Assembly: GCA_035548715.1 (NCBI GenBank)
Contig: DASZSL010000045.1
Coordinates: forward strand, 1 to 64,000
Direction of reading: 5' to 3'
Source: Dongiaceae bacterium
GTDB lineage: Bacteria > Pseudomonadota > Alphaproteobacteria > Dongiales > Dongiaceae
Length of the DNA stretch: 64,000 nt
Both the position numbers and the translations under genes were made by a program. The number at the start of each line of letters is the position of its first letter. Position 1 is the stretch's first letter. The notes below the pieces were generated by a model. That model was given only the letters and a program-made list of their open reading frames with translations. It had not been told where the DNA came from and did not search any database. Positions 1 through 64,000 of this stretch are shown here, one piece after another.

Positions 1-7
1 CTTGCCT

Positions 8-775
8 CTACTCCGCGCTGAGATCGCCCGACTTGTACTTGTCGACGATCCAGTCGCGCATCGCCAGGGCCTGCTTCAGCCCGGTCGTTGGGAACGTGAT
101 CGACTGCGGCTGGCCCTTGGCGCCGAAGACCGCGCTCAGCGTCACGCTCTTGCCGGCAAGGAGCTCGTTGCCGAGGGCGTCGCCGGCCTCGCAATGGTCG
201 GGGGCGGCGAGGCTGTGCGGGGCGCCGCCGTCGACCGTCACGGTCGCGGCGTCGGTCGTGTTGTCGGTGACCGCGCAGACGCCGTGATCGGCGACGCGGA
301 TGCCGCCGGTCGTCATCGTGTTGGGGGTCACCGGCTGGGTGTGCAGCACGTCGCAGAAGGTCTTCGCCGCGCCGCCATCGGTCGCGGCCTCGGCCTTGCA
401 GAGCACGCTCCAGCTCTCGGCCACCTGGATGAAACGCCATTCCAGGCCCTCGTTCTGCGAGACCCGCAGATAGCCGTGATCCGACGAGCCGTAGCGCCAG
501 GCGACGCCGTCCTTCTCGCCATGCACCGCCCAGCCGTCCTTGCCGGTGACCAGCGTGCCGCTCTCCAGGGTGCCGCCGTCCGGCATCACCGCCTTGTCGA
601 GGGCGATCGGCTTGGCCGCCTCGGTCGGGTTCTCCATCATCGCCGGCGCGGGCTCGGGCGCCATCGCGGCGGGCGCCGCCGGGTCCTCTTTCTTCTGGGC
701 GCAGGCCGCAAGCAGGGCCGCCGCAGCGAGCACGGTCATGGTGGTGATCAGCCTGGGCATCGTCCCCCCTATCAT
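8..775 (-). CDS. hypothetical lipoprotein; signal peptide with lipobox LAAC; likely start at MPRLITTM near 760
   Basis: ORF with N-terminal hydrophobic segment plus Cys lipobox; no recognised family. Confidence 0.5.
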   Translation of the reverse strand: MIGGTMPRLITTMTVLAAAALLAACAQKKEDPAAPAAMAPEPAPAMMENPTEAAKPIALDKAVMPDGGTLESGTLVTGKDGWAVHGEKDGVAWRYGSSDHGYLRVSQNEGLEWRFIQVAESWSVLCKAEAATDGGAAKTFCDVLHTQPVTPNTMTTGGIRVADHGVCAVTDNTTDAATVTVDGGAPHSLAAPDHCEAGDALGNELLAGKSVTLSAVFGAKGQPQSITFPTTGLKQALAMRDWIVDKYKSGDLSAE

Positions 776-852
776 CCGTCGGCGTCATTCCCCCCGGAAT
801 GCCGGGGGAGAGTAACCCGCCGGGCGCGCGGTTGTAAGGCCCTACAAGAGCG

Positions 853-1230
853 TCAGCGCCGGCGCTGGATCACCGGCTCCTTGCCGCCGGAAAGGAGGCC
901 GGTCCGCACCACCGCCGGGTTCCGGGTCTTGGCAAGGACCGCGCTGGAGGCACCGGCTTTCGGCATGACCTTCTGCAGGGAGGCCGCGCTCCGGGCCGGG
1001 CGCGGCTTCGCCTTGGCCGCGGTGCCGAGGGCGCCCGTGGTGGCCGGGACCGAGCTGCGTGCCGCCTGCTGCTCCCGGAGGATCCTCTTGGCGACGGCAT
1101 CGATCCGCGCCATCCCGCCATCGCCGCGATCCGCCTTGCCCAGGCTGCGCAGCATCCGCGCGAGACCGCGCAGCAGCGCAAAGCCGATGAAGATCGCAAC
1201 CGCAATCGCACTCAGCTCGTTCTGGCTCAT
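853..1230 (-). CDS. small hypothetical membrane protein (single N-terminal TM helix)
   Basis: 125-aa ORF with hydrophobic N-terminus; weak support, overlapped by other-frame ORFs. Confidence 0.3.
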   Translation of the reverse strand: MSQNELSAIAVAIFIGFALLRGLARMLRSLGKADRGDGGMARIDAVAKRILREQQAARSSVPATTGALGTAAKAKPRPARSAASLQKVMPKAGASSAVLAKTRNPAVVRTGLLSGGKEPVIQRRR

Positions 1231-1473
1231 GGCGCGTCACCTGCGGAGAGGGCCCATGACATTATCACGCTGCGCTCCGGGGCGCGATCCTCACGCCCGT
1301 CCCGTCTTACCCCGCGTCTGTCCTACCCCGCGTCCGTCTCGCCCCACGTCTGCCTTGCCCCCGCCTCTGCCCTCCCCCGGATCGGGGCGGGGGAAGAAGC
1401 GACTGACATCCCCTGCCGGCGCCTCTATCTTCTGACACCTGTATCCGTCCTCTGACACCCGGAGCGCAGCGCC

Positions 1474-2160
1474 ATGCCCGCCTCGCCGCAGACCGCCTTC
1501 CTGTTCGATCTCGACGGGACGCTGGTGGACAGCGTCTACCAGCACGTGCTGGCCTGGCACGAGGCGCTGCAGAGCGAGGGGATCAAGCTCTCGGTCTGGC
1601 GCATCCACCGCAAGATCGGCATGAGCGGCGGGCTCTTCACCAACATCCTGCTGCGCGAGACCGGGCTCGACATCACCCAGGAGCGGCTCGACCGGCTGCG
1701 CAACCTGCATGCCGAATGCTTCAAGCCGCTGTCCGCGAAGATCCCGCCGCTGCCGGGCGCCCGGGAGCTGCTCGCCTATCTGACCGAGGCCAAGATCCCC
1801 TGGGCGATCGCGACCTCGGGGCGCATGCGGACCGCGCGGGGCAACATCGAGAATCTGGGCGTCGATATCGAGAAGTCGGTGGTCGTCACCCGCGACCAGG
1901 TGCGCTACGCCAAGCCCGATCCCGACCTCTTCCTGGAGGCGGCGCGGCGGCTCGGCATCCCGATCGAGCATTGCTACGTCGTGGGCGATTCGATCTGGGA
2001 CCTGCTCGCGGCGCAGCGCGCCCGGGCGCTCGGCATCGGCCTGCTCTCCGGCGGCTACGGCGAGGACGAATTGGACCGCGCCGGCGCCTATCGCGTGTTC
2101 GAGGACCCGGCCGACCTGCTGCGGCACATCGACGAGCTGGGCGGCCGGAGGCCCGAGTGA
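1474..2160 (+). CDS. HAD-family hydrolase (phosphatase, beta-phosphoglucomutase-like subfamily)
   Basis: N-terminal FLFDLDGTLVDS motif (HAD motif I), GDS..D motif near C-terminus. Confidence 0.85.
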   Translation: MPASPQTAFLFDLDGTLVDSVYQHVLAWHEALQSEGIKLSVWRIHRKIGMSGGLFTNILLRETGLDITQERLDRLRNLHAECFKPLSAKIPPLPGARELLAYLTEAKIPWAIATSGRMRTARGNIENLGVDIEKSVVVTRDQVRYAKPDPDLFLEAARRLGIPIEHCYVVGDSIWDLLAAQRARALGIGLLSGGYGEDELDRAGAYRVFEDPADLLRHIDELGGRRPE

Positions 2161-2248
2161 CCGCAATGACCGGCCGCAGGGCCTGCTGCCGATCGGCCGC
2201 GCGCAGCGCGCGATCCACGACATCCACTGTCAGACAATGGGCTGAGCC

Positions 2249-2965
2249 ATGACATACGAACTCTACTACTGGGGCGAGATCCAGGGGCGCGGCGAGTATG
2301 TGCGCCTCGCCCTCGAGGAAGCCGGCGCCGGCTACGTCGACGTCGCGCGGGAAACGGGCGGCACGGACAGGATGATGCGGCTCATGCAGGAGAAGGCCGG
2401 GACGCCGTCCTTCGCGCCGCCTTTCCTCAAGGCCGGCAAGCTGGTGATCGGGCAGACCGCGAACATCCTGCTCTATCTCGGCGAGAAGCACGGCCTCGCC
2501 CCCAGGACCGAGGCCGGGCGGCTCTGGACGCACCAGTTGCAGCTGACCATCGCGGATTTCGTGGTGGAGATCCACGACACCCATCACCCGATCGCCGGCA
2601 GCCTCTATTACGAGGACCAGAAGCCCGAGGCCAGGCGGCGCGCCGCCGATTTCCTGAAGAACCGCGCCCCCAAGTATCTCGGCTATTTCGAGCGCGTGCT
2701 GGAAGGGAACGGCGCGGGCAAGGGCCGGCATCTCGTGGGCGCGCGGCTGACCTATGCCGACCTCTCGCTGTTCCAGATCGTCAGCGGGCTGCGCTACGCC
2801 TTTCCCAAGGCGATGAAGCGGCTGGAGAAGAGGCATCCCCGGGTCGTCGCGGTGCATGACGCGGTCGCCGCACGGCCCCGCATACGCCGGTACCTCGACT
2901 CGGAACGGCGCATCCCGTTCAACCAGATGGGCATCTTCCGGCATTATCCGGAGCTCGACGCCTGA
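2249..2965 (+). CDS. glutathione S-transferase family protein
   Basis: GST N/C domain-like sequence (YELYYW...; HLVG..LTYADL..F). Confidence 0.75.
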   Translation: MTYELYYWGEIQGRGEYVRLALEEAGAGYVDVARETGGTDRMMRLMQEKAGTPSFAPPFLKAGKLVIGQTANILLYLGEKHGLAPRTEAGRLWTHQLQLTIADFVVEIHDTHHPIAGSLYYEDQKPEARRRAADFLKNRAPKYLGYFERVLEGNGAGKGRHLVGARLTYADLSLFQIVSGLRYAFPKAMKRLEKRHPRVVAVHDAVAARPRIRRYLDSERRIPFNQMGIFRHYPELDA

Positions 2966-3145
2966 GCCGGGGAAGGCCGCATCCCAGAGCGATTCCGGCC
3001 GCGATTCCGGACGCGATGCCGCGCGCGATGCCGCGCGCGATTCCGGGCGCGACGTCGCGCGGCGCCGCCTTCCCATGGCCGTGCAGGGAATATGCTAGGC
3101 TCCGCGTCGACGAAGGCGCCGCTGGCGAAACCGCGAGGATACGGG

Positions 3146-3622
3146 ATGGCCGAGTCCAACCCGCCGCTTGCCATCAACGAGGCCACCGGCCTTGCGGAGA
3201 TGCCGGCCAGCATGGACCTGCGCCGGCTGCTGGCCTATTGGGACCGCCAGCGCGGCGGCCGGCCGTTTCCCGGCCGCGGCGACATCGACCCGATCGATCT
3301 CCGGTTCATGCTGGACCGGATCGCGCTGACCGAGGTGCACGAGGATCCGCGGCGCTACCGATTGCGCCTGGTGGGCAGCTTCTGGCACCGCCTGGTCGGC
3401 TTCGAGGCGACCGGCATGTGGCTCGACGACTGGCCGCGGGCCAACCAGCGGGCGATCACGGCGGCGTTCTACGAGGCGCTGATCGCCGGGCGGGTGCCGC
3501 GCTTCACCCGGCGCGACGCCATCGTGGACGACCAGCTCCTGAGCTATGAGATCATGCTGCTGCCGCTCTCGGAGGACGGGCGGCGAATCTCGATGATCAT
3601 CACGGGCATCGGCCAGAACTGA
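3146..3622 (+). CDS. PAS-domain protein (stand-alone PAS_5/DUF1457-like)
   Basis: Motif LLAYWDRQRGGRPFPGRGDIDP... typical of alphaproteobacterial stand-alone PAS proteins; start at MAESNPP. Confidence 0.65.
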   Translation: MAESNPPLAINEATGLAEMPASMDLRRLLAYWDRQRGGRPFPGRGDIDPIDLRFMLDRIALTEVHEDPRRYRLRLVGSFWHRLVGFEATGMWLDDWPRANQRAITAAFYEALIAGRVPRFTRRDAIVDDQLLSYEIMLLPLSEDGRRISMIITGIGQN

Positions 3623-3816
3623 TCGCCCAAAGGAAAGAAACCGGAAGCGGGGGAAGGAGAGAGCTGGGGATGGCGCAACCGAGCGGCAGAGATCGAGGCG
3701 GTCATACGCGGAACCATGTCCGCCCGATGACCGGCGCCGGTCCCGGCGTGATGGGCGACCGGCGCGGGCCCGGCCGGGCGCCGCGTCCGGCCGTCGCCAA
3801 GGGCGGCGCGCCGCTG

Positions 3817-5571
3817 ATGAGCTGGCCCGCCTTCCTGCGGCAGTTCTTCAAGATCGCCGGGCCCTACTGGCGCTCGGAGCGGAAGAAGACGGCGATCTTC
3901 GCCAGCATCGCGCTCTTCTTCCTGACCGTGCTGCAGGTCGGCGTGCCGGTCGCCATCAACCGCTGGATGCGCGCCCTGTTCGATGCGCTGGAAGCGCGCG
4001 AGATGGCGCAGTTCGCGCAGCTCTCCGGCATCCTGCTGGTCATCATCGTCAGCAACGTCACGATCGTGAACTTCCATCTGCGGGTCAAGCGGCGGCTGCA
4101 GATCGACTGGCGCGACTGGCTGAACGAGCGGGTGTGGAACGGATGGATGGCCGAGGGCCGGCATTACGAGCTCGCCTTCATCCCCGGCCTGCACGACAAT
4201 CCCGACGGCCGCATCGCCGAGGACGTTCGCAACGCCACCGAATACGCGATCGATCTCGCCCATGCGCTGATCTACGACCTGCTGCTGCTGATCAGCTTCA
4301 CGCAGATCCTGTGGTCGCTGTCGCAGGCGCCCTACCTCGTCGTCGGCGGCACGGCCTATTTCCTGCCCGGCTACCTGGTCTGGCTGGCGATCGCCTATGC
4401 CGGGGTCGGCACGGTGGTGGCGCTGGCGCTGGGGCGGCCGCTGATCCGCGCGGTCGACCGCCGGCAGACCGCGGAGGCCGACTTCCGCTTCGGCCTCGCC
4501 CATGCGCGGGAGAACGCGCTCTCGATCGCGCTCGCCCGAGGCGAAAGCGACGAGCGCCACCGCTTCCGCTTCCTGTTCAAGGGCGCGGTCGGCGCCTGGG
4601 ACCAGGTGACGACGGCGCTGGCGCACATGTTCTATTACAGCTCGAGCTGGTCGGTCCTCTCCCAGGTGTTCCCGACGCTGGTGGTGGCGCCGCGCTACAT
4701 CGCCGGGCTCATCACCCTGGGCGGACTGATGCAGAGCGCCCAGGCCTTCCAGCAGATGGTGGGCGCCCTTTCCTGGGCGATCGACAATCTCGGCAAGGTC
4801 GCGGACTGGCGCGCCTCGGCCGAGCGCGTGTTCGGCCTGATCAACGCGGTCGAGAATTTCGACGACCTGGTCTGCGGCGCCTCGGGCAGCCGGATCGAGA
4901 TCGCGACCGCCGAGCAGCGCGTGCTCAGCTTCCGCAACTTCGCCACCAGCACGCCGCAGGGCCAGCCGCAGATGAAGCCGGTGGACCTGGATATCCGGGA
5001 AGGCGACCGCGTGCTGATGACCGGCGAGACCGGCGTCGCCTCGGCGGTGCTGAAGGCGATCGCCGGCCTCTGGCCCTGGGGCCAGGGCGTGATCGAGCTC
5101 CCCGACGGGGCCAAGCGCCTGTTCATGCCGCCCCGCCCCTACATGCCGGCGGGCCCGTTGCGCGACGCCATCGACTATCCGACCGAGGAGGCGACCGCGG
5201 CGCATGACGACATGGTGATCGGGAATGCCCTGCGCCGGGTCGGGCTCGAGGCGCTGGTGACGCGCCTCGACGAGAACGCGAAATGGGACCAGGTGCTGAG
5301 CGTCGAGGACCAGCAGCGCGTCGGCTTCGCCCGGCTGCTGCTGAAGCGGCCGGACTGGATCTTCATGGAAGAGGCCTTCGACACGCTGGACGCCAACGGC
5401 GAGAAGGCGATGATCGAGGTGCTGCGCCAGGAGTTCGACAAGGCGACCATCATCGCCATCGGGCACGGCGAGACGCTGAACGGCTTCGAGACCCGGCAAT
5501 TCGTGCTGGAGCGCAAGGACGGCCTCTCCGAGCTGCACGAGATCGAGACGACGCAGAGCATGGGGGCCTAG
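3817..5571 (+). CDS. ABC transporter permease/ATP-binding fusion (YddA/SbmA-BacA-like, ABC_membrane_2) with degenerate nucleotide-binding motifs
   Basis: N-terminal 6-TM domain with SbmA/BacA-like signature; C-terminal ABC-like domain in which Walker A reads GETGVASAV (no Lys), the Q-loop Gln is Pro, the signature is LSVEDQQR and Walker B is MEEAFD. Confidence 0.8.
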   Translation: MSWPAFLRQFFKIAGPYWRSERKKTAIFASIALFFLTVLQVGVPVAINRWMRALFDALEAREMAQFAQLSGILLVIIVSNVTIVNFHLRVKRRLQIDWRDWLNERVWNGWMAEGRHYELAFIPGLHDNPDGRIAEDVRNATEYAIDLAHALIYDLLLLISFTQILWSLSQAPYLVVGGTAYFLPGYLVWLAIAYAGVGTVVALALGRPLIRAVDRRQTAEADFRFGLAHARENALSIALARGESDERHRFRFLFKGAVGAWDQVTTALAHMFYYSSSWSVLSQVFPTLVVAPRYIAGLITLGGLMQSAQAFQQMVGALSWAIDNLGKVADWRASAERVFGLINAVENFDDLVCGASGSRIEIATAEQRVLSFRNFATSTPQGQPQMKPVDLDIREGDRVLMTGETGVASAVLKAIAGLWPWGQGVIELPDGAKRLFMPPRPYMPAGPLRDAIDYPTEEATAAHDDMVIGNALRRVGLEALVTRLDENAKWDQVLSVEDQQRVGFARLLLKRPDWIFMEEAFDTLDANGEKAMIEVLRQEFDKATIIAIGHGETLNGFETRQFVLERKDGLSELHEIETTQSMGA

Positions 5572-5585
5572 GGGACGCAGGCGGC

Positions 5586-5896
5586 CTACCGGCACGCCCC
5601 CTCGTAGCGGATGTCGTAGGAATCGCCGGCGGCGCCGTGCTCGGTGAGGGTCGGCACGCGCTCGGCGATGTCGTAGCCGTCCGGGCAGAGATGACGCTCC
5701 TCGAGGTCGTTCTCCAGGAAGTTCATCCGCCAGGATTCGGCGGCCGGATCGTCGAGCGGATGCCCGGGATCGGCGACCGCGCGGAACTCGAAGCCGGACG
5801 CCGTCCGGGTGAAGCTCGTCGTATTCAGCTTCTCGTAATCGACGCAGCCGGCCAGCGCGGCCGCCGCGAGCATGACGACCGTCATCCGCATGCGTG

Positions 5897-5900
<4 letters not shown>
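5586..5900 (-). CDS. small lipoprotein (MTRMRMTVVMLAAAALAGC signal peptide)
   Basis: Signal peptide plus lipobox; start overlaps the stop of the upstream GH1 gene by 4 bp (ATGA). Confidence 0.5.
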
Positions 5901-7324
<1,424 letters not shown>

Positions 7325-7337
7325 TATGCCGCGCGCG

Positions 7338-8159
7338 TCAGGAACCGGCCTTGCCTCGAAGCCGGAGGCCCCGGCTCTTCAGGTAGGCCCAGGCTTCCTC
7401 GGCCGTGTCGACCACTTCGAACAGGGCGAGCTCGTCGGCGTCGATGACGCCGAAATCGACCATGGCCTGAAAATCGACGACCCGCCGCCAGTACTCCCGG
7501 CCGATCAGCACGACGGGGATCGGCTGGGATTTCATGGTCTGCTGCAGGGTCAGGATCTCGAACAGCTCGTCGAATGTGCCGAATCCGCCCGGGAAGACCG
7601 CCAGTGCGCTCGCCCGCATCGCGAGGTGCATCTTGCGCATCGCGAAGTAGTGGAATCGAAAGGTCAGCTCCGGCGTCGAATAGCTGTTGGGTTCCTGCTC
7701 GGCCGGCAATGTGATGTTGAATCCGATCGAGGGAGCCCCCGCCTCGGCGGCGCCGCGGTTGGCGGCCTCCATGATCCCCGGCCCCCCGCCGGTGGCGATC
7801 ACGTTGTCGCGCTTGTCCTGTCCGTCCAGCAATGCGCCGCCCTCCTGGGAGACGATGCGGGCGAAGCGCCGGGCCTCCTCGTAATAGGGGAGCCAGCGCG
7901 CCTTGCGCTCGACCCCCTGGCGATCCGCCGCGCCCGCAGCGCGCTTCTCCAGGTCCGCCAGCGCCTCCGGCGAGAGCGCGCGCGCCGAGCCGAACACGAC
8001 CACGGTCGATCGGACGCCCCAGTCGTTCAGGATCAGGTCGACCTTCTGGAACTCCAGCGCGAAGCGCAGGCCGCGCAGCTCGCTCCGCTGCAGCAGGAAT
8101 TCGACGTCCTGCACGGCCAGGCGGTAGCTCGGCGACATCTTCTGGCGGTCGTTGTCCAT
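7338..8159 (-). CDS. LOG family protein (TIGR00730; cytokinin riboside 5-prime-monophosphate phosphoribohydrolase-like)
   Basis: GGGPGIMEAANRGA and PGGFGTFDELFE motifs. Confidence 0.85.
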   Translation of the reverse strand: MDNDRQKMSPSYRLAVQDVEFLLQRSELRGLRFALEFQKVDLILNDWGVRSTVVVFGSARALSPEALADLEKRAAGAADRQGVERKARWLPYYEEARRFARIVSQEGGALLDGQDKRDNVIATGGGPGIMEAANRGAAEAGAPSIGFNITLPAEQEPNSYSTPELTFRFHYFAMRKMHLAMRASALAVFPGGFGTFDELFEILTLQQTMKSQPIPVVLIGREYWRRVVDFQAMVDFGVIDADELALFEVVDTAEEAWAYLKSRGLRLRGKAGS

Positions 8160-8343
8160 CGCAGGTTCTCTCTTTTTCGGCACGCGGCTGCCCGGATTTC
8201 TACGCGGTCTTCAGCATTCGTTAGGAGTCTCTGGATGGATACTACGGACCGGTTGCGGGCGGGAATCGGGGAGTGTCGGGAGAATGCCTCGACCCGGCCT
8301 AACCTCTTGGACTCACACGTAAGTCTGAACCGCCAGGAGCCTC

Positions 8344-9972
8344 ATGGTCCACCGGATCGCCGCTTCGATGACCACCGGTGACGTGCTCGACCTGTTCGCT
8401 GCGGCACTGGATCGCAGCGGGGTCGCCTATTCGCTGTGGGACGCCGAGGACCGGCTGGTCGCCTATAACGACATCTACGTGAAGATGTTCTTCACCGGCT
8501 TCGAGCATGTGGTCGAGCTCGGCCAGACCTTCGAGCGGCAGAATACCCGCTGGGGCAAGGTCAAGGCGCAGATGGTGCAGGACAGCGACCTCTGCGACCA
8601 GGTGGCCGAGAGGCTGCGGCGTCATCGCGAGCCCAAGGAGTCCTTCGAGCGGCGGATCGACGACCGCTGGATCCGCACCAACGAGATTCGCACCGCGGAT
8701 GGCGGCCTCGTCAGCATCCATACCGACATCACCCATGAGAAAGACCGCGAGAACGCCGCGCGCGAGGGCGAACGCCGCTTCCGCTCGCTGGTGGAGAACC
8801 TCCGGAGCATCGTGTTCTGCCGCGGCGTCAAGGGCGACGGCCCGCACGGCTACGACGAGGCCGGCTGCCAGGTCTACGGCACGGAGACCTACCGGCTGTT
8901 CGGCGCCGTCGACGAGAACGGCGTCTCCCGCCTCGACGAATGGTACGACTCGATCGTGCCGGAGGATCGCACGCGCTACCTGAAGGCCGAGCAGGCGCGC
9001 AAGGAGTTCGACCAGCCCTACGACATCGAGTTCCGGTTCCTGCATCCCCTGACGGGCAGGCTGCATTGGGCGCGGGAAGTGGCCTGGGTCTATCGCGACG
9101 AAGAGCTGAACCGCACCTTCTTCGACAGCTATTTGATCGACATCACCGACGTGAAGACGCGCGAGGCCGAGCTCTCGCGCAGCCGCGCCGACCTGACGCT
9201 GGCGATCAAGCAGGCCGACGCCGCGAGCCGCGCGAAATCCGCCTTCCTGGCCAGCATGAGTCACGAGCTCCGCACGCCGCTCAACGCGGTGATCGGCTTC
9301 GGCCAGGTGATCTCGATGGAGAAGGTGGGGCCGGGAGTCGCCCCCGCCTATCGCGAATACGGCAAGCTGATCGTCGATAGCGGCCAGCACCTGCTCAATC
9401 TCATCAGCGACATCCTCGACCTCTCCAAGGTCGAGGCCGGCAAGATGGAGATCAACGAATCCGACTTCCCGGTGACCGACGTCGTGAACGAGGTGCGCCG
9501 GCTGCTCGGCGACCAGATCGGCAACCGGCTGCAGACCCTGAGCGTCGATCCGCCGCCGCCCGGCGTGATGCTGCGCGCGGATCGCCGGCGCATCCTGCAG
9601 ATCCTGATCAACCTGCTGGGCAATGCCAGCAAGTATTCGCCGATCGGCGCGATGATCCTGCTGCGATGCCGGCTGCAGCGCGACGACACCCTGGAGCTGC
9701 TGGTGATCGACGAGGGCTCCGGCATGACCGATGCCGAGATCGAGGTGGCCCTGACCCTGTTCGGCCAAGCCGCGGCGGGCCGCAGCCACAATTCAGGCAC
9801 TGGCCTCGGCCTGCCGCTCGCGCGCACCATGACCGAGCTGCATGGCGGCCAGATGATCATCGAGAGCATCAAGGGCCGCGGCACGACGATCCGCGTCGTC
9901 CTGCCGCCGGAGCGCATCCTGCGCCCGGTGCTCGGGGACGCCGAGCGCCAGCTCCATCTCAGCCTGGGATAG
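8344..9972 (+). CDS. PAS domain-containing sensor histidine kinase (cytoplasmic, no receiver domain)
   Basis: PAS region; H-box SHELRTPLNAV; N, G1 (DEGSGM) and G2 (GTGLGL) boxes. Confidence 0.85.
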   Translation: MVHRIAASMTTGDVLDLFAAALDRSGVAYSLWDAEDRLVAYNDIYVKMFFTGFEHVVELGQTFERQNTRWGKVKAQMVQDSDLCDQVAERLRRHREPKESFERRIDDRWIRTNEIRTADGGLVSIHTDITHEKDRENAAREGERRFRSLVENLRSIVFCRGVKGDGPHGYDEAGCQVYGTETYRLFGAVDENGVSRLDEWYDSIVPEDRTRYLKAEQARKEFDQPYDIEFRFLHPLTGRLHWAREVAWVYRDEELNRTFFDSYLIDITDVKTREAELSRSRADLTLAIKQADAASRAKSAFLASMSHELRTPLNAVIGFGQVISMEKVGPGVAPAYREYGKLIVDSGQHLLNLISDILDLSKVEAGKMEINESDFPVTDVVNEVRRLLGDQIGNRLQTLSVDPPPPGVMLRADRRRILQILINLLGNASKYSPIGAMILLRCRLQRDDTLELLVIDEGSGMTDAEIEVALTLFGQAAAGRSHNSGTGLGLPLARTMTELHGGQMIIESIKGRGTTIRVVLPPERILRPVLGDAERQLHLSLG

Positions 9973-9991
9973 CGGTTCCGGCCGATCCCGC

Positions 9992-10717
9992 TCAGTCGCC
10001 CGCGGCCGCGCGATAGCGCTCGGCGAGGCGCGCCAGATGGCGCGTCGCGGCGGCCAGGCGCATCTCCTGGCGCAGCAGGAAACTCACCCGTCCGTGCATG
10101 GCGGCAAACGGCGCCGCTTCGCCCGGCAGGATGCGGTCGAGCATCACCACGTGCACGCCCTGCTCGGTCGCGATCGGCACCGGGCAGATCTCGCCGGGCC
10201 GGAGCGTGAAGAACATGGCATCGAGCGCCGCCGGCAGCGCGCCGCGCGCCACCGGCCCGAGCTGGCCGGTCCCGGCGGCCGCGCCATAGCTCACCAGCAG
10301 GTCGGGGAACATGCGGGGCGTGAAGCTGAGGATGGCGATGATCCGCTCCGCCCGCGCCCAGACCTCCGGCTCGGCGGCGACGTCGCCGGTCGCGAGCGGC
10401 AGCAGGATCTGGCGGCCGAGATAACGGTCGGGCTGGCGGAACTCGTCCAGATGATCGCGGTAATAGCGCCGGCAGGCTTCGGCGCTCGGCATGGGCACGC
10501 GGAAATGTCCGGCGATGACGCCGACCAGGCGCGGATCGCGCAACAGCTCCGGCAACGCGCCGCCGATGCCCGCGCGCTCGGCGAGGGTGGTGATCATGGC
10601 GAGCCGGTCGCGCTCGGGTTCCGCGATGGCGGGCGGTTGCCATTGCGCCTCCGAACGGAACCGGCTTCGCAGGAACCTGACCGCCTCCGGCCTCCGCGGA
10701 ACGGAAAGGATGGTCAC
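9992..10717 (-). CDS. parvulin-type (PpiC) peptidyl-prolyl isomerase-like protein, paralog 1
   Basis: C-terminal rotamase-like block ...GQLGPVARGALPAALDAMFF.LRPGE..PVP...GVHVVMLDR; no signal peptide; start uncertain (possibly internal MITTLAERAG). Confidence 0.6.
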   Translation of the reverse strand: MTILSVPRRPEAVRFLRSRFRSEAQWQPPAIAEPERDRLAMITTLAERAGIGGALPELLRDPRLVGVIAGHFRVPMPSAEACRRYYRDHLDEFRQPDRYLGRQILLPLATGDVAAEPEVWARAERIIAILSFTPRMFPDLLVSYGAAAGTGQLGPVARGALPAALDAMFFTLRPGEICPVPIATEQGVHVVMLDRILPGEAAPFAAMHGRVSFLLRQEMRLAAATRHLARLAERYRAAAGD

Positions 10718-10878
10718 GCCGTCTCCTTTTCCCTCAGGACCCAGCTCTTCTTCTATACCGTGCTCGAATTAGGAACTAATCCCTTCAAGGAGTCAATGCC
10801 TACACGCGCGGTAAATCGCCGACCGGGATCAAGACGAATGCAGGCAGGCCGATCGGACGATCGCCGCGGGCGGCCGGT

Positions 10879-11670
10879 TCAGCCCAGCGCTTCCGCGAGT
10901 TTCTCGATGTGGTGGCCGGCGGCGACCAGGCGCGCACGCTCGACCAGGCGGGCGGCCACCACGGCCTGGACCTCGGCGAAGGGCGGCAGGCGGCCGGACT
11001 CGACCCGGTCCATCAGCAGCACGTGGAAACCCAGGGATGACGGGACCGGCAGCGGGAAGACCTCGCCTTCCTTCAGGCTGAAGAAGGCATCGGCGGCGGC
11101 GCTCGCCCAGCCGCCGCGGGCGACCGGTCCGATCCGGCCGCCGCGCGCCCGCGACGCGGCGGCGGAATAGACCACCAGGTCCTGGAACACGCGCCGGTTA
11201 TAGACCAGCATCGCGATCACGCGCTCGGCGCGGCTATAGGCCTCGACCCGCCAGATGCGGTCGCCGATATCGCCGCCGAACAGGATCTCGCGGCCCTCGT
11301 AGAGCGTCGGCGTGCGGAATGCGTCGGCATTCTCCTCATAGTGCTGCCGGCAGGCCGCGGGGCCGGGCGCCGCCACGGCGAAGCGATCGGCCAGCAGGGA
11401 AGGCAGGCGCGCATCGCGCAACTGCTCGGCGGGCTTCCCGGGAATCCCGTGATGCGTGGCGATCGCGCACACTTCCTCAAGGCCCGGCACCATGGCCCGG
11501 CCGATCGCGAGCAGCGCCTCCGCGAGCAAGGCCTCATAGTCGCCGAGCGGCGCGGGAATCGGATCGGCCCGGAGCGCCACCAGATCGAGAGCGCGTCGCG
11601 CGGGTCGTGCGATGAACTCCCTCACCGATCCGCCGTAAGGCGATCGCCGGTCATGCGCGAATTCGGCCAT
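10879..11670 (-). CDS. parvulin-type (PpiC) peptidyl-prolyl isomerase-like protein, paralog 2
   Basis: C-terminal ...SAAASRARGGRIGPVARGGWASAAADAFFSLKEGEVFPLPVPSSLGFHVLLMDR rotamase block; roughly 40% identity to the neighbouring paralog by eye. Confidence 0.65.
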   Translation of the reverse strand: MAEFAHDRRSPYGGSVREFIARPARRALDLVALRADPIPAPLGDYEALLAEALLAIGRAMVPGLEEVCAIATHHGIPGKPAEQLRDARLPSLLADRFAVAAPGPAACRQHYEENADAFRTPTLYEGREILFGGDIGDRIWRVEAYSRAERVIAMLVYNRRVFQDLVVYSAAASRARGGRIGPVARGGWASAAADAFFSLKEGEVFPLPVPSSLGFHVLLMDRVESGRLPPFAEVQAVVAARLVERARLVAAGHHIEKLAEALG

Positions 11671-11944
11671 CCCGCACCAAGATCATCGTCGATCCGCCAT
11701 TGCGGCGAATCGGTACCCCTAAACACTTGAATCGATTCATACAGTTGGCCGTCGATTCGACGGTAGTAAAAATCGCGTCAAATTTTCGCTAAATTCCCGG
11801 CCAAGGTTGGAATTGCCGGTTGACGGACGCATGACACGCCCGATCCGAATCACGTCGACCCGGCCCGGGGCCATGCATCCGGCGCGGCGCGGCGCGCATC
11901 GACTCCGGTTTGCGTCGGCGCCGAGAGGAGACTAGGTTCTGCCG

Positions 11945-12403
11945 ATGGCCTCCAATCCCAAGCTGCGCGAGAAACCGCCATTCTGGAAGACGACGCCGCT
12001 CGGGCAGATGACTCGCCGGGAATGGGAGAGCCTGTGCGACGGCTGCGGCCGCTGCTGCCTGGAAAAGCTCCGGGACGTGGATACCGGCGAGCTGCACTTC
12101 ACCAACGTCGCCTGCCGGCAGCTCGATCTGCGCAACTGCCGCTGCAAGGATTATGAGCACCGCAAGGAACTCGTGCCCGACTGCGTCCAGTTGACGCCGC
12201 GCAATATCCGGCGCTTCGATTGGCTGCCCGAGACCTGCGCCTACCGGCTGCTGGCTGAGGGCAAGGACTTGGCATGGTGGCATCCCTTGGTCTCCGGCGA
12301 TCCCCGGACGGTGCATCAGGCGGGCATCTCGGTGCGGCAGCGCGCGGTCTCCGAAGCCAAGGCCGGCGACCTGGAAGATCACATCGTCGATTGGATCCGC
12401 TAG
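11945..12403 (+). CDS. YcgN family cysteine-cluster protein (UPF0260)
   Basis: [12 protein letters not shown]...[15 protein letters not shown] cysteine cluster is diagnostic. Confidence 0.85.
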
Positions 12404-12440
12404 CCCGAGTGACGAGCCGGACCGGAGCGCACCCTTCTGC

Positions 12441-13016
12441 ATGATCAGCTTCGCCGAATTTGAGATCGCCGTGCGCGGCCTGCTGCACCTGGTGCGCTTC
12501 GACGCCGCCTTTGCCGGCTTCTTCGACCTCTCGCGGGAGGGCGCGCGGCGATCGTTCCGCCTCGCCTTCCCGCTGCTGCCGATCAGCCTGCTGGCGTTCA
12601 ATCTCAACATCAAATGGCCCGACGGGAGCGACATGGTGCGCATCGGGGCCGCGGAACTGATCGGCTATACGCTGGGCTGGACCCTGCTGCCGCTGCTGCT
12701 GCTCTGGTGCGGGCAGGCATTCCGGCTCGGACCGCGGGTCTTCGGCGCCGTTGCCGTCTATAACTGGCTCAGCGTGCTTTCCGTGGCGATCCAGCTGCCG
12801 ATCTCGGTCGCCGTTCGCCTGGGCTTCGACCAGACGATCGGCGGCTTGCTGAGCGAAGGCGGCGTGATCTTCATCACCGCCTGCGAGTTCTTCGCCTTCA
12901 AGCGCCTGCTCGGCGTCGCCTTCGAGGCCGCCCTGGCGCTCGCCATCACCGACTTCTTCATCGGCTGGCTGCTGATCCGCGAGCTGATCGTGCCGCTCGC
13001 CCTCGGTCAGTTCTGA
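12441..13016 (+). CDS. hypothetical integral membrane protein
   Basis: Multiple hydrophobic helices; no recognised family. Confidence 0.45.
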   Translation: MISFAEFEIAVRGLLHLVRFDAAFAGFFDLSREGARRSFRLAFPLLPISLLAFNLNIKWPDGSDMVRIGAAELIGYTLGWTLLPLLLLWCGQAFRLGPRVFGAVAVYNWLSVLSVAIQLPISVAVRLGFDQTIGGLLSEGGVIFITACEFFAFKRLLGVAFEAALALAITDFFIGWLLIRELIVPLALGQF

Positions 13017-13022
13017 ACGCGT

Positions 13023-14177
13023 TCAGGCCGCGGCGTCGAGCTCCGCTTCGCGCATCCGCAGGACCCGGAGCCGGCTCTCGACGTCCTCCTTGTTGAGATA
13101 GGCGCCGGCGAGGCGCCGATAGCCCTGATAGGCGTCGCGCGCGTGCAGCAGGCGCCAGTTGTCGAACAGCACCAGCGATCCCGGCTCCAGGCGGCGGCGG
13201 TATTGCAGCCGCCGGTCGCCGGCCAGCCGCGCGAAGGCGCCGTAGGCCCGGTAGAACGCCTTCAGCTCGGCCTCGGGCAGGAAAATCGGCGCGCGGTCGA
13301 GCGGGTTGTAGCTGACCTGGACCAGGCGGCCGGCGGAATCGAGGCGGAACACCGGCCGCCGCGCCATCAGGTGGATGCCCTTCTCGTGGTCGATGTACTG
13401 GCCGGTGACCTCGACCTCGGTCAGCACGCGGTAGAGGTCGGGCATCTCGGCCCGCATGATCGCCGCGATCTCGAAGCCGTCGATCAGCACGCTGTCGCCG
13501 CCGGTGCAGTCGAGCCCGAGGCAGTGGAACATCTGGTAGCCCGGCGCGTCGAAGCTGTAGGTGCCGTCGGTATGCGGACCGATCGCCATCGACGTATAGG
13601 CGGTGTCCTTATGCTCCATGTTGGCGGTGAAGTCGTAGTAGCCGCCGAAGATCGTCTCGCGGATATAGGCCGCACGCCGCGCCACCGCCTGGGTCGCCTC
13701 CGGCGTCGCCGGCACGCCCTCGACGAAGGCAAAGCCCAAGCGCGCGATCTGCTCCAGCCATTGCCGCAGCGCGCGATCGCCCGCGGCGCCCGGCGCCATC
13801 AGGGCCGCATACTGGACCTGCGGCACCGCGCCGCCGAGCCGTGCCTCGTCCCAGAGCTCGCGCTCTTCCCGGGCCGCGCCGCCGAGCTGCGTCGCGGCGC
13901 GCAGCCAGGCGTCCTCGAAGCGGCTGAGATGGGTGCCGCGCGGCTCGGCCCACTCGATCTCCAGCGCCGGGTCGTTGGCGGCGAAGCTGATGCGCCGCGC
14001 CGCGATGTCGGCGCCGACGAAACTGTCCGAGAGGCGCTGGCGGGTCTCGGGATGGAGGCAGGCGGGACACGGGCAGTGGTCGCGCAGCCAGAGCAGCGGC
14101 ACTGCGGCGCGATGCCCGTCGGCCCAGGCGAGGCTCACGGTCTCGCCTTCGATCTTCACGTCGCTCAGCATGGCCAT
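13023..14177 (-). CDS. gamma-butyrobetaine hydroxylase-like Fe(II)/2-oxoglutarate dioxygenase (TauD/TfdA family with N-terminal GBBH-like DUF971 domain)
   Basis: N-terminal Cys-containing GBBH-like domain (WLRDHCPCPAC), HTDGTY facial-triad region, C-terminal R..W..LHAR. Confidence 0.75.
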   Translation of the reverse strand: MAMLSDVKIEGETVSLAWADGHRAAVPLLWLRDHCPCPACLHPETRQRLSDSFVGADIAARRISFAANDPALEIEWAEPRGTHLSRFEDAWLRAATQLGGAAREERELWDEARLGGAVPQVQYAALMAPGAAGDRALRQWLEQIARLGFAFVEGVPATPEATQAVARRAAYIRETIFGGYYDFTANMEHKDTAYTSMAIGPHTDGTYSFDAPGYQMFHCLGLDCTGGDSVLIDGFEIAAIMRAEMPDLYRVLTEVEVTGQYIDHEKGIHLMARRPVFRLDSAGRLVQVSYNPLDRAPIFLPEAELKAFYRAYGAFARLAGDRRLQYRRRLEPGSLVLFDNWRLLHARDAYQGYRRLAGAYLNKEDVESRLRVLRMREAELDAAA

Positions 14178-14266
14178 CCTCTCCTCCGTCAGAGGCGGCA
14201 GTAATAATACGTTCGTATAATAACGCGCAAGCGGTTATTTTACGGGTGTAAAATTAGGAGGCCGCC

Positions 14267-14926
14267 ATTCCCCGCGCCGCCCGATCCGCCCCGCCCGGGC
14301 CGAGCCCACGGGCAAGCCAGGGGCCGAAATTCACCCGCGACCTGCCGGAGGCGCGGCGCCGGCAGCTGATCGAGGCGACGGCGCGCTGCCTCGCCAAGCA
14401 CGGCCTTGCCGGCACGTCGGTGCGCCAGGTCGCGGCCGAGGCCGGCGTCTCGGCCGGGCTGGTGCGGCACCATTTCGAGGGCATGCACCGGCTGGTGGCC
14501 GAGACCTATCGCAGCACCGGCAAGGAGATCGCCGCAGTCGTGGCCGCGGCGCTGGAAGCGGCGGGCGGCGAGCCGGAGGCGCGGCTGCGCGCCTTCATCG
14601 ACGCCAACCTGCGGCCGCCGCTGCTCGACCCCGAGCGCCTCGCGGTCTGGCTCGCCTTCTGGAGCCTCGCGCGCAGCGACGCCGAGATCCGGCGCATTCA
14701 CGCGCGGGTCTATCGCGAATACCGGCGCATGATCGAGGAGATGCTGACCGCGCTCGCGGCGGCGCTGAAGCGGCCCATCGACACGCGCCGCGCGGCGCTG
14801 CACCTGGTCGCACTGCTCGACGGGCTGTGGCTCGAGCATTGCCTCGACCCGGAGACCTTCGACGCGGCCGAGGCCGCCGCGATCGCCCATCGCTGGGTCG
14901 ATGGACTGAGGGCCGGCGCGGCCTAG
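14267..14926 (+). CDS. TetR/AcrR family transcriptional regulator; start codon uncertain (no in-frame ATG/GTG/TTG after the upstream stop)
   Basis: HTH LAKHGLAGTSVRQVAAEAGVSAGLVRHHF; in-frame reading from 14258 gives EAAIPRAARSAPPGPSPRASQGPKFTRDL... before the HTH. Confidence 0.65.
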   Translation: MPRAARSAPPGPSPRASQGPKFTRDLPEARRRQLIEATARCLAKHGLAGTSVRQVAAEAGVSAGLVRHHFEGMHRLVAETYRSTGKEIAAVVAAALEAAGGEPEARLRAFIDANLRPPLLDPERLAVWLAFWSLARSDAEIRRIHARVYREYRRMIEEMLTALAAALKRPIDTRRAALHLVALLDGLWLEHCLDPETFDAAEAAAIAHRWVDGLRAGAA

Positions 14927-16347
14927 CGCGCGAAGCGCCGCAGCAGCACCGCGATCACGACGACGACCCCGCATTCCATCAGCACGGCGCGGCCGAATCC
15001 CGCGGTGGCCGCGGCGACCGGCAGCACGCCGCCGGTCTCGTGCAGGCCGAACAGGATGATGCCGACGATGGCGACGCCGAAGGCGACGCCCAGCTGCTGC
15101 ATGGTGGCCAGCACGCCCGACGCCATCCCGGCGTGGGTCTCCGGCAGCATGCCGAGGATCGCGTTCAGCAGCGGCGTCAGGATCGCACCCTGCACCGCGC
15201 CGATCACGAGCAGTACCGGCATCAGGGCGACGATCGAGGGTCGGGCCGGCATCAGGAAGAGGAGAACGGCCAGCACCCCGAACGCCGCGAGATAGATCAT
15301 GCCGCCCCAATTCAGCACCTTGCGGCCGTAGCGCTGGGTCAGCCGCGGCACCAGCAGCGACACTAAGGCGAAGGCGGCCGAGATCGGCGTCAGCACGAAG
15401 GCGGCCTCCAAAGGCGTCCGCCCGGTGCCGAACTGCAGGAACACGGCGAAGGAGAAGTAATAGGGCGCCATGCTGGCATAGAACAGGAAGCAGAGCAGCG
15501 CGCCGGTCACGAAATACGGCACCCGGAACAGCCGGATCGAGAGCAGCGGCGCATGCCCGGTCTGCTCGAAGCGCGTCTCGTGCGTCACGAACAGCGCCAG
15601 GATCGGCAGGGCGACCACGCCCAGGATCGCGGCGGGCCCGATGCCGAGCGCGCGCAGGCCGATGAAGGCCGCCAGCAGAAAGCCGAGGCCCAGCGCCGAG
15701 AGCGCTACGCCGCGCAGATCGAGCCGGATCGCGGTCGACACCCGGGACTCGTCGAGCCAGCGGAGTCCGAAGGAAACCGCCGCGATGCCGATCGGCAGGT
15801 TGACCAGGAAGACCAGCCGCCAGCCGAGGCCCCAGAGATCGCTGCCGATCAGGAAACCGCCGACCAGCTGGCCCGAGGCCGCGGCGATGCCGATGACCAG
15901 ACCCATGATGCCGAAGGCGCGCCGGCGCTCGTCGCCGTTGAACCCGACCCGGATCGAGGCCAGCACCTGGGGCAGCACCAGCGAGGCGGTCATGCCCTGC
16001 ACCACCCGCGCCACCACCAGGGTCGCGGCGCTCGGCGCCACGCCGCACAGCACCGAGGCGACGGTGAACGCGGCCATGCCGATGAGGAACGTGCGCTTGC
16101 GCCCGTGGATGTCGCCGAGCCGGCCGCCGGTCACCAGCAGCACGCCGTATCCCAGGCTGTAGCCGGCGATCATCAGCTCCAGCGCCGCGCCACCGGCATG
16201 GAGGCCGCGGGCGATGCTGGGGATGGCGATCTGCACGATCATGGCGTCCAGCACGGTCACGAAACTGCCGCAGAGCAGCACGGCCAGGCCGAGCCAATGC
16301 CGGCGGCCGGCGGCGACGGGCGTGGAGGCGATCTCGCTGACGAGCAT
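14923..16347 (-). CDS. MFS transporter, DHA2 (14-TMS EmrB/QacA-like) drug:H+ antiporter family
   Basis: 14 predicted TM helices; MFS motif GGRLGDIHGRKRTF. Confidence 0.85.
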   Translation of the reverse strand: MLVSEIASTPVAAGRRHWLGLAVLLCGSFVTVLDAMIVQIAIPSIARGLHAGGAALELMIAGYSLGYGVLLVTGGRLGDIHGRKRTFLIGMAAFTVASVLCGVAPSAATLVVARVVQGMTASLVLPQVLASIRVGFNGDERRRAFGIMGLVIGIAAASGQLVGGFLIGSDLWGLGWRLVFLVNLPIGIAAVSFGLRWLDESRVSTAIRLDLRGVALSALGLGFLLAAFIGLRALGIGPAAILGVVALPILALFVTHETRFEQTGHAPLLSIRLFRVPYFVTGALLCFLFYASMAPYYFSFAVFLQFGTGRTPLEAAFVLTPISAAFALVSLLVPRLTQRYGRKVLNWGGMIYLAAFGVLAVLLFLMPARPSIVALMPVLLVIGAVQGAILTPLLNAILGMLPETHAGMASGVLATMQQLGVAFGVAIVGIILFGLHETGGVLPVAAATAGFGRAVLMECGVVVVIAVLLRRFAR

Positions 16348-16472
16348 CGGTCGGCCTTTCGCGTTCGGGATGGCGGAGGCGCCGCGGCCTGGACAGGGCG
16401 CGGCAAGGGGTGCATTTTGGCGCGGATTGATCCTATTACCAGATTAGAACTTATCCTGTTAGTGAGACCAAT

Positions 16473-17297
16473 ATGCCGCAAGGCAGCCTCGAACGCTCGC
16501 GGACCGATCTCAGCGATTTCCTGATGAGCCGCCGCGCGCGGCTCTCGCCCGCCGACGTCGGCCTGCCCGACGGCGGCCGGCGCCGCACCAAGGGGCTGCG
16601 CCGCGAGGAGGTGGCTTCGCTCGCCGGCGTCGGCCTCACCTGGTACACCTGGTTCGAGCAGGGCCGCGACATCCGCGTCTCGCCCGACTTCCTGGAGAAC
16701 GTCGCGCGGGCGCTGCGCCTCAACGGCGCCGAGCGGCGGCACCTCTTCGTGCTGCTCGACCAGGACAGCGCGCCGATCGTCACCGCGCCCGAGCGCAAGG
16801 TCTCCCCGGCGCAGCAGCGCCTGATCGACGGCATGCCGAACTTTCCGGCCTATTACCGCACCGCGCGCTGGGACGTGATCGGCTGGAACAAGCCCGCGCA
16901 CCGGCTGTTCGGCTTCGGCAGGCTGAAGCCCGAGGAGCGCAACCTGATGCGCATGATGTTCCTGGACGAAGAGTTCCGCGGCATGGTGACGAACTGGGCG
17001 CTCGCGGCACCCAATCTGGTCGCCAAGTTCCGCGGCGACTATGCGCGCTATCGCGGCGATCCCGCGGCCGAGGCGCTGATCAAGGAACTCAGCCAACGCT
17101 CGCCCGAGTTCAAGCTGTGGTGGCGGCGCCACGACGTGCTGTCGCCGGGCGAGGGCATCAAGACGCTGCGCCTGCCGGGCAAGGGCGTCATGCTGTACGA
17201 GCACACCAGCTTCTCGGTCAACGGCGAGCCCGACCTCGATCTCGTGGTATATGCCCCGCTCGGCCCCGCCAAGCCGCGCAGCGGACGCAAGCAATGA
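16473..17297 (+). CDS. MmyB-like helix-turn-helix transcriptional regulator (XRE HTH plus MmyB ligand-binding domain)
   Basis: N-terminal LSDFLMSRRARLSPADVGL...RRTKGLRREEVASLAGV HTH; divergent from the MFS gene. Confidence 0.75.
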   Translation: MPQGSLERSRTDLSDFLMSRRARLSPADVGLPDGGRRRTKGLRREEVASLAGVGLTWYTWFEQGRDIRVSPDFLENVARALRLNGAERRHLFVLLDQDSAPIVTAPERKVSPAQQRLIDGMPNFPAYYRTARWDVIGWNKPAHRLFGFGRLKPEERNLMRMMFLDEEFRGMVTNWALAAPNLVAKFRGDYARYRGDPAAEALIKELSQRSPEFKLWWRRHDVLSPGEGIKTLRLPGKGVMLYEHTSFSVNGEPDLDLVVYAPLGPAKPRSGRKQ

Positions 17298-17307
17298 GCC
17301 ACCGGCA

Positions 17308-18003
17308 GTGAGCATCACGACCGTCGCCCTCGATGCCGACGATACGCTCTGGCACAACGAGTCGATCTTCCATCTGACCCAGCAGAAGTACTTCTCGCTG
17401 CTGCAGGACTACGGCGACGCCGACCATATGATGGCGCGCCTGCTGGAAGTCGAGCGCCGGAACCTGGCGCTCTACGGCTACGGCGTGAAGGGCTTCACCC
17501 TCTCGATGATCGAGACCGCGATCGATCTGACGCGGGGCGCGGTGCCCGCCAAGACCATCCGGGAGATCATGGATCTCGGCCGCGCGATGCTCGAACACCC
17601 GGTCGAGCCGCTCCCGGGCGTCGCCGAGACCCTGGCGACGCTGCACGGCAAGGTCCGGGTGGTGATGATCACCAAGGGGGACCTGCTGAACCAGGAGCAG
17701 AAGCTGGCGCGTTCCGGCCTCGGCGAGAGGTTCGACGCGATCGAGATCGTCAGCGAGAAGGACGCCAACACCTATCGCCGCATCGCCACCCGCCACGGCA
17801 TCGCCGTCGATGACGCGGTGATGATCGGCAACTCGCTGAAATCCGACGTGCTGCCGGCCTTGGAAGCCGGGTTGTGGGGCATCCACATCCCCTATCACAT
17901 CACCTGGGCGCATGAGCGCGCCGAGCCGCCGGCGGATTCCCCGCGCTTCGCCAGGCTGGACTCGATCAGCGAGCTGCCGGGCTGGCTGAAGACCCATGGC
18001 TGA
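17308..18003 (+). CDS. HAD-family hydrolase (GTG start)
   Basis: ALDADDTLWHNE motif I; KGD and GNSLKSD motifs. Confidence 0.75.
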   Translation: MSITTVALDADDTLWHNESIFHLTQQKYFSLLQDYGDADHMMARLLEVERRNLALYGYGVKGFTLSMIETAIDLTRGAVPAKTIREIMDLGRAMLEHPVEPLPGVAETLATLHGKVRVVMITKGDLLNQEQKLARSGLGERFDAIEIVSEKDANTYRRIATRHGIAVDDAVMIGNSLKSDVLPALEAGLWGIHIPYHITWAHERAEPPADSPRFARLDSISELPGWLKTHG

Positions 18004-18445
18004 GATCCGCCGCGCGCGTCCGGGCGACGCGGCGGCGATCGCCGCGCTCACGCGCGAGGCCTATCAGAAATGGGTGCCGGTGATCGGCCGCCTGCCCAAG
18101 CCGATGGCCGCCGACTACGACGCCGCCGTGCGCGACCACCTGATCGAGCTCCTGGAAGCGGATGGCGCGCTGGTGGCGCTGGTCGAGTGCATCGTGGAGC
18201 GCGACCACCTGCTGGTCGAGAATCTCGCGGTGGCGCCCGCGCATCAGGGCAAGGGCCACGGCCGCCGCCTGATGGCGCGGGTGGAGGAGCTGGCGCGCGC
18301 GCTCGGCCTGGAGGAGATCCGCCTCTACACCAACAAGCTGTTCGCCGAGAACGTCGACTTCTACCGGAGGCTCGGCTACCGCATCGACGGCGAGAGCGCG
18401 TTCAAGGGCGGCCTCATCGTGCATATGAGCCGCCGGCTGTCCTGA
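17996..18445 (+). CDS. GNAT family N-acetyltransferase
   Basis: VAPAHQGKGHGRRLM acetyl-CoA binding motif. Confidence 0.85.
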   Translation: MAEIRRARPGDAAAIAALTREAYQKWVPVIGRLPKPMAADYDAAVRDHLIELLEADGALVALVECIVERDHLLVENLAVAPAHQGKGHGRRLMARVEELARALGLEEIRLYTNKLFAENVDFYRRLGYRIDGESAFKGGLIVHMSRRLS

Positions 18446-18672
18446 TCGCGTTGCGAATCACTCTCGGCCTAAGTGCCTGATCCGCGTCTTGCGAAACATG
18501 CCGTAAGCTGCTGATCGGATTCGCCGATCCGGCGTTTACGCGGAATATCGCCAAACGCGTATGGAAATGCCGGCCATCCGGGGCCATTTCGATCCCTCAC
18601 CGTGGGAAAGCCCGTTCGGGGCTACGTCCCTTCCGTCGGGCCGGATGGGCCCGTCTTGGAGGTTCTCCCCTC

Positions 18673-20697
18673 ATGTTCGAGGTTCTCGCTCTGGTGCCTG
18701 GTTGGCTCTGGCTGACCGGGTCGATCGTGCTGGCGCTGGCGTTCGTCTGGCTCACCGGCGTGATCCGCTACATCCCCAACAACAGCATCGCCATCGTCGA
18801 GAAGCTGTGGAGCGGCAAGGGCTCGGTCGAGGCCGGGCTGATCGCGCTCGACGGCGAGGCCGGCTATCAGCCGCAGGTGCTGCGCGGCGGCTATCACTTC
18901 TTCTTCCCGCTGCAGTACCGGCTGCACCAGGTGCCGCTGGTGACGATCCCGCAGGGCCAGATCGGCTACGTCTTCGCCCGCGACGGCGCATCGCTGCCGG
19001 CGACGCAGACGCTCGGCTCCAACCTGAGCGCCGACGACTTCCAGAACGCGACGCACTTCCTGGCCAACGGCGGCCAGAAGGGCCCGCAGCGCAAGATCCT
19101 GCGCGAGGGCACCTATGCGATCAACCTGGCGCAGTTCGTCATCCTGACGCATGACGCAGTGCACGCGCTGGAGCTCGAAAGCGGCGAGCAGGTGCTGTTC
19201 GACCGCATGCGCGCCTTGCTCGAGGAGCGCCTGGGCTTCGAGCCGGTGGTGATCAAGGACGCGAACGACGCGCTCGGCGTCGTGACGGTGCATGACGGCC
19301 CGGCCCTGCCGGCCGGCCAGATCATCGCGCCGACGGTCGGCGACGACCCGAAGGCCGCGACCTTCCACAACAACTTCCAGGACCCGGAGCGATTCCTCGC
19401 CGCCGGCGGCTGCCGCGGCCGCCAGCTCCAGGTGCTGGTGGAAGGCACCTACTACATCAACCGCCTGTTCGCCACGGTCGAGCGCATCGCCAAGACCGTG
19501 ATCGAGGTCGGCCATGTGGGCGTCGTCGTCTCCTATACCGGCGACGACGGCCAGGACACGTCGGGCGCCGAGTACCGCCACGGCGAGCTGGTCGAGCGCG
19601 GCAAACGCGGCGTCTGGGCCGAGCCCCTGCTGCCCGGCAAGTACGCGTTCAACACCTATGCCGGCAAGGTGCTCAGCGTGCCCACGACCAACTTCATCCT
19701 GAAATGGGACCATGCGGCCACCGGCTCGCACAAATACGACGAGAACCTGGCCGAGGTGTCGCTGATCACCCGCGACGCGTTCGAGCCGACGCTGCCGCTC
19801 TCGGTGGTCGTGCATATCGACTACCGCAAGGCGCCGCTGGTGGTGCAGCGCTTCGGCGACATCAAGAAACTGGTGGAGCAGACCCTGGACCCGATGGTCT
19901 CGGCCTATTTCAAGAACGTGGCGCAGACCCGCACGCTCATCCAGCTCCTGCAGGAGCGCGCCGAGATCCAGCGCACTTCCGGCGAGGAGATGAAGAGCAA
20001 GTTCGCGCAGTACAACCTGGAGCTCCAGGAAGTGCTGATCGGCACGCCCGGCACCGGCGCCAAGAGCAGCGACCAGATCGAGAAGATCCTGATCCAGCTC
20101 CGCCAGCGCCAGATCGCCGACGAGCAGGTCGGCACCTATGAGCGGCAGGCGATCGCCGCCCGGAAGGAGCGCGAGCTGCGCGAGATGGAGGCCCGCGCCA
20201 AGCAGCAGACCGGCATCACCGAGAGCGAGCTCTCGATCCTGATCCAGGAGAACCAGGGCAAGGCGAACCTGGCCCGCTCGCAGCAGGAAGCCGACCAGAC
20301 CCGCACGCTGGCCCAGGCCGAGGCGGACCGCATCCGCCTGCTCGGCGAAGGCGAGGCGAAGAAGGTCGTGGCACTCGCATCGGCAGAAGCCGAGCGCGTG
20401 ACCAAGGTCGGTCTCGCCGAGGCCGAGGCGATCGCCAAGCAGGTCGATGCCTCGGGCGGGCCGCGCTATCAGCTCAGCCGCCAGATCGCCGAGCGCTTCG
20501 CCGAGGCGCTGGAGAAGTCGGGCGTCGACATCGTGCCGCGGATCGCGATCGGCGGGGCGGGCGCTGCAACCGCCGGCGGCGGCAATAACGTGATGCAGGC
20601 CCTGCTTTCGGTCCTGCTCGCGGAGAAGACGGGTGAGCCGGTGGCGGACGTCGCCACCGATCGCCCGAAGCCGAACGGCGCGGCACACGCGGCGTAG
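18673..20697 (+). CDS. flotillin family protein (SPFH/band-7 domain, YqiK-like, 674 aa) with long coiled-coil EA-rich C-terminus
   Basis: N-terminal TM, SPFH domain, extended coiled-coil (QQEADQTRTLAQAEADRIRLLGEGEAKK...). Confidence 0.8.
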   Translation: MFEVLALVPGWLWLTGSIVLALAFVWLTGVIRYIPNNSIAIVEKLWSGKGSVEAGLIALDGEAGYQPQVLRGGYHFFFPLQYRLHQVPLVTIPQGQIGYVFARDGASLPATQTLGSNLSADDFQNATHFLANGGQKGPQRKILREGTYAINLAQFVILTHDAVHALELESGEQVLFDRMRALLEERLGFEPVVIKDANDALGVVTVHDGPALPAGQIIAPTVGDDPKAATFHNNFQDPERFLAAGGCRGRQLQVLVEGTYYINRLFATVERIAKTVIEVGHVGVVVSYTGDDGQDTSGAEYRHGELVERGKRGVWAEPLLPGKYAFNTYAGKVLSVPTTNFILKWDHAATGSHKYDENLAEVSLITRDAFEPTLPLSVVVHIDYRKAPLVVQRFGDIKKLVEQTLDPMVSAYFKNVAQTRTLIQLLQERAEIQRTSGEEMKSKFAQYNLELQEVLIGTPGTGAKSSDQIEKILIQLRQRQIADEQVGTYERQAIAARKERELREMEARAKQQTGITESELSILIQENQGKANLARSQQEADQTRTLAQAEADRIRLLGEGEAKKVVALASAEAERVTKVGLAEAEAIAKQVDASGGPRYQLSRQIAERFAEALEKSGVDIVPRIAIGGAGAATAGGGNNVMQALLSVLLAEKTGEPVADVATDRPKPNGAAHAA

Positions 20698-20845
20698 GCG
20701 AGTGAAGGACGCCCGCTCTCGAGAGAGGGCGGGCGTTCGCTCGATCTCACAACGAACTGGATCGTCATCCCGGGACTTGGTCCCGGGACCCACGCCTTTC
20801 TTTCTTCGAGCCCCAAGGCGTGGATCCCGCGGCCTAGCCGCGGGA

Positions 20846-21604
20846 TCACGAGCTGGGTTTGGAAGGATCGTAACTCACCCGCGTCAAATACAACCCGTCC
20901 GGCGGCGCGGTCGGGCCGCCCTTGGTGCGATCCTTCGCCGCCAGCGCGGCGGCGAGATCGTCCTTCGACCACTTGCCCTCGCCGACCAGCCGCAACGTGC
21001 CGACCATGTTGCGCACCTGGTGATGCAGGAACGAGCGCGCCTCGGCGATCACCTGGATCTCCTCGCCGACGCGGTGGACGCTCAACCGGTCGAGGGTCTT
21101 CACCGGCGATTGCGCCTGGCATTCCGAGGCGCGGAAGGTGGAGAAATCGTGGTGGCCGACCAGCACCTGCGCCGCCTCCTGCATGGCGGCCGCGGCGAGC
21201 GGCACCTGCACCAGCCAGGCATGGCCGCGATCGGTGGTGAGCGGCGCGCGACGGTTGACGATGCGGTAGAGATAGGCGCGTCCGGTCGCCGAGAAGCGGG
21301 CGTGAAAGTCCGGCGCGGCGACCTCCGCGGCGAGCACCGCGACCGGCGCCGGCTTCAGGTGGAAGTTGATCGCGTCGCGCAGCTTGTCCGGCGCGATCTC
21401 CTTCTCGATATCGACATGCGCCACCTGCCCCAGCGCATGCACGCCGGCATCGGTGCGGCCGGCGCCCTGGACTTCCGCAGTCTCGCCGGTGATGCGGAAG
21501 ACCGCCTCCTCCAGCGCCTGCTGGATGCTGGGGCCGTTCTCCTGGCGCTGCCAGCCGACGAAGGGGCCGCCGTCATATTCGATCGTGAGCTTGAAGCGGG
21601 TCAC
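20846..21604 (-). CDS. truA: tRNA pseudouridine(38-40) synthase
   Basis: [14 protein letters not shown] catalytic Asp motif. Confidence 0.9.
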
Positions 21605-22521
21605 GCGAGGCGCCCGCCTTTCGGCAGCGCCAGGCCGCGCAGCATCTCCGCCGTCGCCATCGGCTTCTTGCCCGGGCGCTGCACGAGGAGCGGCCGCAAC
21701 GCGGCGTCTCCGGTCGCGACCGCCAACCCGTCATCCAGGATGAGTCCGGGCTCGCCCTTCCCCGCCCCGGCCGCCGCCTGCAGGATCTTCAGCCGCTCGC
21801 CGTTCGGCAGCATGGTCCAGGCGCCGGGCACGGGGCTGAAGGCGCGGACCGCGCGGCAGAGCTCCGCCGCGCTGCGCGTCCAGTCGAGCCGCGCCTCTTC
21901 CGGCGAGATCTTCGCCGCATAGGTGACGCCCTCGCTTGGCTGCGGGCGCGGCTTCAGCCGGTCGAGATCCTCCAGCGCCTCGGTGATGGCCTCGCCGCCC
22001 AGCGCCGCGAGGCGGTCGTGCAACCCGCCCGCGGCCTCGTCGGGGCCGATCGCGATGCGCTTCTCCAGCAGCACCGCGCCGGTATCGAGCCCGGCATCCA
22101 TCTGCATGATGGAGATGCCGGTCTCCGCGTCGCCGGCCAGGATCGCGCGCTGGATCGGCGCCGCGCCGCGCCAGCGCGGCAGCAGCGAGGCATGGATGTT
22201 GAGGCAGCCGCGCCTGGGCGCATCGAGGATCGGCTGCGGCAGGATCAAGCCGTACGCGGCAACCACCGCGACATCGGCAGAGTGCGATGCAAAGGTCGTT
22301 TGCGCTTCCGCCGTCTTCAACGACAGCGGCGCATGCACCGGAATGTCATGCTTCTCCGCCAGCACCTGCACCGGCGATTTGCGGAGATCATGGCCGCGGC
22401 CGGCGGGACGCGGCGGCTGGGAATAGGCGGCGACGATCTGATGCCCCGCCGCGATCAGCGCTTGGAGGGCGACGGCGGCGAAATCGGGCGTGCCCATGAA
22501 GACGAGGCGGAGCGGCGTCAC
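21601..22521 (-). CDS. fmt: methionyl-tRNA formyltransferase
   Basis: [10 protein letters not shown]-terminus, SLLP motif; lies in a def-fmt-truA arrangement. Confidence 0.9.
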
Positions 22522-22552
22522 CGAGACTCACCGGACGTTCGAGGCCGGCGCA

Positions 22553-23077
22553 CTACGCCGAGACCGCCTGGCCGCTCTTCTTCGCCTTCAAGAGCTTGCG
22601 CAGGATCATGTTGCGCTTCAGCGCCGTCAGGTGATCGACGAACAGGATGCCGTCCAGGTGGTCGATCTCGTGCTGCACGCAGGTCGCGAGCAGGCCCTCG
22701 GCTTCCAGCAGGCGGATCTCGTTCTGCTCGTCGAGATAGCGCACCTTGCACTTGGCCGGGCGCGCGACGTCCGCGTAGTGCTCGGGCAGGCTGAGGCAGC
22801 CCTCGTTGTAGACGGCGTCCTCCTCGGAGACCCAGACGATCTCCGGATTGGCCATCTTCAAGGGCTGCGGCTCCTCGTCCTCGCGGGCGAGGTCGAGCAC
22901 GATCACCCGCTTCAGCACGCCGACCTGGGGTGCCGCGAGGCCGATGCCGGGCGCCGCATACATGGTCTCCAGCATGTCGGCCATCAGCTTGCGGACCTCC
23001 GCATCGACCTTCTCGACCGGCTTCGAGATCTGCTTCAGCCGGGGATCCGGGGCGGTGATGATCGGCAGAAGGGCCAT
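22553..23077 (-). CDS. def: peptide deformylase
   Basis: GIGLAAPQ, EGCLS, HEIDH motifs. Confidence 0.95.
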   Translation of the reverse strand: MALLPIITAPDPRLKQISKPVEKVDAEVRKLMADMLETMYAAPGIGLAAPQVGVLKRVIVLDLAREDEEPQPLKMANPEIVWVSEEDAVYNEGCLSLPEHYADVARPAKCKVRYLDEQNEIRLLEAEGLLATCVQHEIDHLDGILFVDHLTALKRNMILRKLLKAKKSGQAVSA

Positions 23078-23176
23078 GGACGGGTACGTTCTCCTTTTGG
23101 TCTTTACTTATGGACTCTGCCGACTATCGTCAACCGGCTGGCATGTAGCCGAGCCCGAGTCGGGAGGCAATCCACC

Positions 23177-24247
23177 ATGAGCCAATTACCCCTTGTTTTC
23201 TCAGGCTTAGCCGTCCTCGGCGTGCTGCTGCTGGTGGTCCTGCACTGGCGGCACCGGCCACAGCCCGCTCTGCCCGACCCCCGAGTAGATACATTGGCCG
23301 GCCAGCTCCAGCAATTGGCCGCCCAGCAATCGGGCGCCCAGGCCGCGATCGACCGGCGCCTGACCGAGCTCGGCGACCGCGTGGCCGACCGGCTGCAGCA
23401 ATCGGCGGCCCAGGCCGGGCAGTCGCTCTCCGAGCTCAAGGAGCGCCTGGCGGTGATCGACGCCGCGCAGAAGAACATCACCGAGCTCTCGACCCAGGTG
23501 GTCGGCCTGCAGGACATCCTCTCCAACAAGCAGACCCGCGGCGCCTTCGGCGAGACCCAGCTCGCCGACATCGTGAAGACCGTGCTGGCGCCGGCCAATT
23601 ACGAGTTCCAGGCGACGGTCGGCGGCAACCGCCGGGTCGATTGCCTGCTGAAGCTGCCCAACCCGCCGGGCTCGATCGGCATCGACGCCAAGTTCCCGCT
23701 GGAAGCCTACCGCGCCCTGCGCGACGCCAAGGACGAGATCGCCATGGCGCAGGCCAAGCGCGAGTTCCAGACGGCGATCCGCGGCCATGTGAAGGCGATC
23801 GCCGAGAAGTACATCGTGCCGGGCGAGACCGCGGAATCGGCGCTGCTGTTCCTGCCTTCGGAAGCGGTCTATGCCGAGCTGCACGCGACCTTCCCGCACC
23901 TGGTCGAGGAGGCGGGCAAGTCGCGGGTCTGGATCGTCTCGCCGACGACGTTGATGGCGACGCTCACCACCATCCGCTCGGTGCTGCGCGACGTGAACGT
24001 GCGCGAGCAGGCGCATATCATCCAGAAGAAGGTCTCCGAGCTGCGCCTGGACGTGGGGCGGCTCGATGACCGGGTGGACAAGCTGCAGCGACACTTCAAG
24101 CAGGCCAATGACGACATCGACCAGATCCGCATCTCGACCGACAAGGTGCTGCGCCGCGCCGGCGAGATCGAATCGGTGGAGCTCGAGGAACGCGGCGGCA
24201 GGGGCGCCGTGGTGGAAACCTTAACGCCTCGAATCGGCCAAGCCTGA
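23177..24247 (+). CDS. rmuC: DNA recombination protein RmuC
   Basis: N-terminal TM, coiled-coil, and RmuC C-terminal region (VDCLLKLP..GSIGIDAKFPLEAY). Confidence 0.85.
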   Translation: MSQLPLVFSGLAVLGVLLLVVLHWRHRPQPALPDPRVDTLAGQLQQLAAQQSGAQAAIDRRLTELGDRVADRLQQSAAQAGQSLSELKERLAVIDAAQKNITELSTQVVGLQDILSNKQTRGAFGETQLADIVKTVLAPANYEFQATVGGNRRVDCLLKLPNPPGSIGIDAKFPLEAYRALRDAKDEIAMAQAKREFQTAIRGHVKAIAEKYIVPGETAESALLFLPSEAVYAELHATFPHLVEEAGKSRVWIVSPTTLMATLTTIRSVLRDVNVREQAHIIQKKVSELRLDVGRLDDRVDKLQRHFKQANDDIDQIRISTDKVLRRAGEIESVELEERGGRGAVVETLTPRIGQA

Positions 24248-24350
24248 CAGGCGCTTAGCGCGCCTCGCTTGAACCGGTTCGGCATGCGATTACATTACCT
24301 GCGGGTATGGGTCGCATGAGAACGGCCGGTTCAACGTCGGGGAATCAGAA

Positions 24351-25283
24351 ATGAGCATGCTTGCCGTATTCGCCATCGTCATCGTGGTGGTGGCGGTGCT
24401 GATCGCGTTCATGGGCATCAAGTCGGTGCCGCAGGGCCGCGAATGGACGGTGGAGCGGTTCGGCCGCTACACCCACACGCTGCGCCCGGGCCTCAGCCTG
24501 ATCATGCCCTTCGTCGATCGCATCGGCGCCAAGGTCAACATGATGGAGCAGGTGCTCGACGTCCCGACCCAGGAGGTCATCACCAAGGACAACGCCATGG
24601 TGAGCGTGGACGGCGTCGTCTTCTACCAGGTGCTCGACGCCGCGAAGTCGGCCTATGAGGTGAACAACCTCGAAGTGGCGATCCTCAACCTGACCATGAC
24701 CAACATCCGCACCGTCATGGGCTCGATGGACCTCGACGAGCTGCTCTCGCAGCGCGACAAGATCAACCACCAGCTCCTGCACGTGGTCGATGACGCGACA
24801 TCGCCCTGGGGCATCAAGGTGACCCGCATCGAGATCAAGGACATCGCGCCGCCCAAGGAGCTGGTGGACAGCATGGCGCGGCAGATGAAGGCCGAGCGCG
24901 AGAAGCGCGCCAACATCCTGGAAGCCGAGGGACTGCGCCAGGCCGCGATCCTGAAGGCCGAGGGCGAGAAGCAGTCGGCGATCCTGCAGGCCGAGGGCCA
25001 GCGCGAGGCGGCGTTCCGCGCCGCCGAGGCCCGCGAGCGCGCGGCCGAGGCCGAGGCCAAGGCGACCGCGGTCGTCTCCGACGCCATCGCCAAGGGCAAC
25101 GTGCAGGCGATCAACTACTTCCTCGGCGTCAAATACGTCGAGGCGCTGCAGAACCTCTCCAGCGCGCCCAACCAGAAGGTCATCCTGATGCCGCTGGAGG
25201 CCGCCAACGTGATCGGCGCGATCGGCGGAATCGCCGAGCTCGCCAAGTCCGCGCTGGCGCAACAGGGCGGCCGGCAGGGCTGA
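24351..25283 (+). CDS. SPFH/band-7 (stomatin-like, QmcA/YbbK-type) protein
   Basis: N-terminal TM plus stomatin domain plus EA-rich coil. Confidence 0.85.
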
Positions 25284-25314
25284 TCCGGAGATAGCCCGAG
25301 GATTAGGTGGCACC

Positions 25315-25761
25315 ATGTCCCAGTTCTTCGACCATCTGGAGTTTTGGCACTGGCTGATCCTGGCCCTCGTGCTCGCCGGGATCGAGATGCTGACCCCGGG
25401 CTTCTTCGCCATCTGGCTGGGCGGCGCGGCGCTGATCACCGGCCTCGTCGTGCTGGTCATCTCCTCCATGAGCTGGGAGAGCCAGCTCGTCCTGTTCGCG
25501 ATCCTGGCGGCGGTCTCGGTGCTGGCCTGGTACAAGATCGGCCGGCGCGTGCTGATCGCCACCGACGACGCGACGCTCAACCGCCGCGGCGACGCGCTGG
25601 TGGGGCGGACGGGCGATCTGGTCGAGCCGATCGTCAACGGCCGCGGCCGGGTGAAGATCGACGATTCCGTCTGGCGCGCCGAAGGCAACGACGCCCCGGT
25701 CGGCACCCGCATGATCGTCACCGGCGTGCAGGGCGCGATCCTGAAGGTGGACCGGGCGTAG
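25315..25761 (+). CDS. NfeD family protein (YbbJ-like) partner of the stomatin
   Basis: Two TM helices plus C-terminal OB-fold-like segment; the conserved qmcA-ybbJ gene pair. Confidence 0.8.
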   Translation: MSQFFDHLEFWHWLILALVLAGIEMLTPGFFAIWLGGAALITGLVVLVISSMSWESQLVLFAILAAVSVLAWYKIGRRVLIATDDATLNRRGDALVGRTGDLVEPIVNGRGRVKIDDSVWRAEGNDAPVGTRMIVTGVQGAILKVDRA

Positions 25762-25861
25762 CGCGTACCCTGCTTCCGTCACCGCCCCAAGATGAGGCGG
25801 GTCGATTGCAGCCGTCACGTCTCCTTGTGCACGCGATCACGATCCAGCGCGCGGCCCGCAC

Positions 25862-28800
25862 TCAGTAATTCCATTCCCAATTGATGCCGGCCTTGCTGCT
25901 GGCGTCGGCGCCGACGTCGGTCTCGAGCTTCAGGTTGGGCGTCAGCTCGATCTCGACCGTGGCGGCGCTGCTCTTCACGTCGGTGCCCTGCTTGGCGCCG
26001 ATGAAGACGTTGCGCGTGACGTAGCGGCCGGCGCTGAGGCTGGGGCCGGACGTGCCCTCGCCGGACTGCACGTCCAGCCGGTCGAGGCCCAGCGCCTTGC
26101 GGAACTTGTCGAGCGTCCCGGCGCCGCCGCCGACGCCGGCGATCTCCGCCGCGGCCTGGGCGAGCTGCACCGCCTCGAACGGCGACAAGGCGCCGCTCGC
26201 CTTGCCGAACAGGAGCTGCGCCAGCAGCTCGTCCTGCGGCAGTGCCGGCGAGGAGGTAAGGGTGATGCTCGGCTTGGCCGCGGTGCCGCCGACCGTCACC
26301 GTCACGTCGGCCGCCGGCAGCTTGGTGGTGGCGGTGAAGTCGAGCAGCGGGTTGATCTGCCGGCCGCCGCTGAACGAGACCTTGCCCTGCTGGAACTGCA
26401 GCCGCCGGCTCAGCAGGTTGAAGTCGCCCCGGCGCAGGTTGAGGTCGCCGAGGATCTCCGGCTGGTCGGCGGTGCCGCCGATCTTCAGCTTGCCGCCGAG
26501 CTCCGCATCGAGGCCGCGGCCGCGCACGAAGACCTGCTCGGGCGCATCGACCGTGAGGTCGAGGCCGATCCGCAGCGATTTCGGCGGCGGCTTGCCCTCG
26601 GCCGCGATCTCCGCCGCCCGGGCCGGCGAGGCGTTGACCTCCACCACCGGGATCTCCTCGACATCCGCCGGCAGGCTGTCCGGGATGCGGATCTCGGCGC
26701 GCACGATCTTCACCGTGCCGGTCAGGTCGACGCGGTCGCCGAGCGCGCCCTTCAGGGCGAGGTTGCCGTCGGTGACCGCGGTGCCGATCGGCGCGTTGAT
26801 CATGCGCGCGCGGGACATGGTGACGGTGATGTTGACCGCCTGCGCACCGCCGAAATCCACGTCGCCGCCGCCGCCGAGCTTGCCGCCGCCCGGCGTGGTC
26901 GCCGAGAGCGACACGATCCTGAGCCGGCTGCCTTCGCCGGCGAGCTCGAGGCTGATGTCGCGCAGCCGCGTGCCGTAGCGCTGGTTCTGATAGGCGCCGT
27001 CGGCGATCCGCCCCGAGCCGGAGAGGACCGGCGCCGAGAGCGGCCCCTTGGCGGCGAGGTCGAGCGTCGCCATGCCGGCGACGTGGTCGGCGCCGCCGGG
27101 GATGAAGGCGTTGGCGAGGCCGAGATCGAGCTTGCCCTGGGCGCGGGCGTCGAGCGATGCGCCGGGGTCGATCGACGGGAAGCCGGTCGTGGGATCGGCG
27201 GCGACCGGGAGACTGGCGCTGAAATCGAGCGCGCTCGACTTCGCCAGCGAGAGACGGCCCTTGGATTGCAGCGCGCCGCCGCGCCAGGTGCCCTGCAAGG
27301 CGAGATCGGCGAGCTGCTCCGAGGCGCCCTGCACGCCGAGGCCGCTGCCTTCGAGCGTCAGCGTCGCATCGGGCGCCTGTTTCGTGCCGGCGAGATCGAG
27401 CGCGCCGTCGATCGTGCCGAGGAGATGGAGATCGGCGCCGGCGGCGTCGAACAGGGAGAGCGGGAGCTTGTCGAGCCGGAGCTGCGCCGAGTTGCCGGCC
27501 TCGGTGAGCGCCGCGTCGAGCCGCAGCGTGCCGCCGCGCGCGCCGACCGCGAGATTGGCGACGCGGGTCTCGCCGCCGCGGAGCGTGATCTGCGCCGGGT
27601 TCAGCAGCTTCGCCTGCACCTGGTGGAGGGCGAGATCGAGCTTCGCCAGCGTGATCGCGGTCTCGCCGCCTTGGGCGCGGATCGTGGCCGCGGTCGCCGC
27701 CGTGCCGTCCGGGCCGGACGCCTCGGCGCTCACCTCGAGCGCGCCGAGGGCGCCGGAGGCTTTCGCGTTCAGGCGATCGACCGTGCGGCCCGCGACCTTG
27801 ATCCCGGTCGCGGCGAGGGTCGCCGCCAGGCCCGGATCGTCGTGCAGGAGATCGGTGCCCGATGCCTCGACCGTCGCGCTGCCGACGGTCACGCCGGGTG
27901 CCGCCAGGGACTTGAGCTCGGCCTTCACGCCCGCCGATTGCCTGCCCTGCGCATTCTGCAGCGCGATCTCGCCTTCGGCGCTGCCGCGGAGGTCCTGCCC
28001 GACCAGCTTGCCGATCTCGCCGAGATCGGCGCTGGCAAAGGTCAGCGCGCCATCGGCACCCGAGCCGAGCCAGGCCGCGCGGCCGGCGACCGTGGTGCCG
28101 CCGAGCCGGAGCCTGATTCCGTCGAGCGCGACGCCGCCCTTCGCATCGACGGCGGCATCGAGCGCCGCGGAGAACGGCAGGTCGTCGAGCGCGGCCGAGA
28201 GTCCGACCTTGGCATGCGGCTCGCCGGTGAGGCCGGTCGCCGCCACGGTCGCCTTCAGGCGGGACAGGGCGTAGCGGTCGTAGCGCAGCGCGCCGCTGGA
28301 GAGCGCGACATCGGCGCGCGGGTCGGCGAGCGGCCCGACGACATGCGCGGTCGCCGCGACGCCGCCCTTCGCCCCGGCCAGCAGGCGCGACACATCCTTG
28401 AGCGCGGCGTCGATCTCGAGATCGAGCTCGTTCCCGGCGCTCATCGTGCCGGACGCGCCGACCTGCACGGCGGCGGAGTCCACCCGGGCGGTCTCGACGG
28501 CGACGGCGCCCTCGGCGTCGCGCCGGGCCGTGAGCTTCACCCTGGTCTCGGGCCCCAGCAGGCGATCGACCGTCGGGATGCCCAGGGACGCCTTGGACAA
28601 GGTGGCGTCGAGATCGGCGGCGAGCGCCTCGCCCTGCTTGTCCAGCTTGACCGCGGCCGCGAGCGCGCCGCCGCCTTTCAGCCCGGCCAGCGCCAGCGCC
28701 GAGGCGAGATCCGTGCTGTTCGCCGCGCCTTCGAGATGCGCGGTGGCGTCGCCCCATTGCGTCGCCGCGCCCTGAAGGGCGATGTGGGTCGGGCCGGTAT

Positions 28801-30172
28801 CGAGGCCAAAGTGATCCGCGGTGATCGCCCCGCTGCGGTCCAGCGCGCCGGCAAAATCCGCGCGGATGCCGTCGGCCAGCAGCGGCTGCAGCGCCGGGTC
28901 GGCCGGCACGATCGCCGCGGCGTTGACGCTCGCCGTCACGCCGTCGGCGCGCATGGTATCGGTGTGCAAGGTGGCCGCCGCGCTCACCGAGGTCTTGCCG
29001 ATGGTGTTTGCGCCATAGGCGAGGCCGCCGACGGTGGCGTCGAGCGCCAGGGTCGGCGTCGCGAGCGTGCCGCCGATCCGCGCGTCGGCATCGATCGCCT
29101 GCCAGCCGAGCGCCGGCGGCAGCAGGGTCCGGAACACGCCGGCATCCGCGAGCTGTGCCCGGACGCGCAGATCCAGCGGGCCGGCGGGATCGATCGCGCC
29201 CGAAGCCGATATGCTGCCGGCAGCCGTGCTGGCGTCGAGCGCCTCGATGCGGATCGGGCCATTGCCGGAGAGATGCACCGTGCCGCGCGCCGTGATGCCG
29301 CCCTGCACCAGCGGGCCGATCTCGCCCGGCAGCATCGGCAGGCTGGGCAAGGCGAGATCGAAGGCGATCCTGCGATCGGCCGCGGCGCCGGTGCTGGACG
29401 CGGTGAGATCCAGGATCGGCCGGCCGTCGGCGAGCGCCGTGCCCCGGGCCTGCCAGCGGTCGAGCGGGCCGTCGCCGGCGATGGTCGCGGTGAAGCTGGG
29501 ACTGCCGGGGAGGCCGATCATCTTGGTGACGATGCCGCCTTGCGGCTCGGCCGCCGTGACCTCGAGCTTCAGCGAATCGCTCTCCGGCCGATAGTCGAGG
29601 TCGAGATGCGCCTGGTCGTTGTCCCGGTCGGTGCGCTTGAGATCGAGGGCCGCCTGCAAGCCTTGCGCCGGATCGCCGAGCCTGGCCTGCGCGCCGAGGG
29701 TGAAGACCGCGGGCTCGCCGAGGAAGTCAGGCCCGAGCTCCAGCCGGCCCACCTGCAGGCGGCGGAGGTCGATGTCGACCGGCAGCCTGGGAAATTCCAG
29801 CGGCGCGCTTTCGCCTTGCGACGGCGGGCTGACCGGCGCGCGATGCACGACGAGACGGTCGATATCGAGCGCGTCGATGCGCAGCGTCTTCCCCAGCAGC
29901 GCCATCGGCGACCAGTCCAGCGCCGCGCGGTCCGCCTCCAGCCATACGCCCTGCCGGTCGGAGAGGCGCAGCCCGACCAGCCGCATGTCGAACGGCACCA
30001 GGCCCTCCAGCGCCGACGCCTGCAGCCGCGCCGGCGGGTCGGCGACCTCGCTCTCCAGCAGGGCCAGGATCTGGCGCTTGCCGAAGCCGGTCTGGGCGAT
30101 GCCGAAGACGGCGAGCAGCAGCACGAGCAGCGCCGCGACGATCCCGAGCAGGATGAATCCCGCGCGCCGCAT
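25862..30172 (-). CDS. tamB: translocation and assembly module subunit TamB (AsmA-like, DUF490 C-terminus)
   Basis: 1436-aa protein with N-terminal signal anchor and long beta-rich repeats; start overlaps the tamA stop. Confidence 0.85.
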   Translation of the reverse strand: MRRAGFILLGIVAALLVLLLAVFGIAQTGFGKRQILALLESEVADPPARLQASALEGLVPFDMRLVGLRLSDRQGVWLEADRAALDWSPMALLGKTLRIDALDIDRLVVHRAPVSPPSQGESAPLEFPRLPVDIDLRRLQVGRLELGPDFLGEPAVFTLGAQARLGDPAQGLQAALDLKRTDRDNDQAHLDLDYRPESDSLKLEVTAAEPQGGIVTKMIGLPGSPSFTATIAGDGPLDRWQARGTALADGRPILDLTASSTGAAADRRIAFDLALPSLPMLPGEIGPLVQGGITARGTVHLSGNGPIRIEALDASTAAGSISASGAIDPAGPLDLRVRAQLADAGVFRTLLPPALGWQAIDADARIGGTLATPTLALDATVGGLAYGANTIGKTSVSAAATLHTDTMRADGVTASVNAAAIVPADPALQPLLADGIRADFAGALDRSGAITADHFGLDTGPTHIALQGAATQWGDATAHLEGAANSTDLASALALAGLKGGGALAAAVKLDKQGEALAADLDATLSKASLGIPTVDRLLGPETRVKLTARRDAEGAVAVETARVDSAAVQVGASGTMSAGNELDLEIDAALKDVSRLLAGAKGGVAATAHVVGPLADPRADVALSSGALRYDRYALSRLKATVAATGLTGEPHAKVGLSAALDDLPFSAALDAAVDAKGGVALDGIRLRLGGTTVAGRAAWLGSGADGALTFASADLGEIGKLVGQDLRGSAEGEIALQNAQGRQSAGVKAELKSLAAPGVTVGSATVEASGTDLLHDDPGLAATLAATGIKVAGRTVDRLNAKASGALGALEVSAEASGPDGTAATAATIRAQGGETAITLAKLDLALHQVQAKLLNPAQITLRGGETRVANLAVGARGGTLRLDAALTEAGNSAQLRLDKLPLSLFDAAGADLHLLGTIDGALDLAGTKQAPDATLTLEGSGLGVQGASEQLADLALQGTWRGGALQSKGRLSLAKSSALDFSASLPVAADPTTGFPSIDPGASLDARAQGKLDLGLANAFIPGGADHVAGMATLDLAAKGPLSAPVLSGSGRIADGAYQNQRYGTRLRDISLELAGEGSRLRIVSLSATTPGGGKLGGGGDVDFGGAQAVNITVTMSRARMINAPIGTAVTDGNLALKGALGDRVDLTGTVKIVRAEIRIPDSLPADVEEIPVVEVNASPARAAEIAAEGKPPPKSLRIGLDLTVDAPEQVFVRGRGLDAELGGKLKIGGTADQPEILGDLNLRRGDFNLLSRRLQFQQGKVSFSGGRQINPLLDFTATTKLPAADVTVTVGGTAAKPSITLTSSPALPQDELLAQLLFGKASGALSPFEAVQLAQAAAEIAGVGGGAGTLDKFRKALGLDRLDVQSGEGTSGPSLSAGRYVTRNVFIGAKQGTDVKSSAATVEIELTPNLKLETDVGADASSKAGINWEWNY

Positions 30173-32019
30173 CAGAAGGCCTGCCCGATGCTGACATAGA
30201 AGGCGACCGGATCGTCGTCATGCCGCGGGTTGAGCGGCACCGCGATGTCGGCGCGGATCGGGCCGAACGAGGTGTAGTAGCGCAAGCCGAGGCCCACCGC
30301 ATAGCGGATCGGCTCGTCGAATTTCGGCGCTGCGCTGCGCGAGACCGTGCCGGCGTCGAAGAACGGCACCAGGCCGAAATCCTCCAGGAAGCGGTAGCGC
30401 AGCTCGATGCTGCCGGTGAGCGCCGAGCGACCGCCGGTCAGATCGCCGTTCGCATCCTCCGGGCTGATGGAGCGGAACTTGAAGCCGCGCACCGAGCCGC
30501 CGCCGCCGGCATAGAGCCGCCGGTCGGCCGGCAGGTCCTCGAGGCTGCTGCCGAACGCATTGGCGAAGCCGACGCGGCCGGCGAGCACCAGGTCGCCCTT
30601 GCCCGCGAGGTTGAGATAGCTGGAGACGTTGCTGTTGGTGGTGAAGACGTCGCGGCTGGAGCCGAACCAGGTCGGGAAGGCCTCCACGTTGAAGGAGGCG
30701 CGCACGCCCTTGGTGGGATTGAGCAGGTCGTCGGTGTCGTCGAAGGCGATCTTGCCGGTCGGGCCGTCGAGCAGGAAATCGTCGGTGCTGGAATGGTCGT
30801 CGATGCGCGCGGCCTCGGTCTCCCAGCCGGCGCCGACCCGCACCGCCTTGCCGAGCGTCCGCTCGACGCCGACGTTGAGCGTGACGGCGGTCTTGTCGAA
30901 AGTGTCGGGATCGTGCTCCTGGCCGACCACCAGGCTGCTGACGAAGTCCTGGCGGCGGGCGAGGAAGTCCGGCGCGGAGAAGTTGGCGGTGAGCGAATAG
31001 TCGGCGCCGTCCCATCCGTCCTCGGCGAGGCCGGAGAGGTCGCCCTCGATCTTCAGCCGCTCGCCGCCGCCGAACAGGTTGCGGTCGCCCCAGTAGACCG
31101 TGCCGCCGGCGCCGTCATTGGTCGAGTAGTTGGCGCCCAGCCCGACGAAGTGCCGTTCCTTCTCCACCACCTCGACCGTCACCGGCAGCCGGCCCTGCGC
31201 GTCGAGCGCGGCGGCCGGCGTCACCTTGACCGAGCTGAAGACGTCGAGCGACTGGAGGTCGCTGCGCAGGCCTTCGAGCGCAGCCGGCGAATACTTCGTA
31301 CCGGGCGGGAAGGTCGCACGCCCGGCGATGAAATCGCGGTCGGTCCAGTCGAGGCCCTTGACCGTCACCGGCCCGAGCGTCGCCGCCGGGCCGGGATCGA
31401 CGGCGAAGCTGATATCGAGCGCGTGCGCCGCGTGATCGACCACGGCGGGCTTGAGCTCGACCGCGGCGAAGGGATGGCCGGCCTGCATCAGCTGATCGAG
31501 GATGTCCCGGCGCGCGGCGACGATGTCGGCGGCGCGGGCCGGCGCGCCCTTCTCGATCTTGAGCGCCGGCCTGATCCCGCCGGCGCCGGTGATCGCGATG
31601 CTGCGGATCTTGTAGAGCGGGCCGGGGGTCACGGTGATGGCGACCGGCAGCTTCTTCTTCGCATCGTCCTCGTAGGCGGTGAGCGGCTGGCGGAGGTCGG
31701 CCGTGACTTCCTGGCCGTCGACCTTGATGTCCACCTTGCCGTCGTAGTAGCCGGAGGAGCGGAGCGCCTTCTGCAGCCGGTCGAGATCCTCGACGGCGCG
31801 GGCCCTGACGCCGGTCACGTCCTCGGGCGGCCGGTCCTGCAGCTCGATCAGGGTCGAGCTCGCCTCGACCGCGGCGCCGAGGCCGGAATCGGCGACCTTG
31901 TTCACGTCGACCTGGTAGCTCAGCGTCCCCGCCGCGCCGGCAGGCGGGGCGCCGAGCAGCGCGAGCGCGGCAAACGCCATCGCCAGCCGGCCGAGCCGTT
32001 CGCCGAAGGCGTTTCCCAT
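30172..32019 (-). CDS. tamA: Omp85-family autotransporter assembly factor TamA (POTRA domains plus Bac_surface_Ag barrel)
   Basis: Signal peptide, POTRA region, C-terminal barrel ending in ...YVSIGQAF (terminal aromatic). Confidence 0.85.
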   Translation of the reverse strand: MGNAFGERLGRLAMAFAALALLGAPPAGAAGTLSYQVDVNKVADSGLGAAVEASSTLIELQDRPPEDVTGVRARAVEDLDRLQKALRSSGYYDGKVDIKVDGQEVTADLRQPLTAYEDDAKKKLPVAITVTPGPLYKIRSIAITGAGGIRPALKIEKGAPARAADIVAARRDILDQLMQAGHPFAAVELKPAVVDHAAHALDISFAVDPGPAATLGPVTVKGLDWTDRDFIAGRATFPPGTKYSPAALEGLRSDLQSLDVFSSVKVTPAAALDAQGRLPVTVEVVEKERHFVGLGANYSTNDGAGGTVYWGDRNLFGGGERLKIEGDLSGLAEDGWDGADYSLTANFSAPDFLARRQDFVSSLVVGQEHDPDTFDKTAVTLNVGVERTLGKAVRVGAGWETEAARIDDHSSTDDFLLDGPTGKIAFDDTDDLLNPTKGVRASFNVEAFPTWFGSSRDVFTTNSNVSSYLNLAGKGDLVLAGRVGFANAFGSSLEDLPADRRLYAGGGGSVRGFKFRSISPEDANGDLTGGRSALTGSIELRYRFLEDFGLVPFFDAGTVSRSAAPKFDEPIRYAVGLGLRYYTSFGPIRADIAVPLNPRHDDDPVAFYVSIGQAF

Positions 32020-32099
32020 GCCGCGCCGTTCCCGCTCCCGAAACCTCTGATGAACAACGCGCCAACGTTAGCATTGTTTCGTCGCACGCCAAGGCGGCG

Positions 32100-32735
32100 T
32101 CAGGGCAGCAGGCCCGCGGCAAGCTGCGCCACCTGGGCGCGGAGCCGGCGCTTCTTGGCGGCATTGAGGAACCGGCGGGTGACCCCGTCGCCGGTCCGCC
32201 ATTCGACGATCCAGTGGAAGAAATAGGAGAAGTCGAGCGCGCCCAGCAGCTCGGCGGCGCTTTCGATATCCGCCGCCGGCGAGACCGAGCCGCGCTGCTG
32301 CAGGACCTTGAGCAGCCGGACGAACTGGTCGATCCGCATCAGCGCCGCGCCGCTCCAGGCCTCGGTCACGCCGGGCTGGCTCTGCAGCGCGGCGAGGAAC
32401 AGCGCCTCCCAGGCGCCGCGATCGACGAACGGCACCTCGGTCTCGAAATCGGTCTCGATCAGCTTGCAGATCGCCGCCACCGGATCCTTCGGCGGATTGG
32501 CGATCACCCGGTCGGTCGCCGCCTGCACCAGGTCGCGGTCGGCCTTGTAGATGGCGATGCAGATCTCGCCCTTGGTCTTGAAATAGTTATAGGCGGTCGC
32601 GACCGAGAGACCGGCGGCGGCGGCGATCTCCTCCATCGAGGTCCTGGCGAAACCCTGCTCCTTGAACAGGCGCGCGGCCGCGGACAGCATGGCCTGGCGG
32701 CGGGTTTCCTTCTGTTTCTCGCGCAGTCCGCTCAT
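32100..32735 (-). CDS. TetR/AcrR family transcriptional regulator
   Basis: HTH FKEQGFARTSMEEIAAAAGLSVATAYNYF. Confidence 0.85.
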   Translation of the reverse strand: MSGLREKQKETRRQAMLSAAARLFKEQGFARTSMEEIAAAAGLSVATAYNYFKTKGEICIAIYKADRDLVQAATDRVIANPPKDPVAAICKLIETDFETEVPFVDRGAWEALFLAALQSQPGVTEAWSGAALMRIDQFVRLLKVLQQRGSVSPAADIESAAELLGALDFSYFFHWIVEWRTGDGVTRRFLNAAKKRRLRAQVAQLAAGLLP

Positions 32736-32818
32736 GGCAAACCAGCCGGGGTGATTCCCAGATTGACTATAATTTTATAGTCGCTATAAGATTTGCCGGT
32801 CAAGACGGGAGGGCGATC

Positions 32819-34255
32819 ATGCAGAGCGGCAATCAGGTCTGGGCGGCCGATCTCGGCCAGGTGGATCCCAAGGACATCTGGCGCAAGGACCGCGACCATT
32901 TCGTCCATCCCTGGACCCATTTCGACTCCTTCAAGAAGGACGGCTCGCTGGTCATGGACCGGGCCGAGGGGGTCTATGTCACCGACATCTCCGGCAAGCG
33001 CTATCTCGACGGGATCGGCGGGCTGTGGTGCGTGAATGCCGGCTACGGCCGCCAGGAGATCGTGGACGCGATCGCCGCCCAGGCGACCCGGCTCGCCTTC
33101 TACAACCCCTTCGTCGACACGACCAACGTGCCGGCCGCCGAACTGGCGGCCAAGCTCGCGAGTCTGGCGCCGGGCGATCTCAACCATGTGTTCTATACCT
33201 GCGGCGGCTCGACCGCGAATGACAGCGCGGTCCGGATCGCGCATTATTACCACGCCCGCCGCGGCAAGACCTCCAAGAAGCACGTCATCAGCCGGATCGA
33301 CGCCTATCACGGCAGCACGTACCTGACCGGCTCGATCACCGGACGGCCGGGCGATCGCAGCCCGTATCTCCATTTCATCGACGACTGGATCCACCACGTC
33401 TCCTCGCCCAACTTCTACCGGGCGCACGAGAAGGGGCTCGGGCATCTCACGGAGGAGCAGTTCTGCGACTTCCTGGTGAAGGAGCTGGAGGACAAGATCC
33501 TGGCGCTCGGCGCCGACAACGTCGCCTGCTTCTTCGCCGAGCCGATCATGGGTGCCGGCGGCGTGATCGTGCCGCCCAAGGGCTATCACGCGCGGACGCT
33601 GGAAGTCTGCCGCCGGCACGACGTGCTCTACATCTCCGACGAGGTGGTGACGGCGTTCGGCCGGCTCGGGCATTTCTTCGCTTCCAAGGACGTGTTCGGG
33701 ATCGAGCCCGACATGATCGTGACGGCGAAGGGCCTGACCTCCGGCTACCTGCCGCTCGGCGCCTGCATCTTCTCGGACAAGATCTACGACGCGATGAGCG
33801 CGCCCGATCCCGACGGCTGGTTCACCAATGGCTTCACCTATTCGGGCCATCCGGTCGCCTGCGCGGCGGCCCTGGCGAACATCGCGATCATGGAGCGGGA
33901 CGACATCTGCGGCCATGTGCGCAAGATGGGTCCCTACCTGGAGAGGAAGCTGAACGAGCTGCTGGACCTCCCGATCGTCGGCCAGGTGCGCGGCAGCCAT
34001 TTCATGATGTGCGTCGAGAACGTCGCCGACAAGCAGACCCGGGAACACCTGCCCGACGCGGCCAATATCGGCAAGCGCATCTCCGACCATTGCGAGCGCC
34101 TGGGCCTGATCGTGCGGCCGCTCGGCGCCCTCAACGTGATCTCGCCGCCGCTGACCCTGACCGAGGCGCAGATCGACGAGCTGGTCGGCCTGCTGCGCAA
34201 GGGCATCGAGGCGGCGATGCAGGACCTGCGCCAGGAAGGCCTGCTGAAGGCGTAG
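32819..34255 (+). CDS. class III (omega) aminotransferase, aspartate aminotransferase family protein
   Basis: PLP-lysine region DMIVTAKGLTSGYLPLGA and YHGST/DEV motifs. Confidence 0.85.
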   Translation: MQSGNQVWAADLGQVDPKDIWRKDRDHFVHPWTHFDSFKKDGSLVMDRAEGVYVTDISGKRYLDGIGGLWCVNAGYGRQEIVDAIAAQATRLAFYNPFVDTTNVPAAELAAKLASLAPGDLNHVFYTCGGSTANDSAVRIAHYYHARRGKTSKKHVISRIDAYHGSTYLTGSITGRPGDRSPYLHFIDDWIHHVSSPNFYRAHEKGLGHLTEEQFCDFLVKELEDKILALGADNVACFFAEPIMGAGGVIVPPKGYHARTLEVCRRHDVLYISDEVVTAFGRLGHFFASKDVFGIEPDMIVTAKGLTSGYLPLGACIFSDKIYDAMSAPDPDGWFTNGFTYSGHPVACAAALANIAIMERDDICGHVRKMGPYLERKLNELLDLPIVGQVRGSHFMMCVENVADKQTREHLPDAANIGKRISDHCERLGLIVRPLGALNVISPPLTLTEAQIDELVGLLRKGIEAAMQDLRQEGLLKA

Positions 34256-34272
34256 GGCGACGCCTTCCCGCG

Positions 34273-34806
34273 TCAGCCGTCATCTTCGTCGCCCTCGAGC
34301 GCCCGCCGCGCGATGTCGAGCGCGAAGCCGGCGCGGGCCATGGCGGCGAGGTCCTTGCGCCGGCGTTCCGGCGAGTCATCCGGCTTCGCGCGAAACGCGC
34401 CGAGCCGTCGGCGTCCGGCATAAGCCAGCGCGGCGGCGAGCTCGGCGTCCGGCGTCTCCTCCTCCAGGCGCTCGATCGCCTTCGCGCGCTCGGTCGCCGC
34501 GACGCCCGACGCGGCAAGCCCGGCCGCGATCCGGCGGCGGGAGCCGCCGCGGCGGTTGAGGCTGCGCGCCTTCATCTCGGCAAAGGCGGTGTCGTTCAAG
34601 AGGCCGCTGCGCGTCAGGCGCGCGATCACCTGCTCCAGCTCGGCGAGCAGCGGCGCCGGGTCCATCTCATGCGCCTCGGCCGAGCGGCGGATCCGCCGCG
34701 TCAGCACCTGGCGCAGCCGCCGGGTCGAGGCGGCATAGCGGCCGAGATAGTCCAGCGCGCGATCCTGCAGGTCGGCGGCGGCGAGCTTGCGGGGTTTACG
34801 CGCCAT
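34273..34806 (-). CDS. recX: recombination regulator RecX
   Basis: RecX three-repeat helical architecture (ALDYLGRYAASTRRLRQ...); not adjacent to recA in this window. Confidence 0.75.
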   Translation of the reverse strand: MARKPRKLAAADLQDRALDYLGRYAASTRRLRQVLTRRIRRSAEAHEMDPAPLLAELEQVIARLTRSGLLNDTAFAEMKARSLNRRGGSRRRIAAGLAASGVAATERAKAIERLEEETPDAELAAALAYAGRRRLGAFRAKPDDSPERRRKDLAAMARAGFALDIARRALEGDEDDG

Positions 34807-35322
34807 ATCGCCTTATCGCAGCCGGGTGCCGGGAATTGAAGCGGGATCGCGCCGGATCGTCGATGCAGGAAGTTCGGCCCCTCGGCTGCCATCAACGCCG
34901 CGAGGGCGCGATCCGGCGGCTTTTACGGCTTTCGCCGTTTCCCAGGGTCGTAAAAGCGAGTCAACCGACTGATCCGAGACGCTTAAATGCCGCCACGGGC
35001 GGATCGAGCGGTTTTTCGTTCGGTAAAAGCCCTGTCAAAGCATGAGCGCGTTGCGGTGCCTCGCATCGGCGGCGCGAAACGCGCCTGGATGCGCCATGGC
35101 CCCGCCCCCGCCGGATGCAGCATGCGGCGGCGTTGATGGCGAGGCTGGCGGGAAAGCTCTTGTAGCATGTCCAACGGCGATAGGCAACGCCCTATCGCGC
35201 TCTGCCGCGCCGGTTGCCACGGCCGGCGGCGGCGTATAGCGTCCGCACCACTCGTTGCCGGCCCCCGTTCTCCCCAGCCCCGGTCTTCCCAGCCCCCGTC
35301 TTCCCCAACCCCCCGCCCCGCC

Positions 35323-36117
35323 ATGATTCCCCTCGCCTCGCGCCGCTACGGCGCCGTCAACTGGATCGGCCTCGGCACCCTCTACGGCAAGGAGGTGCGG
35401 CGGTTCTGGACCGTCGCCACCCAGACCGTGCTGGCGCCGCTGGTGACCGGCCTGCTGTTCCTCGCGATCTTCGTGCTCGCGCTCGGGCACCGCATCGACA
35501 CGGTCGACGGCCAGAGCTACGTCGATTTCCTGGTGCCCGGCCTCATCATGATGACGATCGCGCAGAACGCCTTCGCCAACACCTCGTCCTCGCTGATGAT
35601 CGCCAAGGTCCAGGGCAACATCGTCGACCTGCTGATGCCGCCGCTCAACGCCGTCGAGCTCACCATCGGCGTCGCCGGGGGCGGCGTCACCCGCGGCGTG
35701 GTCGTGGGACTGACCACCGGCCTGGCGATGTTCGCCTTCGTGCATTTCGGCATCGCCCATCCGGCCTTCGTCGTCTTCCACGCGGTGGCCGCCAGCCTGC
35801 TGATGGCGCTGCTCGGCATGCTGACCGGGATCTGGGCCGAGAAGTTCGACCATCTGGCGGCGATCACCAACTTCATCGTGACCCCGCTCTCCTTCCTGTC
35901 GGGCACGTTCTACTCGACCACCCGGCTGCCGGAGCTCTGGCAGCACATCGCGCATCTCAATCCGTTCTTCTACATGATCGACGGCTTCCGCTACGGCTTC
36001 ATCGGCCATGCCGACGCGCCGCCCGAGACCGGCCTGCTGGTGATGCTGGGCGTCGATGCGGTGCTGCTGCTGGTGGTGCATTCCTGGTTCCGCCGCGGCT
36101 ACCGGCTGAAGGCCTGA
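35323..36117 (+). CDS. ABC-2 type transporter permease
   Basis: 6-TM ABC-2 permease; no cognate ATPase adjacent. Confidence 0.75.
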   Translation: MIPLASRRYGAVNWIGLGTLYGKEVRRFWTVATQTVLAPLVTGLLFLAIFVLALGHRIDTVDGQSYVDFLVPGLIMMTIAQNAFANTSSSLMIAKVQGNIVDLLMPPLNAVELTIGVAGGGVTRGVVVGLTTGLAMFAFVHFGIAHPAFVVFHAVAASLLMALLGMLTGIWAEKFDHLAAITNFIVTPLSFLSGTFYSTTRLPELWQHIAHLNPFFYMIDGFRYGFIGHADAPPETGLLVMLGVDAVLLLVVHSWFRRGYRLKA

Positions 36118-36136
36118 GCGGCGGCCCGTTGCGACC

Positions 36137-36934
36137 ATGGGCATGACGACGGGACGCCTCGGCATCCGGCGCTTCGGCGCGGTCAACGGGCTGGGCCTTG
36201 CCACCCTGGTGAAGCGCGAGACCAGCCGCGGCCTCTCCGACTACAACTATCACCTCCTTGGCCCGGTGGTGACGTCCCTGCTCTACCTCGTGGTCTTCCG
36301 CCTGGCGCTGCACGGCAATGACGGCGGCAAGTCGATCATCGACTTCATGACGCCCGGTCTCATCATCTACGCGGCCTGCGAGAAGGCCTACGAATCCGCG
36401 GCCGGCAGCTTCATCTTCGACAAGCACGAACGGATCATCGCCGACATGCTGATGGCGCCGCTCACGGCATTGGAGCGCCTGCTCGGCTATGTCGGCGCGG
36501 ACTGCCTGGGCGGACTGGTGGTCGGCGTCGCGGTCGCCATAGCCTGCTTCGCGTTCGCCGGCCTGGGCGCGGCGCATCCCTGGGCGATCGCGGCGTTCGG
36601 CCTGCTCGGCATGGCGCTCTATTCGCTGATCGGCGTGCTGGTCGGGATCTGGGCGGAGAAGTGGGACCATTACTCCGCCATGCACACCTTCGTGCTGGTG
36701 CCGTTCTCCTATCTCTCGGGCGTGTTCTTCCCGATCGACGTGCTGTCACCGCCGCTCCAGGCGCTGATGCACTTCAACCCGCTGTTCCACGTGATCGACG
36801 GCTTCCGCTACGGCATGACCGGGCAGACTTCCGGCGACCCGCTGGTGCACGTCGCCGTGCTGGTCGGGGTCAATCTGGTGCTGGGCGGGTGGGCCTACCG
36901 CTGGTTCCGCTCGGGCTACAAGCTAAAGCCCTGA
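36137..36934 (+). CDS. ABC-2 type transporter permease (paralog of the upstream gene)
   Basis: Same fold, shared motifs (FNP.F..IDGFRYG). Confidence 0.75.
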   Translation: MGMTTGRLGIRRFGAVNGLGLATLVKRETSRGLSDYNYHLLGPVVTSLLYLVVFRLALHGNDGGKSIIDFMTPGLIIYAACEKAYESAAGSFIFDKHERIIADMLMAPLTALERLLGYVGADCLGGLVVGVAVAIACFAFAGLGAAHPWAIAAFGLLGMALYSLIGVLVGIWAEKWDHYSAMHTFVLVPFSYLSGVFFPIDVLSPPLQALMHFNPLFHVIDGFRYGMTGQTSGDPLVHVAVLVGVNLVLGGWAYRWFRSGYKLKP

Positions 36935-37035
36935 TGTAAGGGGACAATCCCGGGCTTTACATTCCCCGGGCGCAACCCGATATTCGGCGTCCTTCACGGA
37001 GGTTTGGGGCACCGCGTTTGGGGTTCCCCCACCAA

Positions 37036-37058
37036 CCTCCCCCTATGGAAGGGGGAGG
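37036..37058 (+). other. perfect 8-bp GC stem-loop (CCTCCCCC-N7-GGGGGAGG) followed by CUAUGCUUUU
   Basis: Direct reading; lies between the permease stop and the argD start and carries a GGAGG motif in its 3-prime arm. Confidence 0.5.
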
Positions 37059-37078
37059 CTATGCTTTTAGGAACCGTC

Positions 37079-38254
37079 ATGACCGCGTTGATGAACACCT
37101 ATAATCGGGTCGATCTCACCATCGAGCGGGGCGAGGGCGCCACGCTGATCACCACCGACGGGCGACGATTCCTGGATTTCACCAGCGGCATCGCGGTGAC
37201 GGCGCTCGGCCACTGCCACCCGCACCTGGTGCAGGCGCTGAAGGAGCAGGCCGACAAGGTCTGGCATTGCTCGAACCTGTTCAGGATCCCCGGGCAGGAG
37301 CGCCTGGCGCAGCGGCTGGTCGATGCCTCCTTCGCCGATGCGGTGTTCTTCGGCAATTCCGGCGCCGAGGCGATCGAATGCGGGCTGAAGCTGATCCGCA
37401 AGTGGCAGGACGATTTCGGCGATCCGAAGCGCTACCGCGTCATCACCTTCGAGGGCGCGTTCCACGGCCGGACGCTGGCGACGCTGGCCGCCGCCAACAA
37501 CGAGAAGTACCTGAAGGGCTACGCGCCCAATGTCGACGGCTTCGACCAGGTGCCGTTCGGCAACCTGAACGAGGTGCGCGCCAAGATCGGCCCGGAGACG
37601 GCGGCGATCCTGATCGAGCCGGTGCAGGGCGAAGGCGGCATGCGCGCCGCCGACGTCGAGTTCCTCAAGGGCCTGCGCGCCGCCTGCGACGAATACGGCC
37701 TGCTGCTGATGTTCGACGAGGTGCAATGCGGCATGGGCCGCACCGGCCGCCTGTTCGCCCATGAATGGGCCGGGGTGAAGCCGGACATCGTCTCGACCGC
37801 CAAGGCGATCGGTGGCGGCTTCCCGCTCGGCGCCTGCCTCGCGACCGAGAAGGTGGCGGCGGCCTTCGGCCATGGCAGCCACGGCACGACCTTCGGCGGC
37901 AACCCGCTGGCGATGGCGGTCGGCAACGCGGTGCTGGACGTCATGCTGGCGCCGGGCTTCCTGGACAACGTGGCCAGGATGGGACGGCTGCTCGAGCGGC
38001 ATCTCGACGCGCTGCTGAAGCAGTTCCCGACCGTCTTCACCGAGTCGCGCGGCCTCGGCCTGATCCGCGGGCTGAAATGCGCCGGCTCCAATTCCGCCAT
38101 CGTCGACCGGGCGCGGGCCGGCGGGCTGCTGATCCTCACCGCCGCCGACAACGTGGTGCGCCTGCTGCCGCCGCTGATCGTGACCGAGGCCGAGATCGAA
38201 CGCGCCATGGGCGTCCTGACCGAGGCCGCGGCGTCGCAGGCGAAGGCGGCCTGA
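37079..38254 (+). CDS. argD: acetylornithine aminotransferase
   Basis: Class III aminotransferase, [22 protein letters not shown] motifs; adjacent to argF; alternative start at 37061. Confidence 0.9.
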
Positions 38255-38256
38255 TC

Positions 38257-39189
38257 GTGACGGCGACCAGAGCCGGCGAGATCCGGCACTTCCTCGATCT
38301 CGACGTGCTGCCGACCGAGGTGCTGCGCAGGATCATCGAGGCAAGCAAGGCCCTGAAGCGCGGCGAGTTCCCGAACGGCGACAAGAAGCCGCTGGCGGAC
38401 AAGGCGCTGGCCATGATCTTCGAGAAGCCCTCGACCCGCACCCGCGTCTCCTTCGAGCTCGGCATGAAGAAGCTGGGCGGCGACGCGGTGGTGCTGGAGC
38501 GCGAGAGCTCGCAGCTCGGGCGCGGCGAGACCGTGGCCGACACGGCACGGGTGCTCTCCCGCTACGTCGACTGCATCATGGTCCGGACCACGAAAGAGCA
38601 GAAGCTGAAGGAACTGGCGGAGAATGCCAGCGTTCCGGTGATCAATGGATTGACCGACCGCACCCATCCCTGCCAGCTGATGGCCGACGTCATGACCTTC
38701 GAGGAGCATCGCGGACCGATCGCCGGCAAGCGCATCACCTGGTCGGGCGACGGCAACAACATGGCGACCTCGTGGATCCACGCCGCCGTGCAGTTCGGCT
38801 TCGAATTGAACGTCGCCTGCCCGGGGAACCTGGCGCCGCCGGCGGACGTCGTGCGCTGGGCCGAGCAGAAGGGCGGCAAGGTCAGGATCTCCAGCGATCC
38901 CAAGTCGGCGGTGAAGGGCGCCGATTGCGTGGTCACCGATACCTGGGTCTCGATGGGCGACCAGGACACGCTGGACCGCACCGAGCAGCTCCGCCGCTTC
39001 CAGGTGGACGACAAGCTGATGGCGGCGGCCAATCCGGGGGCGATCTTCATGCATTGCCTGCCGGCCCATCGCGGCGACGAGATGACCGCCTCGGTGATCG
39101 ACGGGCCGCAATCCGTCGTGTGGGACGAGGCCGAGAACCGGCTGCACGCGCAGCAGGGCATTCTGCTCTGGTGCCTCGGCATCATCTGA
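38257..39189 (+). CDS. argF: ornithine carbamoyltransferase (GTG start)
   Basis: STRTR carbamoyl-phosphate motif, HPCQ, HCLP motifs. Confidence 0.9.
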
Positions 39190-39196
39190 CGGCATA

Positions 39197-40126
39197 ATGG
39201 CCCCAATGGACGCCGAACTCGCGCCGCAATCGGGCGCCGACTACATCCGCCCGTTCCAGATCGAGGGCCTCGGCATACGCGGCCGCGCCGTCCGGCTCTC
39301 CGCGGTCGCCGACGAGATCATCCACAAGCACGCCTATCCGGCGCCGGTCGCGCACCTGCTGGCCGAGATGCTGACCCTTTCCGCCGCCCTGGCCTCGGCG
39401 CTGAAATACGAGGGCGTCTTCACCCTGCAGACCAAGAGCGACGGGGCGGTGAAGCTGATGGTGGTGGACGTCACCTCGGCCGGGGCGATGCGCGGCTACG
39501 CGCAGTTCGACGCGGCGGCGGTCGCGGCGCTGCCGGCGGATGCCAGCCTGCCGCGGCTCCTCGGGGCCGGCTATCTCGCCTTCACCGTCGACCAGGGCGA
39601 GGACACCGACCGCTACCAGGGCATCGTCGAGCTGACCGGCGCCGACCTGGTGGAATGCGTGCAGCACTATTTCCAGCAGTCGGAGCAGTTGAAGGCCGGG
39701 TTCAAGCTGGCCGCATCGTCGCCGCGCGGGCATTGGCGGACCGGCGTGATCATGCTGCAGCGCCTGCCCGCCGACGAGAACCCGATCGCGGCCGAGGAGG
39801 CGGACGAGGGCTGGCATCACGCGATGACCCTGCTCGCGAGCTGCACCTCGAAGGAGTTGCTCGACCCGGAGCTGCCGATCGACGACCTGCTCTACCGCCT
39901 GTTCCACGAGGACGGCGTGCGGGTGTTCAAGGGCCAGACCCCGCGGGCGCAATGCCGCTGCTCGCGCCAGCGGGTGGAATCGGTGCTGAAGTCGCTGCCG
40001 CGGGACGAGCTCAAGGAGCTCGAGGTCGACGGCGCGCTCGAAGTGACCTGCGAGTTCTGCAACAGCAAGTACCGCTTCACGCTCGGCGAGCTGGCGCAGG
40101 AAGGCGACGGCGACGCGACGGCTTGA
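39197..40126 (+). CDS. hslO: Hsp33 family redox-regulated chaperone
   Basis: C-terminal CRCSRQR...CEFCNSKY zinc cysteine cluster. Confidence 0.9.
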   Translation: MAPMDAELAPQSGADYIRPFQIEGLGIRGRAVRLSAVADEIIHKHAYPAPVAHLLAEMLTLSAALASALKYEGVFTLQTKSDGAVKLMVVDVTSAGAMRGYAQFDAAAVAALPADASLPRLLGAGYLAFTVDQGEDTDRYQGIVELTGADLVECVQHYFQQSEQLKAGFKLAASSPRGHWRTGVIMLQRLPADENPIAAEEADEGWHHAMTLLASCTSKELLDPELPIDDLLYRLFHEDGVRVFKGQTPRAQCRCSRQRVESVLKSLPRDELKELEVDGALEVTCEFCNSKYRFTLGELAQEGDGDATA

Positions 40127-40187
40127 CCGGCACGCTGCTTCTGCCGCAGCTTGCAGTGGCCCGTCGACTCGACTGCCGGACGACCCG

Positions 40188-40775
40188 ATGCGCCGCACCC
40201 GTTTCATCGCACCATTGCTGCTCGGCCTGGCTCTGGGCCCGGGGCTCGCGGCCTGCAACACGCCGCCGGAGCGGCAGACCTTTCCGGACATCACCTTCCA
40301 GCACCTGGCGCCGTTCCGGCTGGACGTCGCGCATGTCGAGATCGTGCAGGGCTATCGCCCCGATCCGGCCAACGACATCGCCGACCAGTTCCCCGAAGCA
40401 CCGGCCAAGGTCGCGGCGCAATGGGCGCAGGACCGGCTGCAGGCGGTGGGCTCCCAGGGCCAGGCCGTCTACACCGTCGTGCTCGCCAAATCGACCGACA
40501 CGCCGCTCAAGCGCTCGCAGGGCATGGCGGCGGTGACGCACAAGGACCAGTCGGACCGCTACGACCTCGCGATCAGCGTCAATCTCGAAGTGCAGAGCGC
40601 GGGCAAGTCCGGCGCGCTGACCGCCCAGGCCGCGCGCAGCCAGACCGTCCGCGAGGACATGACCCTCAACCAGCGCGAGGCGGTGCTGTTCAAGCTGCTC
40701 GACGACACGATGAAGGACCTGAACAAGCAGCTCGAGGGGCTGATCCCGCAATATGCGGGCGGGTTCTTGAGGTGA
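40188..40775 (+). CDS. hypothetical lipoprotein (signal peptide, lipobox LAAC)
   Basis: Signal peptide plus lipobox; no recognised family. Confidence 0.5.
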   Translation: MRRTRFIAPLLLGLALGPGLAACNTPPERQTFPDITFQHLAPFRLDVAHVEIVQGYRPDPANDIADQFPEAPAKVAAQWAQDRLQAVGSQGQAVYTVVLAKSTDTPLKRSQGMAAVTHKDQSDRYDLAISVNLEVQSAGKSGALTAQAARSQTVREDMTLNQREAVLFKLLDDTMKDLNKQLEGLIPQYAGGFLR

Positions 40776-40900
40776 GATCCTTCGCTGCGTTATGCGACTG
40801 AGACAGCGTTCGTTCCGATTGCGCAATCCGATCTCGTCATCCCAAAGCCAAGCTTCGGCATGACGACCGAATAAGCGATTCCAGCCAATCTCATTCCGCT

Positions 40901-42070
40901 TTAGCTCGACGCGGCCCAGTCGATGACGCGGCGGAGCAGCGCCTCGCCGGCGGCGAGCTGCTCCTTCATGATGAACTCGTCGGGCTGGTGCGCCTGGCGG
41001 ATCGAGCCGGGGCCGCAGACGATCGCCGAGAGACCGGCCGCCTGGAACTGGCCCGCCTCGGTCGCGAAGGACATGCCGAAGCTGTCATTCTGGCCGGTGA
41101 GGCGGCGCAGCAATTCTTCGGCGGCGCCCTCGGTCTCCTCGATCAGCGGCGGGACGGCGACGCGGGGCGTGGTCTCCACCGCGGCCTCCGGCGCCGCGGC
41201 CTTGAGGCGCGGCAGCAGCGTCTCCTCGATGAAATGCCGCAGGGGCGCCAGCACGAGATCGGGATCGGTGCCGGGAACGCCGCGGAAATCCCAGTCGATG
41301 CTGCAGGTCCGGGCGATGATGTTGATCGCCGTGCCGCCGGTGATGCGGCCGAGGTTCAGCGTGCCGTGCGGCGGATCGAAGCTCCGGTCGAACGGGCCCT
41401 CGTGGCGCAGGCGCTCGTAGATCCGCCCCAGCTCGGTCGCGACCTCGGCGGCGGCGAGGATCGCGTTCAGGCCGCGCTCCGGCTGGCTGGAATGGCCGTC
41501 CTTGCCGGTGACCGTCGTGGTGAAGGAGTAGCAGCCCTTGTGCCGGGTCCCGAGCCTGAGCTCGGTCGGCTCGCCGATGATGGCGATGCGCGGCTTGCGG
41601 AAGCGCCGGCCGATCTCGGCGATCAGGCTCGGGGCCCCCAGGCAGCCGACCTCCTCGTCATAGGAGAAGGCGAAATGCAGCGGCGTCTTGAGATCGCGCC
41701 GCAGCATCTCCGGGACCAGCGCCAGGCAGAGCGCTATGAAGCCCTTCATGTCCGAGGTGCCGCGGCCGAACCAGCGGTCGCCGCCGTCGCGCAAGGTGAA
41801 GGGATCCGACGACCAGGGCTGGCCCTCGACCGGGACGACGTCGGTATGCCCCGAGAGCACGATGCCGCCGTCGCGGTCGGGGCCGATCGAGGCCCAGAGG
41901 TTGGCCTTGGGCTGGCCGTCCGGGGCGGCGACGATCTCGACCGGAACGCCGAGCTCGGCGAGATAGTCGCCGATCCAGCGGATGACGGAGAGATTGGAAC
42001 GCGAGGAGACGGAATCGAACGAGACCAGGCGCGCGAGGATCTCGGCGACGGATTTCCCGGCGGGCGCCAT
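40901..42070 (-). CDS. argE: acetylornithine deacetylase ArgE (M20 family metallohydrolase)
   Basis: GHTDVVP, GRGTSDMKG, DEEVG motifs; start at MAPAGKS (the 510-aa upstream extension is not credible). Confidence 0.85.
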   Translation of the reverse strand: MAPAGKSVAEILARLVSFDSVSSRSNLSVIRWIGDYLAELGVPVEIVAAPDGQPKANLWASIGPDRDGGIVLSGHTDVVPVEGQPWSSDPFTLRDGGDRWFGRGTSDMKGFIALCLALVPEMLRRDLKTPLHFAFSYDEEVGCLGAPSLIAEIGRRFRKPRIAIIGEPTELRLGTRHKGCYSFTTTVTGKDGHSSQPERGLNAILAAAEVATELGRIYERLRHEGPFDRSFDPPHGTLNLGRITGGTAINIIARTCSIDWDFRGVPGTDPDLVLAPLRHFIEETLLPRLKAAAPEAAVETTPRVAVPPLIEETEGAAEELLRRLTGQNDSFGMSFATEAGQFQAAGLSAIVCGPGSIRQAHQPDEFIMKEQLAAGEALLRRVIDWAASS

Positions 42071-42072
42071 GC

Positions 42073-42702
42073 TCAGACGTTGCTGACGCCGAGGCCCTGG
42101 GGCATGCCGATGAAGGCCAGGAACTCGCGCCGGGTCGAGGCGTCGTTGCGGAAGGCGCCCAGCATCCGGCTGGTCACCATCGAGGTGCCCGGCTTGTGCA
42201 CGCCGCGGGTGGTCATGCATTGGTGGCTGGCATCGATGACGACGGCGACGCCGCGCGGCTGCAGCACGTCGTTCAGCGTGTTGGCGATCTGGGCGGTGAG
42301 CTTCTCCTGGATCTGCAGCCTCTTGGCGTAGACGTCGAGCAGCCGCGCCAATTTGCTGATTCCCACCACGCGCTTCTTCGGCAGGTAGGCGATATGCGCG
42401 CGGCCGATGATCGCCGCCAGGTGATGCTCGCAATGGCTCTCGAAGCGCATGTCCTTCAGGACGATCATCTCGTCGTAGCCGTCGGTCTCCTCGAAGGTGC
42501 GCTTCAGGACCTGGACCGGATCGACGCCGTAGCCCTGGAAGAACTCCCGGTAGGCGCGCACCACCCGGCCCGGCGTCTCGAGCAGGCCCTCGCGCGTCGG
42601 GTCGTCGCCGGCCCAGCGGATCAGCGTGCGGACGGCGTCCTCGGCCTCGGCCTGGCTCGGCCGGCTTCGCCTGGGCGCGGATTTCTTCGCAAGACGTGCC
42701 AC
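42073..42702 (-). CDS. folE: GTP cyclohydrolase I (GTG start)
   Basis: CEHHL and HQCMTTRGV motifs; the long in-frame upstream extension is a high-GC artefact. Confidence 0.9.
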
Positions 42703-42743
42703 GTTCGCTCCTTGGAATCGTCGCTTCCGGAGATTGGGGCAGG

Positions 42744-43142
42744 CTAGTTCAGGCGGATCGCCTGGTGCGGGCTGTCGAGGGAGAAGGCCGGGATGGCGAT
42801 GTCGAAGCGCTCGCCGCCGGCATTCTCCATCTGATAGGTGCCGACCATGATGCCGGACGGCGTCTTCAGCGGCGTGCCGCTGGTATATTCGAAGGCCTCG
42901 CCCGGATGCAGGATCGGCTGCTCGCCGACCACGCCGGCGCCGCGCACCTCCTGGACCCGGCCCAGGGAATCGGTGATCCGCCAATAGCGGTTGCGGAGCT
43001 GCACGGTCTCCTGGCCGCCATTCTCGATCCGGACGTGGTACTTCCAGACGAAATGCGACTCGTCCGGAGACGACTGGTCGTCCAGGTAGGTCGGTTCGAC
43101 GGTGACCGTGATCGCCCGGGTCGTGCTCTGATACTTGAACAT
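42744..43142 (-). CDS. apaG: ApaG protein (DUF525)
   Basis: [26 protein letters not shown]...GVVGEQP..PGE.FEYTSG pattern is diagnostic. Confidence 0.9.
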
Positions 43143-43223
43143 GTGAATATCTTAGCGGCTTTCGGCGGGGAGCCGCAACGGCGGGCGCCAAGACCGCAGC
43201 GCCGGCAGGGATAACGGCCAAAG

Positions 43224-43254
43224 AAAAACGGCGCCGGTTTGCACCGGCGCCGTT
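43224..43254 (-). terminator. rho-independent terminator of the OmpA-family gene (9-bp GC stem CGGCGCCGG, 6-nt loop, U5 tail on the minus strand)
   Basis: AAAAACGGCGCCGGTTTGCACCGGCGCCGTT read directly. Confidence 0.7.
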
Positions 43255-43274
43255 CCGTGAAGCGGTCCTCCGCC

Positions 43275-44117
43275 TTACTGGACGATGATCTCGTCGCGGC
43301 GGTTGGCCTGTTCCTTCACACCGTCGGCGGTCGGGACGGCGTTCTCCGCCTCGCCCTTCCAGGCGGTGGTGATCGCGTCGGCCGGGATGCCCGCGGCGAT
43401 CAGAGCCGAGCGGGCCGCATCGGCACGCCGCTCCGAGAGCTTCAGGTTGTAGGCATCGGTGCCGGCGCGGTCGGTATAGCCGGTGATCGAGATCGACTTC
43501 GCCTTGTTGGCGCTGAAGTCGGCGACCACGCGGTTGATGACCGCCTGGCCGGCCGGGTTGATGTTGGACTTGTCGAAGTCGAACAGCACCAGATAGACCT
43601 GCGGGGCCGCCGGAGCGGGCGCCGGCGCCGGAGCGGCCGGCTGGGCCTCGAGCTCGGCCAGAGCGGCCAGCAGCTCGTCGCGGCAGGCCGAGATGTGGTC
43701 GTTCTGGAAGTTCTCTTCCTGCTGCTCGAGCCAGCAATCGAAGCGCGCCTGGGCGCGGGCCGCGATCTCCGGCTTGTTCTCCCGGGCGCCGCCGTCCAAA
43801 GCGGCCAGCAGGCGCTGGCGGGTCGAGTTGATCTCGGGCAGCACGTCCTGGGGCAGGTCGCGCTCGGCCGGATCCTGCGGGCCGACATTGTCGCCGGCCG
43901 CGGCGGCCAGGGCCTTGCGGGCATAGAAGCCGGCATCGCGCCAATCGTACATCTCGTCGGCCTCGAAGGCGGCGAGATCCTTGTATTCCTTCGTCAGAGC
44001 CTGCGTGAACGCGTTGCCGCCGGTCGGCTCGACGGTGCGCGACTTGTCGAGGTCTGTGGTGCAGGCTGCGACGAAGCTCAAGGCTCCGACGATCGCCACG
44101 AATTTCAGCGTCTTCAT
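43275..44117 (-). CDS. OmpA-family lipoprotein (peptidoglycan-binding OmpA C-terminal domain)
   Basis: Signal plus lipobox VAAC; C-terminal [16 protein letters not shown] OmpA motif; Pro/Ala linker. Confidence 0.85.
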
Positions 44118-44506
44118 ATCTCTCCTCGCTTTTTTCTCCGCCGGCTCGGCGCGTCGGCAGCATGCCCACGCACGACACACGAACCTGATGTGATGGTTTT
44201 GGATGGACCCCTGGGTGACACCGGCTCCGAAGACAACAGATTTGTCAGCTACCGGTTCCCCGAGAGCCGCCAGCAGCGGAAATCACTATAGGTAACTGGC
44301 ATTATGATGTCAAAACCACCGGAATCGGAAAAACAACCAGCGGACCAAGACGTTAGCCTTAATCTACGGCCCGCCGCGCCGTCCCCTGCGGCAGCGGCAT
44401 AAATTTACCGGCGGGCGACGGAGGATCGCCGGCCCCGGGGAGGCCGCGACCCGAGCGGCCGTCGGGGAACGGCCGGCCCGCCGCGGCGGAAACGGCCGGC
44501 GGCGGC

Positions 44507-44535
44507 TTGAACCGGATTCGGGCTTCGCCTATACG
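44507..44535 (+). promoter_or_regulatory. candidate sigma70-type promoter of tRNA-Gly (TTGAAC-17 bp-TATACG)
   Basis: Hexamers and spacing read directly, about 15 bp upstream of the tRNA 5-prime end. Confidence 0.4.
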
Positions 44536-44549
44536 TTTCAGGCGACCCC

Positions 44550-44623
44550 GCGGGTGTAGCTCAATGGTAGAGCAGAAGCTTCCCAAGCTTACGACGGGGG
44601 TTCGATTCCCCTCACCCGCTCCA
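44550..44623 (+). tRNA. tRNA-Gly (anticodon CCC), CCA encoded, U73 discriminator
   Basis: Manual cloverleaf: 7-bp acceptor GCGGGTG/CACCCGC, D-arm GCTC/GAGC, anticodon loop TTCCCAA, T-loop TTCGATT. Confidence 0.85.
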
Positions 44624-44772
44624 ATTTTCCACGATCGGTGCGACGAACCCCCTCGCTGAGGCGAGGCGCCGCGGGCGCGGCGCGGGCGGTTCGATTCCCC
44701 TCACCCGCTCCAATTTTCCACGATCGGTGCGACGAACCCCCTCGCTGAGGCGAGGCGCCGCGGGCGCGGCGC
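44599..44772 (+). repeat. perfect tandem duplication of an 89-bp unit (copy 1 44599-44687 includes the last 25 nt of tRNA-Gly; copy 2 44688-44772)
   Basis: Identical strings GGTTCGATTCCCCTCACCCGCTCCAATTTTCCACGATCGGTGCGACGAACCCCCTCGCTGAGGCGAGGCGCCGCGGGCGCGGCGC at both positions. Confidence 0.9.
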
Positions 44773-45197
44773 TAGGTCTCTCCCGCCCCGCCGGATTCCG
44801 ACGCGAGGAGTCCCTTCGCGCGGCATGCTTCCGCCGCCTGGCGGATGTATTCCCCGGTCTCCGGCGCATCGTACCGGGCGGAGATCTCCTGGCTGAGCGC
44901 CAGCAGCTCGTAATAGGTCGCGCGGTAGGGCCGCAGCTTCTCATAGGTCTGCAGCAGCACGTCGTTCGGAATCGCCGTCAGCTCGGCGGCGCGGCGGAAG
45001 TTGCGGGCGAGCTGCGGATAGCCTTCGCTTTCGGCACGCTCCGCCTGGGCAAGCAGCGTCTCCCGGCTGATGGTCAAGTCGTCGGGCGCCAGCCCGCCGG
45101 CACGCAGCCGTCCGAGGGTGAGGTCGTCGGCGGCAGCGCGCGAGACCTTGCGGCGCGGATCCGGCTCGTCGAGTGGCGGCCGGCGGTCATTCTTCAT
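44772..45197 (-). CDS. B12-dependent diol/glycerol dehydratase small (gamma) subunit
   Basis: Size and position directly downstream of the large-subunit gene with an 11-bp overlap; similarity to PduE/DhaB3 family. Confidence 0.6.
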   Translation of the reverse strand: MKNDRRPPLDEPDPRRKVSRAAADDLTLGRLRAGGLAPDDLTISRETLLAQAERAESEGYPQLARNFRRAAELTAIPNDVLLQTYEKLRPYRATYYELLALSQEISARYDAPETGEYIRQAAEACRAKGLLASESGGAGET

Positions 45198-47424
45198 AGA
45201 CGGCTTCCATGTTCGAGGCCGCCCGCTCGCTCTCCACACGGGCGACCTCTCGCTTGTGCATCAGGGAGGCGTGCACGATCAGGCGCAGCCGCGCGGTGGT
45301 GTCCACCTTGACAGGCACCGGCGCCGGCGGGCGCCGCAGGGCGTGGCAGGCCGCGTTCGATCCGATCTGCCGGTAGGCCTCGCGCGACAGCAGCGGCGCC
45401 TGGGCGAAGAGCTCCAGGTTGTTGAGCGGCGCCAAGCCCTTGCGCTGGATCACCGCGGTGCCTTTCGACTGCAGGCCGATGGCGATGCCGGAGCCGCTGA
45501 GCCGCGCGCCCTGGTGGCCGATCATGCCGCAATCCGCCGTGTCGAAGACCTTGACGATCCGCGCCTTGATTCCGTGCTGCTCGATCCCGGCGACGATCTC
45601 GCGCAGCACCTCGCCGTGCGAGAGTCCGCTCAAGGTCGTGTCGAGCGCCGAGGCGAAGGCCGGACCCACGGCGACCACGACCTCGGGTGCGGTGCCGGCC
45701 GCGGCGGGTCCCGTATCGCGCAACGTCACCCCGGCATTGCCGCTGGAGATCGGCACCATCTCCGCGGCCGAACGGGCCTGCGGGATCGCCGCAATCCGGC
45801 GCCATTCCTCCCCCTCGAGCCGGAAGCCGGTGCCCGGCCCGAGATAGTCGTTGCCGTCGGTGAAGGCGCTTTCAGTCGTGCCGTCCGACGCCAGGATCGC
45901 CGCCGGCTGCAGGTACTCGCCGGCGACGCGTACGCGCTGCATGCCGAGGATGTTCTCCGCGACGTCCTGGAATCCCGCCTCGTCGAGCACCCGAACCACG
46001 TCGAGCGCCGTCAGCGGTCCGTCCAGCAGGTCGTCCGCCGCGGCGAGGTCCTGGACAAGGTCGCGCTCGGGCATATCGTCGGACGAATAAGCGGAGGTTG
46101 CAGCGTCGATCTCCGTGTCGCCGATCGCCGGAAAACCGAGGCCGCGGAAGATCGCCTGCATCGCCAGAGCAGCACGGCGCCGGACGGCGACGACCTGCGG
46201 CTCGGTCACCGGCTCGATGCCGGCATCGACGCGCATGTCGCGCTGGATGACCATCCAGTCGTCGAGATCGTCGGCGTCGAAGTTGCCGCCGCCGAACATA
46301 TTGTCCCGGCGCGGCATCGAGCTGTAGCCCGAGGTGATGAAGTCGGTCCCAGGGAGGAACTGGAGCATCAGCTTCGCCGCCTTGCGCATGTCCGAGTGCG
46401 AGGAAAGCGCGTCGTTTCCCGAGGCGACCTCCAGCCCAAGCGATGCCGCTATCAGGTTCTCGGCCAGGACCGCGCGCACACCGCCCGGCAGGGCCGACGG
46501 CAGCGCGATGCAGGAGATCGAGCCGTTCTGCACGCCTTGCGCGCCGGCCCCTTTCGCGAGCAGCAGGCACCGCGCTTCCAGATAGAGCATCGACCGCCCC
46601 GCCTCATAGCCCATCAGGGTCTCAGCCCCAGTGCCCGACGTGAAGCGGATCTTGATCCCGCGCGAGGCGTAGGCGGAGGCCAGGAAGCCCTTGGACCACG
46701 GCGTATCGTCGCCGTCTGCCATAGCCTCGTCGGTGCCGTAGACCGAGAGCGTCTCGGCATAGCTGGTGAGACCCTTGAGGCCGAGCCTGAGGTTGAGCGC
46801 CTCCTCCACCGCGCATTGGGTCAGCACGCCGCCGCGCGGCGTCTGCGCGCCGACCAGGATCGCCAGCGCGTTGATCGGCGCCATCCGGGCGACGCGGCAG
46901 GTGGTCTCGAGCTCGTCGAAGCCTCGGAGCGCGGCCTCGGCGGCGTCCGCCGCCATCAATGCGGGGTTCTCGCGCCAGTTGGTGACGTGGGCCTGGTTGC
47001 CGGGGCGACGGCGGGCGCGCATCTTCTGCAGCGCCATCATCATCTCGACGACGTTCAAGTGCGAGACGACGGAACAGAGCTTGGCCGGCGTGCAGCCCGA
47101 AAGCAGGTCGACCAGCCGTTTGCGCGGCATGTGGATGTCCACCAGCATCCGCGCCAGCTCCAGCGAGGGCATCGCCATGGCCTCTGCCGCGGTCGCGGTG
47201 TTGACCGCATACCGGGCGATGTAGCGGTCGATGACGTCGAAATCGGCTTCCGGGCAGCCGTCGATCTCGACCACGCGGCCGTCCTCCAGCCGGATGCTCG
47301 GCACCGGGTCGTTCGGGCTGTCCATGACGACCAATCCGAGCCCGGGATCCTCCTGCACGAAGGTGTCGCGGTTGATCGCCTGCCGCTCGCGCTTCTCGAA
47401 CCGTTTGGACCGTAGCATCCGCAA
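45187..47424 (-). CDS. B12-dependent diol/glycerol dehydratase, fused large (alpha) plus medium (beta) subunits
   Basis: N-terminus MRSKRFE...NRD.F, internal blocks VSHLNVVEMMMALQKMRARR, TQCAVEEA, GDDTPWSKGFLAS, SCIALPS, FITSGYS match PduC/DhaB1; the C-terminal about 190 aa is beta-subunit-like. Confidence 0.85.
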   Translation of the reverse strand: MRMLRSKRFEKRERQAINRDTFVQEDPGLGLVVMDSPNDPVPSIRLEDGRVVEIDGCPEADFDVIDRYIARYAVNTATAAEAMAMPSLELARMLVDIHMPRKRLVDLLSGCTPAKLCSVVSHLNVVEMMMALQKMRARRRPGNQAHVTNWRENPALMAADAAEAALRGFDELETTCRVARMAPINALAILVGAQTPRGGVLTQCAVEEALNLRLGLKGLTSYAETLSVYGTDEAMADGDDTPWSKGFLASAYASRGIKIRFTSGTGAETLMGYEAGRSMLYLEARCLLLAKGAGAQGVQNGSISCIALPSALPGGVRAVLAENLIAASLGLEVASGNDALSSHSDMRKAAKLMLQFLPGTDFITSGYSSMPRRDNMFGGGNFDADDLDDWMVIQRDMRVDAGIEPVTEPQVVAVRRRAALAMQAIFRGLGFPAIGDTEIDAATSAYSSDDMPERDLVQDLAAADDLLDGPLTALDVVRVLDEAGFQDVAENILGMQRVRVAGEYLQPAAILASDGTTESAFTDGNDYLGPGTGFRLEGEEWRRIAAIPQARSAAEMVPISSGNAGVTLRDTGPAAAGTAPEVVVAVGPAFASALDTTLSGLSHGEVLREIVAGIEQHGIKARIVKVFDTADCGMIGHQGARLSGSGIAIGLQSKGTAVIQRKGLAPLNNLELFAQAPLLSREAYRQIGSNAACHALRRPPAPVPVKVDTTARLRLIVHASLMHKREVARVESERAASNMEAVYEE

Positions 47425-47537
47425 TCCTCCAGGCGGTTCGCGCGCGCCTTGCGCCGTCCCCGAGCGGCCAGGCTAGCGTCCCGGCGGAGCTTCGGCAACA
47501 CGGCGCCGGACGACTGCAGGCGGCGGACCGGCGAAGC

Positions 47538-48290
47538 TCAATACGTGGCGCGGCCGCCGGAAAGGTCGAAGGTCGCCGCGGTGGTGAACGAGTTCTCCTG
47601 GCTCGCCAGCCAGCAGATCATGGACGCGGCCTCCTCGAGCTCGAGCATCCGGCCGCGGGGAATCTTCGACAGGATCATCGCCAGGAAGTCGGGCGCCTGC
47701 CCCATGGCACCGACCGTCCTGGCGACCGCGGGGGTCACGCAATTGACGGCGATGTCGTAGCCGGCCAGTTCCTTGCCCAGCGACTTGGTCAGCGCGATTA
47801 CCGCCGCCTTCATGGCGCTGTAGGCCGGCGCCTTGGGGTTGCCTTCCTTGCCGGCCACCGAGCTCAGGTTAACGATGCGGCCGTAATTGGCTGCGATCAT
47901 GTGGGGAACCACCGCCCGACAGCAGTGGAAGGTCCCGATCAGGCCGACATCGATCACCGTCCGGAACGCTTCCGGCGGGTATTCCCAGGTCGGCGCGTTC
48001 GGTCCGACGACGGCTGCGTTGTTGACCAGCACGTCGATCCGGCCGAAGCGGGCGACGGTCGCGGCGGTGGCGTCCTCGACCGCCGGGAGGCTGGCGATGT
48101 CCGCCGCGACGCCGTGCGTGTCACCGCCGGCCGCGAGCTCGGCAAGCGTCCGCTCGAGCAGCGTGGCGTCGTGGTCCCAGATGCTGACCTTCGCCCCCGA
48201 TTCCAGCATCCGGCGCACCACCGCCAGGCCGATGCCCTGCGCGCCGCCGGTGACGACGGCGACCCGGCCGCCCAGGTCGTACCTGTTCAC
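47538..48290 (-). CDS. SDR family oxidoreductase
   Basis: TGGAQGIG cofactor motif, NNAA, YSAMK active site. Confidence 0.85.
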   Translation of the reverse strand: MNRYDLGGRVAVVTGGAQGIGLAVVRRMLESGAKVSIWDHDATLLERTLAELAAGGDTHGVAADIASLPAVEDATAATVARFGRIDVLVNNAAVVGPNAPTWEYPPEAFRTVIDVGLIGTFHCCRAVVPHMIAANYGRIVNLSSVAGKEGNPKAPAYSAMKAAVIALTKSLGKELAGYDIAVNCVTPAVARTVGAMGQAPDFLAMILSKIPRGRMLELEEAASMICWLASQENSFTTAATFDLSGGRATY

Positions 48291-48335
48291 GCCGGGCTCC
48301 GATCGGATGTCGACGACGACGCTTCGTCCGCCCTG

Positions 48336-49787
48336 CTACGCACGGCTCCTCTTCCCGGCATGAGCCCCGGCGCGACGGCCGAACACCAGTCCGCGCAGCA
48401 CCGAGGTCGCGCCGACATAGATGCCGTAGATGATGCCGACCGTCTCGCCCGCCGCGTAGAGGCCGCGGATCACCGAGCCGCTGGCACTGACCACCTGCGA
48501 ATCCCTGGTCACCTTCAGGCCGCCATAGGTGAATGTCGCCGAGGTGATGATCGGATAGGCGCCGAACGGCGCGACCGAGATCGAGCGGGCGAAATTCGAC
48601 TTCTCCGGCACGATTCCCTTGGTCGACCGGTGGTCGAACTTGGAGACGTCGATCGGACCGTCGGTGCAGGCGCGGTTGAAGGTCTCGACCGTCTGCATGA
48701 AGCCGTTCACCGAGATCCCCAGCTTGCGGGCCAGCTCGGGCAGCGTATCGGCGACGATCGCCGGCTGATCGGAGCGGATGGCGATCCGCCAGTTCGGCAC
48801 CTCGTCGATCTTCGCGTCGTAGACGAAGAACCCGATGCCGCCGGGCTGCCGGTTGATGGCGACGCAGGGCTCCTCGGCGTAGTAGTCGTACTCGCTGTGC
48901 GCCTCGTTGAAGAAGCGCTCGCCGTTCTTGTTGACGACGATGCCGAGCGGGAACGCGTTGATCAGCGCTTCCGAGGCGCTGGAGCGCGGGTCGATCGGCT
49001 GGCGATGGACGTCGGCGAAGTCGCCGGCCGGCGCCGCCCCGGCGTCGAGCGCCATGCGGATGCCTTCGCCCTTGTTGTACCATCCGCCGCGCGCCACCGG
49101 CCGCATGTAGCGCGCCTGCGATCCGATATACTTGGCGAGCATCTCGGGATTGCCTTCGAAGCCGCCGCAGGCAAGCACCACGCTCTTGGCATCGATGATG
49201 ACGGAGTCGCCCGCGGCGTCCACCGCCTTCAGGCCGGTCACGCGGTTGTCCTCGTCCTGCAATAGGGCGGTCGCCGTGGTCTCGTAGAGGATCTGCGCGC
49301 CCTTCTTCTCGATCGTCGGGCAGAGCGTCTCGACGAGCGCCAGGCCGCCGCCGTAGAGGCCGAGATGCTTCACCGGCGGAAGATAGGGATACATGCTGGG
49401 ATGGGTCTTGACGCCGTAGCTCTCCAGCCACTTCAGCCCGTCGGGAATGCCTTCCATGAAGGTCGTCAGCAGCTCCGGATCGACGAAGGCCAGGGCCTTC
49501 ACCAGCGCGGGCCAGGTCTCGTAGTCCTTGGCGGTCGCCCGGATGAATTCGGGGAAGATGTAGTAGCCGGAATTGTCGAGATAACGCTTCTCGAAGTCGT
49601 CCCAGACGGTGAGATCGTCCTTCACCCGCAGCAGCGCCTCGGTCCAGCGCGTATTGCCGCCGCGATCCTCTTGCGGCGCGCGCTCGAGCACGATCACCTT
49701 GGCGTTCTGCTCCAAGGCCGAGAGCGCCGCCGACAGACCGGCAACGCCGCAGCCCACCACCACAACATCACATTGAAGTCGCCGCAT
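48336..49787 (-). CDS. FAD-dependent oxidoreductase (fumarate reductase/succinate dehydrogenase flavoprotein-like; TcuA/KstD-type)
   Basis: DVVVVGCGVAGLSAA dinucleotide-binding motif; C-terminal GLYAAGE. Confidence 0.75.
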   Translation of the reverse strand: MRRLQCDVVVVGCGVAGLSAALSALEQNAKVIVLERAPQEDRGGNTRWTEALLRVKDDLTVWDDFEKRYLDNSGYYIFPEFIRATAKDYETWPALVKALAFVDPELLTTFMEGIPDGLKWLESYGVKTHPSMYPYLPPVKHLGLYGGGLALVETLCPTIEKKGAQILYETTATALLQDEDNRVTGLKAVDAAGDSVIIDAKSVVLACGGFEGNPEMLAKYIGSQARYMRPVARGGWYNKGEGIRMALDAGAAPAGDFADVHRQPIDPRSSASEALINAFPLGIVVNKNGERFFNEAHSEYDYYAEEPCVAINRQPGGIGFFVYDAKIDEVPNWRIAIRSDQPAIVADTLPELARKLGISVNGFMQTVETFNRACTDGPIDVSKFDHRSTKGIVPEKSNFARSISVAPFGAYPIITSATFTYGGLKVTRDSQVVSASGSVIRGLYAAGETVGIIYGIYVGATSVLRGLVFGRRAGAHAGKRSRA

Positions 49788-49936
49788 CTTTCCTCCAACC
49801 GATCACCGGCCATTTGGCCATGCTTCTTGCGGGCGCCGCCGCCCGTTTCGTCATCTTTGTCGCTCTAGACACGCCTTTGCAACTTCGCAAGCCGTCGTTC
49901 GGAACGCCGCGCTCGCGTTTGGCGATACGCGGGCGA

Positions 49937-51025
49937 CTATTGCGGGAGTCGCCTGATGGCGGATACCACGGCCTCTCCCATTTCCTTGGTGCCGACCTGG
50001 CGCGTGCCGGCCTCGTAGATGTCCGCCGTGCGGTATCCGTCGGCCAGCACGGCGCGCACGCCGGATTCAATTTTCCTGGCCTCCGGTTCCATTCCGAAGG
50101 AGAACCGGAGCATCATCGCCGCCGAGAGGACCGCAGCCAGCGGGTTGGCGATGTCCTTGCCGGCGATGTCGGGGGCCGTGCCGTGCACCGGCTCGTACAG
50201 GCCCTTGCTGCCATAGCCGACCGAGGCCGAGGGCAGCATGCCGATCGATCCGCTGAGCATCGCCGCGGCGTCGGACAGGATGTCGCCGAAGACGTTGCCG
50301 GTCACGATGACGTCGAACTGCAGCGGATTGCGGATCAGCATCATCACCGCGGCATCGACGTAGAGATGGGTCAGCGCGACGTCCGGATATTCCTTGCCGA
50401 CGCGGGTCACCACCTCGCGCCACAGCGCCATGGTTTCGAGCACATTGGCCTTGTCGACGGAGCAGACCTTCTTCCGGCGCCTGCGAGCGGCCCGGAACGC
50501 GACATGGGCGATGCGCTCGATCTCCGATTCGGAGTAGCGCATGGTGTTGAAGCCGGTTCGCTCGTTCTTCTCGTTCCGCTCGACGCCGCGCGGCTGGCCG
50601 AAATAGAGATCTCCGTTCAGCTCGCGCAGGATGATGAGGTCGAGGCCCTCGATCACCTTCGGCTTCAGGGTCGAGGCCCCGATCAGCTCGGGGAACATCT
50701 GCACCGGCCGGAAGTTGGCGAACAGCTCCAGCTCCTTGCGCAGGCGGAGCAGCGCCGCGCCAGCGCCCTCGGCGGGCGGGCGGTTCTCGTCCTCGGGCAC
50801 GCCGGTGCCGCCGAGCAGGATGGCGTCGGCGGCCCGCGCGATCTCCAGCGTCCGCGCCGGCAGCGGGTCGTCGCCGGCGTCGATCGCGTCGCCGCCGATC
50901 GTCGCCTCGTTCAGCTCGTAGTCGGTCCCGCCGTCGAGCACCGCCTTGAGGGCGTTGACGGCCTGCGCGGTCACCTCCTTGCCGATGCCATCGCCCGGTA
51001 GAACCGCTATCCGCAATTTTGGCAC
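49937..51025 (-). CDS. leuB: 3-isopropylmalate dehydrogenase (or close paralog of the decarboxylating beta-hydroxyacid dehydrogenase family)
   Basis: [14 protein letters not shown]-terminus, NLFGDILSD-type motif (NVFGDILSD). Confidence 0.8.
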
Positions 51026-51046
51026 TTCATTTCCTTCTTGCTTGCT

Positions 51047-51622
51047 TCACGACGCCGGACGTTGCCGCTCGAAGGCGGCGATCTCGGGCATCCGGGAAAG
51101 CGTGTAGTCGAGCTCGTCGAGCCCGTTGATCAGGCAGTCCTTCGCGAACGAGTCGATCGCGAAGCCGTGGATGACGCCGTCGGGCAGCGTCACTGTCTGC
51201 GCCGGCAGGTCGATGCGGATCGCGAGTTCGGGCCGGCCCGCGAGCTGCCCCAGAAGGCGCGCATTGAGCGCCGGCGGCATCGCGATCGGCAGGAAACCAT
51301 TCTTCAGCGCGTTGCCAAAGAAGATGTCGCCGAAGCTCGGTGCCAGCGCCGCGCGGAAACCGTGGTCGTAGAGCGCCCAGACCGCGTTCTCGCGGGATGA
51401 GCCGCAGGCGAAGTTCGGGCCGGCCACCACGATCCGCGCATCGCGCCCCGGCGGGCGGTTGAGCGGGAAGTCCGGCCTCTGCCGCAGGTCGTGGAACAGA
51501 TAGCGGCCGAGGCTGCCGTCCCGCGGCTTCTGCAGGAAGCGGCCGGGAATGATCTGGTCGGTATCGATGTTGGCGGCAGGCAGCGCGAGCGCCGGCGCCT
51601 CCAGGACGGTGAAACGATCCAC
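51047..51622 (-). CDS. leuD: 3-isopropylmalate dehydratase small subunit
   Basis: NIDTDQIIP motif, GPNFGCGSSRE-type (GPNFACGSSRE). Confidence 0.8.
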   Translation of the reverse strand: MDRFTVLEAPALALPAANIDTDQIIPGRFLQKPRDGSLGRYLFHDLRQRPDFPLNRPPGRDARIVVAGPNFACGSSRENAVWALYDHGFRAALAPSFGDIFFGNALKNGFLPIAMPPALNARLLGQLAGRPELAIRIDLPAQTVTLPDGVIHGFAIDSFAKDCLINGLDELDYTLSRMPEIAAFERQRPAS

Positions 51623-51623
51623 G

Positions 51624-53054
51624 CTATCGACGCTCCATCATCGTGCGCACGTCGGCGAGCCGGCCTTCGATCGCCGCCGCGGCGGCGCTCATCGGGCTCA
51701 TGAGATGGGTCCGCGCGCCCGGCCCCTGGCGGCCCACGAAGTTGCGGTTGGAAGTCGAGGCGCAGCGCTGGCCCGGAGGAACGAGATCGCCGTTGGTGCC
51801 GAGACAGAGCGAGCATCCCGCCTCGTGCCAGGCGAAGCCGGCATCCTTGAACGTGCGGTCCAGGCCCTCGGCCTCGGCCTGGAGCTTCACCTGGGTCGAG
51901 CCCGGCACCACCCAGGCCTCGACCTTCGGGTGGACCTTGCGCCCGGCGACCACGACGGCGGCGCCCCGCAAGTCCTCGATCCGGCTGTTGGTGCAGGAGC
52001 CGATGAAGACCCGGTCGATGGAGATTTCGCCCATGGCCATGCCGGGGACGAGCCCCATGTAGCCCAGCGCGCCGCGGGCCCGCTCGCGCTGCGCGGGGTC
52101 CGTCATCGTATCGGGGTCCGGGACGACTCCGTCCACCGGCGCTACATCCTGCGGGCTGGTGCCCCAGGTCACCATGGGCGCCAGCCCGGAAATGTCGATC
52201 CGAACCTCGCGGTCGAAGGCTGCGCCGGGATCGCTCGGCAGCGCGCGCCATTGTGCGACCGCCGCGTCCCAGGCGGCGCCGCTCGGCGCGAACGGGCGGT
52301 CCTTCAGATAGGCGAAGGTGGTGTCGTCCGGCGCGACCAACCCGGCGCGCGCGCCGGCCTCGATCGACATGTTGCAGACCGTCAGCCGGCCCTCGACCGA
52401 GAGCGCGGCGATGGCCGGACCGGCATATTCGATGACGTGGCCGATGGCGCCCGAGGCGCCGATCCGGCCGATGACGGCGAGGATGATGTCCTTCGCGGTG
52501 ACGCCGGGGCCGCGCTGCCCGTCGATCCAGATCCGCATCGACTTCGGGCGGCGCTGCCAGATCGCCTGGCAGGCGAGAATCTGTGCCGCCTCGGTCATGC
52601 CGACGCCGAATGCCAGCGCGCCGAGCGCGCCATGGGTCGAGGTGTGGCTGTCGGCGCAAACCAGCACGATGCCGGGCTGCGTGATCCCCTGCTCCGGGCC
52701 GACGACGTGCACGATGCCCTGCCGGGGATCGCCGAGCGGGAAAAGCTGGATGCCGTGCTCCTCGACGTCGCGCTTCATCGACATTACCATCGCCCGCTTC
52801 TCGGGATCAGCGATGCTGCCGAGGTCGCGGCTGGTCGTGGGGATGTAGTGATCGGGTACGGCGGTGCTCCGCTCGGGGTGCCGCACACGCAGGCCGCGCT
52901 CGCGCAGCACGTCGAAGGCCGGCGCGTACCCGTCATGGATCAGAAGGTGGTCGACGTAGACCAGCACCTGCCCGTCCGACCTCGTCGCGACACTATGCCG
53001 CGACCAGATCTTGTCGAACATGCTCTGCGCCCGTTCAGGATTGCCCGCGCTCAT
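51624..53054 (-). CDS. leuC: 3-isopropylmalate dehydratase large subunit (aconitase family)
   Basis: Aconitase-family Fe-S ligands (CADSHT, GSCTNSR, CLGTN). Confidence 0.85.
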   Translation of the reverse strand: MSAGNPERAQSMFDKIWSRHSVATRSDGQVLVYVDHLLIHDGYAPAFDVLRERGLRVRHPERSTAVPDHYIPTTSRDLGSIADPEKRAMVMSMKRDVEEHGIQLFPLGDPRQGIVHVVGPEQGITQPGIVLVCADSHTSTHGALGALAFGVGMTEAAQILACQAIWQRRPKSMRIWIDGQRGPGVTAKDIILAVIGRIGASGAIGHVIEYAGPAIAALSVEGRLTVCNMSIEAGARAGLVAPDDTTFAYLKDRPFAPSGAAWDAAVAQWRALPSDPGAAFDREVRIDISGLAPMVTWGTSPQDVAPVDGVVPDPDTMTDPAQRERARGALGYMGLVPGMAMGEISIDRVFIGSCTNSRIEDLRGAAVVVAGRKVHPKVEAWVVPGSTQVKLQAEAEGLDRTFKDAGFAWHEAGCSLCLGTNGDLVPPGQRCASTSNRNFVGRQGPGARTHLMSPMSAAAAAIEGRLADVRTMMERR

Positions 53055-53246
53055 TCGGTGCCGACCCAGCCTGCTTTCAGGATCTCGCGCGACCGCTCCC
53101 GCGTCGGCGCGCCCAGACAGTGGGTGCAGAATAGTGAGGCGCTAAAGCAGCCCCAAATCGTGGTTTAGAATGCTAACATCGCCGTTCACGACGGAGGGCG
53201 CAGGTCCGTCCGCGGCAACGACCAAGGAGCTCGTCGGAGTAACCAT

Positions 53247-54161
53247 ATGCGTTTCGATCTCTATTCGCTGAGCCTGTTCGTCACGGTCTGCGAGCAGCAA
53301 AGCATCGCCCGCGCCGCGGAGATGCACAACATCGCCGCCTCGGCCGTCAGCAAGCGGATCTCGGACCTGGAGAAGCTGGTCAAGGAGCCGCTGTTCTACC
53401 GGCGCCAGAGCGGCCTGGAGCTGACGCCGGTGGCGCAGTCGCTGCTCCATCACGCCCGTATCGTTCTGCGCGACCTGATGCAGATGGAGCGCGAACTGAC
53501 CGATCATTCGACCGGACTCCGCGGCCAAGTCCGCATTCAGACCAGCCTGTCGATGATCGTGCAGCACCTGCCCGGCGACCTCAGCGAGTTCCTGGCGGAA
53601 AACCCGGCGGTCCGCGTGGACATCGAGGAGAGCACGAGTCAGCAGGTCGTCCGCTCGGTGAGCGAGAACGCCGCCGACATCGGCATCTTCGGCGGCAGCC
53701 TCTCCGCCCCCGGCCTGCGCATCGCGCACTATCGAGACGACAAGCTGGTCGCCATCATGCCGCCCGGGCACGTCCTGTCCGGACGTCAGTCGGTGCGCTT
53801 CGCCGAGCTCGCGGAGCACGACCTGATCGCCACGCTGAAGGGCAGCTTCTTGGACTCGCTGGTGCTGCGCGCGGCGGCCGATGTCGGCCAGCCGCTGAAG
53901 CTGCGCGTGCGCGTCAACGGCTTCGAGACCGCCGCCCGCATGGTCGAGGCCGGGCTCGGCATCGCCTTCGTCCCGGAGAACTGCGCCGAGCGATACGTCA
54001 AGGTGTTCCGCATCGCCTCCGTGCCGCTCGACGAAGCGTGGGCGACCAGGCACTGGCGCCTGTGCACCCGCGACACCGACGACCTGCCGCTCCCGGTCAA
54101 GGTCCTGGTGAAGTACCTGACCCGGCTCCCCAGCGGGCTTCCCCGGGCGGAACCGCGCTGA
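53247..54161 (+). CDS. LysR family transcriptional regulator, divergent from leuC
   Basis: LysR HTH SLFVTVCEQQSIARAAEMHNIAASAVSKRI plus substrate-binding domain. Confidence 0.85.
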   Translation: MRFDLYSLSLFVTVCEQQSIARAAEMHNIAASAVSKRISDLEKLVKEPLFYRRQSGLELTPVAQSLLHHARIVLRDLMQMERELTDHSTGLRGQVRIQTSLSMIVQHLPGDLSEFLAENPAVRVDIEESTSQQVVRSVSENAADIGIFGGSLSAPGLRIAHYRDDKLVAIMPPGHVLSGRQSVRFAELAEHDLIATLKGSFLDSLVLRAAADVGQPLKLRVRVNGFETAARMVEAGLGIAFVPENCAERYVKVFRIASVPLDEAWATRHWRLCTRDTDDLPLPVKVLVKYLTRLPSGLPRAEPR

Positions 54162-54174
54162 CCGCGCGCCGCAG

Positions 54175-55224
54175 TTAGTTCGACATCCCGCCCGCGACCT
54201 TCAGCTCGGCCTTGCCGTCCGATTGCGGGCCGCCGAGCTCCTGGTCGCCGGCGCCGGCCTTGGCGTTCATGATGCGCGCCTTGCGCAGCACGCCGAGCCT
54301 CGCGCCGGTGACCGCGAGCACCAGGATGGTGCCGTTGAAGATCGGCTGCACGTAGGCGTCCGCGCCGAGCATGAAGAGGCCGGTGGTGCCCGCGCCGACG
54401 AGATAGACCGCGATGAAGGTGCCCCACACGTTGTAGAAGCCGGGCCTGAACGCGGTCGCACCGAGGAAGGCGGCGGCGAACGCCGGCAGCAGCAGCGCCT
54501 GCGCCGCGGTCGGATGGCCGGCGCCGACCCGGGCGACCTGCAGGCAGCCGGCGAACGCGGCCACCGTGCTGGAGACCACGAACGAGCCCGCGACGTAGCG
54601 CTTCACGTTGATCCCGATGATGCGGGCGGCCTCGGGCGAGCCGCCGATCGCGTAGAGCCGCCGCCCGATCGGGCGCAGCGTCAGGATGAACCAGAGCACG
54701 ATGCCGGCGATCAACGCATAGAGGAAGGGTAGCGGGATGAAGCCGAACAGGCGGGTCTGGCCGAGCAGCTGGAACGACTTGGAGATGCCCTGGAAGATCA
54801 CCTCGCCGTTGGAATAGAGCAGCACGATGCCCTGGATCGTGCTGCCGACGCCGAGGCTGACGATCAGCGAATTGAGCCCGACGTAACCGACCAGGATGCC
54901 CATCAGCAGGCCGATCGCGGCGCCGCAGCCGGTGACGATCAGCACGACCAGCGGCCAGGGCAGGTCGTCCCGCGACAGCAGGCCGGCGGTGAGCATGACG
55001 CCGAGCGTGGCGACGAAGCCGACCGAGACGTCGAACTGCCCGACGATCAGCGGAACCATGACTCCGAGCGCCACCAGCGTCAGGATCGCGTTGTCGCTCA
55101 TGATCGAACCGGCATTGGCGCGGGTCGGGAAGAACTCGGGCTTCATCGCCGAGAAGAACACGATGAGGAGCAGAAGGACGACGACGAGGCCGTATTTTCC
55201 CACAAGCGTCTTGGCGAGCTGCAT
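54175..55224 (-). CDS. sugar ABC transporter permease (RbsC/AraH-type)
   Basis: 10-TM permease of the ribose/xylose type. Confidence 0.8.
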   Translation of the reverse strand: MQLAKTLVGKYGLVVVLLLLIVFFSAMKPEFFPTRANAGSIMSDNAILTLVALGVMVPLIVGQFDVSVGFVATLGVMLTAGLLSRDDLPWPLVVLIVTGCGAAIGLLMGILVGYVGLNSLIVSLGVGSTIQGIVLLYSNGEVIFQGISKSFQLLGQTRLFGFIPLPFLYALIAGIVLWFILTLRPIGRRLYAIGGSPEAARIIGINVKRYVAGSFVVSSTVAAFAGCLQVARVGAGHPTAAQALLLPAFAAAFLGATAFRPGFYNVWGTFIAVYLVGAGTTGLFMLGADAYVQPIFNGTILVLAVTGARLGVLRKARIMNAKAGAGDQELGGPQSDGKAELKVAGGMSN

Positions 55225-55243
55225 CGCTCAACTTCCCTGATGT

Positions 55244-56749
55244 TCAATGTCCATAGACGGCGTGGCTGAGCGCCGCCGGCGTGATCTCGCCGTTCGCCAA
55301 CGCACTGGTCAGCCGGCCGCGGGTCATGACCAGCACGCGGTCGCAGTATCCAGCAAGGATGTCCAGGTCGGAATCGAGCACCAACGCGCCCATGTTCCGC
55401 TCGGCGACGAGCTGGCGGATGGTGGCGAATATCTCGGTGCGGGCGCCGATGTCGATGCCCTGGGTCGGCTCGTCGAGGATCAGCATGCGCGGATTGCGCA
55501 GCATCCACTTGCCCAGCGAGACCTTCTGCTGGTTGCCGCCCGACAGCGTGTCGATCGCGAACTCGATGCCCGCGGCCTTGACCCGGTAGTCGCGCACGAT
55601 GCCCTCGGCGATCTCGCGGACCCGCCCGGCGGAGAGCGCGAAGCCCTTCAGGGCCGAGGCGAGATTCGCGAGCACCAGGTTCTCGCTCACCGGAAGTCCG
55701 GAGAAGACGCCGTTGCGGCGCTCCTGTGGCACGTAGGCGATGCCGAGATCGACGCGGGCGCCGGTGCTCACTGGCGTGATGTCGCGCCCGTCGAACACGA
55801 TCCGTCCGGCCGTCGATTTCTGCAGCCCGAAGATCAGGCGGCCAAGCTCCGACCGTCCGGATCCGACCAGCCCGGCGATGCCCACCACCTCGCCCGGCGC
55901 GACCGCCAAGGTCACGTCGCGCAGCCGGACGCCGCTGACGTTCTCCACGGCGAGCAGCGGCTGGCCGACCCAGTCCCCCGCGGCCTCGTGCCGGATCCCC
56001 TCCTCGATGTCGCGGCCGACGATCAGCCGGACCAGCGTCCGCCGGTCGAGGCCGGCGATCGGACCGTGATGCACCAGGTCGCCGTCGCGCAGCACGGTGA
56101 CCTCGTCGGCGATCGCCAGGACCTCGTCGAGGCGATGGGAGATGTAGAGTATCGCGACGCCGCGGCGCGTCAGCCCGCGCACCGTGCGCAGCAGGCGGTC
56201 GGCCTCGCTGACCGGGAGCCGGGCGGTCGGCTCGTCCAGCACCAGGACGCCGCCGGATGCGGGCAGGCTGGCGATCGCCCGGGCGATCGCTACCGTGGTC
56301 TGCTCGGCGGGCCCGAGCGAGCCGACCGGCTGCCGCACGTCGCAGACGATATCGTATTCGGCGAGCAGCTCCTGCGCCCGCCGATTCTCCTCGGGCCACG
56401 AGATCGCGCCGTGCCACATCTTGAAACTGCGGGTCAGCGCCAGGTTCTCGGTCACCGAAAGCGTCGGCACCAGGCCCAGGTCCTGGTGCACGAAGGCGAT
56501 CGCGTTCGCGCCGCTGTCGTGGGAATAGAAAATCTCTCCGCCGTCGGCCTGGTGGTAGCCGGCGAGGATCTTGACCAGGGTGGACTTTCCGGAGCCGTTC
56601 GCGCCGAGCAGGGCGTGGACACGCCCTGCTCGGAACGCGACGTCGACACCCCGAAGGGCATGCGTGGCACCGAAGTATTTGTGCAGCCCCCGCACCTCGA
56701 GCGCGGGTTTCTCCGCTGGCGCAGGGGCCGCCATTACATCAAGCCCCAC
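55244..56749 (-). CDS. sugar ABC transporter ATP-binding protein (tandem NBDs, RbsA-like)
   Basis: Two NBDs; Walker A GANGSGKST in the first. Confidence 0.85.
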   Translation of the reverse strand: MGLDVMAAPAPAEKPALEVRGLHKYFGATHALRGVDVAFRAGRVHALLGANGSGKSTLVKILAGYHQADGGEIFYSHDSGANAIAFVHQDLGLVPTLSVTENLALTRSFKMWHGAISWPEENRRAQELLAEYDIVCDVRQPVGSLGPAEQTTVAIARAIASLPASGGVLVLDEPTARLPVSEADRLLRTVRGLTRRGVAILYISHRLDEVLAIADEVTVLRDGDLVHHGPIAGLDRRTLVRLIVGRDIEEGIRHEAAGDWVGQPLLAVENVSGVRLRDVTLAVAPGEVVGIAGLVGSGRSELGRLIFGLQKSTAGRIVFDGRDITPVSTGARVDLGIAYVPQERRNGVFSGLPVSENLVLANLASALKGFALSAGRVREIAEGIVRDYRVKAAGIEFAIDTLSGGNQQKVSLGKWMLRNPRMLILDEPTQGIDIGARTEIFATIRQLVAERNMGALVLDSDLDILAGYCDRVLVMTRGRLTSALANGEITPAALSHAVYGH

Positions 56750-57834
56750 AGTTTCTTGTAGGCGGTCTTGAAGTCATAGTCGCCTTGCCAACCGTGGTTG
56801 AACTCATAGTCCGTGAGTTGGTTGATGTTGTCCTTGTCGAACAGCCGGATCGGGATGTTCTGCGCGACGGCCGGCTGGCCATTGAACATCCGGTTGAGGT
56901 TGTCGATCAAGGCATAACCTTCCCACTCCCGCGGATCGCAGGCGCACACCACCTGGATGACGCCGTCGCGGATCAGCTGGTTGTTCTCGCCGTTGCAGTC
57001 AAAACCGGCGCCGCGGACGTTCTCGCCGAGACCGGCCGCCTTCAGCGAGCGCGAGACGCGGCTCATGCAGGCGTCGAAGCACCAGACCCAGTTGGTGCTG
57101 GGATCGGCCTGGACCGCTGCCGCAGCCAGCGCCGCCGGCTGCGTGTCGATCACCGCAAAAGTCCAGGGTTTCACCGTCATCTTGCAGTCCGGGCACTTGG
57201 ACGGATCCGAGAGCACCTCGTTGGTGCCGAGGTACTGGCCGTGCTCGATCTCATAGAGGTCGGTATTCTTCAGCAGGAAGGCGTTGATCTTCCCGTTCGA
57301 CTTCCAGATCATGTAGTTGGCGATCGCCCTGCCGGTCCCCACGTAATCGTGCGAAACGTCCGGGATGGTGTCCGGCGTGTTCTTCATGTCGCCCAGCGTG
57401 ATGAGCTGGATCTTCGCGTCGAGCGCGCGCTTGACCGCGTCGGCGACCACCGGCGTGTCGACGAAGTCCAGCGCGATGGCGTCATACTTTGCGTCGATCG
57501 CCGCGTTGAACGCCTTCGACTGCTCCGCCGGATCGCCCTTGCCGTCGAAGATGTCGACGGTCCAGCCCAGCAGCTTCCCCGCTTCCGCGATCGCGTTGGC
57601 CGGGCGCGACGAGCCTTCCGCCGCCTGACAGCAGGCGATCACGGCGACGCGCTTGCCCGTGACCGGCTTGGGCGCCGAGGTTGGACCGTGCCAAGTCGCC
57701 TTCTCGTTCATCAAAGCCTGGAGGCTGTCCTTGGCCGCCTGGGCCTGCGGCGACAGATCCTCAGCCCTGGCGCCGCCGGCGCAGAACAGCGCCGCCGCCG
57801 CGCACATCAGGAGACCGGCGAGGCCGCGCCTCAT
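56734..57834 (-). CDS. sugar ABC transporter periplasmic substrate-binding protein (type I PBP)
   Basis: Signal peptide MRRGLAGLLMCAAAALFCAGGARA plus a periplasmic-binding-protein-like fold. Confidence 0.7.
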   Translation of the reverse strand: MRRGLAGLLMCAAAALFCAGGARAEDLSPQAQAAKDSLQALMNEKATWHGPTSAPKPVTGKRVAVIACCQAAEGSSRPANAIAEAGKLLGWTVDIFDGKGDPAEQSKAFNAAIDAKYDAIALDFVDTPVVADAVKRALDAKIQLITLGDMKNTPDTIPDVSHDYVGTGRAIANYMIWKSNGKINAFLLKNTDLYEIEHGQYLGTNEVLSDPSKCPDCKMTVKPWTFAVIDTQPAALAAAAVQADPSTNWVWCFDACMSRVSRSLKAAGLGENVRGAGFDCNGENNQLIRDGVIQVVCACDPREWEGYALIDNLNRMFNGQPAVAQNIPIRLFDKDNINQLTDYEFNHGWQGDYDFKTAYKKLWGLM

Positions 57835-57944
57835 CCATCCTCCCGAGCTTTCCTTGATAGTCCCCGATACGATCATCTCTGTTTCCTCCTCGTTTTTGAG
57901 ACGTTGCTCCTAGAACTCCGAGAACCTGCGGGCCAAGCCTCCGG

Positions 57945-59462
57945 TCACCGCCCGATGAATGGATTGGGCACGTCGGTGATGGTCGAGATCCAGACCGCCT
58001 TCACCTGCAGGTATTCGTGGATCATCGCCTGGCCGCCTTCGCGGCCGATGCCGCTCTGCTTGTAGCCGCCGAACGGCGCCATGAAGCTGCTGGCCCGGTA
58101 GGTGTTGACCCAGACCTGACCGGACTCGAGCTTCTCCGAGACCCGGATCGCGCGGGCGATGCTCTCGGTCCACAGGCCGGCGGCGAGCCCGTACGGCGAA
58201 TCGTTGGCGATCGCGATCGCCTCCTCCTCGTCGTCGAACGGAATCACCGAGAGCACCGGGCCGAAGATCTCTTCGCGGGCCACCCGCATCTGATTGTTGA
58301 CGCCGGTGAAGATCGTCGGCTCGACGAACCAGCCATCCTTCAGCATCGGATCCGCCGGTCGCGCCCCGCCGACCACCGCCGTCGCCCCTTCCTTGCGGGC
58401 GATGTCGATGTAGGAGAGGATCTTGTCGAGCTGCGGCAGATTGCAGATCGGGCCGATCTGGGTGGTCTCCAGCATCGGGTTGCCGAGCTTGGCTCCGCCG
58501 CCGAGCCGCACCAGCATGTCGACCACCTGGTCGTGAACGCTCCGCTGCACGAGCAGGCGCGAGCCGGCAATGCAAGTCTGACCGGCCGCGGCGAAGATAC
58601 CGGACACCGCGCCCTTGGCAGCGTTCTCCAGGTTGGCGTCGGCGAAGATGATGTTGGCCGACTTGCCGCCGAGTTCCAGCGTGACCCGCTTCAAGCTCTT
58701 CGCCGCGAGTCCGTAGATCACCTTGCCGGTGTTCTCCGATCCGGTGAAGGCGACCTTGCCGACCAGCGGGTGCTCGACCAGCGGCCCGCCGACCTCGCCG
58801 CCGAACCCGGTCACCACGTTGATCACGCCCGGCGGCACGCCGGCCGCTTCGGCGACAGCGCAGAACTCCAGGATCGAGGCCGAGGTAAACTCCGACGGCT
58901 TGATCACGATGGTGTTGCCGGCGGCCAAGGCTGGCGCCAGCTTCCACATCGTGAGGATCAGCGGCGAGTTCCACGGCGACACCGCGGCGACGACGCCGAT
59001 CGGCTCGTGCCGCGTCATGGTCAGGTTGCCCGGCTTGTCGATCGGCAGCACCGCGCCCTCGATCTTGTCCGCGAGGCCGGCAAAATAGTAGAGCCACTCC
59101 GGAAGATACCGGGTCTGGCTCACCATCTCGGCGTACAGCTTGCCATTGTCGCGGACCTCGATCTCCGCCAGCCGCTCGGCCTCGCCGACCAGGGCGTCAG
59201 CCAGCTTGCGCATCACGGCGCCGCGCTGGGTCGCGGTCATGCTGCGCCATTTGCCGCGCGAGGCGCTGTGAGCCGCCTCGACGGCGCGGTTGACGTCGTC
59301 GGCATTGGCCCGCGGGATCAGCGCCCAGGGCTTGCCGGTGTAGGGATTGTAGGATTCAAACACGGCGCCGCTCTGGGCGTCCACCCATTCGCCGCCGATA
59401 TACATCTTGTACGTTTTCAGTGCGCTCTTATCGCGCGGATTGCTGCGCGCTTCTGTGCTCAT
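57945..59462 (-). CDS. NAD(P)-dependent aldehyde dehydrogenase family protein
   Basis: ELGGKSA catalytic Glu region, GQTCIAGSR catalytic Cys, FTGS motif. Confidence 0.9.
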   Translation of the reverse strand: MSTEARSNPRDKSALKTYKMYIGGEWVDAQSGAVFESYNPYTGKPWALIPRANADDVNRAVEAAHSASRGKWRSMTATQRGAVMRKLADALVGEAERLAEIEVRDNGKLYAEMVSQTRYLPEWLYYFAGLADKIEGAVLPIDKPGNLTMTRHEPIGVVAAVSPWNSPLILTMWKLAPALAAGNTIVIKPSEFTSASILEFCAVAEAAGVPPGVINVVTGFGGEVGGPLVEHPLVGKVAFTGSENTGKVIYGLAAKSLKRVTLELGGKSANIIFADANLENAAKGAVSGIFAAAGQTCIAGSRLLVQRSVHDQVVDMLVRLGGGAKLGNPMLETTQIGPICNLPQLDKILSYIDIARKEGATAVVGGARPADPMLKDGWFVEPTIFTGVNNQMRVAREEIFGPVLSVIPFDDEEEAIAIANDSPYGLAAGLWTESIARAIRVSEKLESGQVWVNTYRASSFMAPFGGYKQSGIGREGGQAMIHEYLQVKAVWISTITDVPNPFIGR

Positions 59463-59764
59463 GTAAAAACCTTTCGTTTCGATTGCGCTGGCCCCGCCGG
59501 TCGGACGCATCTCGCCCGGTGCGGGTCACGCGAAGTGGCATATCTCGGCGCTTGCTACGCTTCTTCTTGAGCGCGAGATATACCATCCCCTCCCATATCG
59601 AGGAGCGTAGAAAGAACGGCGTGAAGCCTTAAGTCGTAACTCGGAAAGCACCCATCGCGCTTCGCGATGGGAGCGCGGCGCCGGCCGGAGCGGCGCGCGA
59701 TTGCAAGGGGAGCGAGTGTCGCCGGCGCGGCGGGCAACCGCGACGCGAGGCCGCGGCGCGGCTC

Positions 59765-60589
59765 CTACTCGTACCAGCCGTCGGTAGACTTGCGCAGCCC
59801 TGCGAATTGCTCCGCGTCATGTCCGAACCAGACTTGGCGCCTCGTACGTCGAGACAGCTCCCGGACCCGCTCCAGCGTCCCCCGGTAGCCGAGCGAATCG
59901 TGCATGACGGTCGGCAATTGCACGGGAGGCTCGTAGTTTCCGCTGCAATAGACGGCGTCGGAGGTCAGGATGACGCCCGGCTGCCCGCGCAGCTCGACCT
60001 CGAGCCCGAGCATGCCGTACGAATGGCCGCTGCCCCAGTTGTGGATGGTCACCCGGTCGTTGAGCGTCATCTGGCGCTGTTCGCGTCCCAGCAGGTGCCA
60101 GTCCAGGCCGAGGCGGATCCAATGATCGGTGTCGGCCCAGGTATAGGGCGAATCGCGGGCGCCGGTGGCGTAGTCGCGCAGCGCGGCCGAGAACTCGTCC
60201 TCGTGCACGATGAGCGTGGAATTGCGGAAGAACTCGACGCACCCGGCATGGTCGTTGTGCATATGCGAAAGCACAACGTATCGGATATCATCCGGCCCGA
60301 TGCCGAGCTGCTCCAGGCGCGCGGGAAGCTCGCACTCCGGCGTCCCGGAATGGGCGAAATGCTCCTGAACGAAGGGCGACCAGCGGCCGCCGGGTCCCAT
60401 TGCTTCCGGATTGCAGCCGGTGTCATAGAGAACGCGGCCGTCGGGATGGTCGATATAATAGGCGGAAATCGGAAACTCCATCATCGCGCCGCGCGGCTCC
60501 GGCTCCGCCCGGGAGGCTAGCCGCCAGTTGCGGAAGAACAGCGACCGGTCCATTCGCATTGTGCCGAGGTCGAGAACGTACATCCGCAT
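59765..60589 (-). CDS. MBL-fold metallo-hydrolase (N-acyl-homoserine lactonase/AttM-AhlD-like)
   Basis: HMHNDHAG (HxHxDH) zinc motif; start inferred at MRMYVLDLG. Confidence 0.75.
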   Translation of the reverse strand: MRMYVLDLGTMRMDRSLFFRNWRLASRAEPEPRGAMMEFPISAYYIDHPDGRVLYDTGCNPEAMGPGGRWSPFVQEHFAHSGTPECELPARLEQLGIGPDDIRYVVLSHMHNDHAGCVEFFRNSTLIVHEDEFSAALRDYATGARDSPYTWADTDHWIRLGLDWHLLGREQRQMTLNDRVTIHNWGSGHSYGMLGLEVELRGQPGVILTSDAVYCSGNYEPPVQLPTVMHDSLGYRGTLERVRELSRRTRRQVWFGHDAEQFAGLRKSTDGWYE

Positions 60590-60942
60590 GGCTACCATCG
60601 CGTCCGTGATCTTCGATCGCATCGTCGCGGTGCATGCTAGCTTGCGAGTGGCCGGACGGAAATGCTCAAGCGATGGAAATGACGAGCTTGGCCCGCGGGA
60701 CAGAGCCGGGCCACGTCGGCGACGCCCCCGCTCCCCGCCCGGCTCGTGACCGGCATGCGGCGCGACCACGACGAAATGCGTGACCTCCGTGTTCGCCTAA
60801 CCGGACCGCTTCATGCGACCCACGAGCTCCCGCAAGACCGACATGGCTTCCATGCCGAGACGCCCAAGATCGCCGAGCGCTCGGGCAGGCTTTCTCGAAC
60901 GCCGATGGAAACAAGGGCTCGCGGGAATGCCGGCAGGCGAGC

Positions 60943-60996
60943 TGAGGCGAGCCGCCGCGGGCGCGGCGCGGGCGGTTCGCTTCCCCTCACCCGCGC
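60943..60996 (+). repeat. third, partial copy (51/54 identical) of the tRNA-Gly-associated repeat, matching the copy1/copy2 junction at 44655-44708
   Basis: GCTGAGGCGAGCCGCCGCGGGCGCGGCGCGGGCGGTTCGCTTCCCCTCACCCGC versus GCTGAGGCGAGGCGCCGCGGGCGCGGCGCGGGCGGTTCGATTCCCCTCACCCGC. Confidence 0.85.
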
Positions 60997-61015
60997 CCCG
61001 CGTCCCGGAAGAAAG

Positions 61016-61855
61016 TCAGCCCTTCAACGCGCCAGCGGCCATGCCGGCGATGAAGTAGCGGCTGAACAGCGTGAACAGCAGGAAGAGCGGCAGCGCCACC
61101 AGGGTCGCGCCGGCCATCACCTCGCCCCAACGGAAGTCGTAGGTGCCAAGCAGGCTGGCGAGACCCAGCGGGATGGTCTTGACGGAATCGCTGCTGAGCA
61201 GAACGACGGCGAAGGTGTAGTCCGACCACGACAGGAGAAACGAAAACGTCCCAACCGTGATGATCCCGGGCAGCGACAGGGGCAAGACGACGCGCAGGAA
61301 GGCGGCGGCCCGGGTGCACCCATCGACCATCGCCGCCTCCTCCAGCTCGAACGGCATCGCCTTGAAGAAGCCCCACAGAAACCACACGCCGAGCGGAAGC
61401 GAGATCGTGACGTGCGCGACGATCACGCTGACCAGCGTGTCGGTCAGCCCCAGCTGCGCGAAGATCGAGACCAGGGGGATCGCCAGGAACAGCGGCGGAA
61501 ACATGTAGGCATACAGCATGAGGCCGACGATGATCGTCTTTCCGCGCACCTTGTAGCGGGCGACGATGTAGGCAATGACGATCGAGACGACGATGGTGAT
61601 CGCCACCGTGCCGAACGCCACGATGAACGAGTTCATGAACTGCTGGACGAAGTCGGTGCGGCTGGTCAGCGTGCGGTAGAAGTCCCAGCTGATCTTCGTC
61701 GGGATCAGCGCGTTCGTCTTCAGGAATTCCTGAGGCGGCCGCACGCTGGAGACCATCATGTAGTAGATGGGAAAGCCCGAATACACCATGAGCCCGATCG
61801 CCATCGCGTATTGCAGGACCCGCAGCAGCGCCTTCTTGAAGGGATCGGCCGTCAT
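61016..61855 (-). CDS. carbohydrate ABC transporter permease (MalG-type)
   Basis: EAA motif region ELEEAAMVDGC. Confidence 0.85.
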   Translation of the reverse strand: MTADPFKKALLRVLQYAMAIGLMVYSGFPIYYMMVSSVRPPQEFLKTNALIPTKISWDFYRTLTSRTDFVQQFMNSFIVAFGTVAITIVVSIVIAYIVARYKVRGKTIIVGLMLYAYMFPPLFLAIPLVSIFAQLGLTDTLVSVIVAHVTISLPLGVWFLWGFFKAMPFELEEAAMVDGCTRAAAFLRVVLPLSLPGIITVGTFSFLLSWSDYTFAVVLLSSDSVKTIPLGLASLLGTYDFRWGEVMAGATLVALPLFLLFTLFSRYFIAGMAAGALKG

Positions 61856-61856
61856 C

Positions 61857-62717
61857 TCACTTCTCCTGCAGCGGAAACAGATGGATGAAGAGCGCCACGA
61901 AAGCCGACAGGATCAAGAAGGACAGCGTCGCCACGGCGGCACCGCCGCCGATGTCGTATTGCCGGAACGCCATGCTGTAGGAAAGGATCGGCAGGTGCTC
62001 GGTCGCGCCCAGCGGCCCGCCCCGCGTCATGAGCCAGATGATGTCGAATTTGTTGAACATCCAGATGCCGCGCATGATGATCACGACGATCAGCACCGAT
62101 CGGAGTCCCGGAAAGGTGACATGCCAGAACCGGCTCCACGGCCCCGCGCCGTCCACCCTCGCCGCGGCGTAGAGGTTGTCGGGTATGGTCTGGAGTCCCG
62201 CGAGGACGCAGGTCGTCACGAACGGGGTCCACATCCAGACGCTGATGAGCGTCACCGTCATGAGCGCGATCCACGGGTCGTCGGACCAGATCAGGCGACC
62301 CAGCCCGAGGTTCCGCACGATCTGCGTGATGAGACCGATATTCCCGTCCAGCATCCATTGAAACGAGATGGCGACGACGACCGTGGGCACCACATAGGGA
62401 AGAATGGCGACGCCGCGGAACAGCGCCTGCCCCTTCAGCGGCACGTTGAGGATGAGCGCGAAGATCGTGCCGAGCACGAGCTGCAAGCAGACCGTCACGA
62501 TCGCATAGGTCAATCCGGTTCCGAGGTCGCGCCAGAACTCCGGCATGACGAGCACGCGCTCGAAGTTCGCCAGGCCGACCCAGGTCGCCGGCACGACGAA
62601 CGAGTCGGTGCCCTCGAAGCTGAGCAGGATCGCCTGTATCGCGGGCAGCACGATGAATGCCGCCACCACGATCAAGCCGGCGATCAATGAGATGCGGAGA
62701 CGCCAGTCCAGTGTCAC
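61857..62717 (-). CDS. carbohydrate ABC transporter permease (MalF-type)
   Basis: EAA-like motif NLYAAARVDGAGPW. Confidence 0.85.
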   Translation of the reverse strand: MTLDWRLRISLIAGLIVVAAFIVLPAIQAILLSFEGTDSFVVPATWVGLANFERVLVMPEFWRDLGTGLTYAIVTVCLQLVLGTIFALILNVPLKGQALFRGVAILPYVVPTVVVAISFQWMLDGNIGLITQIVRNLGLGRLIWSDDPWIALMTVTLISVWMWTPFVTTCVLAGLQTIPDNLYAAARVDGAGPWSRFWHVTFPGLRSVLIVVIIMRGIWMFNKFDIIWLMTRGGPLGATEHLPILSYSMAFRQYDIGGGAAVATLSFLILSAFVALFIHLFPLQEK

Positions 62718-62792
62718 TTCGGCTCGTCCATCGCGGGCTCGTCCATCGCGGTCGCGGGGATCGCCGCCACGGCGGCGGCGATCCCGTCAACC

Positions 62793-64000
62793 TCAGCCGA
62801 TGAGCTTGCGCATCTGCTGGGCGGCGACGTCCACCGCCTCAGCCGAGCTGCGCTGCTTCAGCGTCACGCTTTGCAGCATTTCGTTGTAGATCCTCGAGCC
62901 GTAGATCTTCGCCGCCTGGATGTTCGGCTCCTTGCCTTGCGTGTCGAGGGAGGTGATCTGGACGCTCGAGTCCTTGCCGATCATCGCCCTGAGCTCGTCC
63001 ATGACCCCCTTGTACTTCTGGATCATCGGAATTTCCAGCCACCGCTTGTCCTCGTAGACGTCCAGGCGGGCCGGCTGCATGGCGAGCGGCGCGGCCTGGA
63101 GCCACCGGATGTACATGTTGTCGGCGAACCAGGCCATGAACTTGCGGCTCTCTTCGGCCTGCGGCGTGTTCAGGATCACGAAACCGTCGTAGCCAAAGCC
63201 GACCGACGCGGTGTCGCCGCTGCTGCTGTAGTACGGGAACAGCCCCACCTGATCCGCCAGGTCCGGCGCGTTCGCCGCCAGATTGTCGATCATCCGCGCC
63301 GAATAGGGCGCGTGAGCGACCTGCTGGTTGGCGAACTGGCCGAGGGCCTGCGCCCAGGCGGCCTGGGACATGCCGGCCGGCATGAACTGGTAGAGCTTGT
63401 TGAAGTAGTCCAGCGTCTCGACGGCCTTGCTCTTGTTGTCGCCCTGGTCGAGCACGACCTTGAGATCGTCATCCAGGAAGTTGACGCCCTCGGCGAAGAA
63501 GAAGCCGCTCGTCATCCACTGGGTCGCGGAAGTGTTGCCCGTGGGATACATGCAGCCGTTCATCGAATCGGAATTCAGCTTCTCGGCGTTCGCGAGGAAC
63601 TCGTTCCGGTTCGTCGGGACCTTCAGGCCGCTCTTGGCATAGAGATCCTTCCGATACCAGGTGACGCAGAAATTGTAGTCGTACGGATACCACCAGGTGT
63701 GGCCCTTGTACGGGAAGAGAATCCGCGGGCCCCACTCGTATTTCGCGACCAGGTCGTCCACCGGGACCAGGAAGTCCTGGTCCGCCAGCAGCAGCACGTC
63801 GCCGATGAACCCGAGCACCGACATGTCGTACGGGTTGCCGGAGCGCATCGAGGCCGAGAGCTTCGTCAGGGAGTCCTCGACTTCCACGTTGTCGACGATG
63901 AGCTCGACGCCGCTCGCCTTGTTGTAGGCCGCGGCGATCTCCTTGAAGGCCTCCACGTTGGGAATCGCGGTTTCGGTGTTCATCAGCCGAATGCGCGCCT
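62793..64000 (-). CDS. extracellular solute-binding protein (family 1) of the carbohydrate ABC transporter; N-terminus lies beyond the window end
   Basis: SBP_bac_1-like sequence; no signal peptide within the window, so it is truncated at 64000. Confidence 0.7.
   Translation of the reverse strand, partial: ARIRLMNTETAIPNVEAFKEIAAAYNKASGVELIVDNVEVEDSLTKLSASMRSGNPYDMSVLGFIGDVLLLADQDFLVPVDDLVAKYEWGPRILFPYKGHTWWYPYDYNFCVTWYRKDLYAKSGLKVPTNRNEFLANAEKLNSDSMNGCMYPTGNTSATQWMTSGFFFAEGVNFLDDDLKVVLDQGDNKSKAVETLDYFNKLYQFMPAGMSQAAWAQALGQFANQQVAHAPYSARMIDNLAANAPDLADQVGLFPYYSSSGDTASVGFGYDGFVILNTPQAEESRKFMAWFADNMYIRWLQAAPLAMQPARLDVYEDKRWLEIPMIQKYKGVMDELRAMIGKDSSVQITSLDTQGKEPNIQAAKIYGSRIYNEMLQSVTLKQRSSAEAVDVAAQQMRKLIG

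Follow-up and report, generated by a model that had tools for sequence, protein, structure and literature searches.

The window analysed here is a stretch of 64,000 nucleotides from a soil Dongiaceae bacterium (contig DASZSL010000045.1). It contains an intact tRNA-Gly(CCC) gene, a tandem repeat that begins inside this gene, a block of 13 genes, and a distal, partial copy of the repeat on the far side of the block. The repeat is built from three segments, referred to as T, Y, and X, which are arranged as follows.

44550–44623, plus strand: tRNA-Gly(CCC), intact (ARAGORN; Rfam RF00005, 68.9 bits)
44599–44623, plus strand: T, the last 25 nt of tRNA-Gly(CCC), an attL-type core
44624–44654, plus strand: Y copy 1, the 31 nt directly 3′ of the tRNA, ATTTTCCACGATCGGTGCGACGAACCCCCTC
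44655–44687, plus strand: X copy 1, a 33-nt non-tRNA segment, GCTGAGGCGAGGCGCCGCGGGCGCGGCGC followed by GGGC
44655–44711, plus strand: X-T, the left member of an in-register pair of 57-nt direct repeats (partner at 60941–60997)
44688–44712, plus strand: T copy 2, a perfect repeat of the 25 nt at the tRNA 3′ end
44713–44743, plus strand: Y copy 2
44744–44772, plus strand: X*, the first 29 nt of X, terminating at the block boundary
60941–60973, plus strand: X copy 3, differing at one position (c at 60952)
60974–60997, plus strand: T′, a decayed, attR-type fragment of the tRNA 3′ end in direct orientation

A preliminary description of this DNA had reported an 89-bp unit in perfect tandem. TRF detected a period-89 array of 2.0 copies (44595–44772), in agreement with the period, but direct comparison of 44599–44683 with 44688–44772 showed that the identity covers 85 nt: the GGGC that forms a 4-nt spacer between the tandem copies has no counterpart behind copy 2, which is followed by TAGG. 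For the third copy, previously given as 51 of 54 identical positions at 60943–60996, we obtained the same count, and the similarity extends to 54/57 over 60941–60997, in register with 44655–44711 and with a period of 16,286 nt. Direct repeats of the tRNA end had also been read as the footprint of an insertion. T′ is indeed a true displaced fragment, spanning the T-loop through the acceptor stem with an A58C change and loss of the discriminator and CCA (22/25 identical to the 3′ end of tRNA-Gly(CCC)), but the in-register pair is X-T/X-T′ and not the tRNA end itself. The repeat joins the 33 non-tRNA nucleotides of X to T, and is thereby circularly permuted, like an attP site or the junction of a tandem array. 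One such attP-like junction, X-T-Y, occupies 44655–44743, with X before T copy 2 and Y after it. The block is directly flanked by X* and X, a 29-nt repeat with 28/29 identity, and position 60952 in X copy 3 is a g/c polymorphism among strains. The stop codon of an ABC permease gene (61016–61855, minus strand) is 21 nt away from T′.

A pattern search allowing up to 3 mismatches revealed no repeat copies in the 64 kb beyond those listed (0 expected in shuffled sequences), and Y occurs just twice in the window (0 expected). The genomic scope of the repeat search was this 64 kb plus approximately 8 kb of L003, a MAG with 99.8% identity. Folding energies of X and Y equal those of shuffled sequences (z between −0.41 and +0.70). 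A role of X or Y as terminator or structured RNA was discarded, there being no terminator-like site, no Rfam family except tRNA, and no fold signal.

The block (44773–60940, 16.2 kb) was annotated with Pfam and NCBIfam and with gene calls in L003, L088, and L092. All 13 genes lie on the minus strand except LysR.

44772–45197, minus strand: dehydratase small subunit
45187–47418, minus strand: dehydratase, fused large and medium subunits
47538–48290, minus strand: SDR
48336–49787, minus strand: TcuA-like flavoprotein
49937–51025, minus strand: LeuB-type
51047–51622, minus strand: LeuD-type
51624–53054, minus strand: LeuC-type
53247–54161, plus strand: LysR
54175–55224, minus strand: ribose-type ABC permease
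55244–56749, minus strand: ribose-type ABC ATPase
56734–57876, minus strand: ribose-type ABC binding protein
57945–59510, minus strand: ALDH
59765–60622, minus strand: AhlS-like lactonase

The first gene of the block had been thought to start where repeat copy 2 ends; in fact, the dehydratase small-subunit gene ends there, and C44772, the last base of X*, completes its TAG stop on the minus strand. Nor is the block the self-contained catabolic set that it had been taken for. It is a mosaic of a roaming two-gene B12-dehydratase module, the LeuBCD-type genes with the TcuA-like gene, and the sugar ABC transporter with ALDH and lactonase. Homologues of the dehydratase pair (78–87% identical) stand alone in four neighbourhoods that differ from one another, and a 60% homologue of the lactonase, the closest whose context was examined, has surroundings unrelated to the block, so that conserved synteny, traced through both end genes, was rejected. 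Three block genes score above the NCBIfam equivalog cut-offs for LeuB, LeuC, and LeuD; should the genome have no other copies, these would count as core genes.

No integrase was found among the 13 block genes with Pfam, and the block contains no excisionase or transfer genes. A tblastn search of the window with six integrases from the tRNA-Gly(CCC) site of relatives detected neither an integrase nor an integrase pseudogene (best E value, 0.33), confirming the earlier remark that an integrase is absent. The comparison of the inside of the block with its flanks that the preliminary description proposed yielded no foreign signal: the block is indistinguishable from the host in GC3, codon usage, and 4-mers. 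Its codon distance to the 44-kb left flank is 0.319, against a null of 0.268 ± 0.042, and the 4-mer correlation with this flank is 0.987–0.989. A plasmid origin was rejected after megablast of 42700–47500 against PLSDB, which returned only the tRNA and distant dehydratase matches.

Both across the family and in a near-identical strain, the tRNA-Gly(CCC) gene is an integration hot spot. Of 80 related loci, 39 have it close to ApaG, mostly with OmpA in between, and the DNA on the 3′ side of the tRNA is different in each of these 39 relatives, none of which has Y downstream of the tRNA. Six of the 39 carry an integrase or integrase remnant at the site: a Phage_integrase gene follows the tRNA in five (L012, L030, L045, L070, and L058), and in the sixth, an uncultured Dongia MAG (L020), the tRNA is repeated directly and perfectly over 46 nt at a distance of 4.4 kb, and there is an ORF, MAVIEKRGKFRYRVKIR*, which by reading alone we judge to be a putative truncated integrase. 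In strain L001, which is 99.7% identical, the N-terminus of an Arm-DNA-bind_3 integrase comes after the tRNA, the contig stopping after 269 nt of the gene. This integrase variant belongs to another element, because its junction differs, with 20 nt deleted from the tRNA and Y absent. A search for the full-length protein with the 89-aa fragment returned only short fragments (81–156 aa, 48–62% identity). As to the empty tRNA site that had been suggested as a check, unrelated content follows the tRNA in the 39 other species and the permease flank in none; neither this flank nor any block gene lies within the 0.4–9.7 kb after the tRNA in these relatives.

A strain of 99.8% identity, assembled independently (L003/L088), has the third copy of the repeat, with T′ identical in L003, together with a single-unit tRNA-proximal arrangement: L088 has one 89-bp unit, compared with two in the window. 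The array is thus polymorphic between one and two units. Logan k=31 contigs have their termini at the repeat edges. In three runs, the dehydratase-side contigs all end at 44743, which requires a Y-X-G junction. We compared contig ends with an idealised unitig model, simulating combinations of up to three out of six modelled alleles. For SRR12170516, the sole fitting combination was a single-unit block allele plus a block-less allele; for SRR12170510, all fitting combinations included the block-less allele; SRR12170511 was compatible with tandem alleles. Within the limited set of modelled alleles, this contig-end logic points to a probable co-occurring allele without the block, which would read tRNA-T-Y-X-T′-permease.

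Our preferred reading, to which we assign a probability of roughly 0.55, is that this tRNA is a hot spot bearing att-site scars and that the block is a decayed, integrase-less, CIME-like island. The scars would derive from one family of integrative elements, with Y as the putative left end and X as the putative right end, and these elements would have recombined with the part of the tRNA between the T-loop and the 3′ end. The window would then run from attL (tRNA 5′ part-T-Y) through a 64-bp Y-X vestige, an attP-like X-T-Y, X*, and the 16.2-kb cargo to X and a decayed attR (X-T′). The cargo would have lost all integration genes, undergone reshuffling, and become host-like in composition; it is because the cargo has no integration genes that we class the putative island as CIME-like and integrase-less. 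The repeats may still be recombination substrates, in which case loss of one 89-bp unit would give the single-unit allele, and recombination between X* and X or between X-T and X-T′ the block-less one. The 64-bp Y-X unit would be an analogue of a solo LTR. We infer both the integrase-mediated origin, by site-specific recombination, and this order of events. Of the two options that the preliminary description had left side by side, an old, domesticated island is the better one, given the displaced tRNA fragment, the hot spot, the missing integrase, and contig ends that favour a block-less allele. Several observations count against the island reading: genes for an integrase, an excisionase, or transfer are lacking; the composition is host-like; the block contains LeuBCD-type genes; X* lies just inside its left end; X and Y have no fold signal; and the junction of the L001 integrase variant is a different one.

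An origin without any integrase, which we regard as unlikely, would have a (T-Y-X)n array arise beside the tRNA by slippage or unequal crossing-over, the block later entering one X by RecA-type (Campbell) recombination. Use of the 29-nt X homology would leave X* and X as flanks and strand an X-T′ unit, which then decayed. The X repeat that directly flanks the block, with its 28 of 29 identical positions, is what this scenario predicts, and circular permutation of units is expected of any tandem array, just as a one-/two-unit polymorphism is typical of tandem-repeat instability. Native composition and the lack of mobility genes fit as well, and genes scoring as LeuBCD suggest chromosomal DNA. 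However, the tRNA is one that integrases target both in a conspecific strain and in relatives, and the scenario does not account for an array beginning precisely in its T-loop; 29 bp is a poor substrate for RecA, and the window holds no further X copy as a source. With 3 changes in 24 nt, compared with identical proximal units, T′ is more easily explained as a fragment displaced long ago than as part of a recent array. The second option of the preliminary description, in which the 89-bp unit or X-T is a dispersed, multi-copy tRNA-derived repeat of REP, MITE, or SINE type unrelated to insertion of the block, appears extremely improbable. X is GC-rich with short palindromes, and, read on the minus strand, each of the two X copies is located just past the end of an operon. 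Yet no extra copies of X, Y, or X-T occur in the window, the additional 8 kb of L003, or the 80 related loci, and terminal inverted repeats, target duplications, and a fold signal are all lacking. Exact-pattern scans of JGI metagenome contigs (X and the T′-flank) and of IMG/VR (X, the T-Y junction, and the L001 integrase start) gave 0 matches. Nothing in the sequences covered supports a dispersed element.

That the perfect tandem, as distinct from the distal copy, is an assembly artefact and the true genome has one unit seems to us quite unlikely. The window apparently stems from a metagenome-assembled genome, only one unit is present in L088, the independent assembly of a strain with 99.8% identity, and the contig ends in SRR12170516 fit alleles that lack the X-T(A58) junction. 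Against this, a de Bruijn assembler would need reads containing the X-GGTTCG-A58 junction, as X-T′ carries C58; the contig ends at 44743 in three runs call for Y-X-G; and SRR12170511 accommodates tandem alleles. An integron cassette array was rejected, there being no integrase in the window, a “cassette” of 13 genes, and no attC-like fold. A bolder, integron-like reading, which we consider very unlikely, is that the 89-bp T-Y-X is a minimal, still-active att module at which a trans-acting integrase captures, amplifies, and releases gene modules at the tRNA. If so, joining would be so exact that the captured dehydratase gene has its stop codon completed by the repeat, the block-present/absent and one-/two-unit alleles would be its products, and the integrase seen beside the tRNA in a co-occurring strain would be a candidate for the trans-acting enzyme.

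Under the decayed-island reading, the locus is a known kind of tRNA-site island and reveals no new mechanism. Displaced tRNA fragments at island ends typically start in the T-loop and end with the acceptor stem (PMC7192596, PMC9897764). Like the tRNA-targeting islands as Islander/TIGER define them, the window has an intact tRNA at one boundary and a displaced direct 3′ fragment at the other, and in those islands, too, the core is restored at both ends, which gives rise to tandem arrays and to recombination within them (PMC7192596). Islander requires an integrase inside the element, whereas the window has none; the window repeat further differs in its 33 nt of non-tRNA sequence, its permuted register, the absence of a compositional signal (a supportive rather than a defining trait), and a proximal “element” of 64 bp. 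The tandem attL-attI/attP-attR order of CIMEs formed by site-specific accretion in the ICESt1/ICESt3 family (PMC5704250) is also seen here. At the sequence level, attL and attR are kept and integration and transfer genes lost, as in a CIME, although T′ has 3 substitutions. Unlike in that family, the att sites are putative, the sole integrase-bearing neighbour (L001) has another junction, and the cargo looks reshuffled and partly housekeeping-like.

The ssrA islands of Dehalococcoides are inserted serially on the 3′ side of a small RNA gene, with 3′-end direct repeats of ~20 bp, crossover in the T-loop, and, directly upstream of each repeat, an element-derived motif that is unmatched in the RNA gene; many lack an integration module and have been proposed to be CIMEs or fixed (PMC3146451). 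Their upstream motif resembles X before T, both at the internal junction and in the distal copy. They involve the serine recombinase DsiB and tmRNA, whereas the window has no recombinase and a single cargo block plus a 64-bp vestige. The L020 islet shares with the window the tRNA-Gly(CCC), a direct repeat of its 3′ part, small cargo, and apparent integrase decay; its repeat is a classical, in-register, perfect 46-nt core from the anticodon arm to CCA, whereas the repeat in the window, now decayed, begins in the T-loop and has X in front of it. By analogy with solo-LTR formation, in which recombination between direct repeats removes the interior and one repeat stays, what stays here would be Y-X between two T; the parallel, drawn by us, is with an unrelated class of mobile elements and another mechanism.

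Dongiaceae are a poorly studied family of soil Alphaproteobacteria, and the locus offers an example of how hot spots may shape gene content after the integrase is lost. Within one population, short att-derived repeats could still make a 16-kb metabolic block vary in presence and copy number, and island finders that rely on an integrase would miss this block. Assemblies break at the window's repeats, resulting in fragmented MAGs.

The ApaG relatives of the window (G+C 68.3%) place it in Dongiaceae, a family of Alphaproteobacteria. The repeat array begins inside the single tRNA gene of the window and is built from three segments, two of which (X and T) recur on the far side of a 16.2-kb gene block (44773–60940). 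The parts of the array are as follows.

44550–44623: tRNA-Gly(CCC), the single tRNA gene of the window
Segment T: last 25 nt of tRNA-Gly(CCC), GGTTCGATTCCCCTCACCCGCTCCA
Segment Y: the 31 nt directly after T
Segment X: the 33 nt after Y, GCTGAGGCGAGGCGCCGCGGGCGCGGCGC followed by GGGC
44599–44683 and 44688–44772: proximal copies, 85 nt identical, period 89
44744–44772: X*, flanking the block directly on the proximal side
60941–60997: distal copy, X followed by the tRNA fragment T′

The segment order is tRNA 5′ part–T–Y–X–T–Y–X*, block, X–T′; the stop codon of an ABC permease gene lies 21 nt further on. The 4 nt GGGC separate the proximal copies and are not repeated after the second. The distal copy matches 44655–44711, the junction of the two units, at 54/57 positions and is a circular permutation of T–Y–X, out of register with the tRNA end; the in-register pair of direct repeats is thus X–T (44655–44711) and X–T′ (60941–60997), whose period is 16,286 nt. 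The segments that directly flank the block, X* and X (60941–60969), are 28/29 identical. An X–T junction requires tandemly arrayed units or a circular molecule, and is the attP configuration. T′ spans the T-loop to the end of the acceptor stem, has the substitution A58C, and lacks both discriminator and CCA; it is therefore a decayed fragment rather than a gene. The window contains no further copies of X, Y, or X–T; the number expected by chance is zero. X and Y showed no structure beyond composition-based expectation, no terminator, and no Rfam match. At 44568, in the D-loop of the tRNA, the window and L001 (a contig of a near-identical strain) have T, and the L088 contig (also from such a strain) has C.

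These data confirm the repeat reported in the preliminary description (distal copy 51/54 identical over the 54 nt delimited there). The statement that the first gene of the block starts where copy 2 ends has to be reversed: this gene lies on the minus strand and therefore ends at the repeat, where the final base of X*, C44772, completes its TAG stop.

tRNA-Gly(CCC) is an integration hot spot. In 39 of 80 ApaG-centered loci of other species, it lies on the same side of ApaG, and the DNA that follows differs in all 39; block genes or the permease flank follow in none. The empty site that had been suggested as a check was thus not seen in these relatives, and it is contig ends, described later, that point to a block-less allele. 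A Phage_integrase gene directly follows tRNA-Gly in five loci (L012, from Dongia sedimenti, L030, L045, L070, and L058). L020 (an uncultured Dongia MAG, 400–4960) is a textbook example: two perfect direct copies of a 46-nt stretch of tRNA-Gly(CCC), from anticodon arm to CCA, lie 4.4 kb apart and enclose several ORFs of unknown function and one that reads like an integrase N terminus truncated after 17 codons; this looks like a decaying islet. Most telling is L001 (contig CAZXWL010000009.1 of MAG GCA_964644515.1), which is 99.7% identical to the window over 41829–44589, departs from it inside the tRNA, and continues with an integrase N terminus (Arm-DNA-bind_3, E = 3e-11). Hence, strains of one population carry different things at this site. 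In L001:1–520 (window 44589 onward), tRNA-Gly lacks 20 internal nt (TACGACGGGGGTTCGATTCC) and is followed by unrelated DNA and a P4-like integrase start; the break point is the start of the 46-nt att core of L020, and the junction may represent either a defective attL or a deletion specific to this strain. In L010 (Dongia sp. ZZ2_ZZA25_bin.18, 28–56), the tRNA-Gly 3′ end is about 390 nt away from OmpA, is oriented opposite to that in all other relatives, and is cut by the contig end, which may reflect a local inversion at the hot spot.

The block contains thirteen genes, which include the following.

44772–47418, minus strand: B12-type diol/glycerol dehydratase, small subunit and fused large+medium subunit
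SDR
TcuA-like flavoprotein, 348 bits, just below the cut-off of 369
LeuB-type gene, passing the NCBIfam equivalog cut-off (454 > 353)
LeuD-type gene, passing the NCBIfam equivalog cut-off (165 > 116)
LeuC-type gene, passing the NCBIfam equivalog cut-off (631 > 560)
LysR regulator, divergent
Ribose-type ABC transporter
Aldehyde dehydrogenase
AhlS-like lactonase

The dehydratase, lactonase, and permease are matched by database proteins HVY99692.1, HVY99703.1, and HVY99704.1. The block lacks integrase, excisionase, transposase, and transfer genes, in line with the earlier remark that integrase, excisionase, and IS are missing; tblastn of six integrases from the tRNA-Gly(CCC) site of relatives against the whole window gave no match (best E = 0.33). 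At 48336–53054 (minus strand), the TcuA-like FAD dehydrogenase lies directly upstream of the LeuB/LeuD/LeuC-scoring genes, with the divergent LysR regulator; instead of being the housekeeping leucine genes, these could be a set of paralogs through which an alkyl-succinate or alkyl-maleate enters LeuCD/LeuB chemistry.

Since the block is not a conserved unit, the data do not support its description as a self-contained catabolic set. The closest relatives of its dehydratase, four pairs with 87, 85, 78, and 78% identity, each stand alone as a two-gene module, and their four neighborhoods are unrelated; for the lactonase, the nearest non-self homolog has 70% identity, and one with 60% identity lies in an unrelated gene context. 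Counting the window (44772–47418, minus strand) with loci L093, L096, L106, and L107 (78–87% identity), the dehydratase module occurs in at least five unrelated neighborhoods, and no reactivase gene was seen in the gene neighborhoods listed. After ...AKGLLA, the three small subunits that were compared (window, L093, and L096) have differing C-terminal tails. Foreign composition, another suggested check, was not found in the block relative to the left flank: GC is 0.677 versus 0.692, GC3 0.897 versus 0.901, the codon-usage distance 0.319 (null 0.268 ± 0.042), and the tetranucleotide correlation 0.987–0.989, equal to that between parts of the left flank. The right flank (61000–64000 and L003:1–10000, from a near-identical strain) is a second sugar-utilization cluster with a CUT1-type ABC transporter, MalK-like ATPase, SDR, AP_endonuc_2, GFO_IDH_MocA, FAD_binding_4, and GntR genes; its G+C (0.62–0.64) is below that of the rest of the window (0.68), with GC3 still about 0.91.

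Repeat number varies among strains. The block is also present, at 99.8% identity, on a 99-kb contig of MAG GCA_964644515.1 (L003, L088), which has an identical X–T′ copy and only one T–Y–X* unit after the tRNA, whereas the window has two. Logan contigs (k = 31, five runs) end exactly on repeat edges, at the window positions listed here.

Dehydratase side (L089–L091): 44743
Permease side (L004–L007): 60953 or 60941
Lactonase side (L100–L102): 60924, 60970, or 60982

Neighboring contigs of one run share 30 nt, and these ends are therefore graph junctions. Position 60952 is a g/c strain polymorphism. Unitig ends (k = 31) were simulated with g and with c at 60952 for each of three structures (tandem, single-unit, and block-less), and the resulting six alleles were tested in every combination of up to three; the simulation is idealized and its evidence indirect, in that Logan contigs differ from pure unitigs and only these six alleles were modeled. 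Among the modeled combinations, the ends in SRR12170516 were reproduced only by the single-unit block allele together with a block-less allele, tRNA–T–Y–X–T′–permease, and those in SRR12170510 only by combinations that include the block-less allele; SRR12170511 was ambiguous. Since a single-unit genome alone predicts no breaks, a Y–X–G junction must exist in the samples. The simulation, which among the available data comes nearest to the suggested empty-site check, points to a presence/absence polymorphism of the block, bounded by the repeats; the contig ends require X with g and T′ with C58, as predicted for the block-less sequence. In JGI 3300056388, the permease contig extends 448 nt beyond the permease stop and the lactonase contig begins 200 nt upstream of the lactonase gene; if collinear with the window, the two would overlap by 255 nt, and the permease contig, if derived from a block-less allele, would end near 44282, close to the L088 end (44297).

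In the explanation we favor, with a probability of roughly 0.55, integrative elements with ends Y...X targeted the T-loop-to-3′ end of tRNA-Gly(CCC) and left behind a fossil array of att sites. Its parts would be attL, a 64-bp end-to-end vestige (Y–X), an attP-like junction, the cargo, which would have lost its integrase, been reshuffled, and become host-like in composition, and a decayed attR. The repeats, their register, the hot spot, the missing integrase, and the varying unit number are observed; the integrase-mediated origin, the sequence of events, and the block-less allele are inferred. The repeats would still be recombinogenic, loss of one unit yielding the single-unit allele and exchange between X* and X, or X–T and X–T′, the putative block-less allele. 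Integration restores the core at both ends, giving tandem arrays, and recombination inside such arrays is known (PMC7192596). In Dehalococcoides ssrA islands, a conserved element-derived motif, unlike the RNA gene, lies directly upstream of each direct repeat (PMC3146451); X corresponds to this motif. Integrase-less remnants of this kind are termed CIMEs (cis-mobilizable elements) or fixed islands (PMC5704250, PMC3146451), and on this reading the feature belongs to this class. Of the earlier proposals, the old, domesticated island is thus partly supported, with its anatomy corrected, the distal repeat being X–T′, out of register with the tRNA end.

A purely RecA- or slippage-driven history, with an 89-bp array later split by a Campbell-type insertion through X, is a weaker contender; it fits the X flanks of the block, the native composition, and the LeuBCD-type genes but does not account for an array that starts within the T-loop of a proven integrase target. 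That the tandem duplication, and only this part, is an assembly artifact is improbable: the independent MAG does have one unit, but an X–T(A58) junction cannot be invented by a de Bruijn assembler. The other early proposal, a dispersed tRNA-derived repeat, is highly improbable, as no further copy was found in the window or in the loci of relatives.

Two other, C-rich tandem arrays with units of about 16 nt occur at 1304–1379 and 35261–35313 (GTCTTACCCCGCGTCT-like and CCCCGTCTTCCCCAG-like). Both appear to lie in 5′ leader or intergenic regions, and an ATG (35324) follows the end of the latter after about 10 nt.

Follow-up and report, generated by a model that had tools for sequence, protein, structure and literature searches.

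The locus comprises two adjoining genes on the minus strand of a 64-kb window, the whole stretch of DNA that was analysed (Table 1). The larger gene encodes the large (alpha) and medium (beta) subunits of an AdoCbl-dependent diol/glycerol dehydratase of the PduCDE/DhaB123 family, EC 4.2.1.28/30, in one reading frame, and the smaller encodes the small (gamma) subunit. The original prediction of a 745-aa alpha-beta fusion was confirmed by the presence of both Pfam domains in a single ORF (Dehydratase_LU at residues 5-554, E 4e-259; Dehydratase_MU at residues 588-699, E 7e-26). The mechanically derived ORF (45187..47424, minus strand) opens with a TTG at 47424 to give 745 aa, while the gene probably starts at the ATG at 47418, which has a GGAGG 7 nt upstream and yields 743 aa. 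A 743-aa database protein from a Dongiaceae MAG was 100% identical to the window's fused protein.

Table 1. Features of the dehydratase locus and its surroundings (positions in the window)
Feature	Position	Strand	Product or residues	Basis or remark
tRNA-Gly(CCC)	44550..44623	+		Rfam, ARAGORN; 148 nt downstream of small-subunit gene, block boundary
Gamma (small) subunit gene	44772..45197	-	141 aa	Pfam Dehydratase_SU, gene call
Fused alpha-beta (large + medium) subunit gene	45187..47418	-	743 aa	AdoCbl-dependent diol/glycerol dehydratase
Beta (medium-subunit) domain	45190..45672	-	about aa 583-743	1dio_B match
Natural linker	45673..45753	-	about aa 556-582	Alignments
Alpha (large-subunit) domain	45754..47418	-	aa 1-555
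Active-site motif	46402..46413	-	D336-A337-L338-S339	Translation
SDR-family oxidoreductase gene	47538..48290	-	250 aa	Pfam adh_short; 119 nt upstream of fused gene
TcuA-like FAD-dependent oxidoreductase gene	48336..49787	-	483 aa	NF006130

Scores for the large-subunit models were well above their cutoffs (PF02286, 861 bits against 25; NCBIfam NF011979, 852.5 bits against 788) and the alpha domain shared approximately 57-58% identity with Salmonella PduC and Citrobacter DhaB1, the alignment being free of gaps to about aa 510. The medium-subunit domain PF02288 scored 90.7 bits against a cutoff of 27, whereas the NCBIfam medium-subunit model PRK15042 fell short of its cutoff (219 bits against 248), with a match that began at profile position 38. 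The idea that the C-terminal extension is not beta-like did not survive comparison with solved beta chains, as residues 547-728 of the query matched residues 32-211 of 1dio_B at E 9e-47. The beta domain also contained the QSKGT and NLELF cobalamin-side motifs and 39 of the 64 positions that are invariant in unfused beta chains. Its alignment began at about residue 48 of PduD, the N-terminal extension of PduD being absent, and in the alignments the linker takes the place of these approximately 45 residues, which in PduD include a microcompartment-targeting peptide. Of the 108 homologues having both the GPGTG and the GPAF motif, 107 had them 57-59 residues apart. No stop codon separates alpha and beta, so that the three separate subunit genes of a classic pdu or dha locus are not found.

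The predicted 141-aa small-subunit gene and its 11-bp overlap with the fused gene, which can be read directly as tctATGAAGAATGAcc, were borne out by Pfam (Dehydratase_SU, E 7e-31; PF02287, 107.5 bits against a cutoff of 25), by the gene call and by reading of the sequence. All NCBIfam small-subunit models remained under cutoff on this protein (best, 110 against 183). GC3 of the dehydratase genes was high (0.89), like that of the adjacent genes. At the level of sequence, these data confirm that the window carries a real B12-dependent diol/glycerol dehydratase with large and medium subunits fused.

Gene neighbourhood and accessory genes

Salmonella PduG, PduH, PduA, PduJ, PduM, PduN and PduO and Citrobacter DhaF, DhaG and adenosyltransferase were used as tblastn queries against the whole 64-kb window and gave no match with an E value below 0.5, in agreement with the original prediction that no reactivase or microcompartment genes lie near the dehydratase. 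No match to a shell protein (PduA, PduJ, PduN) was obtained in the window. A reactivase operon might have been located just outside it, but the same queries gave no match at E <= 1e-4 in approximately 8.5 kb past the right end, and no PduO-type adenosyltransferase was matched in either the window or this extension. In total about 72 kb of the genome was examined for accessory genes; to the left, the only other assembly also breaks exactly at window position 1. The remaining predicted genes of the window, most of which were checked with Pfam, were of housekeeping and transport types only, and Rfam returned a tRNA and no cobalamin riboswitch or other regulatory RNA in the window. Because alpha and beta are fused, with gamma separate, and reactivase and microcompartment genes are absent from the window, the locus does not conform to the classic pdu or dha type, as had been proposed.

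The dehydratase block is bounded by leuB and the tRNA gene. We considered the leuCDB genes upstream as possible pathway paralogues, but all three exceeded the NCBIfam cutoffs for LeuC, LeuD and LeuB and were therefore treated as leucine biosynthesis genes. The two genes immediately upstream of the dehydratase, on the same strand, encode an SDR, for which no NCBIfam model attained its cutoff, and a flavoprotein which scored 347.7 bits against the TcuA model NF006130 (cutoff 369).

The dehydratase may be co-transcribed with these two genes, and an unusual substrate or pathway had been read from the arrangement. A dedicated pathway formed by the three products would be consistent with their location on one strand with gaps of 45 nt (SDR to flavoprotein) and 119 nt, without any terminator-like site between genes, with the occurrence of SDRs in 12 of 63 fused loci taken from species-representative genomes, and with an altered active-site pocket (see below) that leaves room for a non-classical substrate. 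However, a flavoprotein homologue was found in only 1 of the 63 loci, at 32% identity, and the SDR matches, at approximately 30%-35% identity, were generic, at the level of the family. Dehydratases of Dongia and relatives that are 85%-87% identical to the window protein had very different surroundings, for example nitrate assimilation genes, while the nearest homologues of the flavoprotein (82% and 64% identity) were located beside ABC transporters or within other clusters, without a dehydratase alongside. The dehydratase also has its own strong Shine-Dalgarno sequence within the block flanked by leuB and the tRNA gene. Because the association is not conserved among fused loci we rejected the SDR/flavoprotein pathway, which we regard as unlikely.

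When the 887 predicted genes of the 63 fused loci and the window were clustered all against all, no neighbour conserved across the clade emerged which could stand in for a reactivase or give a clue to the substrate. Besides the two dehydratase genes, the widest neighbour clusters were ABC-transporter proteins (15 loci) and SDRs (10 loci).

Active site and relatives of the fused dehydratase

Alignment to characterised diol dehydratase, the check suggested at the outset, demonstrated that the metal, substrate and catalytic residues are all retained. The window protein has Q142, H144, E171, E222, Q297, D336, S363 and F375 (glycerol dehydratase numbering; roles as given in PMC7674605), and all 64 fused sequences, which share these residues, were invariant at ten positions involved in metal binding, substrate binding or catalysis. 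The window protein has D-A-L-S where classic enzymes carry D-Q-T-F, and A337 aligns with Gln336 of Klebsiella oxytoca diol dehydratase. After the catalytic Asp, all 64 fused sequences had Ala, as did each of the 120 closest protein clusters, whereas all 18 full-length unfused sequences had Gln. In these alignments the natural Ala corresponds to the engineered Q336A substitution, with which suicide inactivation by glycerol is slower; a kinact of 0.081 per min, about 14-fold lower than the 1.15 per min of wild type, is tabulated for this mutant with glycerol (PMC7674605). Q336A alone gave a lower kcat and a higher Km for 1,2-propanediol (PMC7674605), and the natural pocket may therefore be tuned to another substrate.

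All 120 of the closest protein clusters were fused, and a single ORF for large and medium subunits followed by a separate small-subunit gene was common to these clusters and to the 63 genome loci. A reactivase within 10 kb was found at none of the 63 fused loci versus all 16 full-length unfused loci. PduG/DhaF was detected at 0/63 fused and 16/17 unfused loci, the seventeenth being an incomplete 1.5-kb contig which is really of the fused type, and a linked PduO-type adenosyltransferase at 15/17 unfused and 0/63 fused loci. The comparison yields a clean rule in which fused enzymes have Ala337 and no linked reactivase. A neighbour-joining tree contained one single split between fused and unfused proteins, with the window protein on the fused side; identity was 0.58-1.00 inside the fused clade and 0.53-0.64 between clades. 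Members came from Alphaproteobacteria, Acidobacteriota, Acidimicrobiia, Chloroflexota and others, and included one cultured Dongia isolate, Dongia sedimenti R-7.

Judging from these genomes, the fused, reactivase-less layout is the usual one in a large clade of bacteria from the environment, most of them uncultured. It cannot be called unusual, as the original prediction had it, since this clade has it as a rule and earlier publications cover the fusion as well as the lack of a reactivase (PMC7674605, PMC4777399). A plasmid-borne origin was also considered, but the fused type was not present among 94 PLSDB matches, where the best identity was 56.7%.

An ordinary Pdu/Dha-type dehydratase with its reactivase and accessory genes encoded elsewhere would be compatible with a genome seen over about 72 kb. 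Against this stand the counts of linked reactivases given above, the lack of both dhaF and dhaG throughout the complete genomes of M. loti, M. opportunistum and Hyphomicrobium, which have the fused gene (Martins-Pinheiro 2016, PMC4777399), and the placement of the window enzyme in a clade apart that is marked by a distinct active-site signature, and we consider this explanation quite improbable. A decaying or non-functional remnant bereft of its partners, which the absent accessory genes and the variable surroundings even among close relatives might suggest, is very improbable given that both ORFs are intact with codon GC3 typical of the genome, all catalytic residues are invariant over at least six lineages at phylum or class level, clade members are 58%-100% identical with a conserved linker length, and the M. 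smegmatis paralogues are expressed (PMC4881515).

Proposed function and comparison with known systems

The two genes probably encode a cytoplasmic AdoCbl-dependent vicinal-diol dehydratase of the natural fused type, a two-gene module without a microcompartment or a PduGH/DhaFG reactivase. We found no biochemical studies of any natural fused enzyme in the literature, and its quaternary structure, activity, substrate and the reason that a reactivase could be dispensed with are inferred here as follows. By homology, the alpha-beta fusion and gamma would assemble like (alpha-beta-gamma)2 enzymes, with AdoCbl seated between the alpha and beta domains. Q142, E171, E222, Q297 and S363 would hold the two hydroxyls of the substrate on the active-site metal, and H144 and D336 would take part in a radical migration of OH that turns a 1,2-diol into its aldehyde. 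The substrate could be 1,2-propanediol, ethylene glycol, glycerol or a longer 1,2-diol. The 11-bp overlap probably provides translational coupling of the two genes in this self-contained module. The clade-wide change of Gln-Thr-Phe to Ala-(Met/Leu)-(Ser/Ala) would remove a polar contact near substrate C3 and create space, and such an Ala pocket may lower mechanism-based inactivation and loosen limits on substrate size, so that life without a reactivase would be tolerable.

Suicide inactivation limits the classic B12 diol/glycerol dehydratases, which rely on an ATP-driven reactivase, and both subunit fusion and Q336A-type mutations have been tried by engineers against this inactivation. We tentatively suggest, as a possibility that we hold with considerable doubt, that the fused clade represents a B12 radical enzyme which is exposed to oxygen and by nature needs no reactivase, in which the tether and the Ala pocket resist suicide inactivation or allow unaided exchange of the damaged cofactor, and whose true substrates are vicinal diols that are larger than 1,2-propanediol or glycerol or differ from them in their substituents. 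If true, the search for robust industrial dehydratases would find a ready template in this clade.

The fused layout has already been described by comparative genomics and the window is one more member, presenting neither a new system type nor a new pathway. Natural fusion in Mesorhizobium, Mycobacterium and Hyphomicrobium has been published (Liu 2010, as cited in PMC7674605). Fused DhaB1-DhaB2 with DhaB3 is described for Mesorhizobium loti (mll6722/mll6721), M. opportunistum and Hyphomicrobium sp., which are aerobes (PMC4777399), and the fused type for Mycobacterium smegmatis (MSMEG_0497, 1547, 6321; PMC4881515). The active site of the published natural fused enzymes is reported as slightly different. 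Going by the published descriptions, the window resembles this type in having large and medium subunits in one gene with the small-subunit gene adjoining; it differs in its host, a member of the Dongiaceae, and in the neighbouring genes. Use of a B12 diol dehydratase for ethylene glycol is reported in an aerobic Mycobacterium (PMC12214560).

Compared with Klebsiella oxytoca PddABC and Salmonella PduCDE (PDB 1DIO, 1EEX), identity was approximately 57% for alpha, 50% for the beta core and 40% for gamma, and the metal, substrate and catalytic residues are the same. Those enzymes, however, are three separate polypeptides whereas the window has an alpha-beta fusion plus gamma, they carry Gln336-Thr-Phe in place of Ala-Leu-Ser, and the window protein lacks the first ~45 residues of PduD. 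The classic PduCDE genes share a pdu operon with those for PduGH, shell proteins and PduO, unlike the genes of the window, and the Klebsiella/Citrobacter glycerol dehydratase DhaB123 (PDB 1IWP) is accompanied by DhaFG.

The window protein aligned over its full length and with few gaps to solved enzymes, among them, end to end, an engineered 754-aa alpha-beta fusion (PDB 9VIA, E 3e-257), the latter indicating that a tether from the alpha C-terminus to the beta N-terminus is compatible with the fold. Engineered fusions are reported to be active, one being inactivated more slowly in lysate (PMC7674605), but 9VIA and its relatives retain the Gln-Thr-Phe pocket and originate from dha regulons that contain a reactivase. 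The same Gln-to-Ala change beside the catalytic Asp is found in the engineered Q336A and S301A/Q336A diol dehydratases of Yamanishi et al. 2012, a paper whose title reports turnover of longer-chain 1,2-diols by engineered diol dehydratase. Unlike S301A/Q336A, the natural fused enzymes retain Ser302 (Ser301 in diol dehydratase numbering), and beyond Q336A the next two residues and about ten more clade-specific positions are changed. The widespread natural fused clade unites both engineered features, the subunit fusion and the Q336A-type Ala.

Anatomy of the dehydratase genes

The window DNA is GC-rich (~68%), and the dehydratase it encodes matches, at 100% identity, a protein from a Dongiaceae (Alphaproteobacteria) metagenome-assembled genome. 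The 745-aa reading frame of the original prediction is present when read from a TTG; however, GGAGG lies 7 nt ahead of an ATG at 47418, and because translation from here yields a 743-aa protein already present in databases, 45187–47418 was taken as the fused gene. The C-terminal extension had been described as medium-subunit-like, and this was confirmed since both the Dehydratase_MU domain and the beta chains of solved structures (residues 547–728; 1dio_B, E 9e-47) match there. Alpha chains of solved diol and glycerol dehydratases matched the first ~550 residues (1dio_A, E 7e-215), and the engineered Klebsiella alpha-beta fusion 9via aligned end-to-end with the fused protein (E 3e-257). The NCBIfam large-subunit model scored 852 bits (cutoff 788) and the medium-subunit model 219 bits, under its cutoff of 248, matching profile positions 38–217 with the first 37 unmatched. 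The predicted small-subunit gene and its 11-bp overlap with the fused gene were borne out by Pfam and by the sequence itself (...tctATGAAGAATGAcc...).

Features of the dehydratase region, other window genes and compared loci
Feature	Position	Strand	Details
Fused gene, mechanical ORF	47424 to 45187	minus	745 aa from TTG
Fused gene, as taken	45187-47418	minus	743 aa from ATG
Dehydratase_LU domain	residues 5-554		Pfam E 4e-259
Dehydratase_MU domain	residues 588-699		Pfam E 7e-26
Gamma (small) subunit gene	44772-45197		141 aa; Pfam Dehydratase_SU E 7e-31
tRNA-Gly(CCC) gene	44550-44623	plus	148 nt downstream of small-subunit gene
SDR gene	47538-48290	minus	upstream of fused gene
TcuA-like flavoprotein gene	48336-49787	minus	upstream of fused gene
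GBBH-like/TauD dioxygenase, BetI-type TetR regulator, MFS transporter	13023-16347
ORF	8-775	minus	no Pfam match
ORF	853-1230	minus	no Pfam match
ORF	12441-13016	plus	no Pfam match
ORF	40188-40775	plus	no Pfam match
Alsobacter dehydratase locus (L003)	6800-9750
Alphaproteobacterial locus with CobS and CobT (L006)	12839-15687		contig CAWKVG010000002.1

A clade of fused dehydratases and its accessory genes

The window was searched by tblastn with queries from the Salmonella pdu locus (PduA/C/D/E/G/H/J/M/N/O/Q) and the Citrobacter dha locus (DhaB1-3, DhaF, DhaG, adenosyltransferase, DhaT). All three dehydratase subunits were located, and no reactivase, shell protein or adenosyltransferase was found in the 64 kb (best E 0.5). 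In another assembly of this organism the right end continued for ~8.5 kb of transport and oxidoreductase genes, where again no reactivase was found, so that the predicted absence of nearby reactivase and microcompartment genes held in the window and immediately to its right. A separate 2.8-kb contig of that assembly (CAZXWL010000028.1) stops exactly at position 1 of the window. Most remaining predicted genes gave ordinary chromosomal content in Pfam scans, including argD, ornithine carbamoyltransferase, Hsp33, M20 peptidase, ApaG, OmpA-like protein, TamA/TamB, def and fmt, leuC/D/B, a LysR regulator, sugar ABC transporters and an aldehyde dehydrogenase. Four ORFs of coding-like composition and high GC3 had no Pfam match.

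Both Pfam domains were present in all of the best 120 protein clusters (62–100% identity), which were ~740–800 aa long with a handful of shorter exceptions that are probably truncated. Species-representative genomes were also scanned and gave 80 loci with 10-kb flanks, with alpha and beta in one ORF in 63 and separate in 17. Fused loci came from Alphaproteobacteria, Acidobacteriota, Acidimicrobiia, Chloroflexota, Arenicellales and Thermodesulfobacteriota; 16 of the 17 unfused loci were full-length and from Firmicutes, and the remaining one was a 1.5-kb contig fragment bearing the fused-type signature. Within 10 kb, PduG/DhaF reactivase was found at 0/63 fused versus 16/17 unfused loci, PduA/PduJ shell proteins at 0/63 versus 8/17, and PduO-type adenosyltransferase at 0/63 versus 15/17. 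A neighbor-joining tree of the alpha region parted fused from unfused sequences by a single branch. By these counts and the tree, the window gene is typical of a single clade where fusion and the missing linked reactivase go together. The features that had seemed unusual define a clade that is already described, widespread and biochemically uncharacterised.

For the natural alpha-gamma type enzymes of Mesorhizobium loti and Mycobacterium smegmatis, a review (PMC7674605) refers to Liu et al. 2010. Martins-Pinheiro et al. 2016 (PMC4777399) reported a dhaB1-dhaB2 fusion in Mesorhizobium, Mycobacterium and Hyphomicrobium, listed dhaF and dhaG as missing in the complete genomes of the aerobes M. 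loti, M. opportunistum and Hyphomicrobium, and speculated that reactivation is non-existent in these bacteria or proceeds by another route; they also repeat Liu's comment on a slightly different active site. Three paralogues of this kind occur in M. smegmatis, one expressed in all tested conditions (PMC4881515). No biochemical study of any natural fused enzyme was found in the literature.

Neighbours and apparent mobility of the dehydratase pair

The flavoprotein, SDR and two dehydratase genes form a block flanked by leuB and tRNA-Gly. The dehydratase pair has other locations in close relatives, suggesting that it was relocated or inserted beside the tRNA gene. In the other assembly the dehydratase contig stops ~0.8 kb past the small-subunit gene, near the tRNA gene. 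An 87%-identical dehydratase is placed after nitrate and nitrite assimilation genes; the genes downstream of that locus are common to two Dongia genomes, and in a third the context is different again. Neighbours were different in each of Alsobacter, Caldilineaceae and another alphaproteobacterium, and clustering of all neighbours found none conserved clade-wide. The two genes behave as a self-contained module that moves freely.

The SDR and flavoprotein genes lie on the dehydratase strand, and no terminator-like site was found between them and the dehydratase. The flavoprotein scored 347.7 bits on the TcuA model, slightly below the cutoff of 369; no TcuB-like partner was seen among the window genes scanned. 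A flavoprotein homologue occurred in only 1/63 fused loci (32% identity) and SDR matches in 12/63, at family-level identity, while the closest flavoprotein homologues (82% and 64%) had no dehydratase nearby. The one at 82% comes from a Roseiarcus MAG, where a ribose-type ABC transporter is encoded divergently from it. A dedicated pathway of dehydratase, SDR and flavoprotein was rejected, as the association is not conserved and relatives' neighbours differ; the pathway link originally proposed is unsupported.

Some subclades had neighbours of their own. At nine loci, from Rhodobacteraceae and related alphaproteobacteria, a conserved gene set adjoins the fused dehydratase divergently, ~2.5–9.9 kb upstream on the opposite strand, with each gene in 7–9 loci. 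By eye this comprised a solute-binding protein, two MalFG-like permeases, ABC ATPases, a GMC-type oxidoreductase, a GntR regulator and a glyoxalase-like protein, and could be a hint that a small polyol or diol is taken up and oxidised. Seven Acidobacteriota loci ('Versatilivorator', Terriglobia) carried, by eye, an LmbE-like deacetylase, a Cys/Met-metabolism PLP enzyme, a D-serine-dehydratase-like protein and a peroxiredoxin, contexts unrelated to the alphaproteobacterial ones. At L006, CobS and CobT (aerobic cobaltochelatase subunits) directly follow the small-subunit gene, the sole B12-related neighbour among the Pfam-annotated contexts inspected. The Alsobacter dehydratase is divergent from SDR, 3-hydroxyacyl-CoA-dehydrogenase-family and BKACE genes, a set that resembles carnitine-type catabolism; the presence of the GBBH-like/TauD dioxygenase, BetI-type TetR regulator and MFS transporter in the window is probably coincidence.

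The active site and its clade signature

Klebsiella glycerol dehydratase numbering applies unchanged to the window protein here, since the alignment is gap-free. Comparison with characterised enzymes, as the original prediction had proposed, found active-site and cobalamin-side residues retained: Q142, H144, E171, E222, T223, Q297, S302, D336, S363 and F375 were invariant in 64/64 fused sequences, and the beta side of the window protein keeps QSKGT and NLELF, with 39/64 of the positions invariant in unfused beta chains retained. The window's dehydratase almost certainly functions as a B12-dependent diol dehydratase.

Fused and unfused sequences differ without exception at the three residues that follow the catalytic Asp. 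Full-length unfused sequences (18/18) have Gln337, Thr338 and Phe339, whereas fused sequences (64/64) have Ala at 337, Met, Leu or Val at 338 and Ala or Ser at 339, the window version being D-A-L-S. Ala337 was present in 120/120 closest clusters, and further clade-switch positions (296, 305, 310, 370, 376, 378) lie beside active-site residues.

The most useful lead is this Ala337 signature, shared across the clade. Position 337 corresponds to Gln336 of Klebsiella oxytoca diol dehydratase, and the engineered Q336A enzyme showed glycerol inactivation of 0.081 per min against 1.15 per min for wild type, at the cost of worsened kcat and Km for 1,2-propanediol (Yamanishi et al. 2012; table in PMC7674605). 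Because Ala337 matches Q336A, it is reasonable, but unproven, that the natural fused-type pocket would by analogy lower suicide inactivation and admit bulkier C3 substituents.
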